46,303 bases of DNA from a virus (taxonomy: Duplodnaviria > Caudoviricetes). The position numbers and the translations under genes are program-made. The notes beneath the pieces are model-generated. The model did not search any database. It had not been told where the DNA came from and worked only from the letters and a program-made list of their open reading frames with translations. The stretch lies in IMG/VR virus record IMGVR_UViG_3300046710_000414, positions 1 through 46,303 of that record; one strand, given 5' to 3'. Shown piece after piece: positions 1 through 46,303 of the stretch; the stretch's first letter is position 1; every line of letters starts with the position of its first letter.

Positions 1-1
1 T

Positions 2-310
2 GTATGTAGTTTAACTCACTTTTCTAATAGGGAAAGTGTCCTACCAAATGGTACTATAAAATTAATAAAAGATGCATATATACTAACTGCCTCTGATGAA
101 ATATCCTGTGACATACTAACCCAATATGCCAATAAGAGTATACCTGATGAGGCTCATTTTCCTGATGATAATAGATACTGGATTAATATCGATGGGGATA
201 TAGCATTCAAAGTTAAAACGATAGAAGAGGTAGCTTATAATGATTTCGTTTATAACTTTGAGGTGGAAGAGGATCACACATATCAGGTAGCTGGGTATAG
301 TACACATAAC
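2..310 (+). mobile_element. Intein C-terminal portion in portal
   Basis: VYNFEVEEDHTY...THN followed by Cys (TGC at 311), a canonical C-terminal splice junction. Confidence 0.9.
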
Positions 311-1735
311 TGCTTTACTTATGCGGAAGATCATAACCCCTATGAAGTAGATGATGGGGATGAAGAAGGTAAAGCTAAAGTAGCGGAAATGAAGGAGTGG
401 GGGAGACAGGAATCTGAGAGACTTTTTAAAGAATTTAAAGTCATTGATAAGGATCCAAATTATAAGGGATGGAGAAAATTAATAATTCTTCCTCCCGATC
501 AGGTTCGTATTAAAAAGATTCCATTTTCTGATGAGAGTCTTATAGAATTTATTCCAGATCCAGAAACTCGTAAGAGTATCCTCAGTTCACAGGATCCATC
601 TTATTATCCTTTGAGTCCGGAAGAAGAGAGTGCTATGCCCCGGTTACCTAGGACACTCTCAATGGATCTCCAGAAGAATGGTAGCATCCCTCTTGATACT
701 GATCCTTATAGTGGGTCTTATGTTTATCATATGGCTCGTAAAAAGAGTCAGTATGAGACTCTCGGAGTATCGATACTTGAAAGATGTATCAATTCATTAC
801 TTTTACAAGATAAGTTACGTCAAGCTCAGACACAGATAGCCTCCAGACATATGACTCCGATACGAGTAGTGTGGGCTGAAGAGTTATCTGATGTGGATGT
901 TGAGAATTTAAGAGAGCAAGTAGATACAGCTCTTGTTGATCCGGATTTCTCCATCATTGCAAACTATGAAGTTCATTGGGAAGAAATGGGTTCAAATGGT
1001 AGGCTCCTTGAGCTTTCAAGTGAATATGAACATATAGAAAATTCTCTTTTTGCAGGACTTGGAGTCACTCGAGAGATTTTGACCGGTGAGGGGACCTATG
1101 CCGGTAATAAAATGACCCTTGAGATTTTAAACACACAATATCTCTTATTTAGAGAGCTTCTTCAGGAATATGTAGAGGATTATCTTTTCAAGCCTGTGGC
1201 AAGGAAAAAAGGTTTTGTTGAGAAAGATAAATATGGAAGAGAAAAGCTTATATATCCTCGATTAAGTTTTACACGTCTTGCCATAAAAGATAATGATACT
1301 TTCTTCGATCAGGCTATGCAACTTTATAATAAGGGATCAATCTCCATTGATGTGATCCTTGAGATGCTTAATATTGATCCTATCTCTACTCGTAAGAAAA
1401 TTGAAGCAGATTTATTTACTGTAAATGACTTTGCATTCAATCAACTTTTGGCGAATATATATAATGCTGCAGGACAGGCGCTGGTTGAACGGTTTACAGT
1501 GGCTGATCGACTTGCTGATTATCTTAATTTGAGCCCACTTCCTCAACCTCCTGCTGGAGAAGAGGGGGGATTAGGTGGCGGTCTCGGTGGGGGTGATATT
1601 GGTGGAGGTATGGGAAGATTTTCTTCTGCAGGGTTAGATAGTAAGAAACAGGCAGCATTAACTAAACTTATTTCTGTAGTGATGAAAAATCCTGAAAAGC
1701 TTGATAAGATAGTGGACTACTTATCTAAAGGATAA
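2..1735 (+). CDS. Portal protein, 5'-truncated, carrying the C-terminal part of an intein
   Basis: The frame is open from base 2, so the GTG at 263 is not the true start. It reads ...VYNFEVEEDHTYQVAGYSTHN|CF (intein blocks F/G), then portal-like YHMARKKSQYETLGVSILERC...RHMTPIRVV. It lies upstream of the protease/scaffold/MCP genes. Confidence 0.8.
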   Translation, partial: VCSLTHFSNRESVLPNGTIKLIKDAYILTASDEISCDILTQYANKSIPDEAHFPDDNRYWINIDGDIAFKVKTIEEVAYNDFVYNFEVEEDHTYQVAGYSTHNCFTYAEDHNPYEVDDGDEEGKAKVAEMKEWGRQESERLFKEFKVIDKDPNYKGWRKLIILPPDQVRIKKIPFSDESLIEFIPDPETRKSILSSQDPSYYPLSPEEESAMPRLPRTLSMDLQKNGSIPLDTDPYSGSYVYHMARKKSQYETLGVSILERCINSLLLQDKLRQAQTQIASRHMTPIRVVWAEELSDVDVENLREQVDTALVDPDFSIIANYEVHWEEMGSNGRLLELSSEYEHIENSLFAGLGVTREILTGEGTYAGNKMTLEILNTQYLLFRELLQEYVEDYLFKPVARKKGFVEKDKYGREKLIYPRLSFTRLAIKDNDTFFDQAMQLYNKGSISIDVILEMLNIDPISTRKKIEADLFTVNDFAFNQLLANIYNAAGQALVERFTVADRLADYLNLSPLPQPPAGEEGGLGGGLGGGDIGGGMGRFSSAGLDSKKQAALTKLISVVMKNPEKLDKIVDYLSKG

Positions 1736-1738
1736 CTT

Positions 1739-2095
1739 GTGAAAAATTCTATTTCTGATGAAATTCGTAAGTTGGCTTCCCTTATAGAACGAGACAATAC
1801 TCCTGATAATACTGCTATCGGTGATCATAAGATGCTTGAGGATAGTAGTATGGAACAGCCCTTAAGAGAAGCAAAGAAAGTGGTAAAACCTAAGCAGGTG
1901 GAAATTGATGGGGTAACTCCTACAGCACCTTCTCAACAGAGACGCCCTCGGAAGCAGCCCGGTCATAAGAATAAGTGGAATGAAGATACTAAGACAGATC
2001 TTATGAAGGATTATATGACGGAATATCGTGCAGAGGGTAAAGATAAAGAAGTTAACGGTCCTAAGAGTACATATAAGAAAAAGTTAAAAGTTTAA
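1739..2095 (+). CDS. Hypothetical protein (putative head-associated)
   Basis: ORF track; 3 nt after the portal stop; N-terminal SDEIRKLASLIE motif. Confidence 0.7.
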   Translation: MKNSISDEIRKLASLIERDNTPDNTAIGDHKMLEDSSMEQPLREAKKVVKPKQVEIDGVTPTAPSQQRRPRKQPGHKNKWNEDTKTDLMKDYMTEYRAEGKDKEVNGPKSTYKKKLKV

Positions 2096-2113
2096 AATAA
2101 GGAGAGTTGTGAT

Positions 2114-2422
2114 ATGCCTAAGCCACCTAAAGAGCTAGTTAAGCAGATAGAAATAGTCTCAGAAGTTATTGAGAGTGTGAATACTCTAATTGATAATAAA
2201 AAAATTAAGGTTGAAAATTATGGTAAGGATTTTCTTGAACCTCTCACAAAGATTCGATCAAAAGCTATGGAATTACGTAATGATCTGGAGCTTTTCAAAA
2301 GTTATATGGAGAGGGCTTTAACAGAACAATACTATAGCAGTGATAGATTTGCAGGTGACGTTAGTAAAGAATCTGCAAAGAGTGTAATTACTAAGTTTCT
2401 GTCCAGTAATACAGATTTTTAA
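2114..2422 (+). CDS. Hypothetical helical protein
   Basis: ORF track; AAGGAG RBS upstream. Confidence 0.75.
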   Translation: MPKPPKELVKQIEIVSEVIESVNTLIDNKKIKVENYGKDFLEPLTKIRSKAMELRNDLELFKSYMERALTEQYYSSDRFAGDVSKESAKSVITKFLSSNTDF

Positions 2423-2436
2423 TAATGTATTAATAT
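2420..2436 (+). promoter_or_regulatory. Putative late promoter motif TAATAATGTATTAATAT
   Basis: Variant of the 17-nt motif recurring in intergenic regions. Confidence 0.6.
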
Positions 2437-2480
2437 TAGAATAATAATAACTTATCGTTGTTCTATCTATTGAGGAATTT

Positions 2481-2897
2481 ATGCCAAAAACTGAAGATAA
2501 AAAAAGTCTTAAGGTACAGCCTGGTGAAAAAGATTCTGTTCGTGAAAAAGCTAAGGATCTTTTAGCAAATCACCCAGAGATTCTATTTAGTGCTCGTGAT
2601 CTTTTCCATAATAAAAATGGAGAGACTGTCATTGAGGCTATGGTTCCTCGGGGGGATTTGAGCACTGAAGCATCAATCATGCCTCGGACTCAATATGATG
2701 TTAAGAATGAAGATCTTCAGGCTATATCGACGCATGCAAAAAAGATTATTGATGCTACAATGAAAGAATATGATGAGAGAGTAGCGATGGAAGATGCCTT
2801 GACGATAGCTATTGCTACATTGGATGATGGTAAGTACGCTAGTAAAATCAATGCCTCTACATATAATCTTTTAATGAGTAATTTAATAAAGTCGTAA
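2481..2897 (+). CDS. Hypothetical protein
   Basis: ORF track; GAGG RBS. Confidence 0.75.
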   Translation: MPKTEDKKSLKVQPGEKDSVREKAKDLLANHPEILFSARDLFHNKNGETVIEAMVPRGDLSTEASIMPRTQYDVKNEDLQAISTHAKKIIDATMKEYDERVAMEDALTIAIATLDDGKYASKINASTYNLLMSNLIKS

Positions 2898-2932
2898 TAA
2901 TAATTTGACATAGAGTTTTAAGGAGGATTAGA

Positions 2933-3529
2933 ATGAATAAGTCTGTTATCATGAGTGAGATTGAGTCTACCCGTCGTAAATTAGCAGCACTTCAAGTGCT
3001 TGCAGGTGAAGAAGAGAATGAAGAAGAAACTGCTGATGCTACTGAAAAAGAAGCTGGTAAAGCAGACATGATTAAATGCCCCGACTGTGGATCAAAAGTC
3101 TTGAAAGCTACTGGTTATTGTCTTAAATGTAAGAAAAAAATCAAGGGTGATGACAAGAAAAAAGAAGAAGTAAAGAAGGACGACAAGAAAAAGAAAGAAA
3201 AAGAAGCTGCTGCAAAAGTAGCAGAAGCTCTTGATGAAATAGCGGGTCTTTTGGAATCTCAAAATAATCCTGAACTTACAAAGCTTGCTTATGAACTTGA
3301 TAGAGTCTCTGATGTTCTCGAAGGTAGAAAAGAAGCTTCTACTCTTGAGAGTGATAGTGATGAGCCTTACATGAAACAATACTTTCATGCTGGTGCTCGG
3401 GAGACAGACAGTGATGAATCTTATATGAAAGAATTTAATACGGATATTAGCACTGAGCTTAAAGATAAGTTTCAGAAAAAACAACTTGGTAAGGATGCTT
3501 CCAGTCTCCCTTACCAGATAGTTAAATAA
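2933..3529 (+). CDS. Zinc-ribbon and charged protein (putative internal head protein)
   Basis: CPDCG...CLKC; Lys/Glu-rich; AAGGAGG RBS; ALDEIAGLLE and LAYELDRVSDVLE helices. Confidence 0.75.
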   Translation: MNKSVIMSEIESTRRKLAALQVLAGEEENEEETADATEKEAGKADMIKCPDCGSKVLKATGYCLKCKKKIKGDDKKKEEVKKDDKKKKEKEAAAKVAEALDEIAGLLESQNNPELTKLAYELDRVSDVLEGRKEASTLESDSDEPYMKQYFHAGARETDSDESYMKEFNTDISTELKDKFQKKQLGKDASSLPYQIVK

Positions 3530-3547
3530 GGTGAAAGGATAGTAATC

Positions 3548-4105
3548 ATGCCAGGTTTGTACCCACATCCATCAGGATCGGCGGAGAACTATAAAATTGG
3601 TGACCAGGTAAAATGGTTCACTACTGAGAAATCTATATCACCTTATGTTGGTGTGGTAACTGAAATTTGCCCAGCAATAAATAAAATATGGGTGGATTTC
3701 CCTATGGGAGGTAATCAGCAAAAAGACCCTACAGAGCTTATTCTGATTACGCCCTTTATAGGAACTTCTCCAGTTATGGAAGATACGGGTTATGACAGTT
3801 ATGATAAGACTATTTCTAAAGAGAACTATGGTACTCTTCAGGATAAAGTCAAAAAGATGGCAAAGGATATGGCATCTAAAGAAGCTTCTGAAAATCGTAT
3901 AAATAAAATGGCTTCTAAAGTAGCGGGTAACTTTGCTGATACTGTTGTGACAAAGTTGGCTAGTGATATAGTTGCATGTGCCAATAAAGGTTTGACGGAT
4001 ATACAAGCTTATCAGAGATTGTATCCTCAATATGAAAACATCTGCTCTGATGGTCTTATGAGATCTGCTGTAAGTAAGATTTATAAGACTATAAAGTCTG
4101 AATAG
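3548..4105 (+). CDS. Hypothetical protein with SH3/KOW-like N-terminus
   Basis: YKIGDQVKW...VGVVTEI...IWVDF pattern; C-terminal KMAS/KVA/KLAS helices. Confidence 0.7.
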   Translation: MPGLYPHPSGSAENYKIGDQVKWFTTEKSISPYVGVVTEICPAINKIWVDFPMGGNQQKDPTELILITPFIGTSPVMEDTGYDSYDKTISKENYGTLQDKVKKMAKDMASKEASENRINKMASKVAGNFADTVVTKLASDIVACANKGLTDIQAYQRLYPQYENICSDGLMRSAVSKIYKTIKSE

Positions 4106-4123
4106 CTGTAAGGAAACGTAAAA

Positions 4124-6985
4124 ATGGCAATGCTTAAGTTTGGACATGCTGCAGTAGTTAATAAGGTTGTCTGCCCGGGTAAATGGGTGGACAACGTTGT
4201 TTCTAAAGGTCGTATTGTTATAGCAAAAAATGTTGTAGCTCAGTTTGATCCTTCAAAATGGTTGCTTAGTCACGTCTCTATAATGGCTTCCGTAGATGTG
4301 GATAGAGCTGACTCATCGGATCCTAAAAGTAATTATCTAATCAAACCCGAGTATTCAATTTTTGTAAATAACAACGGTGACAGTTGGGAGACTGAATTAT
4401 TAAAGATAGCTTCAAAGAGTTTTCTCGGGGCAGATAATTTTTGTTTTGTCGCAGGTACACGGGTACTAATGGCAGATGGTACATATAAAGCTATAGAACA
4501 GATTACTGAGGGTGAAAGAGTTATAAATCGTAAAGGTGAGATAGGAAGAGTAACAAAGACTTTTAAACATCAAGCGGATAATTTAGTTGAGATGTCAGGT
4601 TTGAATATTCTTTCTAGGAAATTGTGTGTAACTAAAAATCATCCTTTTTGGGTATACCATGCCCGTGAAACTTGCCCAAAGACAGGTAATCCAAATTTTT
4701 TTGATAAGAGCGCAAATTTTTGTTTATTGGATACTTGGACAGGTTTCTCTGTTGGAGTGCATAGGGCTTCAGGTGAAGTTTATCCAAGAGGTATAACTCC
4801 AGGATGGAAAGAAGCTGGAGATATTGATTCTAATAGAGATTTCTTTACACATCCTGTATCTTTAATTGAAACTCCCAATGATGAAATAAATGAGGATAGA
4901 GCGGAATTAATCGGTTGGTTTCTTGCTGAAGGTTACTATGATAATAAAAATATCTTTTCTGATGAAGAGTCCGGGATAACCTTTGCTCTTGGTAATGATG
5001 AAACGGATGTTGCTGAAAGGTTATCTTATCTATTGATAAAAGAATTTGGAAGTACTTTTAGAATAGATTGCAAACCAAGACTATATGAAACTCAATCAGG
5101 GTCATATAGCTTATCTATTAGTAATAAGGAAGTAGCTCAGTTTTTTAAAAAATGGTGTGGCAAATATTCATGGGCTAAAAGATTGCCTGAAGAAGCAATG
5201 TGGCTTCCTAAAAAATTACAGGCTATAATAATTAAGCATTGTATTAATGGGGATGGCTGTGGGGAGCATATCTCAAGGGGTTATAGTTTAGAACTTAAAT
5301 CACAGGCATTGATTCAACAGATTAATGGTATGTTTTGGAGAATGGGGATACTACCTACTTATAGAGAAGTTGGAGTACTACCAAGATATACAGACTATGA
5401 ATTAATAGATGGGTACGAAGTTTTTACTGACCCCCTAACTAATAAGAAATCAAGACCAGGATATTTTTTACGGATATCTACAAGGGATTCTAAAAAGTTA
5501 AACGATATCGTTGGTTGTTCTGATAATAGGATTTCTGATAGAGTATCTAAAAAAATAACTCATACATTTGAAGATGAAGGTAATAGCTGGATCATATCTA
5601 AAATAGATAGTGTAAAGGACATAAAGGGTATTTTTGACGTTTATAACATAGAGGTTGAAGGGGATAATTCTTATGTTGCTGAAGGTGTAACAGTGCATAA
5701 CTGTGAACACGTGCAGATTCCGGAATTATCAAAAGGCAAGGTTATTGATATGGCACTAAGATCAGTACCCTTTGCAAAAGACGTGGATGGTAATGATCTT
5801 ACTTCTATGTATGTAGATATTCTTATTGCTACTAATAAAAAGCATACCGATTTGGTTAATAAGATTCAATCAGGTGAGTATAGTGCAGTTAGCATGGGTT
5901 GTTTGATAAAATATAGTATTTGTACACAATGTGGTTGTGTAGCTGAAGATGAATCTCAATCCTGTAAGCACATAAAGTATTTCAAGGGTAACTATTTTTA
6001 TGATAAGAATGGTACAAAGAGGATAGTCGCTGAATTATGCGGGTCAGCTGATGATCCTGAGAGCTGTAAATTTATTGATGCAAGTTGGGTACGTAAACCT
6101 GCTTTTGAAGGTGCAGTACTTCATAAAGTTCTTCCTTGTGATTTTGATGTATCTGAAAAAATTCAAAAAGCTGTAGCTATGCCAGGTTTTGAATATACTC
6201 CCGGGATGTACTTGAAATCCGCATCTCAATCAGCAAAAGAAATCGTAAGAGATCTCGAAGCTGCTGAGGGTGATGCTCCAGCTCCTCCAGCTGATGACTT
6301 TAGCTTTCCTGAGGCCCCTGCTGAGTCAGGAAAACCTCTTACGGTAGATACTCCTCCAGCGGAAGGTGCAGCTCCTCCTGTGGATTCTATGGGTGATCCT
6401 GCAGCAGCTCCTGGTGGAGATCTTGGTGGTTTAGGTGGCGCTCCCGCAGCAGCTCCGGAACCTCAGATAGAAGAGCCTAAAGAGGATGCTACAGTCAATG
6501 AAGTAAAGGATATGGTAAAGAGACAACTCCTTAATCAGATCCGTAGAGAGATAATGAAAGAACAGGCTAAAGAAGAGGGTGGAGATAGTGGGCGTCCTAC
6601 TATCGATGAGACTTCTACAAATGATAATTTAGTGAGTAAATCTGCTAATTTTAGTAAGGTTTTAGTTTCTGCTAAAAATACAAAAAATGATCGATTATAT
6701 AATGGTCTTATGATTCTTTCTAATATTAAAAATTGGAAGCAATTTAAAAAGTATGGATATACCCGTGATGATGTTTTAGGGATATTGCACTTTATAGATA
6801 AGAATGCTTCTAATATTCCTGTCGGTACAGATGCAATTAAGACACTATCCAGAGTCAAACTTGGGTCAACAGGAATGGTGCCATTTTTCACAAAGATGAT
6901 AGTTGAGATAGGTCGCAAGCCAAGTCAGAGTGAATGTAAAAAGTTAGCTTCGTGGGCTAAGATTTTATCCCAATTTGAAGAGTAA
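4124..6985 (+). CDS. Prohead (capsid maturation) protease with intein and scaffold-like C-terminus
   Basis: Joined extein reads FLGADNF-CEH...GKVID...AVSMGC...ASWVRKPAFEGA, the His/Ser/'S-x-V-x-x-P-A' pattern of HK97-type prohead proteases; position before scaffold and MCP. Confidence 0.8.
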   Translation: MAMLKFGHAAVVNKVVCPGKWVDNVVSKGRIVIAKNVVAQFDPSKWLLSHVSIMASVDVDRADSSDPKSNYLIKPEYSIFVNNNGDSWETELLKIASKSFLGADNFCFVAGTRVLMADGTYKAIEQITEGERVINRKGEIGRVTKTFKHQADNLVEMSGLNILSRKLCVTKNHPFWVYHARETCPKTGNPNFFDKSANFCLLDTWTGFSVGVHRASGEVYPRGITPGWKEAGDIDSNRDFFTHPVSLIETPNDEINEDRAELIGWFLAEGYYDNKNIFSDEESGITFALGNDETDVAERLSYLLIKEFGSTFRIDCKPRLYETQSGSYSLSISNKEVAQFFKKWCGKYSWAKRLPEEAMWLPKKLQAIIIKHCINGDGCGEHISRGYSLELKSQALIQQINGMFWRMGILPTYREVGVLPRYTDYELIDGYEVFTDPLTNKKSRPGYFLRISTRDSKKLNDIVGCSDNRISDRVSKKITHTFEDEGNSWIISKIDSVKDIKGIFDVYNIEVEGDNSYVAEGVTVHNCEHVQIPELSKGKVIDMALRSVPFAKDVDGNDLTSMYVDILIATNKKHTDLVNKIQSGEYSAVSMGCLIKYSICTQCGCVAEDESQSCKHIKYFKGNYFYDKNGTKRIVAELCGSADDPESCKFIDASWVRKPAFEGAVLHKVLPCDFDVSEKIQKAVAMPGFEYTPGMYLKSASQSAKEIVRDLEAAEGDAPAPPADDFSFPEAPAESGKPLTVDTPPAEGAAPPVDSMGDPAAAPGGDLGGLGGAPAAAPEPQIEEPKEDATVNEVKDMVKRQLLNQIRREIMKEQAKEEGGDSGRPTIDETSTNDNLVSKSANFSKVLVSAKNTKNDRLYNGLMILSNIKNWKQFKKYGYTRDDVLGILHFIDKNASNIPVGTDAIKTLSRVKLGSTGMVPFFTKMIVEIGRKPSQSECKKLASWAKILSQFEE
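4442..5701 (+). mobile_element. Intein (420 aa) with LAGLIDADG homing endonuclease
   Basis: Starts CFVAGTRVLMADG; block B VTKNHPF; LIGWFLAEG and CINGDG motifs; ends VYNIEVEGDNSYVAEGVTVHN|C. Confidence 0.95.
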
Positions 6986-6997
6986 AAAACTTTTTTA

Positions 6998-7014
6998 TAA
7001 TAATCTCTTAATAT
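6998..7014 (+). promoter_or_regulatory. Putative late promoter TAATAATCTCTTAATAT
   Basis: Exact copy of the consensus, upstream of the scaffold-decoration-MCP unit. Confidence 0.75.
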
Positions 7015-7082
7015 CTGTTTTTTCTCTGAAAACAACCAAGTTCATTAGAACTTCATAAATAAATTGACACAGGAGGACAAGC

Positions 7083-8246
7083 ATGTCTCGTAATCGTTTG
7101 ACTAACAGATTAGCTTCGGATATGAAGTCAAAACCAGGTGCCCAAGTAGAAGATAAGGGTTCCGGAATTGACAATGATGTTTTTGATATGAATGATACTG
7201 GACACAGCAAGAATAATCCAAGTGTCGGTGAATATGCTAAAGGTGACCCTGAAGCATGGAATGAAGGCGTTAACAAAGACAAAGTGAATAAAGACGATTC
7301 TAAACGTGAAGAGACTGGTCATGCTCCTCTTATCGATAAACATGCTGCTCAGGAAGCTATCGCAAGTGCCCGCAGACTTGAAGAGAAAGCTGTCAAAGCT
7401 ATTATTGCTTCACAGAGAATGCTCCCAGGTGCTACCGATGAGATTATTGAGAAACAGGCTGGTATTCTTATGCATCTTCCTGAAGAGGGTCTTAATGCTA
7501 CTCTCGCGAATCAAGAAGGTCTTGCTCAAATGATTGCAAAGGCTGCTGCTTCATCTTCTGAGGAAGAAGATGAGGAAGAAGATGCTTCGTCAAAAGACGC
7601 TGGTGTTAAAAAAGATGAAGAGGAAGAAGACGCTGCATCAAAAGACGCCGGTAGTAAAAAAGATGAAGAGGAAGAGGATGCTTCATCAAAAGATGCTGGA
7701 AAGAAAAAATTAGCTGCTCTAAAGAGAAAAGTAGCAGAGATTGAAAAGAAGCTTGAAGATGAAGAAGAAGCTTCATCAAAAGATGCTGGTAAAAAAGAAG
7801 AAGAGGAAGAAGCTTCATCAAAGGATGCTGGAAAGAAAAAAGAAGAAGATGAAGAGGAAGATGCTTCATCAAAAGATGCTGGTCAGAATGATCCTCATTA
7901 CTTTGATCTTAAGAAAAAGAAAGAAAAACTTGCCAACTTGATAAAACAAGCTGAAGAGCTTGAAAAAGAAGTTGACAAGGATGAAAAGAAAAAAGAAGAA
8001 GAGGAAGAAGAAGGAGAAGAAGTTGAAGCTTCTCACAAAGGTAAAAAAGAAGAAGATGAGGAAGAAGCCACATCAAAAGATGCAAGTCTTCTTGATCAGA
8101 TTTTCAGTGGTGTTATGCCTTCTCCTATTAAGAAGGGTGCTTCAAAACTTTCTGGTATGGTTAAGAAAGAAGCTTCTTCAAGTAACTCCAGTGACCTATC
8201 CAGTCTATGGTCTACTGCTCCGGATGTAAGAGAAATTTTTAATTAA
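7083..8246 (+). CDS. Capsid scaffolding protein
   Basis: Between protease and MCP; highly charged coiled-coil/low complexity; AGGAGG RBS. Confidence 0.7.
   Translation: MSRNRLTNRLASDMKSKPGAQVEDKGSGIDNDVFDMNDTGHSKNNPSVGEYAKGDPEAWNEGVNKDKVNKDDSKREETGHAPLIDKHAAQEAIASARRLEEKAVKAIIASQRMLPGATDEIIEKQAGILMHLPEEGLNATLANQEGLAQMIAKAAASSSEEEDEEEDASSKDAGVKKDEEEEDAASKDAGSKKDEEEEDASSKDAGKKKLAALKRKVAEIEKKLEDEEEASSKDAGKKEEEEEASSKDAGKKKEEDEEEDASSKDAGQNDPHYFDLKKKKEKLANLIKQAEELEKEVDKDEKKKEEEEEEGEEVEASHKGKKEEDEEEATSKDASLLDQIFSGVMPSPIKKGASKLSGMVKKEASSSNSSDLSSLWSTAPDVREIFN
7561..8090 (+). repeat. Coding repeat E(n)-(D)A-S/A/T-S-K-D-A-G/S, 7 copies
   Basis: Six SKDAG and one SKDAS, each after a poly-Glu run (gcttcatcaaaagatgctgg variants). 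Confidence 0.9.
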
Positions 8247-8367
8247 ATAATATTCGATACCCATCTGTTAAAGTTGGGTATCAGTAGTAAAAAGATTGAT
8301 ATAAGATTTTTAACAGTATCTACCCGCCCCATAAGGGGATTGGGTTTCATTTAATAGGAGGTTTAAC

Positions 8368-8946
8368 ATGGTTGGTGAAGGAAGTGGAATTGCCCCTGAT
8401 AGAGGCCTAAATATCCTCAATCGCGTGACAATGAATACTCTCATGAATCTGACAGCGGCTGGATTGACAAGAGATAACTACGGTGCAAATGTTCAATCTT
8501 TGGCGAATTCTCGTCTTAGTGCTGACACACCTAAGGGTATTCTTGCAGGTCAGTTTGTATGTGTTGGAACAGTGAACGGAACAGTCGTAGCATGTACAGG
8601 TACAGATGCAGCTCCATCAGTTCTTGTTGGTCGCCCAGTTGGTGTTGCGATTAATAATGCTGTAGGTTATCCTTTCGAGTCAAGCTCTGGTGTAGCAAGT
8701 GGTAAATGTCCATATTTACATGGAACAGGTACCGTTTTCTCAACAGATATGTATGAGACATGTACTCAGGCCGGTGCCGGAGTTCCTATCACATATCTTC
8801 CTGGTGCAAGACTCTATGTTTCTCAGAATGGCCTTCTCAGCAATGCTGTTAGTACAGCTGTTGATGTTGCTGCTTTCGTAGTTGGTATCGTATTGATTGC
8901 TCCAAGTGCAACTGATCCATTTATGGTTGTTCAGCTTTCGATCTAA
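8368..8946 (+). CDS. Putative head decoration/cement protein
   Basis: Small Gly/Ala/Val-rich beta protein directly upstream of the MCP; Y-x-P-G-x-x-L-Y-V-S-x-N-G-L-L pattern; AGGAGG RBS. Confidence 0.65.
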   Translation: MVGEGSGIAPDRGLNILNRVTMNTLMNLTAAGLTRDNYGANVQSLANSRLSADTPKGILAGQFVCVGTVNGTVVACTGTDAAPSVLVGRPVGVAINNAVGYPFESSSGVASGKCPYLHGTGTVFSTDMYETCTQAGAGVPITYLPGARLYVSQNGLLSNAVSTAVDVAAFVVGIVLIAPSATDPFMVVQLSI

Positions 8947-9021
8947 TCAATCGTAGCCATGAAAATAATCCATAATGAGATTTAACAAACACTTGAAAAA
9001 ACCTTTAAGGAGGAATTGAAA

Positions 9022-9909
9022 ATGGAAGGACAGAATCAAATTTCCAATGAGCTAAAACAGCAGATCATTGGAGATTACATTAAGACTGCTTCTGGTCGTG
9101 CGAAACTCGCAGCGTCTATGATACAGCCTTTGCGTCTTCGTAGAGATTATACGTCAGTTGCACGTAAAGCTTTTCTCGTAGAGCAGCTCCCTGATGGTGC
9201 GCTGCCAATTTACGACAAAGATCCTAACGTTACAGCTTTCGTTGTCGGAGAAGAAGGTGAAAACATTTTGGCGATTACAAAACCTCGCCGTGTGATATTC
9301 CCTCTTTTCGAAATAGCATCAAACCCTGAACTGCCTTTGACACAGATCAAAGAACGTCGTTTTGACCTTATCGAACGCGCACAGGATTTGGCAAAAGCTC
9401 AGATCCAAGCTGCTGAAGATGCACGTGCCTTTGATGTTATGGATGCTGTTTCTCAGTTTGGTTTCGACAATCTTGGAAGTGCATATGTAAACGCACAGAT
9501 CAATGCTGTTGCGCCTCTTACACCTGCAAACTTGATTGACGCTTTCGCACGTATTGAGACTCATGATCTTCGAGTTGCTCGTATTTTCATGAACGCTCTT
9601 GACTTTGCAGATTTAAGAAAATGGGGACGTGATGTTCTTGATATTGAAACTCAAGGAACATTACTCAAGAGTGGTCTGCTTGGTACCGTTTGGGGTGCTC
9701 AGATCATTGTCAGCAGAAAAGTAAATCCTGGTTATGCTTATGTTTGCGCAGAGCCAGAATTTTTCGGTCGTATCCCCGTGAGAACCGAACTTACGGTTTT
9801 GTCAGCAGATGATCCCAAAGCAAGACGCATTGGATTTTCAGTGTTCGAGAACCTCGGAATTGGATGTCATAACCCACTTGCAATTACCAGGGTTAAAATA
9901 GCTAGATAA
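9022..9909 (+). CDS. Major capsid protein (HK97 fold)
   Basis: MIQPLRLRRDY...LPDGALPIYDKD...LFEIASNP...AQIQAAED...LGTVWGAQII resembles MCPs of large myoviruses (reminiscent of mycobacteriophage Bxz1-type MCP); high-expression codons; AAGGAGG favours ATG 9022. Confidence 0.9.
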   Translation: MEGQNQISNELKQQIIGDYIKTASGRAKLAASMIQPLRLRRDYTSVARKAFLVEQLPDGALPIYDKDPNVTAFVVGEEGENILAITKPRRVIFPLFEIASNPELPLTQIKERRFDLIERAQDLAKAQIQAAEDARAFDVMDAVSQFGFDNLGSAYVNAQINAVAPLTPANLIDAFARIETHDLRVARIFMNALDFADLRKWGRDVLDIETQGTLLKSGLLGTVWGAQIIVSRKVNPGYAYVCAEPEFFGRIPVRTELTVLSADDPKARRIGFSVFENLGIGCHNPLAITRVKIAR

Positions 9910-9930
9910 TAACTTAACTCATTATCTATT

Positions 9931-9967
9931 AAGGGGTTGTAGTATATATTTACTACAACCCTTTTTT
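9931..9967 (+). terminator. Rho-independent terminator after MCP
   Basis: GGGTTGTAGTA-tatatt-TACTACAACCC followed by a T run. Confidence 0.9.
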
Positions 9968-10067
9968 ATTTTAGGTAAACTTAACTCTATCAGATAAGTA
10001 AACTTATATCTATAGCTAAAAAGCACAAGTATTTAGGTTCATCAGAATTTAATTACTAATAAATAAT

Positions 10068-10096
10068 TTGACATACCCAAAGTTTTAATGTATACT
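10068..10096 (+). promoter_or_regulatory. Sigma70/SigA-type promoter
   Basis: TTGACA-17 nt-TATACT directly upstream of the 911-aa ORF. Confidence 0.85.
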
Positions 10097-10121
10097 TTAG
10101 ATATGTATACTATATAATTAA

Positions 10122-12857
10122 ATGGGGATGTGTATGGAATATAAATTTTCAGAATTAAATGAAGATACTCTTCGCAAACTTTATTTGGATTTTGGCTTTA
10201 GAGCAAAAGAGATAGGCACAATTATTGGTGTTACTGAAAGCGCAATTTTATTTAGCCTTAAAAAATTTAAAATACCCACAAATCCCCGTGGATATCTTAA
10301 AAAAGATATCCAGGTAGTGTATACTGGAATTAATAAAGCAGTGAAGAAAACTCTTACGGATGATCTGCTAAAAGAATTTACTGATAGGGGTATGTCCGAT
10401 GTAGACATAGGACGTATGTTTAATTTAACTGGTGAGGGTGTAGCTTATCATAGAAATAAGCTAGGCATAAAGGCTAAGGGTTTGGATTACAAAAGAAAAG
10501 AAATAAATCATAGTAGAGGTTTAAAAGATGTTAAGGAGCTTACACGAGAAGAATTAATAAATGAATTAATAGCATATAGAGGAATAAAAGGTGTAGCACG
10601 TAAGTATAGCACAACTTTTAGTACTTTAAAGGAACTCATAAATTCATACAATTTAAATAGAGATAGTGTTTTGTCTGATCATATTAATCTAACTGAGCTT
10701 CATAAAAAAGTTATAATAGGGGGGCTTTTAGGGGATGGCGGGATTTATGACGGGGGTATAAGAGGCTTTTACTATAAAGAATCACATAGTATTATGCAGA
10801 TAGATTATGTAAAATGGAAAGTATCTCTTTTAAAGGATATCATTAATAATGACTTATATTATGAAGAAAAAATATCAGAGTTAAACACTATGAGTTACCT
10901 TGTTGGATTTAGAACTAGCAAATATGCTGAGTTATCTTTTTATAGGGACCAATTCTATAAATATATAGAGGGTCATTTTATAAAAACTATACCCAGCAAA
11001 TTTATTGAAGATATAGATCCTTTAACATTCTCTATATGGTTCTTTGATGATGGGGGATTGGCAAATAATACCCTCCCCTATGTTTGTTCTGGCTCTTCTG
11101 TAGAAGATATTCAAAAAGCATCTAGTATACTTAATGATAAATTTGGGCTTGATTCTTATGTAGGGGAAAAAAGAATAAGTAACTGTAGCTTACTTTATTT
11201 TTCTAATATCCCCAAATTTTTTGATCTTATTAAGGGGTATATTCTCCCATGCTTTTATTATAAGATACCTTTAAGCTGCAGATTTGATATACCTGAGTTA
11301 GATAGTAGTGTCCATAAATTACCCAGTATAATATCTGAGTATACCCCCCAAAAGTGGCGGGATCTTCCTATTATAGAAAAGAGAGAATGGATTGATAATG
11401 TCATAAAGTACTATACTTTTATTGGTTTTCCATACTATGAAATAAGAGGGAAAGATAAAATAAATGCTATCCTGAATAACCTGAATAATCAGGATATTCA
11501 AAAAGAGGTTTTGTCATCAGGTATGTTCAATAAAGTATCTTATATAGGTACTGATTTAGCAAGTGCACATTTCCCCCATATGTGGGCTGCTAAAATCAGG
11601 GGAAAAAGAAGTGTATATAATAACTATCTAGATAGTAAAAGATTTAGAACTGTTATTGAAAAAGTATTTAAATATCGAAATACTCTTTCTGAAGCAGCTA
11701 TACGGTCTGAATTAAGACATGGCTCTACTGTTCAGAATTTTAAGCCACTGATAGCCAAGACGCTATATGATATCTATTGCCCTCCTAATGGCTCTGTCTA
11801 TGATTATTCCGCAGGATATGGGGGCAGATTATTAGGAGCTTGTGCTTCAAAAAATGTTAGCACATATACATGTACTGATCCTTGCCAGCAGACATTTTTT
11901 GGATTAAGAAAGTTACAGCGGTTGTTGAATGGATATTATCTTGATAAGGAGATAAAGATATTTAATTCCTGTGCAGAAGACCCCTCTTTTTATTTGGGTT
12001 TAAATAAAGTAGATATGTGTTTTAGTTCCCCCCCATATTTTGACACTGAAAAATATTCGGAAGAAGATACGCAGAGTTATAAAAGATATCCAAAGATAGA
12101 TCAGTGGCATAAATCTTTTTTAATCCCTATGATTAATAACTGCTGTAATATTCTAAAAGATGGTGGCTATTTTTTAATGAATATAGCTGATTCTGGTGGG
12201 TATAAGTTACAGAAGATGGCTTATGAGGGCTTATCATCACAATTACTATATGATAGAACAATATTAATAAGAATGCCAAGTTATTTTTCGGAAGATAAGT
12301 ATGAGCCTATTTTTGTTTTTAAAAAAGTGCCAGTAATAAAAAATCCATCTTATGAAGAAATTACAAGTACTTGGGAGTATGAAAGTACAAATAGTAATGA
12401 CATTGAGTTAGTAAGAATCACAAATAAGGATAAAAATTTATTTTCTGATATAGATAAAAAGAATGCCATTGAATATATGCAAATTTTATATAAAGAAAAT
12501 ATTAAACCAAGCCGAAATAGTATTAAAAACGTAATTTTTAATAAATTCCCCTATTCCGTTAGTAGAATAGAAAAAGCTTTTGGTAGCTGGAATTCTTTTT
12601 TATTGGAATGTGGTATTCAGCCCATTTATGAAGCTAAGGATTCTGTAGAGCATGTTAAAGATTATTTTAATGCTTGTATAGAGCACAGTAGTGTATTAAG
12701 TTTTTATGAATATGAAAAAGCTACAGGGCATCCAAGTACAAGATTAAAAAGACTTTTTAACAAAGATAAAAAGTACCATCATCTCAAAGAAAACTTACAG
12801 CAGACAGCTTTGAATCAGAATGCCTGGGAAGAGTTCTTTAAAAATTTTATAGACTAG
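10122..12857 (+). CDS. HTH + LAGLIDADG endonuclease + amino-DNA methyltransferase fusion
   Basis: N-terminal HTH-like repeats; IIGGLLGDG and IWFFDDG LAGLIDADG motifs; SAM motif DYSAGYGG; catalytic SPPYF; C-terminal FGSWN homing-endonuclease-associated repeat. Start could be 10134. Confidence 0.85.
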   Translation: MGMCMEYKFSELNEDTLRKLYLDFGFRAKEIGTIIGVTESAILFSLKKFKIPTNPRGYLKKDIQVVYTGINKAVKKTLTDDLLKEFTDRGMSDVDIGRMFNLTGEGVAYHRNKLGIKAKGLDYKRKEINHSRGLKDVKELTREELINELIAYRGIKGVARKYSTTFSTLKELINSYNLNRDSVLSDHINLTELHKKVIIGGLLGDGGIYDGGIRGFYYKESHSIMQIDYVKWKVSLLKDIINNDLYYEEKISELNTMSYLVGFRTSKYAELSFYRDQFYKYIEGHFIKTIPSKFIEDIDPLTFSIWFFDDGGLANNTLPYVCSGSSVEDIQKASSILNDKFGLDSYVGEKRISNCSLLYFSNIPKFFDLIKGYILPCFYYKIPLSCRFDIPELDSSVHKLPSIISEYTPQKWRDLPIIEKREWIDNVIKYYTFIGFPYYEIRGKDKINAILNNLNNQDIQKEVLSSGMFNKVSYIGTDLASAHFPHMWAAKIRGKRSVYNNYLDSKRFRTVIEKVFKYRNTLSEAAIRSELRHGSTVQNFKPLIAKTLYDIYCPPNGSVYDYSAGYGGRLLGACASKNVSTYTCTDPCQQTFFGLRKLQRLLNGYYLDKEIKIFNSCAEDPSFYLGLNKVDMCFSSPPYFDTEKYSEEDTQSYKRYPKIDQWHKSFLIPMINNCCNILKDGGYFLMNIADSGGYKLQKMAYEGLSSQLLYDRTILIRMPSYFSEDKYEPIFVFKKVPVIKNPSYEEITSTWEYESTNSNDIELVRITNKDKNLFSDIDKKNAIEYMQILYKENIKPSRNSIKNVIFNKFPYSVSRIEKAFGSWNSFLLECGIQPIYEAKDSVEHVKDYFNACIEHSSVLSFYEYEKATGHPSTRLKRLFNKDKKYHHLKENLQQTALNQNAWEEFFKNFID

Positions 12858-12908
12858 GATATAAAATGAAGGCCATTAATTCTATAGCATTAGATTTTGA
12901 AGGGTAAC

Positions 12909-12941
12909 GGTATTGGGTATATAATCTAATACCCTTTTTTT
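12909..12941 (+). terminator. Rho-independent terminator
   Basis: GGTATTGGGT-atata-ATCTAATACC (two G-U pairs) then CTTTTTTT. Confidence 0.7.
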
Positions 12942-12947
12942 ATCGAA

Positions 12948-12964
12948 TAATAATACATTAATAT
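12948..12964 (+). promoter_or_regulatory. Putative late promoter TAATAATACATTAATAT
   Basis: Motif variant immediately after the terminator. Confidence 0.65.
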
Positions 12965-12977
12965 TTTTTTTAGTGTA

Positions 12978-13694
12978 ATGATGACTATAAAAAGTACACC
13001 AATAGAACTTATTTTTCGTCTACGGAGAATTGCGGCAGATTTAGAAGAGCATAACCGTAACTCCACGATATCTTCGGGTATCAAAGAAATATACGGTATT
13101 GATGTAGACCATAAAGCTGATTCGGAATGTCTTCAAGCTTTGTATAGTAGCCTTCAAAGAATATCCCCTGAAATTGTAAAGATGTGTGGTATAAAATCAC
13201 TGTCATTTGAGGATTTAGGCCCCTCTAAAGAATTTTACCCGAATCATGGGAAATATGTTAATAATACTCTTATTATGAATGATCAACTACTTAAAGATCC
13301 CTCAATAATTATTGATCCGGATAATGAGTCTATAATAAATAAATTTGATCATACTCTTTATCATGAGCTTGGTCATGGTTGGGATGAAGCCCAGGGAGAA
13401 GATGGTGATCTATCCCTTAAAGATGATTGGTTGAAATTGTCAGGATGGTCAAAGTATCCAAAACCAGGATTTAAAAGGATACATATTCATGAGAAGGGTA
13501 CTCCTGAGGTAGTAGGAGATTATTATTATTCGCCATTTGCTCGATTTACAAGATTTTATGCAAAGAGATCTCCTTGGGAAGATTGGGCGGATAGTTTCTC
13601 ATATTATCTTGGAGGAGCTAAAAGCTACTTACCAAAAGAAAAAATAACATATTTTGATAAGCTTTTAAAGAAATATCTTAAGGGTGGTAAATAA
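12978..13694 (+). CDS. Zincin-like metallopeptidase
   Basis: HELGH (HExxH) and downstream YAKRSPWEDWADSF third-ligand motif. Confidence 0.75.
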   Translation: MMTIKSTPIELIFRLRRIAADLEEHNRNSTISSGIKEIYGIDVDHKADSECLQALYSSLQRISPEIVKMCGIKSLSFEDLGPSKEFYPNHGKYVNNTLIMNDQLLKDPSIIIDPDNESIINKFDHTLYHELGHGWDEAQGEDGDLSLKDDWLKLSGWSKYPKPGFKRIHIHEKGTPEVVGDYYYSPFARFTRFYAKRSPWEDWADSFSYYLGGAKSYLPKEKITYFDKLLKKYLKGGK

Positions 13695-14272
13695 TGAGTA
13701 TATTAGGTAAATTGAATAAGATTGCTAATGTTCTTAGTGAACGTGGTTTTGATAAAGAGGCTTCAGAGTTAAGGGATATCAAGGAAGCCACTATTACAGG
13801 GTATCCTTTTTTTGGAGAAACCAAACATACCCCACGGATGTTAAATCAACCTGGTAAAGCTTTTCATGAACCTACTGATCCTAATATTAAGCCTTACGAA
13901 AAGGGAGATTTTGTTATTGAGCTGAATTCTTCTACTGGTAAAGAAGAGTTGATGATGTGGGATGGTAAGAGATTAGTTCCTAAAAAAGAAATTGAGAATA
14001 TGGTTGAAACAGGGGCTATGAGAGAAGAGCGATTGATTGGTCCATATAATAAAGCTACTCCTGATGTAAAAGCACAGATGAGACCTTTATTAGAATATGC
14101 AAAGAGTAAAGAAGCCTCAGGTAGTCTTCCTCCAAAGAATAGAATTGAATCATATTATCCTGCTGAGCGATTAGCAAATATTAAGATTTGCTTGGAAAAG
14201 CGGGGATACACATTATTGGCTAAAAAGTTAAAAATTGCTATGGATGAATATACAAAAACAGTTTCAGAATAA
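13694..14272 (+). CDS. Hypothetical protein (putative internal head protein)
   Basis: TAATG coupling; LNKIANVLSERGFDKEASEL and LANIKICLEKRGY helices at both ends. Confidence 0.75.
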   Translation: MSILGKLNKIANVLSERGFDKEASELRDIKEATITGYPFFGETKHTPRMLNQPGKAFHEPTDPNIKPYEKGDFVIELNSSTGKEELMMWDGKRLVPKKEIENMVETGAMREERLIGPYNKATPDVKAQMRPLLEYAKSKEASGSLPPKNRIESYYPAERLANIKICLEKRGYTLLAKKLKIAMDEYTKTVSE

Positions 14273-14295
14273 TATATAAAATATTGGAGAGCATT

Positions 14296-14547
14296 ATGAA
14301 TGGTTTATTCAATGATCCTGATGGCAAAGTAAGCATGATGCGTCTGATGTCTTTTGTAGTTTGTGTGGTTATTATGGCTATTTTTGCTGCACATAATATT
14401 GTTTCTATGGCAAAAGGCGGAGGCTTTGTATCATTAGGCCCTTCAGAGGCATTATTGATCGCGGGCGTCTTAGGTGCAAAAGCTGCCCAAGCTTTTTCGG
14501 AAAATAAGAGGATTCCTGACCGTGATTCACCTAAAACAGAGGAATAA
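14296..14547 (+). CDS. Small two-TM membrane protein, possible holin
   Basis: GKVSMMRLMSF followed by two hydrophobic stretches and a charged tail; GGAG RBS favours ATG 14296. Confidence 0.55.
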   Translation: MNGLFNDPDGKVSMMRLMSFVVCVVIMAIFAAHNIVSMAKGGGFVSLGPSEALLIAGVLGAKAAQAFSENKRIPDRDSPKTEE

Positions 14548-14549
14548 AG

Positions 14550-14747
14550 ATGCCTGATCCTAACAAGTATGATGGAGACAAGCAAAAATTTATGGGTGAT
14601 TGTATGCATCAATGTGTCCGCATTGAAAAAAAGGATAGAGATCAAAGTATCGCTCAATGTTTAAATATGTGGAGAGATAAGGATAAAAAGAAAAAGTGCG
14701 CTTCAGATATTATTAGAGAACTGTCCCGAGAATTACTTAGAATATGA
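14550..14747 (+). CDS. Small hypothetical protein
   Basis: MPDP...KFMGDCM...QSIAQCLNMW; coupled to the next gene by ATGA. Confidence 0.7.
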   Translation: MPDPNKYDGDKQKFMGDCMHQCVRIEKKDRDQSIAQCLNMWRDKDKKKKCASDIIRELSRELLRI

Positions 14748-16024
14748 TTCGTTTAATTACTTCCTATTTATCAGATAAAGATATTATTAAGGCTCCAAAG
14801 TCTGGTATTCCTGTTATTTTTCTTGGTGGGGATTGTCAGGATAACAGTTGGCGTAAAGAAATCGAGAAAGAATTTGGGGAAGACTTATACCTATTAGATC
14901 CTTTTGATAGGAATTATGATCCAGCAAAGAATACTTATAAAGAAGTAGCTGGGATGATAAATTCAGATTATGTTATTTTCTATAATGGTGGTAAGCAATC
15001 GGATAGGGAAAAGAAATTTCTTGAACTTATAGGTAGACGTAATGATTTAGTCAAGGAATTTGACAATATAGATAGTGTAAAAAAGTTTTTAAATAAGCTA
15101 AAGGAAAAAAACTTGAAAAGTATTAGCTCAAAAATAAGAAAGTGCGCGGATACACTTTCAAAAATGGCTATGCCTTTCGTATCTCCAGATAAAGGTATTT
15201 CAAAGGCTATAGATTTTAAATTTGAACGCTTGGATGCAGATTCCATCCCAAAAGTAGTGAATGATATTTTCTCTGGCAAGACTATAAGAATTCCAAAGTA
15301 TGATGAAGCTACTACAGGATTTAATTCATTTAATATTAAAAGTCTCTCTGATCCTGATAATTCTTTGGCATTTCTTAAGAATTATAAAGATATTGAGCAC
15401 GTAAAAAAAACATTTTCTAATCGCAATCCAGAATCAATTATCTTCACTTATGATGTACCTTCTAGCACTTATGTTGATGTACGTACAAAAGTTGCAAAAA
15501 CTGGAGTGAAGTACGATTATTCATGCACTAAAATCAATTTACCTGATGTCTTGTCTAAATCTATTATAAAATGGGGTATGGATAATGTACCGGGTAATAA
15601 ATTATATGTAGAAGGGGATAATTCAAAAGGTCGAGAGGATGATATCCATGTAACAGTGCTTTATGGGATTACAGATGATTCTCCTGTAAGGATTGCAAAG
15701 ATTATTGGAGAGATTAAACCTTTTGAAGTGCGTCTTGGTTTGATTAATGCATTTAAGGATAAAGAAGAATATGATGTTCTTAAGATTGAAGTAGAAGCTG
15801 GAGATCTTGAGAAATTGTATTATAATCTCGTAAAAAAGATAAAAAATGAAAGCACATTCCCGACATACAATCCCCATGTTACTGTCGCATATGTTAAGAA
15901 AGATTCCATGGACAAATTTATAGGGGATGAGACTTTTAAAGGTAAGACGTTTAAAGTAAATAATATAGTATTTTCTAATGGTAAAGATAGGGATAATGAA
16001 AAAAAGTTACCATTGAATATATAA
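14744..16024 (+). CDS. Nucleoside deoxyribosyltransferase-like domain fused to 2H phosphoesterase (Acb1/T4 57B-like)
   Basis: N-terminal IFLGG...SWR...LDP...SDYVIFY...S-x-x-E; C-terminal REDDIHVTVLYG (His 15647) and YNPHVTVAY (His 15875), two HxT motifs. Confidence 0.75.
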   Translation: MIRLITSYLSDKDIIKAPKSGIPVIFLGGDCQDNSWRKEIEKEFGEDLYLLDPFDRNYDPAKNTYKEVAGMINSDYVIFYNGGKQSDREKKFLELIGRRNDLVKEFDNIDSVKKFLNKLKEKNLKSISSKIRKCADTLSKMAMPFVSPDKGISKAIDFKFERLDADSIPKVVNDIFSGKTIRIPKYDEATTGFNSFNIKSLSDPDNSLAFLKNYKDIEHVKKTFSNRNPESIIFTYDVPSSTYVDVRTKVAKTGVKYDYSCTKINLPDVLSKSIIKWGMDNVPGNKLYVEGDNSKGREDDIHVTVLYGITDDSPVRIAKIIGEIKPFEVRLGLINAFKDKEEYDVLKIEVEAGDLEKLYYNLVKKIKNESTFPTYNPHVTVAYVKKDSMDKFIGDETFKGKTFKVNNIVFSNGKDRDNEKKLPLNI

Positions 16025-16067
16025 CATATAAATCAAATCATAATAACATAAAAAAGGAGATACATGT

Positions 16068-17342
16068 ATGTCAAATTTAAAGGAATACTCAGCGCTTCAG
16101 GATTTTACCATAAGTCTTGATAATGGTAAGACTTCTCTTTATGTAAAAAGAGGGGAGATTTTACAATTTGATGGTCTTAATGTGATCCTTCGTGGGGAGC
16201 AGGGTACAGCACGTTCATTGTCTAAAGTAGTAGGGGAGTGGATAGCTCTTACTGGAATATCAGTAAAACCTGTCGAGAAGCAGCTTGCATCTGTATCTCG
16301 TAATGCTACAGGGGGTAGAGTTGTAGAGCATAGTGATTACACTTCTGATCCTCTTGTTGGAATACAGAATCCTCCCAGTGATAGCATCGATAAACTTTTA
16401 AAGGGTTATGATAAAATACCTGAGATTAAAATGGTTAATGGTAAAAGAGAAGTTACCAGCGATCTGGATGATATTAAAAGAGAAGTTACTGTTGTTAACG
16501 AGGATGCCAATGAAGTTAGAAAAGTATCTGCTTATGATGGCGCTCCAGTTACAAATAAGGATAGCGTAGCCATTGGCAGCAATACTAATGCAAAAAGTGC
16601 AACGTTATCTCATGAAGGTAATGTTGCCAAAGCAACAAATTATACAGGTAAACAAGCCAGTACTGAGGATAGAAAAAAATTAACTATTGATTATGAATCA
16701 TCTGGTGTAGAAGTTCGTAAGACATCAAATAATAAAGGTAATGTAGCTAAAGCTCCCGTAAAGATGGAAACCTTTGCTACTGATGTAGAAGTTGCTGGAA
16801 CATCTTATCCATCGACACAAACAACTGATGTAGGGTCAAGTACTCAGGCTCAGATGGAACAACATAAGATTTCTGTTAATAAGGCTCCAGTTAAAAAAGC
16901 TCCTGCTAAGAAGGCTCCTGCTAAGAAGGCTCCGGTTAAAAAAGCCCCTGCTAAAATTACTTCTAATGCTCCTATTATGAATGTTACAGATTCAGTTGAA
17001 GAACTTATCGATAGTGCCCCTATTATAGTGGCTACTAAGCCCACAGTAGCTAAAGGAGTCACAGTTATTACTGAGGGTCAAGAAGCTGTTGTGATAAGTA
17101 AGGTATCCCGGGATACAAGATCGAGTATTCAAACTGAAGATGGGATCACTTCAAGAGTGACTGTGGGAGCTTCTGGTGAAGTTGATGCTGGTGAGGTTAC
17201 TTTTTCATCTAATAATGATTTTGAGGAACCTACCGCAGTGTATTCTTCAGGTGAAGATACCCCCTTTGATGCTTCAGAGGCAGAAGTAATTTATGCCAAG
17301 GATGATGATATTGATCTTAATGATCTTTTAGCGGAAGTGTAA
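16068..17342 (+). CDS. Hypothetical low-complexity protein with histone H1-like repeat
   Basis: AAGGAG RBS; KAP(V/A)K x5; acidic C-terminus. Confidence 0.75.
   Translation: MSNLKEYSALQDFTISLDNGKTSLYVKRGEILQFDGLNVILRGEQGTARSLSKVVGEWIALTGISVKPVEKQLASVSRNATGGRVVEHSDYTSDPLVGIQNPPSDSIDKLLKGYDKIPEIKMVNGKREVTSDLDDIKREVTVVNEDANEVRKVSAYDGAPVTNKDSVAIGSNTNAKSATLSHEGNVAKATNYTGKQASTEDRKKLTIDYESSGVEVRKTSNNKGNVAKAPVKMETFATDVEVAGTSYPSTQTTDVGSSTQAQMEQHKISVNKAPVKKAPAKKAPAKKAPVKKAPAKITSNAPIMNVTDSVEELIDSAPIIVATKPTVAKGVTVITEGQEAVVISKVSRDTRSSIQTEDGITSRVTVGASGEVDAGEVTFSSNNDFEEPTAVYSSGEDTPFDASEAEVIYAKDDDIDLNDLLAEV
16881..16955 (+). repeat. 15-nt coding tandem repeat x5 (KAP[V/A]K)
   Basis: aaggctccagttaaa/aaagctcctgctaag/aaggctcctgctaag/aaggctccggttaaa/aaagcccctgctaaa. 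Confidence 0.9.
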
Positions 17343-17343
17343 A

Positions 17344-18903
17344 ATGGATATAAGGATCAGAAGAGTTTTAGCAAGATATTTCGAAAAACCGGAGGATTGT
17401 CCTCCGGATTATGACTTACCAGGAGAAGTATCTACAGACACTGATAAATCCTGGATGGAATATCTTAAGGGTAAAGCTAAAACTACGTATGAACCAGATA
17501 ATCCTGTTCCTGGTATGTTAAAGGGTAAGGAGCACCTTGACACCTCCTTTAATACCACTGATCCTTATGATTATGATAGTCCTTCTGACAAGCCAAAAGA
17601 TCAGGAGGACTCCCCACCTTTTGAAAATGCTATTTCAGATCCTACTCAATTTGGGTATTTTAATACTCCGAGAATATTTAGTGAAGGTGGAGTGTTAGAG
17701 GAATGGAGAAAATCAAGAGAGCAGGATTTTACTACAGATGAGGATCAACAACAACCTGCTATAAGTCTTACTAGAAAATTATCTTCTGAGATTATCCCGG
17801 AAGAACTTTTGGCTAGTCTTACTATATCAGGTAAAGATTTCAATGAATTTGTTATTAGATGTAAAGTTGCAGCATCTCTTGATGAGATAATTGCAAAAGA
17901 TTATCATTATAAGAATGACTTAAAATTACAGCGTGCTAATAACTGCAGGGCTATATGGTCAAATAAAAACAATCCTAAACAATATGAACGTGGGTTATTT
18001 ACTTTTAGAGTAACCTCCCCGGGATCCAGATATGGAACGCATAGTGTCTATCTACAGTTTTTAAGAGATGATAAAATAGATGCAACCAAGTATGTCGATT
18101 ATCCTGTACATATTGGTTGTACCTGCCCCGCTTTTTTGTATAGTGGAGCTCAGTATTATGCCGTTAAAGATAACTATATGTACATGCCTGCGTTTAAGCC
18201 AGATTTAGTTGCCCCAAAAGAACCGGGTCAGTATACTGTTTCTAAAAGTCAAAGATATCCTAATGGAAAAAGAAATCCTGGTAGGGGTAAAAATGCGAGA
18301 GTATGTAAGCATATACTTGCAGTTTTTGATGAGATAAAGAATACTCCCATAGAAGTACATTATAAGAATTATCCTGTATATTCTCCACCATCCAAGAAAA
18401 TTGATGTAACGGCATGGGAAAAGATGATGAAATTTCCTTTTACAGAAAAAGATATAAAGAATAGGTTATTATCTTCAAGTCCTAAAGTGCCCGGGTATTT
18501 TAAAAGAGAAAGTTTTATGCCAACAGTTATTGATTGGTTTCAGAATACCTGGTTCCCTCGGACAGATGAACAAAAGTTAAAATCTCTTAAAGAATTCAGT
18601 ATGTTTCCTGAAAGAGTATTTTTTATACTCATAGAAGAGGCATATTTAAAACGTCAAAGCGGCGGGTATATATCAAAGAGGCTTGTCGACGAGGGATTTG
18701 AGTTAATGGATCAGGTTATTGACAAGGATAATCCTGCTGAAGCTCAGGTTATCCCAGAGCTTGATGATGGTACTGTAGGTACTGGTGAAGTGGATGTTGT
18801 TAATAATGAAGCTCCTGATTGGGTGCCTACCACTATACCAAAGAAAGTTAAAAATCCTGGAAGAATGAAAAGACCAACGAAGGTACAACCAGCGATAAAA
18901 TAA
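17344..18903 (+). CDS. SWIM zinc-finger protein
   Basis: GCTCPAF...VCKHILAV (CxC...CxH). Confidence 0.75.
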   Translation: MDIRIRRVLARYFEKPEDCPPDYDLPGEVSTDTDKSWMEYLKGKAKTTYEPDNPVPGMLKGKEHLDTSFNTTDPYDYDSPSDKPKDQEDSPPFENAISDPTQFGYFNTPRIFSEGGVLEEWRKSREQDFTTDEDQQQPAISLTRKLSSEIIPEELLASLTISGKDFNEFVIRCKVAASLDEIIAKDYHYKNDLKLQRANNCRAIWSNKNNPKQYERGLFTFRVTSPGSRYGTHSVYLQFLRDDKIDATKYVDYPVHIGCTCPAFLYSGAQYYAVKDNYMYMPAFKPDLVAPKEPGQYTVSKSQRYPNGKRNPGRGKNARVCKHILAVFDEIKNTPIEVHYKNYPVYSPPSKKIDVTAWEKMMKFPFTEKDIKNRLLSSSPKVPGYFKRESFMPTVIDWFQNTWFPRTDEQKLKSLKEFSMFPERVFFILIEEAYLKRQSGGYISKRLVDEGFELMDQVIDKDNPAEAQVIPELDDGTVGTGEVDVVNNEAPDWVPTTIPKKVKNPGRMKRPTKVQPAIK

Positions 18904-18931
18904 AAATAGATATATATAAAATGGAGTAATA

Positions 18932-19231
18932 ATGAATGAACTACCCGTATATCTTATAGAATTTGATAAGAATCTTTTTTCAAAAGCGATTGATTGTGCT
19001 TTTAACTATATAGAATTCCACGATGATATCGTTGGAATGATTTATGCCAATCCTGACATAATTAAAAAAATAGTCTTAACTTTTTCTGATGAAGTAAAAT
19101 TTGACTATGTTCATCAGGGTATTGGTATATTCAGAACAGCTTATCTGAAATACCTTCCTTCGGTAAAAGAGAATGGTATATGGTTTATAAATCAACATGA
19201 AACATTTAAATTAAAATTATCATTAATATAA
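18932..19231 (+). CDS. Hypothetical protein
   Basis: ORF track; GGAG RBS. Confidence 0.7.
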   Translation: MNELPVYLIEFDKNLFSKAIDCAFNYIEFHDDIVGMIYANPDIIKKIVLTFSDEVKFDYVHQGIGIFRTAYLKYLPSVKENGIWFINQHETFKLKLSLI

Positions 19232-19251
19232 TATTACATAGGAGTTAAGAT

Positions 19252-19704
19252 ATGCCTATCTACGAGTACAGATGTAATAGCTGTAGCTTGATACAAGAAG
19301 TTATTCATTCCATTAAAGAAACCCCCGATATCTTATGCCCTCGATGTGAAGAGGGTCATAAGGAAGTAAAGATGGAACGCCTGATATCTTTAAATTTAAA
19401 TGGTGGATTTTTTTTCAAGCAGTGGACAGAGGCTCAGACTTATAAGATCAGTCGGGATAAAAGGAAGCAGAATACTGAACTTGAAATTCGCCAAATCGAA
19501 CGCTATGGTTCAGGTGGAACTAAATTAAAACCCAATGTTGCAGGGGTAGAGACAGAATCTTGGTCAGATGCTAGTAAATTAGCCTCAGAAGCTGGTTTGA
19601 GTACTAAATCATATGAACCTCTCATTACTCAAGAAAAAAATACTTCAAAGATCTCCGGTATCGATGACAGAAAGTGGAAAGCTGCTAAAGAAGCCGCAGT
19701 ATAA
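19252..19704 (+). CDS. FmdB-family zinc ribbon protein
   Basis: MPIYEYRCNSC...CPRC...MERLIS. Confidence 0.85.
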   Translation: MPIYEYRCNSCSLIQEVIHSIKETPDILCPRCEEGHKEVKMERLISLNLNGGFFFKQWTEAQTYKISRDKRKQNTELEIRQIERYGSGGTKLKPNVAGVETESWSDASKLASEAGLSTKSYEPLITQEKNTSKISGIDDRKWKAAKEAAV

Positions 19705-19733
19705 ATTTCCTTTCTCTAATAATTTTTAAAAAT

Positions 19734-19750
19734 TAATAATCTCTTAATAT
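19734..19750 (+). promoter_or_regulatory. Putative late promoter TAATAATCTCTTAATAT
   Basis: Exact consensus copy upstream of the RHH-glycosyltransferase unit. Confidence 0.75.
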
Positions 19751-19759
19751 CTTTTCTAT

Positions 19760-19782
19760 AGGTAAGTATATGGTACTTACCT
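19760..19782. promoter_or_regulatory. Inverted repeat, candidate operator or leader hairpin
   Basis: AGGTAAGTA-tatgg-TACTTACCT between the promoter motif and the RBS. Confidence 0.5.
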
Positions 19783-19799
19783 GTATATAGGAGTTTTTA

Positions 19800-19976
19800 A
19801 TGGAAAGAGTGAATTTTCATCTTACCGATGGTGAGATACATGGTCTTCGAGTAATATCTGAACTTACGGGGGTACCTCGTGCTGAGATTATAAGACGTGC
19901 AATTGATGACTATATTAATAGAAAGAAATTTGAAGGTTTTACAGGACTTGAAAATATACGTGAGGTGTACGCATGA
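19800..19976 (+). CDS. Ribbon-helix-helix (CopG-like) DNA-binding protein, 58 aa, absent from the ORF track
   Basis: MERVNFHLTDGEIHGLRVISELTGVPRAEIIRRAIDDYINRKK...; AGGAG RBS; ATGA overlap with the next gene. Confidence 0.85.
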   Translation: MERVNFHLTDGEIHGLRVISELTGVPRAEIIRRAIDDYINRKKFEGFTGLENIREVYA

Positions 19977-22900
19977 GTATACGCACCCCTTTATTGGGTT
20001 TGAATATTATTGTAGGTCCTGATGATAAGGATGTTTTAGATAGATGTCTTAAAAGTTGTCAAGGTGAACTATTTGACGAGATAGTAATAACTCTTGCTAT
20101 GGAAAAAGAGGACCCAGAGATAAAGGCCTTAGCTGAGAGTTATGGGGCTAAGACATTCTTTTTTAAATGGGTACAGGATTTCAGTGCCGCACGAAATTTC
20201 TCATTTAGTAATAATACATCAGAATATATTATGTGGTGTCTTACGCCCGATTCAAGAGTCCATACAGAACGAGGACTTATATCCATATCTGAAGTATGCC
20301 TGGGAGATAAGGTATTGACTCATACTGGTAGATATATGCCAGTTACTAAGTTATATAAGCAGCCTTTTAGTGGGGATATCTACAGGATATCAAGTAAGTA
20401 TTCAGGGAAATCTATAGGAGTTACTCCAAATCATGAGTTTTTAGGGTGTCAAAGTTATTCATGTAAAACAGGTATAAAATTTTGTAAGCCAGATTGTAAG
20501 AAGCAGTATTCAAAAAGATACCTTAAGAAGTATGGTAAACTAAGCAGACAATGTAAGCAAGGCTATACAGAGTATGCTCCACAATTTATACCTATAGATA
20601 AGCTACATTTAGGTGATATACTAAGCTTTCCTAAATTAAAGCAGACTATATATAATTCTATGTTTGTAAACTTATTAGATTATCCTCAAGGTAAAAAAGA
20701 ATTACCAGATAAAATAGAAATTACTCCTGAAGTTATGAGACTGTTTGGTTATTTTGTAGCTGAAGGTACTGTGGGAGCCAATTATTTATCTTTTTGTTTT
20801 CATAAAAAAGAAACATCATACCAGGATGATGTTATATACCTGATGAATAGAATTTTCAATATATCAGGAACTAAAGTTTTTTCAGAGAGTAATGGGTGTA
20901 ATGTTACGTTTAATTCTATTACCTTATCAAAATTTTTTAAGAGTTATTTTAGTGGTTTACAGTCTGTTAGGAAGCTACCTAATGAATTATTAGGTTTGAG
21001 TGATAAGCACCTATCAGAGTTTATAAAAGGATATTATAGAGGTGATGGGGGTGAAAATCCTGATAGTTTTGCTATTACTACGAGTAGCCCTTATTTAGTT
21101 GAACAGATACGTTTAATTTTATCAAGATTTGGTATAATGGGGGAGTGTATCCCTTATAAAACAAAAAATGCCTGGAAAGTACGGGTTGGTGGTAAAAGTA
21201 TATCAGCTTTTCAAGATATAATATCTGAGACACACAGTGAAGAATTAAGATGCTGTTTTAATAAAAATTTTTATTCAGATAATGACTTTTTATACCATCA
21301 GATAGATGAATACACAAAGGAATTCTATGAAGGAGAGGTTTATAATCTTGAAGTTAGTGAAGATCATAGCTATGTAACAGAGTATATGGTTACTCATAAT
21401 TGTGATTCTGATGATATCATAAAACCTTCAGAGTATAAGAAACTCCTGGATCTTAAACCTAAGATTAAGAACTGGGATATTACTATACTCAATTACGTAT
21501 ATAGCCATGATGAGAAGGATGCCCCGGTATTAATTCTCCCGAGAGAAAGAATAGTAAAAAACTGTGAGCATATAAAATGGCATGATCCCATACATGAATA
21601 TATGAATCTTGATGTTCCACCAAATAAGATACATCGGGAAAATATCAATATTGATCACTATAGAATTAGAGTCCATAATCCTGCTCGCAATATAGAGGCT
21701 CTTAAAAAGATCTATGAATCCAATAACTGCTCAGAGAGAATAAAGTTCTATTATGGTAAAGAACTGGCTGATTTTGGAATGTGGGAAAAAGCAATATTGG
21801 TACTTGATCCCTATATAAAAAAGGGAGCAGATTTTGCGGATAATCTTACTACAGCATGCATAAAATTATCAAGATATTATTTTGAAAAATCTGATTATTC
21901 TTCATCAAAAAGTTATGCACTAAAAGGTATTAGATTCAATAGCATATATGCTGAGAATTACGTGGTTCTTGGAAATATTTTTGAACAGGAAAATGATACA
22001 GACACAGCAGTATCATATTATAAAGAAGCTCTTAATAAAAAACTTGAAGGAGGAATGTCTCAGATAATTGACTACTATGGATTTATTCCAGCAGCTAAGC
22101 TGGCTCTCCTTTATTACAATAGAAAAGAATATGACAGTGTAGTAAAATATTGTACACTTGCTCTTATGCACAAACCAGGTAATGAACAGATGAGTGAACT
22201 CCTTAAGATTACGAATATTGAAATGGCTCGTTTGTCAAAAGGGATGGTGCTCCAGGAAGAAGACATCTTCAAATTAAAAGAATTTTTGCAGAAAAATGAT
22301 CTTAATATGAGTGTTCTTCGGAATAATATCGATTTCTGTGATATAAGATTGAATAAAGTTCGAGATATTAAAGTAGTATGGTTTATTCCCGCACTTGATT
22401 TAACGAATCCTTCTATTAGATTAAGAAGAATTAATATCTGCCAACAACTGGTAGATATGGGGATTGATAGCACGATCATTACTAATTACTACGGTAATAG
22501 TATCTATGAAATAAGAAACAGGGTAGGAGATGCAACTGTAGCTATCTTTACTCAGTTTGGTAAAGAAGATCTTGAAATAATGAAGCATCTTAAATCTTCA
22601 GATATAAAATGTGTCTTTGACCATTGTGAGGCTTTATTCAATTTCCCATTTGAGCGTGAATGTATGGGAGAAGCAGATCTTATTACTTGCTGTTCCACTA
22701 AGCTTAAAGAACTTACTAATGAGCATGGCTTTATGAAGACTGTAGTTCTTAAGGATGCTGTGGAGAAAACATCCAATAAGATAGTCTATGAAGATCGATA
22801 CATAAAGCCTAAAGCAATTTATGTAGGTATGGGCGGAAATTCCTGGCTTATTAGTGATTATTTAAAGGATACAATTGAAGAAGCAGGGTATGAAATAGTT

Positions 22901-25237
22901 TTATGTACAGAATGGGATAATGCCACTCACCGATGGACAGAAGATGGTTGGGTTGATGTAATGAATTCCTGTGATGTAGTGCTCTGCCCCCAACGTGTTG
23001 ATGTTCAACCAGCAAAGAGTTCTGTGAAAGCTACTGTAGCTATGGCTCTGGGTCTCCCAGTTATCTGTTCTCCTCTTCAAGCATACAAAGAAATTATTAG
23101 AGATGGAGAAAATGGGTTTATTTGTGATACTAAAGAAGAATGGCGAAATGCCCTAATAAAATTAAAAGATAGCACCGTAAGAAAAAAGATAGGAGAAGCA
23201 GGAAAAGCCTCTATAGGAGACTATAGCTTGTCGGCTATATCCGGTCAATGGATAAGTACCTTGACGGAGCTCATTAATAATCAAATGAAATTTCCGGATC
23301 CTCCCGAAAAAATAGATGTAAGAAATAGATCCATAGTAGATATCATTATTGCTAACTATAATAACGTTGAATATCTTAAGATGTGCGTAAGCTCTATTCT
23401 CATGAATACCCTGTACCCGTTCCATATCATTATCTCAGATGGAGGCAGTAATAAAGAGACCTGGGATTACTTGCTGACATTAAAGGGTATTACTGTTATA
23501 GGTGACCCAAATAAACGTTTATCTTTTTCTGAGACTTGTAACGCAGGTATTAAAGCTTCTAATACAAAATATTTTGTAATTTTGAATTCAGATGTTATAG
23601 TGTCAAAGTGCTGGCTTACTAGCCTTGTTAATAAAATGGAGACTGTTGATAGATTAGCTTCTTGTGGTGTATTGTCAAATTGTGACAGAAGTTGGTTGCA
23701 TGACGCCCCGGGTAAACCATCTTATTCTATGCTCTTAGAAAAATCAAAGATTGATCTTCACCCAGCTATGAAGATTGATGAGATTAAACCTTATGTAGAA
23801 GAACTTTATAAATTCATGGAGGATTCTAATAAAAAACATAAGGATGTTTTTGTTAGTCAAGGGTGGGTGGCAGCATATGCTACTATCTTTGCTCGCTGTG
23901 CAATAAATGAAGTAGGCTTGTTTGATCCCCTCTTCCTTAACGGATGTGAAGATTTAGATCTTATGAATCGATTGACTAAGTATGGTTATAAAACTGGTCA
24001 GGCGATAGATTCTTTTGTATTCCATTTCGGGGGAATAAGCCGAGGATCTCATCAGATGGAGAATAAAGAAGCCTATGATAAAGAAGATGTTGAAAATCAT
24101 CTAAAATACAGAGCAAAATGGGCTAAGCCCAAAGTAGTAATTTGGACTGGTCCAGCTTGGGAACCCTGGAATAAACAAAAAGTAGATGAGGGTATGGCAG
24201 GATCAGAGACATGGGCATCATATCTTGCTCGGGAGTTTGTAAAAAAAGGTTTTGAGACCACTATCTATAATGACTTATTATCAGACAGTAAAGATGATAT
24301 CGTTCTTGATCCGGTCTTTGATGCTCAAGGTGTAAAGATTGGGGATGTTGTATATCGTGATCATACTAAGTTGCAAACGGATGTAGAATATGATGTCATT
24401 GATTATTTCATAGCATCCAGATCAACAGAACCTTTAAAATTAAATATTCATTCCTTAGTTAACGACATCATGATTCATGATATATGGCTTTCATCTGATA
24501 AAAATTATGATACTATGACTTGGAGAGTCAGAAAATACGCTTATTTGTCAGAGTGGCATAAGAATTTTTTAAGTAAGCATCATGGTATCTTAAGTGATCA
24601 GATGATTAAAACTTCAAATGGTATTAACTGGGATTTATATAATAATGTAGATAGGTTAAAAAAGAAGAAACAGATGGTTTGGAGTTCTAGTCCTGATAGA
24701 GGTCTATATGAATTTCTGCTTATGCTCCCTGAGATTAAAAGGCAAGTACCGGATTTTGAGTTAATAGTTGCTTATGGCTTTTATAATTGGGAAAAGGCTG
24801 CTGTTCACCGAAATAATATAAATGAAATAAATTACATCAAAGCTATAAAAGAATTAATGAATCAGAATGGTGTAAAATATGTGGGTAGAGTATCAAAAAT
24901 AGAACTGGCAGAGTTACAAAAAGAGAGTATGGTATGGCTATACAGCACGGCATTTACAGAAACTTTTGGAATAACCGCAGTAGAGAATGGGGCAGCATAT
25001 AATGCAATATTGTGTACAAATCTTGCAGGATTAATAGATACAGTTGGAGATGGTGGAATTTTAATTGATGGATTAAATTCTTCTAAAGAATATAGAGAAG
25101 AATTTATAGATCAATCTGTAAGATTATTAACTGATGAAGATTTTCGAAATGAATGGGCTGAAAAAGCTAATACTAAAATGAAAGAATACAACTGGGAAAT
25201 AATTGCTGATAATTGGATAAAGAGTTGGAATAAATAA
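19973..25237 (+). CDS. Multi-domain glycosyltransferase: GT2 (intein) - TPR - GT-B - GT2 - GT-B
   Basis: DFSAARNFS, W-C-DSDD, WHDPIHE; TPR-like helices; AMALGLPVICS; IIIANYN...SDGGS...LNSDV...EDLDL; SSSPDRGL...ETFGITAVE. Confidence 0.9.
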   Translation: MSIRTPLLGLNIIVGPDDKDVLDRCLKSCQGELFDEIVITLAMEKEDPEIKALAESYGAKTFFFKWVQDFSAARNFSFSNNTSEYIMWCLTPDSRVHTERGLISISEVCLGDKVLTHTGRYMPVTKLYKQPFSGDIYRISSKYSGKSIGVTPNHEFLGCQSYSCKTGIKFCKPDCKKQYSKRYLKKYGKLSRQCKQGYTEYAPQFIPIDKLHLGDILSFPKLKQTIYNSMFVNLLDYPQGKKELPDKIEITPEVMRLFGYFVAEGTVGANYLSFCFHKKETSYQDDVIYLMNRIFNISGTKVFSESNGCNVTFNSITLSKFFKSYFSGLQSVRKLPNELLGLSDKHLSEFIKGYYRGDGGENPDSFAITTSSPYLVEQIRLILSRFGIMGECIPYKTKNAWKVRVGGKSISAFQDIISETHSEELRCCFNKNFYSDNDFLYHQIDEYTKEFYEGEVYNLEVSEDHSYVTEYMVTHNCDSDDIIKPSEYKKLLDLKPKIKNWDITILNYVYSHDEKDAPVLILPRERIVKNCEHIKWHDPIHEYMNLDVPPNKIHRENINIDHYRIRVHNPARNIEALKKIYESNNCSERIKFYYGKELADFGMWEKAILVLDPYIKKGADFADNLTTACIKLSRYYFEKSDYSSSKSYALKGIRFNSIYAENYVVLGNIFEQENDTDTAVSYYKEALNKKLEGGMSQIIDYYGFIPAAKLALLYYNRKEYDSVVKYCTLALMHKPGNEQMSELLKITNIEMARLSKGMVLQEEDIFKLKEFLQKNDLNMSVLRNNIDFCDIRLNKVRDIKVVWFIPALDLTNPSIRLRRINICQQLVDMGIDSTIITNYYGNSIYEIRNRVGDATVAIFTQFGKEDLEIMKHLKSSDIKCVFDHCEALFNFPFERECMGEADLITCCSTKLKELTNEHGFMKTVVLKDAVEKTSNKIVYEDRYIKPKAIYVGMGGNSWLISDYLKDTIEEAGYEIVLCTEWDNATHRWTEDGWVDVMNSCDVVLCPQRVDVQPAKSSVKATVAMALGLPVICSPLQAYKEIIRDGENGFICDTKEEWRNALIKLKDSTVRKKIGEAGKASIGDYSLSAISGQWISTLTELINNQMKFPDPPEKIDVRNRSIVDIIIANYNNVEYLKMCVSSILMNTLYPFHIIISDGGSNKETWDYLLTLKGITVIGDPNKRLSFSETCNAGIKASNTKYFVILNSDVIVSKCWLTSLVNKMETVDRLASCGVLSNCDRSWLHDAPGKPSYSMLLEKSKIDLHPAMKIDEIKPYVEELYKFMEDSNKKHKDVFVSQGWVAAYATIFARCAINEVGLFDPLFLNGCEDLDLMNRLTKYGYKTGQAIDSFVFHFGGISRGSHQMENKEAYDKEDVENHLKYRAKWAKPKVVIWTGPAWEPWNKQKVDEGMAGSETWASYLAREFVKKGFETTIYNDLLSDSKDDIVLDPVFDAQGVKIGDVVYRDHTKLQTDVEYDVIDYFIASRSTEPLKLNIHSLVNDIMIHDIWLSSDKNYDTMTWRVRKYAYLSEWHKNFLSKHHGILSDQMIKTSNGINWDLYNNVDRLKKKKQMVWSSSPDRGLYEFLLMLPEIKRQVPDFELIVAYGFYNWEKAAVHRNNINEINYIKAIKELMNQNGVKYVGRVSKIELAELQKESMVWLYSTAFTETFGITAVENGAAYNAILCTNLAGLIDTVGDGGILIDGLNSSKEYREEFIDQSVRLLTDEDFRNEWAEKANTKMKEYNWEIIADNWIKSWNK
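20237..21400 (+). mobile_element. Intein (388 aa) with LAGLIDADG homing endonuclease
   Basis: CLTPDSRVHTERG; VTPNHEF; LFGYFVAEG and GYYRGDG; VYNLEVSEDHSYVTEYMVTHN|C. Confidence 0.95.
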
Positions 25238-25884
25238 TGTCCAGATTTATAGATAAAGTTGGAAGAGTTTATGGCTATTTAAAAGTTATATCTTTACATG
25301 AAATTAAGAAAAGGGAAGGCTCTGTTTGGTTGTGCAGATGTCTCTTTAACAATTGTGGTAAAGAGGTGATAGTAAGGGGACATTCATTAGAAGTGGGTAA
25401 TACAAGAAGTTGTGGGTGTTTTAATAGTGCTGAATCAAGAAAGAGAGTATTCATAGATGGAAGATCCTTTTCTAAAGAGTATAAAGTATATGATAATATG
25501 CATAATAGATGCTATAATCCCTCAAATAAAAGATATATAGATTATGGAGGAAGAGGTATTATTGTATGTGAAAATTGGCATAGAGATAATCCAAATGGTT
25601 ATTTAAAATTTTTAGAAGATATGGGAAATGTTCCATCGGATAAGCATACAATCGAGAGACTTAATAATGATTTAGGTTATTGTAAAGAAAATTGTAAATG
25701 GGTTTTAAGATCTGTTCAAAATAGGAACAGACGGAATAGCGTAAATGTTACAATTAATGGTTTAACTCTATGTCTTAAGGATTGGGCGACTAAAATGGGA
25801 ATATCTTATAATATTTTGTATAAAAATTATATAAAGATGGGTAATAGTAGTGATCTTATACTATACATAAATTGTAAGTTATAA
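25237..25884 (+). CDS. Free-standing HNH homing endonuclease
   Basis: WLCRC...TRSCGC...YGGRGIIVC...DMG...TIERLNNDLGYCKENCKW...QNRNRR. Confidence 0.85.
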   Translation: MSRFIDKVGRVYGYLKVISLHEIKKREGSVWLCRCLFNNCGKEVIVRGHSLEVGNTRSCGCFNSAESRKRVFIDGRSFSKEYKVYDNMHNRCYNPSNKRYIDYGGRGIIVCENWHRDNPNGYLKFLEDMGNVPSDKHTIERLNNDLGYCKENCKWVLRSVQNRNRRNSVNVTINGLTLCLKDWATKMGISYNILYKNYIKMGNSSDLILYINCKL

Positions 25885-25896
25885 TCCAATATATTT

Positions 25897-25959
25897 AAAG
25901 AGTATAGCTGGGGAAATATTGCATATAAGTGGTTGGATGTGCTTGGCGTGAAAAAGTAA
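25897..25959 (+). pseudogene. Displaced duplicate of the glycosyltransferase C-terminus
   Basis: KEYSWGNIAYKWLDVLGVKK* aligns with KEYNWEIIADNWIKSWNK* (25181-25237). Confidence 0.75.
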
Positions 25960-25979
25960 AATACTCTTAAACCTAATAT

Positions 25980-26013
25980 AAGGACTGCTCATTTTATTGA
26001 GCAGTCCTTTTTT
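25980..26013 (+). terminator. Rho-independent terminator
   Basis: AAGGACTGCTCA-ttttat-TGAGCAGTCCTT then T run. Confidence 0.9.
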
Positions 26014-26020
26014 GCATAGA

Positions 26021-26037
26021 TAATAATCTCTTAATAT
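26021..26037 (+). promoter_or_regulatory. Putative late promoter TAATAATCTCTTAATAT
   Basis: Exact consensus copy just after the terminator. Confidence 0.75.
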
Positions 26038-26109
26038 GCTACCTTTATTGAAGATCCCTGATAAAGGGTTTTATATACAAACAAAAAGATTTAGTCTAAG
26101 GAGGCTTTT

Positions 26110-26535
26110 ATGGCTGATACACTACGTGTACAATATTTTGGCACAAACGTAGGTAAAATTTATTTTACTGATTTTGACAAAAGAAGTCAGCTTGGCGGTG
26201 CCCAGGAAGGTAATTACCTCAGCGGTCAAGATGAATATATCGTGTGGGGAGAAACAAAAGTTATTCAACTTACAGATAACGTTCTGTATAGTCTTGCAAA
26301 GGGTGTCCTGAAGTATTTCTCGACAGCAGCAAGTAACTCACTCTTCACAGACCACAATGGTGCACCATTCGTACTTACTGAAGGTGCATACACTTCAGCT
26401 GATGAAGTCCCTCGCCAAGATATCGGTGATACAGGTACTTCCAGATTCACCAATACTTACATGGATCTTCTGGCTAATGATAAGTATTCAACTGGTGCAG
26501 CTGGTTCAACTGGGTATTATTACGGTAATGCGTAA
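26110..26535 (+). CDS. Hypothetical protein, probably abundant virion protein
   Basis: Own promoter motif and terminator; GGAGG RBS; MCP-like codon usage. Confidence 0.75.
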   Translation: MADTLRVQYFGTNVGKIYFTDFDKRSQLGGAQEGNYLSGQDEYIVWGETKVIQLTDNVLYSLAKGVLKYFSTAASNSLFTDHNGAPFVLTEGAYTSADEVPRQDIGDTGTSRFTNTYMDLLANDKYSTGAAGSTGYYYGNA

Positions 26536-26565
26536 GACTTTTCTTAAGGCTTGACGATTTTTGAG

Positions 26566-26602
26566 GTTGCCGGGGTTACATCGACCTCGGCAATTTTTGT
26601 TT
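26566..26602 (+). terminator. Rho-independent terminator
   Basis: GTTGCCGGGGTT-acatc-GACCTCGGCAAT then TTTTGTTT. Confidence 0.7.
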
Positions 26603-26648
26603 AAATTTAAAATAACATCTATAATAAAAAATATTGAGAGGTGATCAA

Positions 26649-26936
26649 ATGAACGATAATATACACGGTGATTTGATTTATACACGGGACGGATATAAGA
26701 CGTGTGACCTTTATCTTGCAGCTCTATTTGCAACCTCTGGTTGTAAAATAAAAAATACTACTAAGGATCAAAGAAAAGTATTTTTCTTTTTTGAAAATTC
26801 TGATGTGGTAGAAAAGTTGAAAACAGCATACTTTTTAAGACAATGTCCAGTTGATGCTCTTACTTATGCTGACAATATAAAGTCATTAAAGTCTCTTTGT
26901 GCCAGCATAATTGGGAATGAAATTAAAAAAGGATAA
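26649..26936 (+). CDS. Small phage protein, DUF5659-like
   Basis: TCDLYLAALF...G...FFFEN...YF...VDAL...LKS pattern; GAGGTG RBS favours ATG 26649. Confidence 0.6.
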   Translation: MNDNIHGDLIYTRDGYKTCDLYLAALFATSGCKIKNTTKDQRKVFFFFENSDVVEKLKTAYFLRQCPVDALTYADNIKSLKSLCASIIGNEIKKG

Positions 26937-26944
26937 GAATTAAT

Positions 26945-27145
26945 ATGGATGTATACCAAGGTAAAATGACTACTATATCCCCTGCTATAGGACCATATGA
27001 AATCAATGTGTTTTATAACATTGACAAAGTGACCCCTGAAACCGGTGGTATAACAGGTATGGGGACACTTGAACCTGTAAAGTGGGATATGGGCTATACT
27101 GGGATAAACGACCTCAACTTTACTAACAGCAAGCATGGATTTTAA
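26945..27145 (+). CDS. Hypothetical protein
   Basis: ORF track; fills the operon gap; GITGM and GYTGI motifs. Confidence 0.65.
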   Translation: MDVYQGKMTTISPAIGPYEINVFYNIDKVTPETGGITGMGTLEPVKWDMGYTGINDLNFTNSKHGF

Positions 27146-27147
27146 TT

Positions 27148-27606
27148 ATGAGAGCATCTATTGTTGATTTTATGGCTAAAAAAGCTTCTGAAAATTTTAA
27201 GCTAAAAGAAGCTTCTTTTGTTGGGTTTGAAAATATTGATATAGAAGAAGAAAATGTTATAGAAAACAATGATGAGGAATTTTCCGCAAATATCGAAGTA
27301 TGGGCAGACATACATATATCTTATGAGGGTACTCCACCAGATAGCTATAGGGTACTTAATAGAATACTTCAGGATTGGGTTGATGATCATGATGGTGATC
27401 TTAAAAAAATGATCAATCCAAGACTATCATCATTTCTTAAAGAAAAATATGCTAATCTTGATATATCAGATTTGAATCAGGATTTTGATGATTATATCTG
27501 GGAAGACCAGGTTGATTATATGCCAGATATTGATGAGGATAAGAAGGTGATCAAGTTTACTGTTGAGTTAGTACTTGAGATCGAAGAAGAAGATAACGAA
27601 GAATAA
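27148..27606 (+). CDS. Acidic hypothetical protein
   Basis: ORF track; N-terminal KKAS/KEAS. Confidence 0.7.
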   Translation: MRASIVDFMAKKASENFKLKEASFVGFENIDIEEENVIENNDEEFSANIEVWADIHISYEGTPPDSYRVLNRILQDWVDDHDGDLKKMINPRLSSFLKEKYANLDISDLNQDFDDYIWEDQVDYMPDIDEDKKVIKFTVELVLEIEEEDNEE

Positions 27607-27670
27607 GATTGTGCCCTTCCGTTAAAGAACTGATCTTGCATATGTTGGTTCCTTTGTCTGGAGACTCCTT

Positions 27671-28075
27671 ATGGAAAGTTTTATACAAGGACATCGGATA
27701 GGACAAACAGATCTTATCCTTAATTTGTATGCGCGGTATTATAATGCCTACCCATACCAGACTTTTCCATATACTCCATATTGGATAAGATATGATATTG
27801 GGTTTGTTCATCCTCTTACAAATCAATTTATGCCAATTGGTATTCGTAACAGATTACCTGATATTTTAGATACGGGAAAGATAAGACCCAATTTTATTAT
27901 TGAGAATACATGGAAGATTGGGACTTATGAGATACGCTGGTATTATAGGGCTTTAGAGACCTCTGCTACACAATTGACCACTGTGGAATTTTCAGTAACT
28001 TCGGATGGTATTCATCAGCAAATGTCAGCTATGGAAAATCACTTCGATATTAATGCTTTCATGATATTGTACTAA
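27671..28075 (+). CDS. Hypothetical beta-rich (Ig-like) structural protein
   Basis: Loosely resembles the N-terminal domain of 28348 (PYWIRYDI vs PYYIRFSI; IGTYEIRW vs IGDWLVRW). Confidence 0.65.
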   Translation: MESFIQGHRIGQTDLILNLYARYYNAYPYQTFPYTPYWIRYDIGFVHPLTNQFMPIGIRNRLPDILDTGKIRPNFIIENTWKIGTYEIRWYYRALETSATQLTTVEFSVTSDGIHQQMSAMENHFDINAFMILY

Positions 28076-28086
28076 AATTTTAGAGC

Positions 28087-28103
28087 TAATAATCTAATAA
28101 TAT
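28087..28103 (+). promoter_or_regulatory. Putative late promoter TAATAATCTAATAATAT
   Basis: Motif variant in the intergenic gap. Confidence 0.6.
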
Positions 28104-28139
28104 AAAATCCTTACAGTAATATTATAGGGAGACAATTTT

Positions 28140-28346
28140 ATGCAACGTAAAAAAAATCCTGTCTTCAGGGACATGATTCGAATATCATCCTATATAAGAT
28201 CTGAAAATGGGGAGTTTCTCAAAGATGAGTCAGGTAAGATTACTCCATATATTCAGGAACAGTTCCGTAAGTTTTCATTCCTTAAAGAAGACTCTGTAAG
28301 GAAAGTTCTTGACAAGTATCTAAATAATATTGATCGAGGAATTTAA
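28140..28346 (+). CDS. Hypothetical protein
   Basis: ORF track; GGGAG RBS. Confidence 0.65.
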   Translation: MQRKKNPVFRDMIRISSYIRSENGEFLKDESGKITPYIQEQFRKFSFLKEDSVRKVLDKYLNNIDRGI

Positions 28347-28347
28347 T

Positions 28348-29244
28348 ATGTCAGTAGCATACCAAACGGGACAAACTCTTACCCAAGAAGATTTGAAAAT
28401 ATTAATCCGGGATAATATCGGAAATTTGGTAGATCCCTATTATATTAGATTTTCTATATTTGATTATACTACAGGTGTTGAAGTTCTTATTGGGCCTCCA
28501 GATCAAATCCCCGCTACCATGGGGGTAGGTCAATATTATGTGAATATTACCATACCCTTAGATGCAAATATCGGAGACTGGCTAGTACGATGGAATTTTA
28601 GGGAAACTTCAGGATCTCCTACAATTCAAGTTGTTCAGGAATTTAATGTTGTTGCTAAAGATGTAAAGACAGATATTACTAGTGTTGATTCTGAGCAGTT
28701 GCTCGTAAGAAGGTTAAGAATTATGCTAAGGGATAATAATCCCGATCGTAATTATAGATTTCGTCCCCCGGCGAGTGAAAAGTTCATACAAGCACAAGCT
28801 CAGGTATTTGGTTACGTGTGGGAAGATTATGAACTCTATGAGTATCTACTTATGGCTGTTGATTATTTCAATACGGCTCCTCCGGTGACAGGTATAACAT
28901 TATTTCAAACTCCGGATAGATGGAGAGCTGTGATTCTTCTTAAGTCAGCATCACTGGCTTGCGGGGCTCTTGCTTTGAATTGGATAGTTGATGAGTACGA
29001 TTATAGCATCAGTGGAGTGTCTCTTAATATAGAGAAATCTTCTAAATATCAATCCATGAAAGAGTCCTTTGAAGGTGAATACGATAAACTTCTTGATCAG
29101 GCTAAGAGATCTATAAAGATTGCTATAGGACTAAAACAACCTCGTTACGGTATAGGAATTAGCTCGGCCCTGGGGCCCTATTCGCGCCCGGGCGTCCAAT
29201 CACGCAGAAATTTTGTTTCCGGAGCAAGAGGCGGCTGGTCATAA
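28348..29244 (+). CDS. Putative head-tail adaptor (neck) protein with Ig-like N-terminus
   Basis: VRRLRIMLRD...WEDYEL...YSISGVSLNI helical connector pattern; GAGG RBS favours ATG 28348. Confidence 0.55.
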   Translation: MSVAYQTGQTLTQEDLKILIRDNIGNLVDPYYIRFSIFDYTTGVEVLIGPPDQIPATMGVGQYYVNITIPLDANIGDWLVRWNFRETSGSPTIQVVQEFNVVAKDVKTDITSVDSEQLLVRRLRIMLRDNNPDRNYRFRPPASEKFIQAQAQVFGYVWEDYELYEYLLMAVDYFNTAPPVTGITLFQTPDRWRAVILLKSASLACGALALNWIVDEYDYSISGVSLNIEKSSKYQSMKESFEGEYDKLLDQAKRSIKIAIGLKQPRYGIGISSALGPYSRPGVQSRRNFVSGARGGWS

Positions 29245-31317
29245 GGGATACGGCAGGGATACATAGTTTATTTTTTGTTTGAGATCTTTTAACTCTCTTT
29301 TATTTATCCCTAATAAGATAGAGTATTTACCTTTTTTTAATAGCCTAATTTTCTTAGCTTCTTTTAATAATTTTTTTCCCCAGGAATACCAATTTTGTTT
29401 AATATCCTCAGGTATTTTTGATAAATCCTTAAATTGATTTTCTTTAAACCACTCTGGTTTTAGTTCTATACTATTTTTTTTACACCACACTTTAAAAGTT
29501 GAAGTTCTTCTCAGGTATCTGGAAGAAAAGTGATGCGGTATCTCAGGGTGAACATATGAATAGGTATCACCGAAGGTGTTACCGAGATAATCAAAATTAC
29601 AGGCTCTATAGACTGTACCTCTCTCATTAGCTTCTGAATCAGAATACCCTACAAAAAGTCTCTTTGAGGTGTTATTGACCAGCCAGCGACAAGAGAACAT
29701 AATTAACCTGCTGCCTAAATTGCGGGGGGACCAAGACACTGTTGCTCCTCGTTGAATTAGTGCCTCATATATTGGGGTATCCGCTCCTAATAGACTGGAG
29801 TATGCAGGTGGTTCACTTAGTAATACAACTCCTGATAATACTCCCATATATCGGGCAGTAAAGCACCACTTAACATTAAAACCAACAGTACCTAACCACT
29901 CATACCGTTCAATGAATAATTTTATTTCCTCAGAAATTGTTTCGGGTTGTAGTATAAACTCTGAAGCTCTTATCCCTTCTATATTAAATGGAATATTTTT
30001 TATGTCTTCGGAATACCATTCCAATTTCTTTAAGAATTGATGGCACATTTGGTTCCTATTTATATTTTTTTCTATTTTTTCGATAATAAGTTCAAAAATT
30101 GTGCTATTCTTGATTGCGGAGGTAACATCACTGCTCCAGAATCTAATTAAGTTAGGTATCCCTATTACTTCTAATTTATCTCTTGCTATTGTTTTTTGTA
30201 TCTTATCAAATTGCCTGGTATTAATATTTGTCCTTTGAACTTTACCGTGCCAATAATCACCATCGTATTGTATCCATAAGTCATATGCAGGTAAGTAATA
30301 GTCAATGACATGCTTCAGTTTAGGGTGCTCTTTATGGCTCTCAGTTTTTGGGTCTAACAAAAGGAGATACTTTATAAAGTCTATTTCACCTTTAGATCTT
30401 CCTATAGAATTTCTTTGTATAGCTAATTCTCGTCCTTTTCTTCTAACTTCTTCTAAGCATAAAAAACTCTTTATACCATACTTCTCATAGCATGTTTGAT
30501 ATATCTTATTCTTTATATCTTCATTTTTTGCTGGGTTTGTTTCACCGTATCTCTCTAAGTTTTTTTCAATTATTTTCTTTTTAACCTCTGAACTCTTAAA
30601 AGGTGTCTCAACCCCATAACGAATTATATTCGTCTTCTTTATCTTTTCCTTAACTTCTTTATTTTCAGCAGGGAATGGTGCTCCATATTTTTCTAAACTC
30701 GTTTTTTTCTTTTTTTCAGCAATTTCAGGGACATTAAGTGGGACTCTTTGTCCATACTTTTCAATCATTCCTTTTTCGACCCTATCTGTTAATTGAAAAG
30801 TATTTGATATTCCATATCTTTCAAGATTTGTTTCTTTTGTTTTCTCTCGAATAGTTGGACTTTGGTTTATATATCTTACTCCATATCTTTTTAAAATAGT
30901 TTGTTCAGATTTTTCTTTTATTTTCTGTGCCTGAAATACATTATCTACACCATATCTCTCATTTACTACTAATTTTATCTTGTCACGAACTTCTTTGGAT
31001 TGTGAAGGATACTCTACTCCCCTTCTTTTCAAATTGGTTTGTCTACTTTTTTCTTTCATAGCCGGTAGAAGGGTAGAGTATTCTACACCATATTTTTCAA
31101 GCATAGCTTTTTTAGTACCCTCTATATTATCCTGTTTTATAATGGATGGGTCTCGTTTAAACTTTAGTCTACTAGCCCTATATCTTATAGATTTCCAAGT
31201 TCTGTTTAACTTAGTTAATATTATATCTTTAGGTGTTTTTAAATATAGCTCCTTGAGTAGTGTATCTTCTTGTTCAGACCATAAAAGCAAAGTAATACCT
31301 TTTTGTGCTGCTGTCAT
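29239..31317 (-). CDS. Myb-like HTH + (K/R)YG repeats + Vsr/PD-(D/E)xK-like endonuclease + Mom-like (GNAT) DNA modification domain
   Basis: WSEQEDTLL...LNRT; ten ~23-aa repeats; IDYYLP...IQYDGDYWHG; PRNLGSRLI...YSDSEANERGTVYRACNFDYLG (Mom-family pattern); GGAGG RBS. Confidence 0.8.
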   Translation of the reverse strand: MTAAQKGITLLLWSEQEDTLLKELYLKTPKDIILTKLNRTWKSIRYRASRLKFKRDPSIIKQDNIEGTKKAMLEKYGVEYSTLLPAMKEKSRQTNLKRRGVEYPSQSKEVRDKIKLVVNERYGVDNVFQAQKIKEKSEQTILKRYGVRYINQSPTIREKTKETNLERYGISNTFQLTDRVEKGMIEKYGQRVPLNVPEIAEKKKKTSLEKYGAPFPAENKEVKEKIKKTNIIRYGVETPFKSSEVKKKIIEKNLERYGETNPAKNEDIKNKIYQTCYEKYGIKSFLCLEEVRRKGRELAIQRNSIGRSKGEIDFIKYLLLLDPKTESHKEHPKLKHVIDYYLPAYDLWIQYDGDYWHGKVQRTNINTRQFDKIQKTIARDKLEVIGIPNLIRFWSSDVTSAIKNSTIFELIIEKIEKNINRNQMCHQFLKKLEWYSEDIKNIPFNIEGIRASEFILQPETISEEIKLFIERYEWLGTVGFNVKWCFTARYMGVLSGVVLLSEPPAYSSLLGADTPIYEALIQRGATVSWSPRNLGSRLIMFSCRWLVNNTSKRLFVGYSDSEANERGTVYRACNFDYLGNTFGDTYSYVHPEIPHHFSSRYLRRTSTFKVWCKKNSIELKPEWFKENQFKDLSKIPEDIKQNWYSWGKKLLKEAKKIRLLKKGKYSILLGINKRELKDLKQKINYVSLPYPL
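30450..31110 (-). repeat. About ten coding repeats of ~23 aa (K-x-K-x-T-N-L-E-R-Y-G-V-E-x-P type)
   Basis: KYGVEY, RRGVEY, RYGVDN, RYGVRY, RYGISN, KYGQRV, KYGAPF, RYGVET, RYGETN, KYGIKS; boundaries approximate. Confidence 0.85.
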
Positions 31318-31349
31318 ATATCCTCCATAGCATGGTTGTCCTATTATTA

Positions 31350-31378
31350 ATAATACTTCTTATTATCGGGTATTTCAA
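31350..31378 (-). promoter_or_regulatory. Sigma70/SigA-type promoter for the nuclease-Mom fusion
   Basis: Minus strand TTGAAA-tacccgataataagaag (17 nt)-TATTAT. Confidence 0.7.
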
Positions 31379-31387
31379 GACTTTTTC

Positions 31388-31404
31388 TAATAATCTGTTT
31401 ATGA
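31388..31404 (+). promoter_or_regulatory. Degenerate late promoter TAATAATCTGTTTATGA
   Basis: First 9 nt match the consensus; sits where + strand transcription must resume. Confidence 0.5.
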
Positions 31405-31458
31405 AGCAATATTAATAAATGGTGTTCCATAAACAAGTTCATATAAAGTGAATTACAC

Positions 31459-31761
31459 ATGGCTATAGAAGTTGAATATTTTGGTTTGACAGGTATGGTA
31501 GGTCCCGCATCTAATGCCCTGATACTGTTAAAGGCAGCACCGACAACTGGACCCAATGGTGCCTATGATATTGCTGTAGATCCTACTGATGGACCAGCCC
31601 AGCGGTATGGTATCGATTTTGGAGTTACGTTCAGTAATGTTCCGGGTACTACAGCTATGCTGGCCTTGAATCTTATTAATTCAGATATAAAAGATGTAAT
31701 GAATAATACTTCTCATGGTGTAACAGGTATCTTATATCTTAGAGCAGTATATAATTATTAA
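31459..31761 (+). CDS. Hypothetical structural protein
   Basis: ORF track; GLTGM and GVTGI motifs; DPTDGPAQRYGIDF resembles VNGPSFNYGTDF in 33288. Confidence 0.7.
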   Translation: MAIEVEYFGLTGMVGPASNALILLKAAPTTGPNGAYDIAVDPTDGPAQRYGIDFGVTFSNVPGTTAMLALNLINSDIKDVMNNTSHGVTGILYLRAVYNY

Positions 31762-31787
31762 ATCGATATATAAATTCAAGGATTAAT

Positions 31788-32360
31788 ATGCCAGAAGTCT
31801 CACTCGTAAAAAGTAAATATGTAACTGTAGAACCCACCAGTATTAAGAAAGCTAATAAGTTTACTTGTATGGGGTGGATTTATGATATACAAATCCCGGA
31901 TGAATACCCCGTATATTTGTTGACTGTATCAGATTCTGGAGGTTTAGTATTGTCAGATCAGGCAATACGAATGGAAATAAAAAGATCTGGTGATTACGAT
32001 TATAAATTACAATTTTCTAATTCTGAATCTAAACCTATTGAACAGTATACCGGTATATCATTAGATGACAAGAAATGGCATTTACTCACCTATGTATGTC
32101 TTGGTGATGGTGAAATGCGCTATTACATTGATGGTATAGAGTGCCCTTCTGAGGATGGTATTGATGAGGTAGGACTACCTTATTCGGTAGCCTGGTCAAG
32201 ACATCATCGTCTTGGTGGGGGTAATGTATGGGTTCCATATCTTTATCGAGACTGGCAAGCTGTTACGATGTATAAATGGAGATACTCCACAGGATTGGTC
32301 TTACATCAAAAATGGATTAACGAGCTTAAAATGATCGAACAACCAAAAGAGACTGTATAA
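31788..32360 (+). CDS. LamG/concanavalin A-like domain protein
   Basis: FTCMGWI...LDDKKWHLLTYV...MRYYIDG. Confidence 0.65.
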   Translation: MPEVSLVKSKYVTVEPTSIKKANKFTCMGWIYDIQIPDEYPVYLLTVSDSGGLVLSDQAIRMEIKRSGDYDYKLQFSNSESKPIEQYTGISLDDKKWHLLTYVCLGDGEMRYYIDGIECPSEDGIDEVGLPYSVAWSRHHRLGGGNVWVPYLYRDWQAVTMYKWRYSTGLVLHQKWINELKMIEQPKETV

Positions 32361-32885
32361 ATGAATCATATACTTTTCCCAATTACCTATGCTTGTAATT
32401 TATCATGCGCTGGATGTTGTGCAAAGAGTATCGCAGTAATAGATATTGATAAAAGTTTGGAAACAATATTAGCAAAAGCTGGTGAAATAGAATGGGTATA
32501 CATTACAGGTGGTGAACCTTTTACTATACCAAATTTAGCGGATATTTGTGATATACTAAAAAGTAAAGGTTTTAAAGTAGGGGTTACTACTAATGGAACT
32601 TTTTATAGACCAGAGATAGCTGACCATGTTGATAGGATAGGAATTAGCTTTGATGGTACTAAAGAATATCATGATGCATATCGTGGTAAGGGAGTTTATG
32701 ATAGCGCCATTAAACTATTTAATGCAGTTAAGGGTAGATGTGAGACGGTAATTATGTCTGTAGCTTTTAAAGAAAATTTAGAAGAGTTAAAAAAATTATC
32801 AAATATAGTAACTGGTTTAGATCCCACCTATTGGCAGATACAGAGAGATATGAATGATCCAAGTTTAATTATACCAAATTTTTAA
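32361..32885 (+). CDS. Radical SAM protein (compact, no SPASM domain)
   Basis: CNLSCAGC, ITGGEPF, VTTNGT, ISFDG...HDAYRG. Confidence 0.9.
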   Translation: MNHILFPITYACNLSCAGCCAKSIAVIDIDKSLETILAKAGEIEWVYITGGEPFTIPNLADICDILKSKGFKVGVTTNGTFYRPEIADHVDRIGISFDGTKEYHDAYRGKGVYDSAIKLFNAVKGRCETVIMSVAFKENLEELKKLSNIVTGLDPTYWQIQRDMNDPSLIIPNF

Positions 32886-32936
32886 ATTAATCTTATTAAG
32901 ACAAATAGTTGTATAAACACATAAGGGAGTATTAGT

Positions 32937-33269
32937 ATGAACAAAGTAATAGTGCAGAATTATGCAGATAAGAATATTGTAATTATTAATGGGAATTTGG
33001 TTTCTTATTCTTCTAATGATGGAGAAGTACTAAGTGGGGGTGTCATATCGCCAGAATTGTTTCAAAACATTCCTATAAGTAATTCTACGGGTGGTGGTGT
33101 GTCTCCTGATACAAAGTTTGGTAATCCTCTTGGAGACAGAGTAGATAATAGCTCAGGAGTGAATCTTGCGGATGGCTCAGCAGAAAGTAAACCGGTTATA
33201 ACTGTGAGAGGTGGTGGCGGGGGTACTTTTAGCATATCTTCCAAACCAAGCTGGCTATACACAAATTAA
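32937..33269 (+). CDS. Gly/Ser-rich hypothetical protein
   Basis: ORF track; AGGGAG RBS. Confidence 0.7.
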   Translation: MNKVIVQNYADKNIVIINGNLVSYSSNDGEVLSGGVISPELFQNIPISNSTGGGVSPDTKFGNPLGDRVDNSSGVNLADGSAESKPVITVRGGGGGTFSISSKPSWLYTN

Positions 33270-33287
33270 TAATAGAGACGAATAGTT

Positions 33288-35705
33288 ATGCGTTATACCG
33301 TATACGTTGATTCTTTATATGGCTTGGATTCAAATACCGGAGAACTTCTTTCTCCGGTGAAGACACTTCCTTATGCTTTGACACAAGTATATGAGGGGGG
33401 TGTTATTGTCCTTCAGAGCGGTAATGGGATATCTTACGGGAATCTTACCGTTACTAAAAATTTGACAATTAAATCTGCATATGGTGCCGTACCAATAGTG
33501 GGGAGTTTAACACTATTAAACATGCAGGGTCTTATTGAAGGATTAACATTTAAAAATATTTCCACAGGAATAACTGCAAATAATTTAAGTATTGGTTCAA
33601 CAATAGTTCGTGGGTGTAGATTTAGTAGTGTAAATACCGCAATAAGTATAAACTCCGTAAATTACATATCAATTCATAGAAATTATTTCTATGAACATCA
33701 ATCAGCTATAAAAATTAATTCTGCAAAAGAAGTCTGTGTAAATTCTAATGATTTTTCTAATGGTCAAAAATCTATAGACATAGTTACTGTTGATAGATTA
33801 GATCTATGGGGAAATACCATTTATGGGGCTTTAGATTTACCTCCGATTTTATTTCCAGATACCAATCTTAGAATAATCTATAAGACTATTAATGCTTTTG
33901 ATATCAGCCATAATAGAATACAACTCCCAGGTTTTGCTTCACCGACAAATAATGGAAAATATGACGTCGCTGTAAATATCGTAAATGGACCATCATTTAA
34001 CTATGGTACGGATTTTATAGTTATATCTTTAGGATCTATAGTCTCATGGAACGGTCTTCAACTATCACAAGAGCTTGCTATAGGTGATATAGTTAGGATA
34101 ATGTATTCTGAAGCAGGGGATATTGATCCTGGTAGAGCTATAAGTATTAGTAATATTGGGGATAAGAATAGTAGAGTAGATTCTAATAGCATATCGAGTG
34201 CAGGTATTCCGATATCTACTGGAGTTTATTTCAATACACCAGTAAAGATTCTAAATAATAATTTTGATGATGTGCTCGTATGGTGGGGGGGCTCTGTTCC
34301 TACTGGGGGTACTGGTATGAATAATATTGGTGAGACTGCTATGTATAGAGATCCTTTTAATGAGGATTTTAGATTACAGCCTTCTTCCCCCAATATCGAT
34401 AGAGGAGATTTTGATAGGTGGAATAATATTTATGGAGAGATAGGAATAAAGAAAGTTAATATTGATGGGGGATGGTACTATACTGCATCTTATACAGGTA
34501 TCAGAGATAATGTATCTCCATTCGATCGTGATATAGATTTTGATTTATTTCATAGAGGTGCCACAGGAATACAGGGGGCTACAGGAGATATAGGGGCTTT
34601 TGAGTTTAATTATAATGAAACAGCTTTGGGAAATTATGTCGCTGAATATGGATACGATAAAGATTATCCGGGTACTGAAACGGGTCCTTATGCTACTCCA
34701 GATAGAGGGTATCAGAGATCAGGTACCAATGATTTACATATAGCTACAAATGTTGTTCCATCACAAAATGGAGAAACAGGTCTTTATACTTTTTATACTA
34801 CTGGATCAAGTTATAGTAGGTTTAGAAGTAAAGAAATGATTCTGAGTGGTAGCAATTTGATTATAGGTACTCGGACAAGAAATGATGTGGTCATTATATA
34901 TCCATCACATCCTTCTTTTGAGACAGGTTTAATTTATGCATCTCCGGATGGTAATGATTTATGGACAGGCACTTTTGAATCTCCCTACCGTACTATTGAC
35001 AGGGCACTTCAAAATGGAAGTCAGTATGTTGTAGTGGAACCTGGTTATTACCCTTCTTTTCATGGTGTAACCGGTATAAGTTTGATAGGTGTAGAGAGGT
35101 ACCTTGAAATAGGTTTGAGTGGTATTTTTTATAGTAATGTTCGAGACGGATCATGGACTGGGGTAGGAACTTATAGTTATGATATGAATGATCTAACATT
35201 GACATCACCTTCGGATATAATGGGGGGATTTAATTTTAATACAGATGTAGATATAAAGCTATTTGTTACTGTGGAATCAGATAACTTAATGGTAAATATA
35301 AGTAATAATGATAATAGTGCATATATAAAAATAAATCGATCTTTATCAGTCATAACTTATGGATATATGACAGGCATAAATACATATGAGATAAATTATA
35401 GTATATCTGATCCGCATACATCTGATGAGATCTTTTCAGATCTTAAAGTCAGATTTATATTTAATGGTAATAAATTTATAATATCTATTGATGGTAAATA
35501 TATTCATGGTTCTTATACTAATAATTTTATTTCAGGATCATTTACAAATTGGGTACTGAGATTTACTAACTCAGGATCTGGGGATGATATTATTTCGAAT
35601 TTAAGTGCTTTTTCAAGTGCTATTGTAGGGGCTACAGGTATAAGTAGTACTGTGACTCTGAAAAAACTTTTTGCTATAATGGGTTCTACTGGAATACAGG
35701 GATAA
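33288..35705 (+). CDS. Beta-helix (pectin-lyase-like) virion appendage/adhesin protein
   Basis: DUF1565-like motifs YVDS..G.DSNTG...SPVKTL and YASPDGND..TGT..SPYRTI..AL; DFRLQPSSPNIDRG...DIGAFE. Confidence 0.7.
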   Translation: MRYTVYVDSLYGLDSNTGELLSPVKTLPYALTQVYEGGVIVLQSGNGISYGNLTVTKNLTIKSAYGAVPIVGSLTLLNMQGLIEGLTFKNISTGITANNLSIGSTIVRGCRFSSVNTAISINSVNYISIHRNYFYEHQSAIKINSAKEVCVNSNDFSNGQKSIDIVTVDRLDLWGNTIYGALDLPPILFPDTNLRIIYKTINAFDISHNRIQLPGFASPTNNGKYDVAVNIVNGPSFNYGTDFIVISLGSIVSWNGLQLSQELAIGDIVRIMYSEAGDIDPGRAISISNIGDKNSRVDSNSISSAGIPISTGVYFNTPVKILNNNFDDVLVWWGGSVPTGGTGMNNIGETAMYRDPFNEDFRLQPSSPNIDRGDFDRWNNIYGEIGIKKVNIDGGWYYTASYTGIRDNVSPFDRDIDFDLFHRGATGIQGATGDIGAFEFNYNETALGNYVAEYGYDKDYPGTETGPYATPDRGYQRSGTNDLHIATNVVPSQNGETGLYTFYTTGSSYSRFRSKEMILSGSNLIIGTRTRNDVVIIYPSHPSFETGLIYASPDGNDLWTGTFESPYRTIDRALQNGSQYVVVEPGYYPSFHGVTGISLIGVERYLEIGLSGIFYSNVRDGSWTGVGTYSYDMNDLTLTSPSDIMGGFNFNTDVDIKLFVTVESDNLMVNISNNDNSAYIKINRSLSVITYGYMTGINTYEINYSISDPHTSDEIFSDLKVRFIFNGNKFIISIDGKYIHGSYTNNFISGSFTNWVLRFTNSGSGDDIISNLSAFSSAIVGATGISSTVTLKKLFAIMGSTGIQG

Positions 35706-35716
35706 GGATATATTGT

Positions 35717-37096
35717 ATGACAACATCTCCTCATAATTTTATGGATAATTATGGAAGACCAGATTTTAAACTTCCTTATCGATGGAATACGGATAAGCCT
35801 CTTTCTATACCTCTTGGTCCTAAAAATGTACATGCTACCAGCCCATATCTTATAGGGGCTATAGATGTCCGATGGGATTCTACTGCAGAGTACTCTGAAC
35901 ATAATGGGTATAATATTCTTGGTATAAATGTATATCGATCATATGATACTCCTGAAGGTCCTTATACTAAGTTAAATGATGTTCCTATAGGAGCTCTATA
36001 TTATAGAGATGAAACCCGGGAAGTTTGGGCTGATCAGGAAGATCCTGTAGCTGGTGGGAGACTAATAGCGGGTACTAATGCAAATGGTGATTGGATTGTT
36101 CATACCTATAATAAGCCGTTAGTAATTGTAGGTACAAATGGAGAACTGGCGAATCATCCTAAGCATGTTAAGGTTGAGATTAAACCCACTTCATTAGATG
36201 CATTTCAAACAGTTCCTGCATTTAAGGTAATGGGGGAGACTGGTGAAATCTTTTTAATAAATAAGAAGACGTATAATAATCAGTTTAATAGATTAGACCC
36301 CCCTGTATTACCAATTCTTAGTAGCGGCGGTGAGATAAGGGTATCCTATACATATATCAATAACTATATCCAATTAGATGCAAATAGAAAAATTTATTAT
36401 AAATGTACTACAGTAGCTATCGATGGATCTAATGATGAAATAAAGGAGACCCCACTTAATGAAGTAGATGCTATTAGTCTTTATGATATGGAAAAGATTG
36501 ATTGGATATGGGCTGAAAGTATCAGGCGTAATAGATGGATATTGGAGCAGGCTGGTGAACGGGTAAAACTATTCATTCGAAAATGGGCTGGAGAACGTTG
36601 CCCTTGTTGGAATGAACAGTATCGTACTGCTAAGAGTGATCATACCTTATGCCTAGGTACAGGTTATATTGGGGGGTATGAAGGGCCTTATGATATAATT
36701 ATAGCTCCCCCAGAAACAGAAAAGACTGTCCAACTTATGGATATGGGTTTACATATATCTTACGATTGGCAAACCTGGACTGGCCCTTATCCTCTTCTTA
36801 ATGATCGTGATTTTATCGTAAGACAGAATAATGATAGGATGTCCATAGCTCATGTGAATCCACAAGGATCTCGTGGAGCTATATATCAGCAGCATTTTAT
36901 GTTAGCGCCCCTTGATCGGAGAGATATCAGGTATCAGGTACCTATAAATGGAGGATTGATTGTCCCCGCAGCGTGGAATGCTTATCGTACAGATAGACCT
37001 ACAGATGCAAGTCCTACTATCCCTAACAAGCCAGGGATACCAGGTCAATATACTTTACAGGGGAGAACAGTAACATTTGAGAATATTGTTTTTTGA
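35717..37096 (+). CDS. Putative neck/head-closure protein
   Basis: FN3-like INVYRS...GPYTKLN; GERVKLFIRK...RCPC...CLGTGYIGGY Cys pattern typical of myovirus neck proteins. Confidence 0.55.
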   Translation: MTTSPHNFMDNYGRPDFKLPYRWNTDKPLSIPLGPKNVHATSPYLIGAIDVRWDSTAEYSEHNGYNILGINVYRSYDTPEGPYTKLNDVPIGALYYRDETREVWADQEDPVAGGRLIAGTNANGDWIVHTYNKPLVIVGTNGELANHPKHVKVEIKPTSLDAFQTVPAFKVMGETGEIFLINKKTYNNQFNRLDPPVLPILSSGGEIRVSYTYINNYIQLDANRKIYYKCTTVAIDGSNDEIKETPLNEVDAISLYDMEKIDWIWAESIRRNRWILEQAGERVKLFIRKWAGERCPCWNEQYRTAKSDHTLCLGTGYIGGYEGPYDIIIAPPETEKTVQLMDMGLHISYDWQTWTGPYPLLNDRDFIVRQNNDRMSIAHVNPQGSRGAIYQQHFMLAPLDRRDIRYQVPINGGLIVPAAWNAYRTDRPTDASPTIPNKPGIPGQYTLQGRTVTFENIVF

Positions 37097-37151
37097 ACTT
37101 TTTATTTTTAGTTCCTTTTAAGAATTTTATTCTATAAGAAATCTTTTGTTA

Positions 37152-37168
37152 TAATAATCTCTTAATTT
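37152..37168 (+). promoter_or_regulatory. Putative late promoter TAATAATCTCTTAATTT
   Basis: 16/17 match to the consensus. Confidence 0.7.
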
Positions 37169-37215
37169 TATATATAAATCTATCAGAAGTTCTTTTGCCT
37201 CAAAGGAGTCTTTTC

Positions 37216-38094
37216 ATGGGATCGAATATGAAACTTGCCGCTGAAAGATTACTTAAGATCGCTGATGATCTTGAGAAGGAAGCTGCGGATAATACATTCT
37301 TTGTTTGTGATGGATGTAATCATACATCGTCATTACTTGATATTAATAAAAAGCGTAAGATTGCTGGTAAAAATCATAGTGTTAAACGTATCGCTAATGT
37401 TACAGTGAATGATGCCGTAACATGTCTGGCTTGTGGTGGTAAAATGTCTTATGTTCCTACAGACTCAAGTGAAAAATACTATGTAGAGTCTGATGATACA
37501 GAAGATACTGGTGCGGATATATTCGAACCTGTTGATGATCAGGGAACTGATAAGGGGGATGAGACTTCTGATGTAGTCGAACCTAAAACTGATGAACCTC
37601 CTGTTATTGATGAAACTCTTCCCATGACTGCAGTGAATCCTGAAGAAGATAAAGCTGTTTCTGAAACTCCTGAAAATGAAGAAACTCCTGATGAAGATAA
37701 AATTGAGGAAACTCCTGAAATTTCAGATTATGATGGAACTCCTGATGAAGAACAGAAATCTGAAGGTGACGAAACTTCTGATAAGGATGAGACACCCGAA
37801 ATAGCTGAAACTCCAATGGAAGATGGAACTCCTGAGGGTGATGTAGCTCCAAAGGATGAAGAAATCCCCGAGGATCAAGGTGCAATTGAAGGTGAACCCG
37901 TCGTAGAAGAAACAGTCCCTGAGGATGAGCCTGTAGGAGAGGGTGAATCTATAGGAGATGGAACTTCTGAGGAAGAAGAACCTGTAGAGGAAAAAGGCGT
38001 AGAAATACCGAAAAAAAATGTTCCTAAATTTGAAAAGATTCCAAAGGAAGCTCAAGATGCTTTTTGGAAATCGGTTGCAAAATATTCTATTTAA
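37216..38094 (+). CDS. Zinc-ribbon + very acidic disordered protein (putative internal head protein)
   Basis: AERLLKIADDLEKEA; CDGC...CLACG; E/D/T/P-rich tail; AAGGAG RBS favours ATG 37216. Confidence 0.75.
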   Translation: MGSNMKLAAERLLKIADDLEKEAADNTFFVCDGCNHTSSLLDINKKRKIAGKNHSVKRIANVTVNDAVTCLACGGKMSYVPTDSSEKYYVESDDTEDTGADIFEPVDDQGTDKGDETSDVVEPKTDEPPVIDETLPMTAVNPEEDKAVSETPENEETPDEDKIEETPEISDYDGTPDEEQKSEGDETSDKDETPEIAETPMEDGTPEGDVAPKDEEIPEDQGAIEGEPVVEETVPEDEPVGEGESIGDGTSEEEEPVEEKGVEIPKKNVPKFEKIPKEAQDAFWKSVAKYSI

Positions 38095-38139
38095 TAGCTG
38101 GATATTTTAAATTCATAAAATTTATATAAAATAAAAAAT

Positions 38140-38820
38140 ATGTTCTATATCATTGGAAATTCCCCAAAGAAGGTAGAACTTAAAGATCTTAACGATTGTG
38201 TGTATTATAAGCAGCAGAAAGTTTATACTGATGCTCAATATGAAAGCTCTGTTGATTTAAAACGCGCAATCGAACGTAAGATTCTTATAGTTCTCAAAAA
38301 GTCTGAAGATACCACAGGTTCTTTTGATATTCAAACACCTATTATATCCTCTGAGATTAAATCTCCTGAATCAGTTTCATCTCCAGAAATAGAAGTCTTA
38401 TTAGGTAAGATTAGAGATTTAGAAGCGATAGTTAAAAATCAATCTAATATTTCTCTTCCTTCAACGCAAAATAATGATGCTTTGGCGATTATATTAGATA
38501 GACTTGAGAAATTAGAAAAAAATCCTACTTCTATTGATTTGTCGATTATACAAGATGCTTTAAAGAGTATAGAAGTACGGATGCAAAATAATAAGGGAGA
38601 TGGTATACTTGAAAAACTCGAAGGTATCATTAATAGGTCTGGTGTGAAAGCAGCACCTATACAAGAAGATACTCGCCGGGTAGAAGACGTTTATATTCCC
38701 AATATTAGAGTTGAGGATGCTAATTCACATATAAAGTTAGAAGTACGGACAATTGATTCTGGAGATAGCGTTTCTGATTCATTGAAAAAACTTAAAGAGT
38801 TGAAATCTAAATCAATATAA
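38140..38820 (+). CDS. Coiled-coil hypothetical protein
   Basis: Heptad-like segments; directly upstream of the actin-like gene. Confidence 0.75.
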   Translation: MFYIIGNSPKKVELKDLNDCVYYKQQKVYTDAQYESSVDLKRAIERKILIVLKKSEDTTGSFDIQTPIISSEIKSPESVSSPEIEVLLGKIRDLEAIVKNQSNISLPSTQNNDALAIILDRLEKLEKNPTSIDLSIIQDALKSIEVRMQNNKGDGILEKLEGIINRSGVKAAPIQEDTRRVEDVYIPNIRVEDANSHIKLEVRTIDSGDSVSDSLKKLKELKSKSI

Positions 38821-38834
38821 TTTAGGAGGTTTTT

Positions 38835-39845
38835 ATGGCAGTTGGACTTGACATAGGGACATGTTTCTTGGTAAGTGCTACAAAAGATATTAAAAATGAA
38901 AGTGCACCTGTGGAGATTAAATCTATTCGGGACGCATTTTTAGATGTGGAAGCAGACCAATCTATTTTGAATATGCTTAAGATGTCAAATGTTTCTTACG
39001 TGCAGGAAAAAGATTTTATTTACATAGTAGGAGAACCTGCATTAAGTGTATCTAATCTTCTTAAGAGAGAAGCTAGAAGACCTTTAAATCAAGGAGTGAT
39101 ATCTTCTGGAGAACATGATGCTGAGAGGATGTTAGTAATACTTTTAAAAAATATTCTTAGTTCTCCTAAAGTTGAGAATGAATCAGTATTTTTTTCCGTA
39201 CCGGCGAAGTCTATAGATAAAGATATGGACATTATCTATCATCAAGCAATGTTCCAAAAGATTATAGAGTCTTTTGGTTATAAAGCTACTGCTATGAATG
39301 AAGCAGCTGCAATTGTTTATGCAAATGGAAGTTCTGATGGTTTTACAGCTCTTGCTTCATCTTTTGGTGCAGGTATGGTAAATACCGCTTTGGTTTTCCA
39401 GACTATGGTGGGTATGTCATTTTCAGTTTCACGTAGTGGTGATTGGATTGATCAATCTGCAGCTAAAGCTGTGGGTAGTACTGCTACACGTCTGATGTCG
39501 ATAAAGGAAAAAGGTGTAAATCTTCTTGATCCTAATGAAGGTGATTCAAAGCAACTTAGGGAAAGAGAAGCTATCGTAGTTTACTATAAAAATCTTATAC
39601 ATTATGTGATAGATAGCATAAAGAGAGAATTCAAAAAGGATAATGGAAAGATTGAGCTTCCTGACCAGATCCCATGGATTATTAGTGGTGGTACTGCTAA
39701 AGCTAAAAATTTTCTTGAGTTCTTTAAACAAGAGTTTGAGAAGGAACGAGATAACTTTCCTATTAGCATATCTGAGATAAGAATGGCTAGTGATCCTCTT
39801 GGAGATGTTGCCAAGGGACTTCTTATAGCTGCTATGAATGATTAA
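38835..39845 (+). CDS. Actin-like ATPase (FtsA/MreB/ParM superfamily)
   Basis: Phosphate-1 GLDIGT, connect-1 NEAAAI, phosphate-2 SFGAGMVN, adenosine ISGGTA, connect-2 VAKGLL. Confidence 0.85.
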   Translation: MAVGLDIGTCFLVSATKDIKNESAPVEIKSIRDAFLDVEADQSILNMLKMSNVSYVQEKDFIYIVGEPALSVSNLLKREARRPLNQGVISSGEHDAERMLVILLKNILSSPKVENESVFFSVPAKSIDKDMDIIYHQAMFQKIIESFGYKATAMNEAAAIVYANGSSDGFTALASSFGAGMVNTALVFQTMVGMSFSVSRSGDWIDQSAAKAVGSTATRLMSIKEKGVNLLDPNEGDSKQLREREAIVVYYKNLIHYVIDSIKREFKKDNGKIELPDQIPWIISGGTAKAKNFLEFFKQEFEKERDNFPISISEIRMASDPLGDVAKGLLIAAMND

Positions 39846-39891
39846 ATAAAATAGTGATCAATTAGCTGTTTGCGAAAGAACAGTTTTCTGC

Positions 39892-39928
39892 AAGGGGCTG
39901 GGAGAATAACTTCTTTCAGCCCTTTTTT
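39892..39928 (+). terminator. Rho-independent terminator
   Basis: GGGCTGGGAGAA-taac-TTCTTTCAGCCC then T6. Confidence 0.8.
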
Positions 39929-39944
39929 AATAATCCCTTAATAG
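39928..39944 (+). promoter_or_regulatory. Putative late promoter TAATAATCCCTTAATAG
   Basis: 15/17 match directly after the terminator. Confidence 0.7.
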
Positions 39945-39968
39945 ATTTATTATAGTCGAGGGTATCTT

Positions 39969-41126
39969 ATGGAAAGGTCAGAACAAACGCAATTATTTAT
40001 TAATAAAGCTATTACTACGCATGGAAGCAGATATGACTATTCCAGATCTGAATATAAAGATTGGCGCATAAAAATAGATATAAGATGCTCAGAACATGGA
40101 ATATTTAGTCAAAGGCCCTCAAGTCACATATCCGGAAAAGGGTGTCCGACATGTGGTAATTTGTCCAGGTCTAAATCTAATACCTGCAACACAGACCAAT
40201 TTGTTGAAAAAGCAATTAAAGTTCATGGTAATAGATATGATTATTCTAAAGTAAAATATATAGATCTTGAAACTAAAATTATAATAGGCTGTTCTATCCA
40301 TGGGGATTTCTTACAAACTCCTCATGGACATCTGCGTGGGAGGGTCTGTAAAAAATGTACTATGAAGAAACTTCAAGAATCTGTAAAACATACTTCGTTT
40401 GAATTTATAAACAAAGCTATTTCTGTTCATGGTAATAGATATGATTATTCCAAGTCCGTATACATTGATGCTCATTCAAAACTTAAAATAATATGCCCTA
40501 CACACGGGGGTTTTTATCAAACTTCAAATGATCATTTAAGTGGTTGTGGGTGTTCTAAATGTGGGTACATAAAAGTAGGGGTAAAGCGCACATTAACTCA
40601 AGAAAAATTCATTAAAAAGGCCATAAAAGTATATGGGGAAGATAAGTATGAGTATACAAAAACAAGATATAGTAATGCCCTTACAGATGTTATAGTAACT
40701 TGTAAGGTTCATGGTGATTTTAAGCAGAACGCTCATAATTTTTTACAAGGACATGGCTGTCAAATTTGTATGACTTCCTACGGAGAATTAGCCATAAGAA
40801 ATTGGCTTTTTGAAAATAAGATAAACTTTGCTATGCAATATAAATTTAAAGAACTAAGAGCTAAAAGATGTCTTAGATTTGATTTTTATATACCTGATAT
40901 AAATACCTTAATAGAATATGATGGCGAGCAGCATTATAGACCTGTGCAGTTTAATGGTATATCGATAGATAAAGCTGTTAAGATACATAAAAAAGCACAG
41001 CATAGAGATGTTCTTAAAAATAAATTTTGTGAAGAAAATAATATACCACTGATAAGAATAGGGTATCAAGAATTTAAAAATATACCTAATATCTTATCAT
41101 CCAAAGTAGCTGTAACAATAAAATAG
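39969..41126 (+). CDS. Putative homing endonuclease: 4 zinc-binding repeats + Vsr/PD-(D/E)xK-like nuclease
   Basis: Four repeats F.xKA..(H/Y)G..Y.Y....Y.......I.C..HG.F.Q....(H/F)L.G..C..C; RFDFYIP...IEYDGEQHY. Confidence 0.8.
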   Translation: MERSEQTQLFINKAITTHGSRYDYSRSEYKDWRIKIDIRCSEHGIFSQRPSSHISGKGCPTCGNLSRSKSNTCNTDQFVEKAIKVHGNRYDYSKVKYIDLETKIIIGCSIHGDFLQTPHGHLRGRVCKKCTMKKLQESVKHTSFEFINKAISVHGNRYDYSKSVYIDAHSKLKIICPTHGGFYQTSNDHLSGCGCSKCGYIKVGVKRTLTQEKFIKKAIKVYGEDKYEYTKTRYSNALTDVIVTCKVHGDFKQNAHNFLQGHGCQICMTSYGELAIRNWLFENKINFAMQYKFKELRAKRCLRFDFYIPDINTLIEYDGEQHYRPVQFNGISIDKAVKIHKKAQHRDVLKNKFCEENNIPLIRIGYQEFKNIPNILSSKVAVTIK

Positions 41127-41135
41127 TGAGTAATT

Positions 41136-42566
41136 GTGGAAAATAATTTATTAAGAGTCGTTAAGTCCCGTATCATGGATGAATTGACCGGTTCTATTCA
41201 ACGGAATCAGGTCTATCGAGATAAAATTCAAGTTTTTCATAAATTCCCATATAAAGAACGCTTACAAATGGGTGTGGTACTGAAGAATGCTTCATCATCA
41301 AGGATAAAGCTTTCTGCTGATGATCACGCTGGGGTATTGAAGAGTCATGTCATGATGGCTCACGCTGAGAACTTTGAGGGAAAGTTTTTAGCATGGGTTT
41401 GGGAAGATTTTAATAATTTAACAAAGTATCAAAAGGATGAAGACTTATCATCTCAAATTTCTGGTACCACATTTATAGGTACTAACAGATTTTTTAAGAT
41501 ACCCAGAAAACCAGTACTATCGGGGTGTAATAATACTATAGTAGCCGATAATTTCCGGCAGATCTCGGTTCTCTTAGATGGTCAAGCAGTACTCCCAGAA
41601 TTCTTAGATGGTGCCAGTGGTGTGTTCTCTTTGCCTATGGCTCCAGTATTAGGTAGTCAGCTTTTAGTGTCTTATTATTATAGTAATTTAACTCCTCCGG
41701 GAAGGTATTATATTGAGATAATATCTCCTACGCAATTTGTGATTGATCCATTTTATGTTGTTAAAAATGAAAAAGTTATAGATAGAACCACGGGTATGGA
41801 GCCTACAGCACAATTACTAAATGGAAACTTATATGGTGACTTTGATATGCTTTACACTAAAAAAATGGATGTTAGTACTAAGCTATATCTCGAAAAAGGT
41901 ACTGATTATACAATTGATCAAAATGGTCTTATAACTTTTTTACAACCACTCGATGCTAACACAACCCTATATGCAAATTATCGCTGGGTAGGCAGTACTA
42001 TGGGTCCTTTTAATATACCCAGTGAATTTCATTATGTGAATGAGGCTCTTCCTGGGGTGATTCTCTCTTTTAGTAATGAAATAACTGTGGGAGATAAAGT
42101 AGTCGTTATTGTATATCCTCAGCGTGAAGCTGCTGCAAATATGAATAGTGGGCACTATAAAATGAACTTTGATATTGATGTAGTGGCACGTGATCCTCAG
42201 CAGCTGGCAAATCTTACAGATCATCTAATAGAAGATATATGGGGAAACCGCCGTTTATTATTAATAGATGAAGGTTTGACTATTGAAGAGATGGATGCAA
42301 CGGGTGAAACAGAGGAACCATATGATGAGAATACAGGGGATTTATACTATAGGCATGGTATAACTATTCAGATCATGACAGAGTGGAAAAAGTTTATTCC
42401 CTTCCTGACTGAGATTGTTGATTTTGATACTAAAATTTACAGATACGTAACTAATAAGAGCTATATCGTAACAAATCAGGGAAGAATACTTGAATTGATG
42501 CTAAAGCCCAGTAGCACAATCTTTGAGGTATCTTACCCCAAAATTGGTTATCCTAGATATTTCTAA
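41136..42566 (+). CDS. Putative tail completion/terminator-like structural protein
   Basis: Upstream of the sheath; GTDYTID..GLITF beta inserts; C-terminal FDIDVVARD...LTDHL pattern. Confidence 0.5.
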   Translation: MENNLLRVVKSRIMDELTGSIQRNQVYRDKIQVFHKFPYKERLQMGVVLKNASSSRIKLSADDHAGVLKSHVMMAHAENFEGKFLAWVWEDFNNLTKYQKDEDLSSQISGTTFIGTNRFFKIPRKPVLSGCNNTIVADNFRQISVLLDGQAVLPEFLDGASGVFSLPMAPVLGSQLLVSYYYSNLTPPGRYYIEIISPTQFVIDPFYVVKNEKVIDRTTGMEPTAQLLNGNLYGDFDMLYTKKMDVSTKLYLEKGTDYTIDQNGLITFLQPLDANTTLYANYRWVGSTMGPFNIPSEFHYVNEALPGVILSFSNEITVGDKVVVIVYPQREAAANMNSGHYKMNFDIDVVARDPQQLANLTDHLIEDIWGNRRLLLIDEGLTIEEMDATGETEEPYDENTGDLYYRHGITIQIMTEWKKFIPFLTEIVDFDTKIYRYVTNKSYIVTNQGRILELMLKPSSTIFEVSYPKIGYPRYF

Positions 42567-42601
42567 TATCCATGGTGTGTAAGATATACACCATTAAGTG
42601 G

Positions 42602-42618
42602 TGATAATCTATTAATAC
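42602..42618 (+). promoter_or_regulatory. Putative late promoter TGATAATCTATTAATAC
   Basis: 14/17 match, after a hairpin at 42572-42594. Confidence 0.6.
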
Positions 42619-42662
42619 GAATTCTACTAATAGATCATATATAACATAAGATAGGAGTATTT

Positions 42663-43142
42663 ATGCCGTTGTATGAATTTAAGTGTACGGGCTGTGGTCA
42701 TGAGTTTGAAGAACTATCACCATATAAAGATAGGGATGCGGAACAATCCTGTAAGAGATGTGGGGCGGTTTCAGAACGAAAAGTGGCTTCTTTATTCGGA
42801 GTGCATAGTGACTTAAATCCTAAAACAGATACGATAGTTACTCGTAAAGAGATTGATAAAGTCGTAGGTAAAGTATCTGAAAAAAGATGGGAAGGTTACG
42901 ACGAGAGATGGAAGAGCCGGTATGAGGCTAGGCAGCAGAAGAGATGGAAGGGTAAGACTCCTGAGCAGGTTAATATCCCCAAGGATCAGGATGGTAAATA
43001 TAGCCCGATAATGCACTTGGGGGATAATAAGGAACGAACTTTAAGAAAAGAATATTCAGAAGCATTACAGGAGCATAGATCAGATAGAGTAAAAAAGGGT
43101 ATACCACAGTTTGAATCATCTGGAGCAATTACAGAAGGTTGA
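42663..43142 (+). CDS. FmdB-family zinc ribbon protein (second copy)
   Basis: MPLYEFKCTGCGHEFE...CKRCG. Confidence 0.85.
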   Translation: MPLYEFKCTGCGHEFEELSPYKDRDAEQSCKRCGAVSERKVASLFGVHSDLNPKTDTIVTRKEIDKVVGKVSEKRWEGYDERWKSRYEARQQKRWKGKTPEQVNIPKDQDGKYSPIMHLGDNKERTLRKEYSEALQEHRSDRVKKGIPQFESSGAITEG

Positions 43143-43281
43143 TATTGCATGTCCTGGTGTCGTTGGTAATACTCTTCTAATATACACATTAAATAATATG
43201 AATAAATCTTATATAAAGAATTTTAAAAATATAAATAAGATCAATGAAAAAATATTTACGGTATAAAAAGGAGAACGACAC

Positions 43282-46215
43282 ATGGCAATAGGACCTTTAG
43301 AAAGTTTCGTATTTCCAGGTGTATACGCTAGAACTAACACTGAAGCTGCTGGAGCTAATGCAGCTGGTGATATACGTATACCAGCCTTTGTGGGCGTATC
43401 CGCTGAAACTGTTCGTATTGGCAACTTTGAAATGGTAAGGGGTTCATCAGCTATTTCTGATAATCTTATACTTGACGAAGATGTCAGTACTCAATTCACG
43501 GGTATGGAAAATACATTTGTAGTCGAGAATAAACCAATCGTAACTGGTGATGGTAGTGGTAAAGTAGCCACTACTCCTGGAAGTGTTATAGTTTCAATTA
43601 ACGGATTTAATGTTGCAGTTAACTCTGTAAATGGCCTTACTGGTGAGGTTACTCTTGTTCAGATCCCCGCAGTGGGTGATGAAGTAAGAGCGAATTATTA
43701 CTTCAAACGTCGTGATACCTTTATTGAAAATGAGGACATTTCTGTCCAAGTAGATGGTATTATTAATAGCTTCAAAGTAAAAAGCGATCGTATTGTAAAG
43801 GGTGATAATGGTGGAAGATCAGCAGTTGATTCAGACATCAATGGTACGACTACTATTTTATTTAACCCCGATCCATTAATCATCGGTGATGAATATGAAC
43901 GTCAGGTAAGAGTATTTCAGGTTAAAGTAAATGGTGTAGAAGTCCCAGTTACGCATCTTAATGGTTCAGATGCAATGTTCGTACTTCAAAATACTCCTGC
44001 GGTCTCGTCAGTTTTAACAGTTACTTACTTCACAAATACCTGGCAGGATACATATGATATTCTTCCGGCATCAATTGTTGAGCAACTGGTTAAGGTTGGT
44101 TTAAGTCAAGATACTAATGACTTTTCAATTGGTGATGATTGTGTGCTTGCAGGTAATAATAGAATTCATTGGGGAAATTCCTTCAATGCTGCTCAAGGTT
44201 TGTTTACCGCAGGATCTGTACCTCTTATAGATAATGTATCCGTATCACTTACCGATACACGTGTATATGGAAGAGTTGCTTCACCAGCAAGTCCTTATAC
44301 AGTTGGTGGGGTTATCCAAGTTAATACTAACGGAGAACAGATCAATCTTGCAGGTAATAAATCCTTTGCACTTCCTACGATGCCAGTTGATGGATCTGGG
44401 TTAGGTGTCTGGACAGAAGATCCCGCAAACATTATTGCTTATATTGGAACTGATTGGGCAGCAGCTTATACAGCTGGACCAAAATTCGTTTCAAAAATAT
44501 CTGGCAATATGATTACATTGACGGTGTCTCCTGATCAACCTACTGAAGAAATAGTTTTCGTAACATATTTCGAAAATCTTCTTCTGGATGATAAGTGGAC
44601 AATGACCAATAAAGTACCTGGTGGTGCAGGAATTGGTAAGTATACTATAACGTCAAGAGTCAGTGGTACTGCACTTGAGGTTAAATATGTCAGTGGGACA
44701 GTTTCTCCAATTTACTCTGGTTCAGGTACCCCTAATTTTCAAATTGATCCTCTTAAGGGATCGGTTGAACGTGTAATATTTACCTTTGATGGTGCAGGTG
44801 CCTTTACAGTTACTTCCCTTCTTGGTACAGGATTCACACTGCCTGGAAGAACTGGTTCAGTTACTGCATATAATCAAAATATTGGTTATTGTGGTAAGAC
44901 ATACGTTGATCCTATTACTGGATTACGAATTACTTTTTCTGGTGATACCGGAACTTTTAATCCTGGTGCAGGTACATTAGTAAGATATGATATAGGTGAT
45001 CCTACTGTGTCAGATGCCACACAAAAACTTTACATTACCGCTTCAGCAAGTAATGTTAGAGTAATTCCTGGTATCAATTTGGCAGTTCCTACAACAAGCG
45101 GTGGAACACCTGATAATACTGATGATACTGTGATCATTGATACTTATGTAAAATCTGGTAATGAGCCAGCAGTTGGTGATTTGTATTATGTTTCCTTTGA
45201 TAAGGTGAAAACAGATTATACAACACGATTCTTGACTAACATGAGAGATGTTACAAAGTATTATGGTCCTATGGACATTAATAATAAGCTGACTGTAGCT
45301 GCTAACTTAGCATTTTTAAATGGTGCTCAAGCAGTGGCCCTGAAGCAGATTAAACGTAGTGCTAATGGTACGGATGCTTCTGTTGCAGATTATATCTCAG
45401 GTATTGATGCTTTCAATGAACCTTTACCTAATGGTTTGAGACCTTCATTAATGCAACCTCTGACAACTAATTCAGAAGTTATAAGTTACCTCAAGACTTC
45501 AAATGCTATACAGTCAAGTATCCGGTATAAGAATGAGAGAACAAGTATCTTTGGTTTTTCAGTAGGTACGACCTCGGATCAAGTTATTCAAATGGTCCAG
45601 AATCTTAAAACTGAGAAACTCACTCCTATTTATCCTGATGGAGCGATTATAGGTATCGTGGATGCATATGGGAATGAAGTGGAATATGTTGTTGATGGTT
45701 CAATAATAGCTGCTGCTGTTGCTGGACGAGATGTATCTCAAGTTTCTGACATAGCGACTCCTCTGACCAATTCTACAATTGTTGGATTTAAGAGACTATA
45801 CCGGAGATTGGATAGCGTTAATGCAGCTCTTGTTGCTAATGCTGGGTGTACAGTTCTTGAAGAACAGGCTCCTGTTATAAAGATTCTTTTCTATCTGACA
45901 TCAGATACTTCAACAGCTTTAACGAGAGATCCTAGAATAGTAGAAGTTAAGCACTTTGTTCAGCAGGGTATTAGAAGATCTCTTGATAGATTCATTGGTT
46001 CTAAGAATCTTCCAAAAATGCAGTCTCAGGTCAGAGATTCTGTTGGGTCGTATTTTAAGTCACTGAAGCAAAAAGAGCTCATTGTTGATTTTACAGGTAT
46101 TAACGTAACTCAGAATCAACAAGATCCTAGTACTCTTGATGTAGAGGCATATTACAGCCCAGTATTTCCTTTGAACTGGATTGTAGTGACTTTGAATCTG
46201 AGACAGAGCCTTTAA
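43282..46215 (+). CDS. Tail sheath protein
   Basis: N-terminal FPGVY...IPAFVG; LAFLNGA; C-terminal LDRFIG...DPSTLDVEAYYSPVFPLNWIVVTLNL. Confidence 0.92.
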   Translation: MAIGPLESFVFPGVYARTNTEAAGANAAGDIRIPAFVGVSAETVRIGNFEMVRGSSAISDNLILDEDVSTQFTGMENTFVVENKPIVTGDGSGKVATTPGSVIVSINGFNVAVNSVNGLTGEVTLVQIPAVGDEVRANYYFKRRDTFIENEDISVQVDGIINSFKVKSDRIVKGDNGGRSAVDSDINGTTTILFNPDPLIIGDEYERQVRVFQVKVNGVEVPVTHLNGSDAMFVLQNTPAVSSVLTVTYFTNTWQDTYDILPASIVEQLVKVGLSQDTNDFSIGDDCVLAGNNRIHWGNSFNAAQGLFTAGSVPLIDNVSVSLTDTRVYGRVASPASPYTVGGVIQVNTNGEQINLAGNKSFALPTMPVDGSGLGVWTEDPANIIAYIGTDWAAAYTAGPKFVSKISGNMITLTVSPDQPTEEIVFVTYFENLLLDDKWTMTNKVPGGAGIGKYTITSRVSGTALEVKYVSGTVSPIYSGSGTPNFQIDPLKGSVERVIFTFDGAGAFTVTSLLGTGFTLPGRTGSVTAYNQNIGYCGKTYVDPITGLRITFSGDTGTFNPGAGTLVRYDIGDPTVSDATQKLYITASASNVRVIPGINLAVPTTSGGTPDNTDDTVIIDTYVKSGNEPAVGDLYYVSFDKVKTDYTTRFLTNMRDVTKYYGPMDINNKLTVAANLAFLNGAQAVALKQIKRSANGTDASVADYISGIDAFNEPLPNGLRPSLMQPLTTNSEVISYLKTSNAIQSSIRYKNERTSIFGFSVGTTSDQVIQMVQNLKTEKLTPIYPDGAIIGIVDAYGNEVEYVVDGSIIAAAVAGRDVSQVSDIATPLTNSTIVGFKRLYRRLDSVNAALVANAGCTVLEEQAPVIKILFYLTSDTSTALTRDPRIVEVKHFVQQGIRRSLDRFIGSKNLPKMQSQVRDSVGSYFKSLKQKELIVDFTGINVTQNQQDPSTLDVEAYYSPVFPLNWIVVTLNLRQSL

Positions 46216-46260
46216 TTAAGAACAACAGTAGAAAACAACTATTACAAGGAGATTTATATT

Positions 46261-46303
46261 ATGGATCGTATAGCATTAGCAAAAAGATTGGAGAGCTTAT
46301 CAA
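46261..46303 (+). CDS. 5' fragment of next gene (MDRIALAKRLESLS...)
   Basis: AAGGAG RBS then ATG; runs off the window. Confidence 0.65.
   Translation, partial: MDRIALAKRLESLS

Follow-up and report, generated by a model that had tools for sequence, protein, structure and literature searches.

The window, that is, the whole stretch of 46,303 nucleotides that was analysed (IMG/VR record IMGVR_UViG_3300046710_000414, Caudoviricetes), contains a head gene cluster and, within and beyond it, several genes whose products share a short helical tag (Table 1). The prohead protease matched a PHROG of head maturation proteases; no match was found in the PDB by sequence, and its structural model was of low confidence (pLDDT 32.5). 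It was compared with the assemblin-like prohead proteases, whose cleavage pattern is Ala-specific. Judging by its sequence, the candidate site at 6209–6226 may be cleaved. The scaffold-position protein is acidic and contains seven S-K-D-A repeats, a conserved helical domain (residues 87–157) and a C-terminal motif; its S-K-D-A sites sit in acidic low-complexity sequence without tag helix. The profile scan described below found no tag in the scaffold, protease or capsid proteins of the window, and derivation of the tag from the scaffold helical domain was ruled out, since no homology was found (hhalign probability 0.2%). The major capsid protein is 48% identical to that of Tunturi_5 and 41% to that of phage G, and its gene was also found on four MAG contigs of three different lineages, which look mis-binned. 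No Rfam families or tRNAs were found in the window.

Table 1. Features of the window relevant to the tag (nucleotide positions).
Feature	Position	Strand	Evidence
Portal protein, 5'-truncated, starts within apparent intein	2..1735	+	phrog_16240 portal, E 5e-22
Weak tag-like helix, portal C-terminus	1691-1726	+	9.7-12.8 bits
Single tag helix, N-terminus of ORF 1739-2095	1754..1789	+	Rank 5/14,099; kept in G008 ortholog
Late-promoter-like site upstream of 2481 and 2933	2419..2436	+	Putative function
Conserved head-cluster protein (2933)	2933..3529	+	Orthologs; hairpin 5' of capsid gene in 29/29 loci
Tag hairpin of 2933, two pseudo-repeated helices, then K-x-A-S at 3329-3340	3221..3322	+	AlphaFold
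Prohead protease with LAGLIDADG intein (about 4442-5701)	4124..6985	+	phrog_18299, E 8e-7; Hint, LAGLIDADG matches
K-x-A-S candidate release site in protease	6209-6226	+	Kept in 5/8 aligned orthologs, 3 rows end earlier
Scaffold-position protein; promoter-like site 6997-7014	7083..8246	+	Putative role, from position and composition
Major capsid protein, phage G / Tunturi_5 / cluster C mycobacteriophage type	9025..9909	+	phrog_2522, E 1e-53
Late-promoter-like site, head of tagged run 12978-16024	12947..12964	+	Motif
Zincin-like protein (HExxH 13362-13376), N-terminal tag helix 13011-13046	12978..13694	+	Rank 4
Unknown protein, N-terminal hairpin 13703-13780, degenerate second hairpin 14162-14239	13694..14272	+	Seed HMM
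Weak tag-like helix, C-terminus of ORF 14550-14747	14703..14738	+	Rank 241
Modular protein: NDT-like domain, tag helix 15125-15160, unknown domain, Acb1-like 2H phosphoesterase	14744..16024	+	
Zinc-ribbon protein, acidic tail, N-terminal tag helix 37240-37275, then K-x-A 37276-37287	37195..38094	+	Rank 2
Conserved gene start after tail sheath, first helix of divergent hairpin	46261..46303	+	Cut by contig end

The protein encoded at 2933 consists of a zinc ribbon (nt 3077–3130), a lysine/glutamate-rich linker, the tag hairpin and an acidic repeat tail. A hairpin was found 5' of the capsid gene in all 29 related loci with at least 7 kb upstream. In L041, L053, L059 and L078 the gene directly 5' of the scaffold has a C-terminal hairpin, and in L053 a zinc ribbon like that of 2933 bears an N-terminal single tag. 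The zincin-like protein 12978 matched Peptidase_Mx at no better than E 0.008; among its homologs the N-terminal helix scored at least 10 bits in 49 of 120, and a helix elsewhere did so in 2 of 120. The 13694 hairpin was matched by a seed HMM from G001 and G005 (E 9.5e-5). In L006 and L009 the 14550 and 14744 genes form a fusion, with tag-like helices at the module junctions. In 14744, PF13563 was above the Pfam cut-off and Acb1 (PF23474, E 1.5e-5) below it; PF15891 appeared below the cut-off in three orthologs, with no match in the window copy, and the tag position shifts among orthologs. The 37195 tag, preceded by a promoter-like site (37151–37168), is retained in the G001, G002 and G008 orthologs, and the 46261 orthologs are flanked by the sheath gene and the conserved tail gene that follows. 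Five of the eight tagged window genes (2933, 1739, 12978, 37195 and 46261) are conserved and syntenic, and may therefore encode core components instead of exchangeable cargo.

The tag unit is a 12-residue amphipathic helix, present singly or doubled into a hairpin of ~32 residues. The AlphaFold model of the 2933 hairpin is confidently predicted (helices H2–14 and H19–35, pLDDT 96.4). The sequence-only reading had cited the two 2933 peptides separately, and these proved to be the halves of one hairpin; 13694, cited with a single helix, is hairpin-bearing as well. A fold search with the model against 48,161 chains returned nothing but helical hairpins of a generic kind (best Z 6.2, none of at least 8), and a PDB sequence search gave no match below E 0.5. 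In the ESM Atlas the hairpin lay near three viral clusters (0.81–0.83), which is a lead only. The hydrophobic columns of the tag occupy the heptad positions a, d and e, the last of these taken by small residues, as in antiparallel bundles.

Nine peptides had originally been quoted as examples of the pattern (L/I)-x-(K/R/E)-(I/L)-A-x-x-L-(E/S). All nine were located within their named genes in the window translations; the coordinates quoted with them are gene starts, and the peptides themselves start at nt 1760, 3227, 3293, 13017, 13709, 14709, 15131, 37246 and 46276. Read literally, the pattern fits four (the first helix of 2933, 12978, 13694 and 37195) and fails in the other five. No other match occurs among the 44 window proteins, and 500 shuffles gave 0.03 matches on average and never more than 1. 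A 12-column profile, built from 275 helices of library hairpins without BLAST match to window proteins, was then used to rank 14,099 peptide windows. Helix B of 2933 ranked 1, 37195 2, helix A of 2933 3, 12978 4, 1739 5, 14744 9 and 13694 14; 2933 and 13694 were part of the search alignment, which makes their ranks partly circular, and those of 1739, 12978, 14744 and 37195 are not. Five windows reached at least 12 bits, compared with 0.26 in shuffled and none in reversed sequences. The hydrophobic moment lay at the 83rd–99.8th percentile in eight of the nine examples and at the 65th in 46261; none of 474 equally amphipathic windows from eight non-structural window proteins reached 10 bits (maximum 7.3). 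The Leu/Ile and Asp/Glu columns are better kept than the K/R three residues before Ala (K/R in 66 of 123 helices). The helix motif common to unrelated proteins is real, and the original observation is confirmed in part.

Two examples fared less well. The 14550 helix scores at background and is unsupported when taken alone, and the 46261 peptide ranks only 943, in a gene cut after 14 codons, although its orthologs extend into a divergent hairpin. Gene 2114 also contains a weak helix, which may be of chance origin. The view that generic amphipathic helices had simply been chosen by eye draws on the five examples that miss the literal pattern, on 14550 and on the counts at 13 bits in reversed versus real sequences of two relatives (10 vs 17 in G004, 6 vs 6 in G007). 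It is contradicted by the shuffled, reversed and amphipathic controls, by single-hairpin E-values down to 1e-11 in a search of 1.84 billion proteins and by the DNA shared between copies (in four adjacent G001 genes the tag DNA is 63–72% identical and the next 90 nt 19–32%), and we regard it as extremely improbable. Chance is ruled out where the hairpin and the higher-scoring single helices are concerned; it may account for 14550 and for the weak helices of gene 2114 and of the portal protein.

The spread of the hairpin was analysed among the best 150 library matches, 127 of which contained it in full. With the hairpin masked, these proteins fell into 76 otherwise unrelated families. They held 148 copies, one or two per protein (77 N-terminal, 39 C-terminal and 32 internal); N-terminal, C-terminal and junction tags were all seen. 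The tagged cargo includes topoisomerase IB, DUF218, DUF3228, ChaB, NT5C, a C39 peptidase and an Acb1-like 2H domain, and Pfam matches were obtained in 7 of 94 scanned non-TPR library cargo proteins. The complete genome G002 has only about four tagged proteins, and the fragments G009–G012 one hairpin each. No match below E 2 was found when the hairpin was compared with 50,697 phage records. The tag was absent from Tunturi_5 (3 helices of at least 12 bits vs 11 in reversed sequences) and, save one weak copy in gp11, from phage G; a 50-kb stretch of ET08 contained no convincing tag. The cultured phages G and Tunturi_5 share a different leader, short, basic and resembling the scaffold N-terminus, on effector-like proteins; in phage G, 23 proteins bear it.

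In order to compare gene classes, the near-complete relative G001 was used. The hairpin occurs on none of its 53 annotated non-structural and none of its 9 tail proteins, so the proposal of a head address was left standing by the comparison with replication and metabolic proteins. These zeros apply to the hairpin only: a weak single helix is present in two of the 53 (VWA proteins), a PNK-like enzyme starts with a degenerate helix, and CCA-type and NT5C-like enzymes have a shorter terminal variant of the tag. Outside the tag, K/R-x-A-S was observed 15 times against 2.4 expected in head-core proteins and 8 against 2.2 in tagged proteins, and the counts were 17 against 13.5 in non-structural and 3 against 1.9 in tail proteins; plain K/R-x-A was barely raised in tagged proteins (43 vs 35.1). 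Counting one protein per family, K/R-x-A was present in 46% of the windows that precede a tag (n about 37) and in 27% of those that follow one (n about 70), compared with a background of 10%. These flanking sites resemble those of the scaffold, and K/R-x-A frequently falls within the tag helix itself. A promoter-like site lay at most 5 kb upstream of 10 of 13 tagged genes, resting on just 5 sites, versus 6 of 53 non-structural genes; such sites also precede the non-structural window genes 19800 and 39969.

The late-promoter-like site, the flanking K/R-x-A and the hairpin on a head-cluster protein all fit a head-internal destination of the tagged proteins. We consider that the tag is probably a prohead-core targeting tag, acting like the T4 capsid-targeting sequence (CTS) and different from it in form. 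The tag helix would dock cargo in the scaffolding core while the prohead assembles, most simply by forming a helix bundle with the 2933-type hairpin, a step suggested by the hydrophobic a/d/e columns with small residues at e. We infer a core role for the 2933-type protein and propose 2933 as the core anchor. The prohead protease would then cut at the flanking K/R-x-A sites, leaving cargo domains in the head, and these could be injected with the DNA and act in counter-defence. We likewise infer the late expression of the tagged proteins, as well as their docking, cleavage, packaging, injection and counter-defence role. The original idea of a modular prohead-loading address is supported in part, by the modular placement, the non-structural comparison, the promoter and K/R-x-A associations and the universal head-cluster hairpin; it fits less well with the tagged genes that are conserved and syntenic.

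Those same genes are what one would expect if the tag were a structural module for oligomerisation within a scaffolding core of several proteins. Tagged proteins would then form or fill that core and be degraded, and the host would receive no functional cargo. The 2933-type protein, which is conserved, acidic and rich in K-x-A, universally bears the hairpin, and most library cargo lacks a Pfam match, which suits this reading too. Nevertheless, it appears unlikely, since tags are found on folded enzymes (topoisomerase IB, DUF218, NT5C, C39 peptidase and 2H phosphoesterase) and on fast-changing G001 genes located 60–130 kb away from the head cluster. The K/R-hydrophobic-A inside many tag helices, the K-x-A often present in the hairpin loop and the scaffold repeats could also indicate that the motif is merely an extended prohead protease recognition site, with head entry by other means. 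The K/R is not fixed before Ala, the scaffold sites are helix-free and the hairpin is a confidently predicted fold, all of which make this quite improbable.

Slightly less credible still is that the tag binds, late in infection, a host or phage partner outside the virion (adaptor, chaperone or protease), for example as a single TPR-like hairpin. About 22 of the best 150 profile matches are long repeat proteins, the two scanned being TPR proteins, and a cytoplasmic role is conceivable for some of the tagged enzymes; however, no tagged protein matched Pfam TPR families, and neither a head-cluster protein nor the head-type K/R-x-A-S association would be expected. Virion particles of phage G are reported to hold 55% of its nucleic-acid-metabolism proteins (PMC12484599). 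Extending the prohead-core targeting reading, we raise only tentatively, and with some doubt, that phage-G-like giant myoviruses have an encapsulation-peptide-like core, in which a conserved anchor and exchangeable effectors would co-bundle before being cut free at K/R-x-A sites and injected for counter-defence, the address (hairpin or helix versus basic leader) being interchangeable across the lineage.

If the targeting reading is true, a folded, position-independent tag on anchor and cargo would be a concrete mechanism for the sorting of proteins into the scaffolding core, described in one report as unresolved even in T4 (PMC9958956). The injected proteome of uncultured huge phages would become readable from sequence, yielding many unannotated candidate counter-defence proteins, and the tag could serve as a protein-loading tool. 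Because phage G and Tunturi_5 have their own shared leader on effector-like proteins, the targeting idea is testable, the phage G leader providing a cultured system for the same logic.

Among known systems, the hairpin resembles TPR units (Pfam TPR_12, TPR_10) in its helix-turn-helix, similar length and similar A-x-x-L-x-x-x-G-x-x-x-E-A pattern, and TPR proteins cross-match its profile. Unlike TPR, it occurs as one or two isolated units without Pfam TPR match, not as tandem 34-residue arrays. The P22 scaffolding protein ends in a coat-binding helix-turn-helix domain of ~30 residues, likewise a helical hairpin at the C-terminus of a head-assembly protein, as in L041, L053, L059 and L078; here, by contrast, acidic residues make up the conserved surface, the scaffold has no hairpin and copies are present on cargo.

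The T4 CTS (PMC9958956, PMC3012670) is a short conserved peptide of about 10 residues at the N-terminus of diverse proteins, which it is proposed to guide into the scaffolding core; the other core proteins reportedly lack it. It is removed by the prohead protease, and T4 cargo counters host defence. The tag is likewise a single conserved peptide borne by proteins that otherwise diverge (127 hairpin proteins in 76 families), but it measures 12 or ~32 residues, may be N-terminal, C-terminal or internal, with two copies in some proteins, and is also found on a conserved head-cluster protein; the CTS function is demonstrated, whereas that of the tag is a proposal. No description of the tag was found in the openly accessible literature. 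In P1, about 30 N-terminal residues of DarB suffice to direct a reporter into the capsid; the authors suggest that the signal may need tertiary structure, and they report no consensus among Dar N-termini (PMC9024508). The tag, unlike these, is common to at least 76 families; P1 is unrelated and the likeness is one of description.

Encapsulation peptides of bacterial microcompartments (BMC) are short amphipathic helices with which unrelated enzymes begin or end; the helices bundle mutually and bring cargo into a protein shell (PMC4594438, PMC12339742). No BMC families were matched among 43 window proteins, and BMCs differ in being cellular organelles with BMC shells and without protease maturation, the shell here being phage capsid protein. 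With a terminal amphipathic helix (about 17 residues in BMC) on enzymes in both cases, these peptides are the closest model for how the tag may work.

The nine peptides from which the sequence-only reading had described a recurrent amphipathic helix are all present in the window, and four of them fit its literal pattern (0.03 in shuffles), while the other five do not. When the window proteins were scored with a profile of library hairpins without BLAST similarity to them, the top five of 14,099 sequence windows lay in genes (named by start coordinate) 2933, twice, 37195, 12978 and 1739, followed by 14744 (9th) and 13694 (14th), the ranks of 2933 and 13694 being partly circular; 14550 ranked 241st and the truncated 46261 ranked 943rd. 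Generic amphipathicity does not account for these scores: 0 of 474 amphipathic windows of non-structural proteins reached 10 bits.

An HMM built from eight seeds of the related genomes G001 and G005 recovered a ~32-residue module of two similar helices (consensus roughly L-D-x-I-A-x-x-L-E-x-x-G-x-x-x-x-A-x-x-L-D-x-I-S-x-x-L-E), predicted by AlphaFold to fold as a hairpin (pLDDT 96.4); a fold search with this prediction matched generic hairpins only. In the second subclade a single-helix form heads 10 genes in G006 and about 8 in G004, starting at residue 6-8, and similar helices are contained in the acidic proteins adjoining the scaffold. Hits at 16 bits versus shuffled sequences were 22/0.8 (G001), 7/0.2 (G002), 8/0.2 (G004), 7/0.2 (G005), 9/0 (G006), 3/0.2 (G007), 4/0 (G008) and 0/0.2 (phage G), counts that are not independent because profile training overlapped these genomes. 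Some nucleotide and RNA-repair enzymes bear a terminal helix of a shorter type, (R/S)-V/I-x-x-(R/K/A)-(Y/F)-L, which is possibly a second tag form.

All 29 loci whose sequence extends 7 kb or more upstream of the capsid gene carry the hairpin there, including L060 (first count 28/29), where it lies in a frame suppressed by the gene caller. In the window subclade it is carried by the ortholog of 2933, the proposed anchor, between portal and protease, and in the other subclade the gene before the scaffold ends in it. A search of 1.84 billion clusters with the profile gave 1,206 matches with E-values of 0.001 or below, an overcount because long repeat proteins occur among the best 150, on which composition was judged. 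These 150 comprised 127 full hairpins, one N-terminally truncated and 22 long repeat proteins; the two of the latter that were scanned were both TPR proteins. With the hairpin masked, the 127 proteins fell into 76 families, the largest (20 members) being the conserved head-cluster protein. Pfam matches were obtained for 7 of 94 scanned non-TPR library proteins (TMEM65, DUF3228 three times, NT5C, DUF4468 and C39 peptidase). Eight genomes supplied a further 64 profile-positive proteins, 15 of them with Pfam matches; among these are two topoisomerase IB proteins, DUF218, ChaB, zinc ribbons and a ferritin-like domain, with two VWA proteins, an epimerase and a coiled coil as probable false positives. 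Adjacent G001 genes share DNA between their tag copies and not between their cargo, and in 14744 orthologs the tag position shifts from module to module. The G002 cargo hairpin is closer to its own anchor (56%) than to G001 cargo (31%), and the cargo hairpins of G001, G005 and G008 form a subtype set apart from anchors. The tag is real, lineage-wide and modular.

In G001, 701 ORFs were called and the 214 untagged ones of at least 220 residues were compared with PHROGs. The expectation that the motif would not be equally frequent in non-structural proteins held: the hairpin was present on 0/53 of these (51 with non-structural annotation plus two VWA proteins, leaving out a 2H protein annotated 'RNA ligase', the 14744 ortholog with a weak tag), on 0/9 tail proteins and on 13 others. 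Counting against this rule, PNK-like, CCA-type and NT5C-like enzymes next to a tagged gene carry degenerate or shorter helices; either these enzymes are additional cargo or the rule has exceptions. A late-promoter-like motif, roughly (T/G)AATA(A/C)TCT(C/A)TTAATA, first spotted by eye in intergenic regions of the window, had 11 plus-strand matches there (one within the portal gene) and 0 on the minus strand; in relatives it also lies upstream of the scaffold gene. A matrix built from the window and scaffold-upstream sites gave 18 sites in G001, some before three outlying tagged loci, and a site within 5 kb was found for 10/13 tagged versus 6/53 non-structural genes, only 5 sites lying behind the 10. 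Head-core and tagged proteins are both enriched in K/R-x-A-S, and the tags are flanked by K/R-x-A. At the end of the protease domain lies a conserved L-x-K-A site, a putative Ala-specific cut site comparable to the release site of herpesviruses.

On balance, the tag is probably a capsid-core address. Tagged proteins would be made late and would enter the scaffolding core by way of the tag; activation of the protease would lead to cutting at K/R-x-A, after which the folded domains would remain with the DNA. For docking, we prefer bundling with the 2933 hairpin, by analogy with encapsulation peptides (PMC4594438, PMC12339742); a basic patch on capsid or scaffold would be an equally possible partner for the conserved acidic surface residues. 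No description of the tag was found in the available text of PMC12484599, PMC9503650, PMC8570332, PMC7824862, PMC3012670, PMC9024508, PMC10052503, PMC9958956, PMC4594438 and PMC12339742.

The window spans the entire record (46.3 kb) and comes from a large myovirus, whose head and tail genes it contains: portal, prohead protease with an intein, scaffold-position protein, capsid protein and sheath. Identity of the capsid protein is 74% with LR745208.1, 48% with Tunturi_5, 41% with phage G and 28% with mycobacteriophages of cluster C; the two close IMG/VR relatives G001 and G002 are of 467 and 470 kb. Genes were called by a longest-ORF script on single tiles, tile-edge genes and some GC-rich regions being missed or mis-called. 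Ortholog lengths of protease and portal vary in keeping with inteins.

Coordinates of the features in the window, its relatives and two cultured phages
Feature	Sequence	Position	Remark
Promoter-like sites	window	2419, 6997, 12947, 19733, 26020, 28086, 37151, 39927, 42601, 43166	plus strand
Shorter helix variant	window	2114, 17344, 28140	C-, N- and C-terminus, respectively
Shorter helix variant	G001	161084, 164606, 294369	
Shorter helix variant	G002	172353	
Topoisomerase IB catalytic domain	G006	29150-29902	preceded by single-helix tag
Topoisomerase IB catalytic domain	G004	84808-85785	preceded by single-helix tag
Leader-bearing genes (examples)	phage G (JN638751.1)	11937, 28218, 35181, 178671, 244460, 254625, 388147	
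Similar leader	Tunturi_5	144708, 158840, 225787	
Portal intein	window	2-316	apparent, truncated
Prohead protease intein	window	4442-5701	
Intein of large TPR-like glycosyltransferase	window	inside 19973-25237	
Actin-like protein	window	38835-39845	Pfam Volactin PF25216 (E 4e-62); within neck/tail region
LAGLIDADG endonuclease fused to N6/N4 methylase	window	10122-12857	directly after capsid gene
DUF7487 endonuclease fused to Mom-like domain	window	29239-31317	minus strand
Two tandem paralogs of decoration-position gene (window 8368)	L053 (capsid-gene locus)	8759-9822	before capsid gene
Apparent inverted repeats, scaffold-to-8368 intergenic	window	8247-8367	possibly RNA structure; no match in Rfam search; part recurs in G001 before capsid gene

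The tag was not found by the profile scan in phage G or Tunturi_5. In phage G, 23 proteins belonging to 17 families begin instead with a basic leader of another kind, which ends in K-x-A/S; it has 24 matches in 9,646 N-terminal positions versus 4 in 132,592 elsewhere. Four head-cluster genes bear it, and its proteins include a six-member ART-like family, an NDT-like protein, a SLOG-like protein and a GNAT protein. One of the three Tunturi_5 proteins with a similar leader is an ART-PolyVal/GNAT/NUDIX polyvalent protein, a class predicted in PMC9503650 to be virion-embedded and injected. This leader, which is testable in cultured phages, is similar to the N-terminus of the scaffold in the window's clade. 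Since an NDT-like domain is joined to the tag in 14744 orthologs and also occurs with the phage G leader, the comparison supports, by analogy only, the reading of the tag as an address.

What the first reader, a model, noticed from the sequence alone, without database searches (positions are those of the whole stretch)
10068..31378. Both nuclease-modifier fusions share a distinct host-type promoter (TTGA[C/A]ATACCC): a possible cut-and-modify gene class
Seen: TTGACATACCC...TATACT (10068, +) and TTGAAATACCC...TATTAT (31378, -), both with 17-nt spacers that begin TACCC. Neighbouring units use the TAATAATC motif instead, including the one headed by the plain endonuclease at 39969. Two unrelated nuclease folds are each fused N-terminally to an unrelated DNA-modifying fold, each next to the 3' end of a conserved head gene. 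Inference: a convergent, early-expressed architecture in which homing nucleases carry anti-restriction/self-protection enzymes. I know of no description of it.
Basis: partly seen in the sequence, partly recalled or inferred. Interest (0 to 1): 0.85.

Follow-up and report, generated by a model that had tools for sequence, protein, structure and literature searches.

The report
Nuclease-modifier cassettes beside jumbo-phage head genes
This large phage carries two mobile genes, each joining a DNA-cutting domain to a DNA-modifying domain and each behind its own host-type promoter; they are likely homing elements that carry anti-restriction cargo, but the special shared promoter word proposed for them does not recur in relatives.

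Summary
Both sigma70-like sites are real (10068+, 31378-), and both head intact fusions: HTH-LAGLIDADG-methyltransferase behind the major capsid gene, and repeats-EDxHD/Vsr-like nuclease-Mom behind a head-tail connector gene. The TACCC word is not a class signature: 0 of 43 promoters of related cassettes have it, including the one at the same site in a close relative and both fusion types in another single genome. Sigma70-like promoters are real for the class (22 of 56 fusions, 0 of 170 structural genes), but plain LAGLIDADG genes have them too (9 of 34). Structural units use TAATAATCTNTTAATA. The fusions are conserved families with invariant catalytic residues, fixed insertion sites, empty alleles in close relatives, and modules that swap (LAGLIDADG-MTase, LAGLIDADG-Mom, EDxHD-Mom, HNH-Mom). 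Best reading: free-standing homing endonucleases carrying anti-restriction cargo. Nuclease-Mom fusions in jumbo phages are published (Iyer 2021). I found no paper on the LAGLIDADG-MTase fusion, but this scan reported it before on three other genomes. No activity or transcription start is shown.

The parts
9016..9909 (+). Major capsid protein gene; its 3' end borders cassette 1 and is the inferred target region
   Evidence: PHROG 2522 E 2.2e-54; 74% identical to LR745208.1, 41% to Bacillus phage G gp27
9931..9964 (+). Terminator-like hairpin closing the capsid operon
   Evidence: 14-pair stem plus T run
10068..10096 (+). Sigma70-like promoter of cassette 1: TTGACA-17-TATACT; spacer begins TACCC
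   Evidence: 11 of 12 matches
10122..12857 (+). Fusion 1, 911 aa (likely start at ATG 10134): two HTH-like units, I-SceI-like monomeric LAGLIDADG (about 190-385), helical domain (about 420-540), Rossmann amino-methyltransferase (DYSAGYG at 561, SPPY at 636), C-terminal tail
   Evidence: Pfam LAGLIDADG_2 1e-20, N6_N4_Mtase 4.7e-7; I-SceI match; conservation
12909..12934 (+). Terminator-like hairpin closing cassette 1
12948..12963 (+). Late-type motif TAATAATACATTAATA for the next gene (12978)
   Evidence: 2 mismatches
28330..29244 (+). Conserved head-tail connector-like gene; its stop codon overlaps the end of fusion 2
   Evidence: 30% identical to a Tunturi_5 gene annotated head-tail connector, E 8e-34; 102 viral relatives
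29239..31317 (-). Fusion 2, 692 aa: N-terminal helical unit, DUF7487 repeats, EDxHD/Vsr-like nuclease (E311, D339, H357, D380), Mom-type GNAT domain (about 425-692)
   Evidence: Pfam DUF7487 2e-43, Mom 1.7e-8; NCBIfam Vsr only 0.0027, below cut-off; fold match to Mu Mom 8bv8 E 1.2e-8; invariant columns
31350..31378 (-). Sigma70-like promoter of cassette 2: TTGAAA-17-TATTAT; spacer begins TACCC
   Evidence: 10 of 12 matches
31388..31403 (+). Late-type motif back to back with the cassette 2 promoter, serving gene 31459; also present in the occupied allele L081
39928..39943 (+). Late-type motif TAATAATCCCTTAATA before the plain endonuclease gene 39969-41126 (comparison case)

Best explanation
The two genes are site-faithful mobile cassettes with intact nuclease and DNA-modifier domains and ordinary sigma70-like promoters; they are likely free-standing homing endonucleases that carry the modifier as anti-restriction cargo, and the shared TACCC is probably coincidence. 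Shown: domains, conserved catalytic residues, fixed sites, empty alleles, module exchange, promoter-type contrast with structural genes. Inferred: in a mixed infection the nuclease would cut the 3' part of the neighbouring gene (capsid or connector) of a cassette-free sister phage, and repair would copy the cassette across; host RNA polymerase would make the protein early; the methyltransferase or Mom domain, using its own specificity, would mark many sites of phage DNA against host restriction, which pays for keeping the cassette. The nuclease would not need the mark to spare its own genome.
For: Site fidelity: of 27 non-redundant EDxHD-Mom genes found through the Mom domain alone, 22 lie within 1.5 kb of the connector gene and the other 5 are cut by contig ends. 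Of 80 capsid loci (not dereplicated), 26 have LAGLIDADG-MTase within 3.5 kb downstream, 24 a LAGLIDADG without detected modifier (8 cut short), 2 LAGLIDADG-Mom, 4 other, 10 none detected, 14 too short. Patchy presence: L002 (capsid 98% identical) and L087 (connector 87%) lack the cassettes; L043 (capsid 79%) has a 50% identical fusion while L013 (94%) has a 29-31% one. Catalysis looks kept: D310 and K381 invariant, D205, K288 in at least 90% of 23 sequences, D310 region, K288 and K381 aligned to I-SceI; the first Asp, DG of motif 2 and YK invariant in 10 further divergent rows; E311, D339, H357, D380 invariant in 30 of 30; S536, D560, Y570 invariant and aligned with Mu Mom S114, D139, Y149. 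Independence of modules: on a 67-row LAGLIDADG tree the MTase label needs 10 changes (at least 7 forced by well-supported branches) and the 4 Mom fusions fall in 4 places; complete plain nucleases (L045, L053, L054) sit next to fused ones; Mom occurs as a separate gene beside a LAGLIDADG in L094 and L115; the same MTase module stands alone in 84 non-redundant ORFs and in cultured phages. Promoters.
Against: No cleavage, modification or transcription start was measured. No target site was identified; the rise in synonymous divergence over the last 60 capsid codons is slight (0.59-0.61 against 0.46-0.57) and was not seen clearly for the connector gene. Some 'plain' rows on the tree are cut by contig ends or carry undetected C-terminal domains, which inflates the number of changes. 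EDxHD-Mom is a stable pairing (72 of the 120 listed hits carry both DUF7487 and Mom at 35-72% identity before the first without Mom), which fits functional coupling. Seven T4 free-standing endonucleases with their own promoters use middle or late, not early, ones (PMC2988022 passages), so host-type promoters are atypical for pure homing. The MTase fold matches tRNA methyltransferases (TrmN, Trm11) about as well as DNA ones. Only 22 of 56 fusions pass the strict promoter test. One of 119 viral TACCC-type promoters does head a two-gene unit ending in this MTase family (L412), against 0 of 120 for a control word.
Confidence: 0.55

Rival explanations
1. Single-chain 'cut the rival, mark yourself' system: the modifier protects the phage's own DNA from the fused nuclease, which attacks host or co-infecting phage DNA, as in a Type IIG-like restriction-modification enzyme.
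For: Proposed for jumbo-phage REase-Mom fusions in PMC7824862 section 3.4.7. Both halves are conserved together in many homologues. The nuclease always comes first and the modifier last in the fusions seen. Host-type promoters fit early action.
Against: Strict insertion beside one gene per nuclease type is what homing predicts and a restriction system does not need. Close plain nucleases exist without a detected modifier. One nuclease fold pairs with two different chemistries. LAGLIDADG enzymes read long, rare sites (established knowledge, recalled).
Confidence: 0.25
2. The nuclease part is mainly a targeting device that delivers the modifier to one long site, for example to shield the homing site or to regulate the neighbouring structural gene.
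For: Fusion in one chain, several extra DNA-binding units (HTH, DUF7487 repeats), fixed position beside a structural gene.
Against: Nuclease catalytic residues are kept. The MTase module works as a stand-alone gene family with its own N-terminal helical domain (residues 412-735 matched as a unit).
Confidence: 0.08
3. TACCC is a real element of this one genome, such as a site for a phage regulator or for the methyltransferase itself next to the -35 box, co-regulating both cassettes.
For: Exactly 2 matches in the window, both in the right place; 5 of 5 identity in the first five spacer bases was seen in only 1 of 903 pairs of other cassette promoters; L412; ATACCC also lies in the terminator stem after fusion 1. 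Only 46 kb of this genome is held, so a genome-wide class cannot be excluded.
Against: 0 of 43 related promoters; not in the same-site cassette of L081; not in G007, which has both fusion types; 1 non-promoter match in five related records and 0 in four more; none of 119 viral matches heads a fusion; TACCC is not enriched in the window (110 against 96).
Confidence: 0.1
4. The fusions are isolated, non-functional accidents.
For: A few homologues are split or truncated (L024, L042, L170, L194).
Against: Full-length families with invariant active sites at fixed sites in dozens of genomes.
Confidence: 0.02

Closest known systems
Jumbo-phage Mom domains fused to REase-fold endoDNases (Iyer et al. 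2021, PMC7824862; section 3.4.7 read whole, supplement unreadable)
   Same: Nuclease of the PD-(D/E)XK/Vsr-related group fused to a Mom GNAT domain in a jumbo phage; protect-self, cut-other role proposed there.
   Different: That section does not mention homing, a fixed insertion site, promoters, or LAGLIDADG partners (0 hits for 'homing'; 0 for LAGLIDADG). Whether its examples are of this exact subfamily could not be checked.
Free-standing homing endonucleases of T4-like phages (Seg, Mob; SegD between genes 23 and 24) (PMC2988022, passages read)
   Same: Optional nuclease genes between conserved genes; one sits beside the capsid gene in opposite orientation; cassettes re-supply promoters for the downstream gene.
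   Different: T4 enzymes are GIY-YIG or HNH, no modifier domain is mentioned in the passages read, and their own promoters are middle or late, never early.
I-SceI family monomeric LAGLIDADG endonucleases (Pfam PF03161)
   Same: Two motifs, catalytic Asp and Lys positions, fold (TM 0.72-0.75 over the target).
   Different: Free-standing in a phage, with N-terminal HTH units and a C-terminal methyltransferase.
EDxHD homing endonucleases (I-Bth0305I; PMC3239194, passages read)
   Same: N-terminal repeated DNA-binding region plus Vsr-like domain with E, D, H, D.
   Different: DUF7487 repeats in place of NUMOD2; fused Mom; no sequence or fold hit to 3R3P or Vsr structures was listed.
Phage Mu Mom (10.1101/861617, passages read; PDB 8bv8)
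   Same: GNAT fold; S114, D139, Y149 equivalents invariant.
   Different: 15% identity; H48 and Y49 equivalents not mapped by any search, so the chemistry may differ; fused to a nuclease.
Type IIG single-chain restriction-modification enzymes (e.g. BpuSI)
   Same: Nuclease then amino-methyltransferase in one chain; 3s1s appears among the fold hits (E 5e-7).
   Different: Nuclease is LAGLIDADG; no C-terminal shared recognition domain; hit is low-identity and not specific.
ShiLan insertion in actinophage methylases (PMC11855218, abstract and outline read)
   Same: A homing endonuclease physically tied to a phage DNA methylase gene.
   Different: There an out-of-frame HNH is inserted inside its target methylase gene; here the methyltransferase is in frame and travels with the nuclease.

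Membership tests
Distinct promoter class TTGA[C/A]ATACCC | Motif recurs before homologous fusions | tested here: not met
   0 of 43 promoters; L081, L043 differ
Distinct promoter class TTGA[C/A]ATACCC | Motif predicts nuclease-modifier fusions in other viral DNA | tested here: not met
   0 fusions in 119 loci, one separate MTase and two HNH loci; control word 0 MTase and 3 nuclease loci in 120; flanks complete for 80 loci of each set only
Sigma70-type promoter | -35 and -10 boxes, 16-18 nt apart, upstream of the gene, above chance across homologues | tested here: met
   LAG-MT 13 of 29 (0.6 expected), EDxHD-Mom 8 of 24 (0.8), structural genes 0 of 170 (the window's two included; rows are related)
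Sigma70-type promoter | Transcription start at early times | not testable with these tools
   No usable RNA reads
LAGLIDADG (I-SceI-like) endonuclease | Two motifs with catalytic Asp, two Lys, fold | tested here: met
Free-standing homing endonuclease | Optional presence at a fixed site beside a conserved gene, with empty alleles | tested here: met
Free-standing homing endonuclease | Cleaves the cassette-free allele and is copied by gene conversion | not testable with these tools
   Needs biochemistry and mixed infection
Free-standing homing endonuclease | Recoding or conversion tract in the neighbouring gene | tested here: inconclusive
EDxHD family | E, D, H, D catalytic motif in a Vsr-like domain | tested here: met
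   E311, D339, H357, D380 invariant in 30 rows; assignment by motif order
EDxHD family | Significant profile or structure match to Vsr or I-Bth0305I | tested here: inconclusive
   NCBIfam vsr E 0.0027, far below cut-off; no such hit listed
Mom family | GNAT fold closest to Mu Mom; S114, D139, Y149 equivalents | tested here: met
Mom family | H48 and Y49 equivalents; adenine modification activity | not tested
   Region not covered by the alignment; no assay
N4/N6 DNA amino-methyltransferase | SAM motif and SPPY motif in a Rossmann fold | tested here: met
   SAM motif in 30 of 30 fusions, SPPY/F in 28 of 30, the 2 misses cut by contig ends
N4/N6 DNA amino-methyltransferase | DNA (not RNA) substrate and base modified | tested here: inconclusive
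   Fold hits to DNA and tRNA enzymes at like E-values; a solo homologue is annotated N4-cytosine methylase
Type IIG-like restriction-modification | Nuclease and modifier share one site; modification blocks cutting | not testable with these tools
   Module swapping argues against

The most novel reading that the evidence does not exclude
In this jumbo-phage group, homing endonucleases of several folds and DNA modifiers of several chemistries form a mix-and-match class of single-chain, early-expressed 'drive plus epigenetic mark' genes at two structural-gene hot spots, in which the mark both defeats host restriction and makes the carrier immune to its own or a rival cassette's nuclease: a modification-gated homing arms race among sister phages.
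Probability: 0.25. Interest if true: 0.8.

Novelty: new variant of a known kind. Interest (0 to 1): 0.5.

Why it matters
Homing endonucleases are usually treated as selfish genes that carry nothing. If these carry working anti-restriction enzymes, homing becomes a route by which DNA modification spreads through phage populations, and the fixed sites with empty alleles make that directly testable. The families also offer many natural I-SceI-like nucleases and a divergent Mom subfamily. The headline claim of the finding, a special promoter word, does not hold, and half of the architecture is already in print.

Tried and rejected
TACCC as class motif: rejected. In 4.24 Mb of fetched loci 18 relaxed -35+TACCC matches had no -10 box by my rule; the nearest case, L126, is antisense inside a coding gene. 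Single-protein locus searches failed or gave only repeat matches; alignment queries worked. RNA: one 213-nt contig identical to 12029-12234 in an RNA library; the tool does not show it to be a transcript, so it is not used. Target-site recoding test inconclusive. The Mom tree is the quick version only and poorly resolved, with one very long row; it shows LAGLIDADG-Mom and solo Mom inside the EDxHD-Mom group but not the order of events. A regex suggesting lost LAGLIDADG motifs in 6 fusions was a false alarm on alignment of those 6. The connector gene has no Pfam, PHROG, NCBIfam or named Atlas family. k-mer depletion (CTAG 56 against 194) does not identify a modifier target. A VIA fold comparison of fusion 2 was not obtained. 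Literature: searches found no paper on a LAGLIDADG-methyltransferase fusion in phages; PMC4738411 (passages; LAGLIDADG 0 times) and PMC7468147 (passages) do not describe it. The supplement of PMC7824862 and a 2013 paper from the same group on DNA base modification systems (recalled, not obtained) could list such fusions; most subscription papers are not searched.
Full report
Setting. The window is a 46 kb piece of the structural region of a jumbo phage: portal, protease, capsid, neck and sheath genes. Its capsid protein is 74% identical to that of a 485 kb uncultured phage (LR745208.1) and 41% to Bacillus phage G; related contigs reach 470 kb. The genome held is the window itself.

Observation. 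They are the only exact TTGAMATACCC matches in the window (0.23 expected). Site 1 lies between a terminator-like hairpin behind the capsid gene (9931-9964) and ORF 10122-12857, which is closed by another hairpin at 12909-12934: a self-contained unit. Site 2 heads ORF 29239-31317 on the minus strand, whose end overlaps the stop of gene 28330-29244. Structural units carry a different motif, TAATAATCTNTTAATA: 12 sites with up to 2 mismatches against 0-7 in shuffles, 11 of them on the coding strand 30-239 nt before a gene, and the same motif recurs in the closest relatives L001, L002, L081 and L087. It is probably the phage's late promoter (inference).

The proteins. Fusion 1 is HTH units, an I-SceI-like LAGLIDADG domain and an amino-methyltransferase. 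Nine proteins of similar length match, 8 of them at 45-79% identity. In 23 aligned sequences D310 and K381 are invariant and D205 and K288 nearly so; the SAM motif (D561, G565, G567) and SPP are invariant. Whether the substrate is DNA, and which base, is not settled: fold hits include Type I and IIG DNA enzymes and tRNA enzymes at like E-values, and a solo homologue in a Vibrio phage is annotated as an N4-cytosine methylase. Fusion 2 is DUF7487 repeats, a Vsr-like nuclease and a Mom domain. E311, D339, H357 and D380 are invariant in 30 sequences, the order of the EDxHD motif (PMC3239194 passages), though no structure hit to that family was listed. The model's best match is Mu Mom (E 1.2e-8), and S536, D560 and Y570 align with the residues that the Mu Mom preprint shows to matter (S114, D139, Y149).

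Mobility and modularity. Among 80 capsid loci, 26 carry LAGLIDADG-MTase just downstream, 24 a LAGLIDADG without detected modifier, 2 LAGLIDADG-Mom, 10 nothing detected, and 14 are too short (not dereplicated). The closest relative by capsid (L002, 98%) has unrelated genes there. At the connector gene, L087 (87%) is an empty allele in which the next gene follows directly; L081 (83%) has a 46% identical fusion at the same point, and both occupied alleles carry a late motif for the downstream gene. Searching by the Mom domain alone, 22 of 27 non-redundant EDxHD-Mom genes lie at the connector gene and the other 5 are cut by contig ends. The connector site also hosts LAGLIDADG-MTase (L083, L091, L203) and HNH-Mom (L143). 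On a LAGLIDADG tree the MTase label needs 10 changes and the four Mom fusions are in four places; truncated rows inflate this, but complete plain nucleases sit beside fused ones. The MTase and Mom modules also occur alone in many phages.

The promoter test. In the 200 nt upstream plus 60 nt, a strict sigma70 match was found for 13 of 29 LAGLIDADG-MTase, 8 of 24 EDxHD-Mom and 1 of 3 LAGLIDADG-Mom genes (expected 0.6, 0.8, 0.1), and for 0 of 67 capsid and 0 of 103 connector genes (the window's two are included and the rows are related; the structural genes are mostly inside operons). Plain LAGLIDADG genes scored 9 of 34, not significantly fewer (p=0.26). So the host-type promoter belongs to the mobile cassettes, not to fusions as such. 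TACCC followed the -35 box in none of the 43 promoters outside the window; one had 4 of 5. The cassette at the same site in L081 keeps both boxes and flanks but reads AAGAA there. Record G007 carries both fusion types, like the window; their spacers begin AATTT and TTCTT, and the pattern is absent from all 258 kb. None of 119 viral matches to the full TACCC promoter heads a fusion; one (L412) heads an unassigned 198-aa gene followed by a solo MTase of this family, against none in 120 control loci. That single case, the low pairwise rate (1 of 903) and the missing rest of the genome keep a genome-specific role open at about 10%.

Mechanism. Most likely these are free-standing homing endonucleases with modifier cargo. 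Fixed sites, empty alleles and intact catalytic residues are shown; cleavage of the neighbouring gene in a sister phage, early expression and anti-restriction benefit are inferred. The main rival is the single-chain protect-self, cut-other model. Free exchange of modifiers and the existence of plain relatives count against it; the stability of the EDxHD-Mom pairing and the early-type promoters count for it.

Prior knowledge. [quoted passage not shown] PMC2988022 (passages) gives the T4 precedent, including SegD beside the capsid gene, and notes no early promoters for free-standing endonucleases. Searches found no paper on the LAGLIDADG-MTase fusion; an unread supplement may list it.

Verdict. 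Promoters and fusions are real; the special promoter word is not a class feature; the gene class is a new variant of known kinds, half published. Interest 0.5.

Noticed in passing
window 2420, 6998, 12948, 19734, 26021, 28087, 31388, 37152, 39928, 42602, 43167: Probable late promoter of this phage group, TAATAATCTNTTAATA, unlike the T4 late motif (recalled); conserved in close relatives.
   Followed up: partly
L045, L053, L055, L057, L033, L023, L166, L205 and others: In 22 of 45 cassette promoters an ATG lies about 5-9 nt after the -10 box, suggesting leaderless messages; in the window that ATG (10103) opens only a 4-codon frame.
   Followed up: partly
L001 10641-12401: LAGLIDADG fused to a ParB-like domain at the capsid site, a third cargo type.
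   Followed up: no
L005 11110-12225; L035, L054, L060: The capsid site also holds a TnpB-like gene and RRXRR-DUF7487 proteins.
   Followed up: no
L412 1874-2470 and 885-1877: TTGACATACCC promoter heading an unassigned 198-aa gene overlapping a solo methyltransferase of the same family; possibly a two-gene nuclease-methylase unit.
   Followed up: partly
window 14744-16024: C-terminal 2H phosphoesterase; Pfam Acb1 (anti-CBASS) E 1.5e-5, below its cut-off.
   Followed up: no
window 38835-39845: Volactin-like actin homologue in a phage structural region, E 4e-62.
   Followed up: no
window 4124-6985, 19973-25237, 2-310: LAGLIDADG-containing inteins in the protease and in a 1754-aa multi-glycosyltransferase; an intein C-terminal end is visible by eye at the start of the portal frame.
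   Followed up: no
whole window: CTAG strongly depleted (56 against 194 expected); CATG and GGCC also low.
   Followed up: no
L201, L207, L210, L259, L261, L262, L264, L265: Mom domains with 200-300 aa N-terminal extensions of no Pfam family.
   Followed up: no
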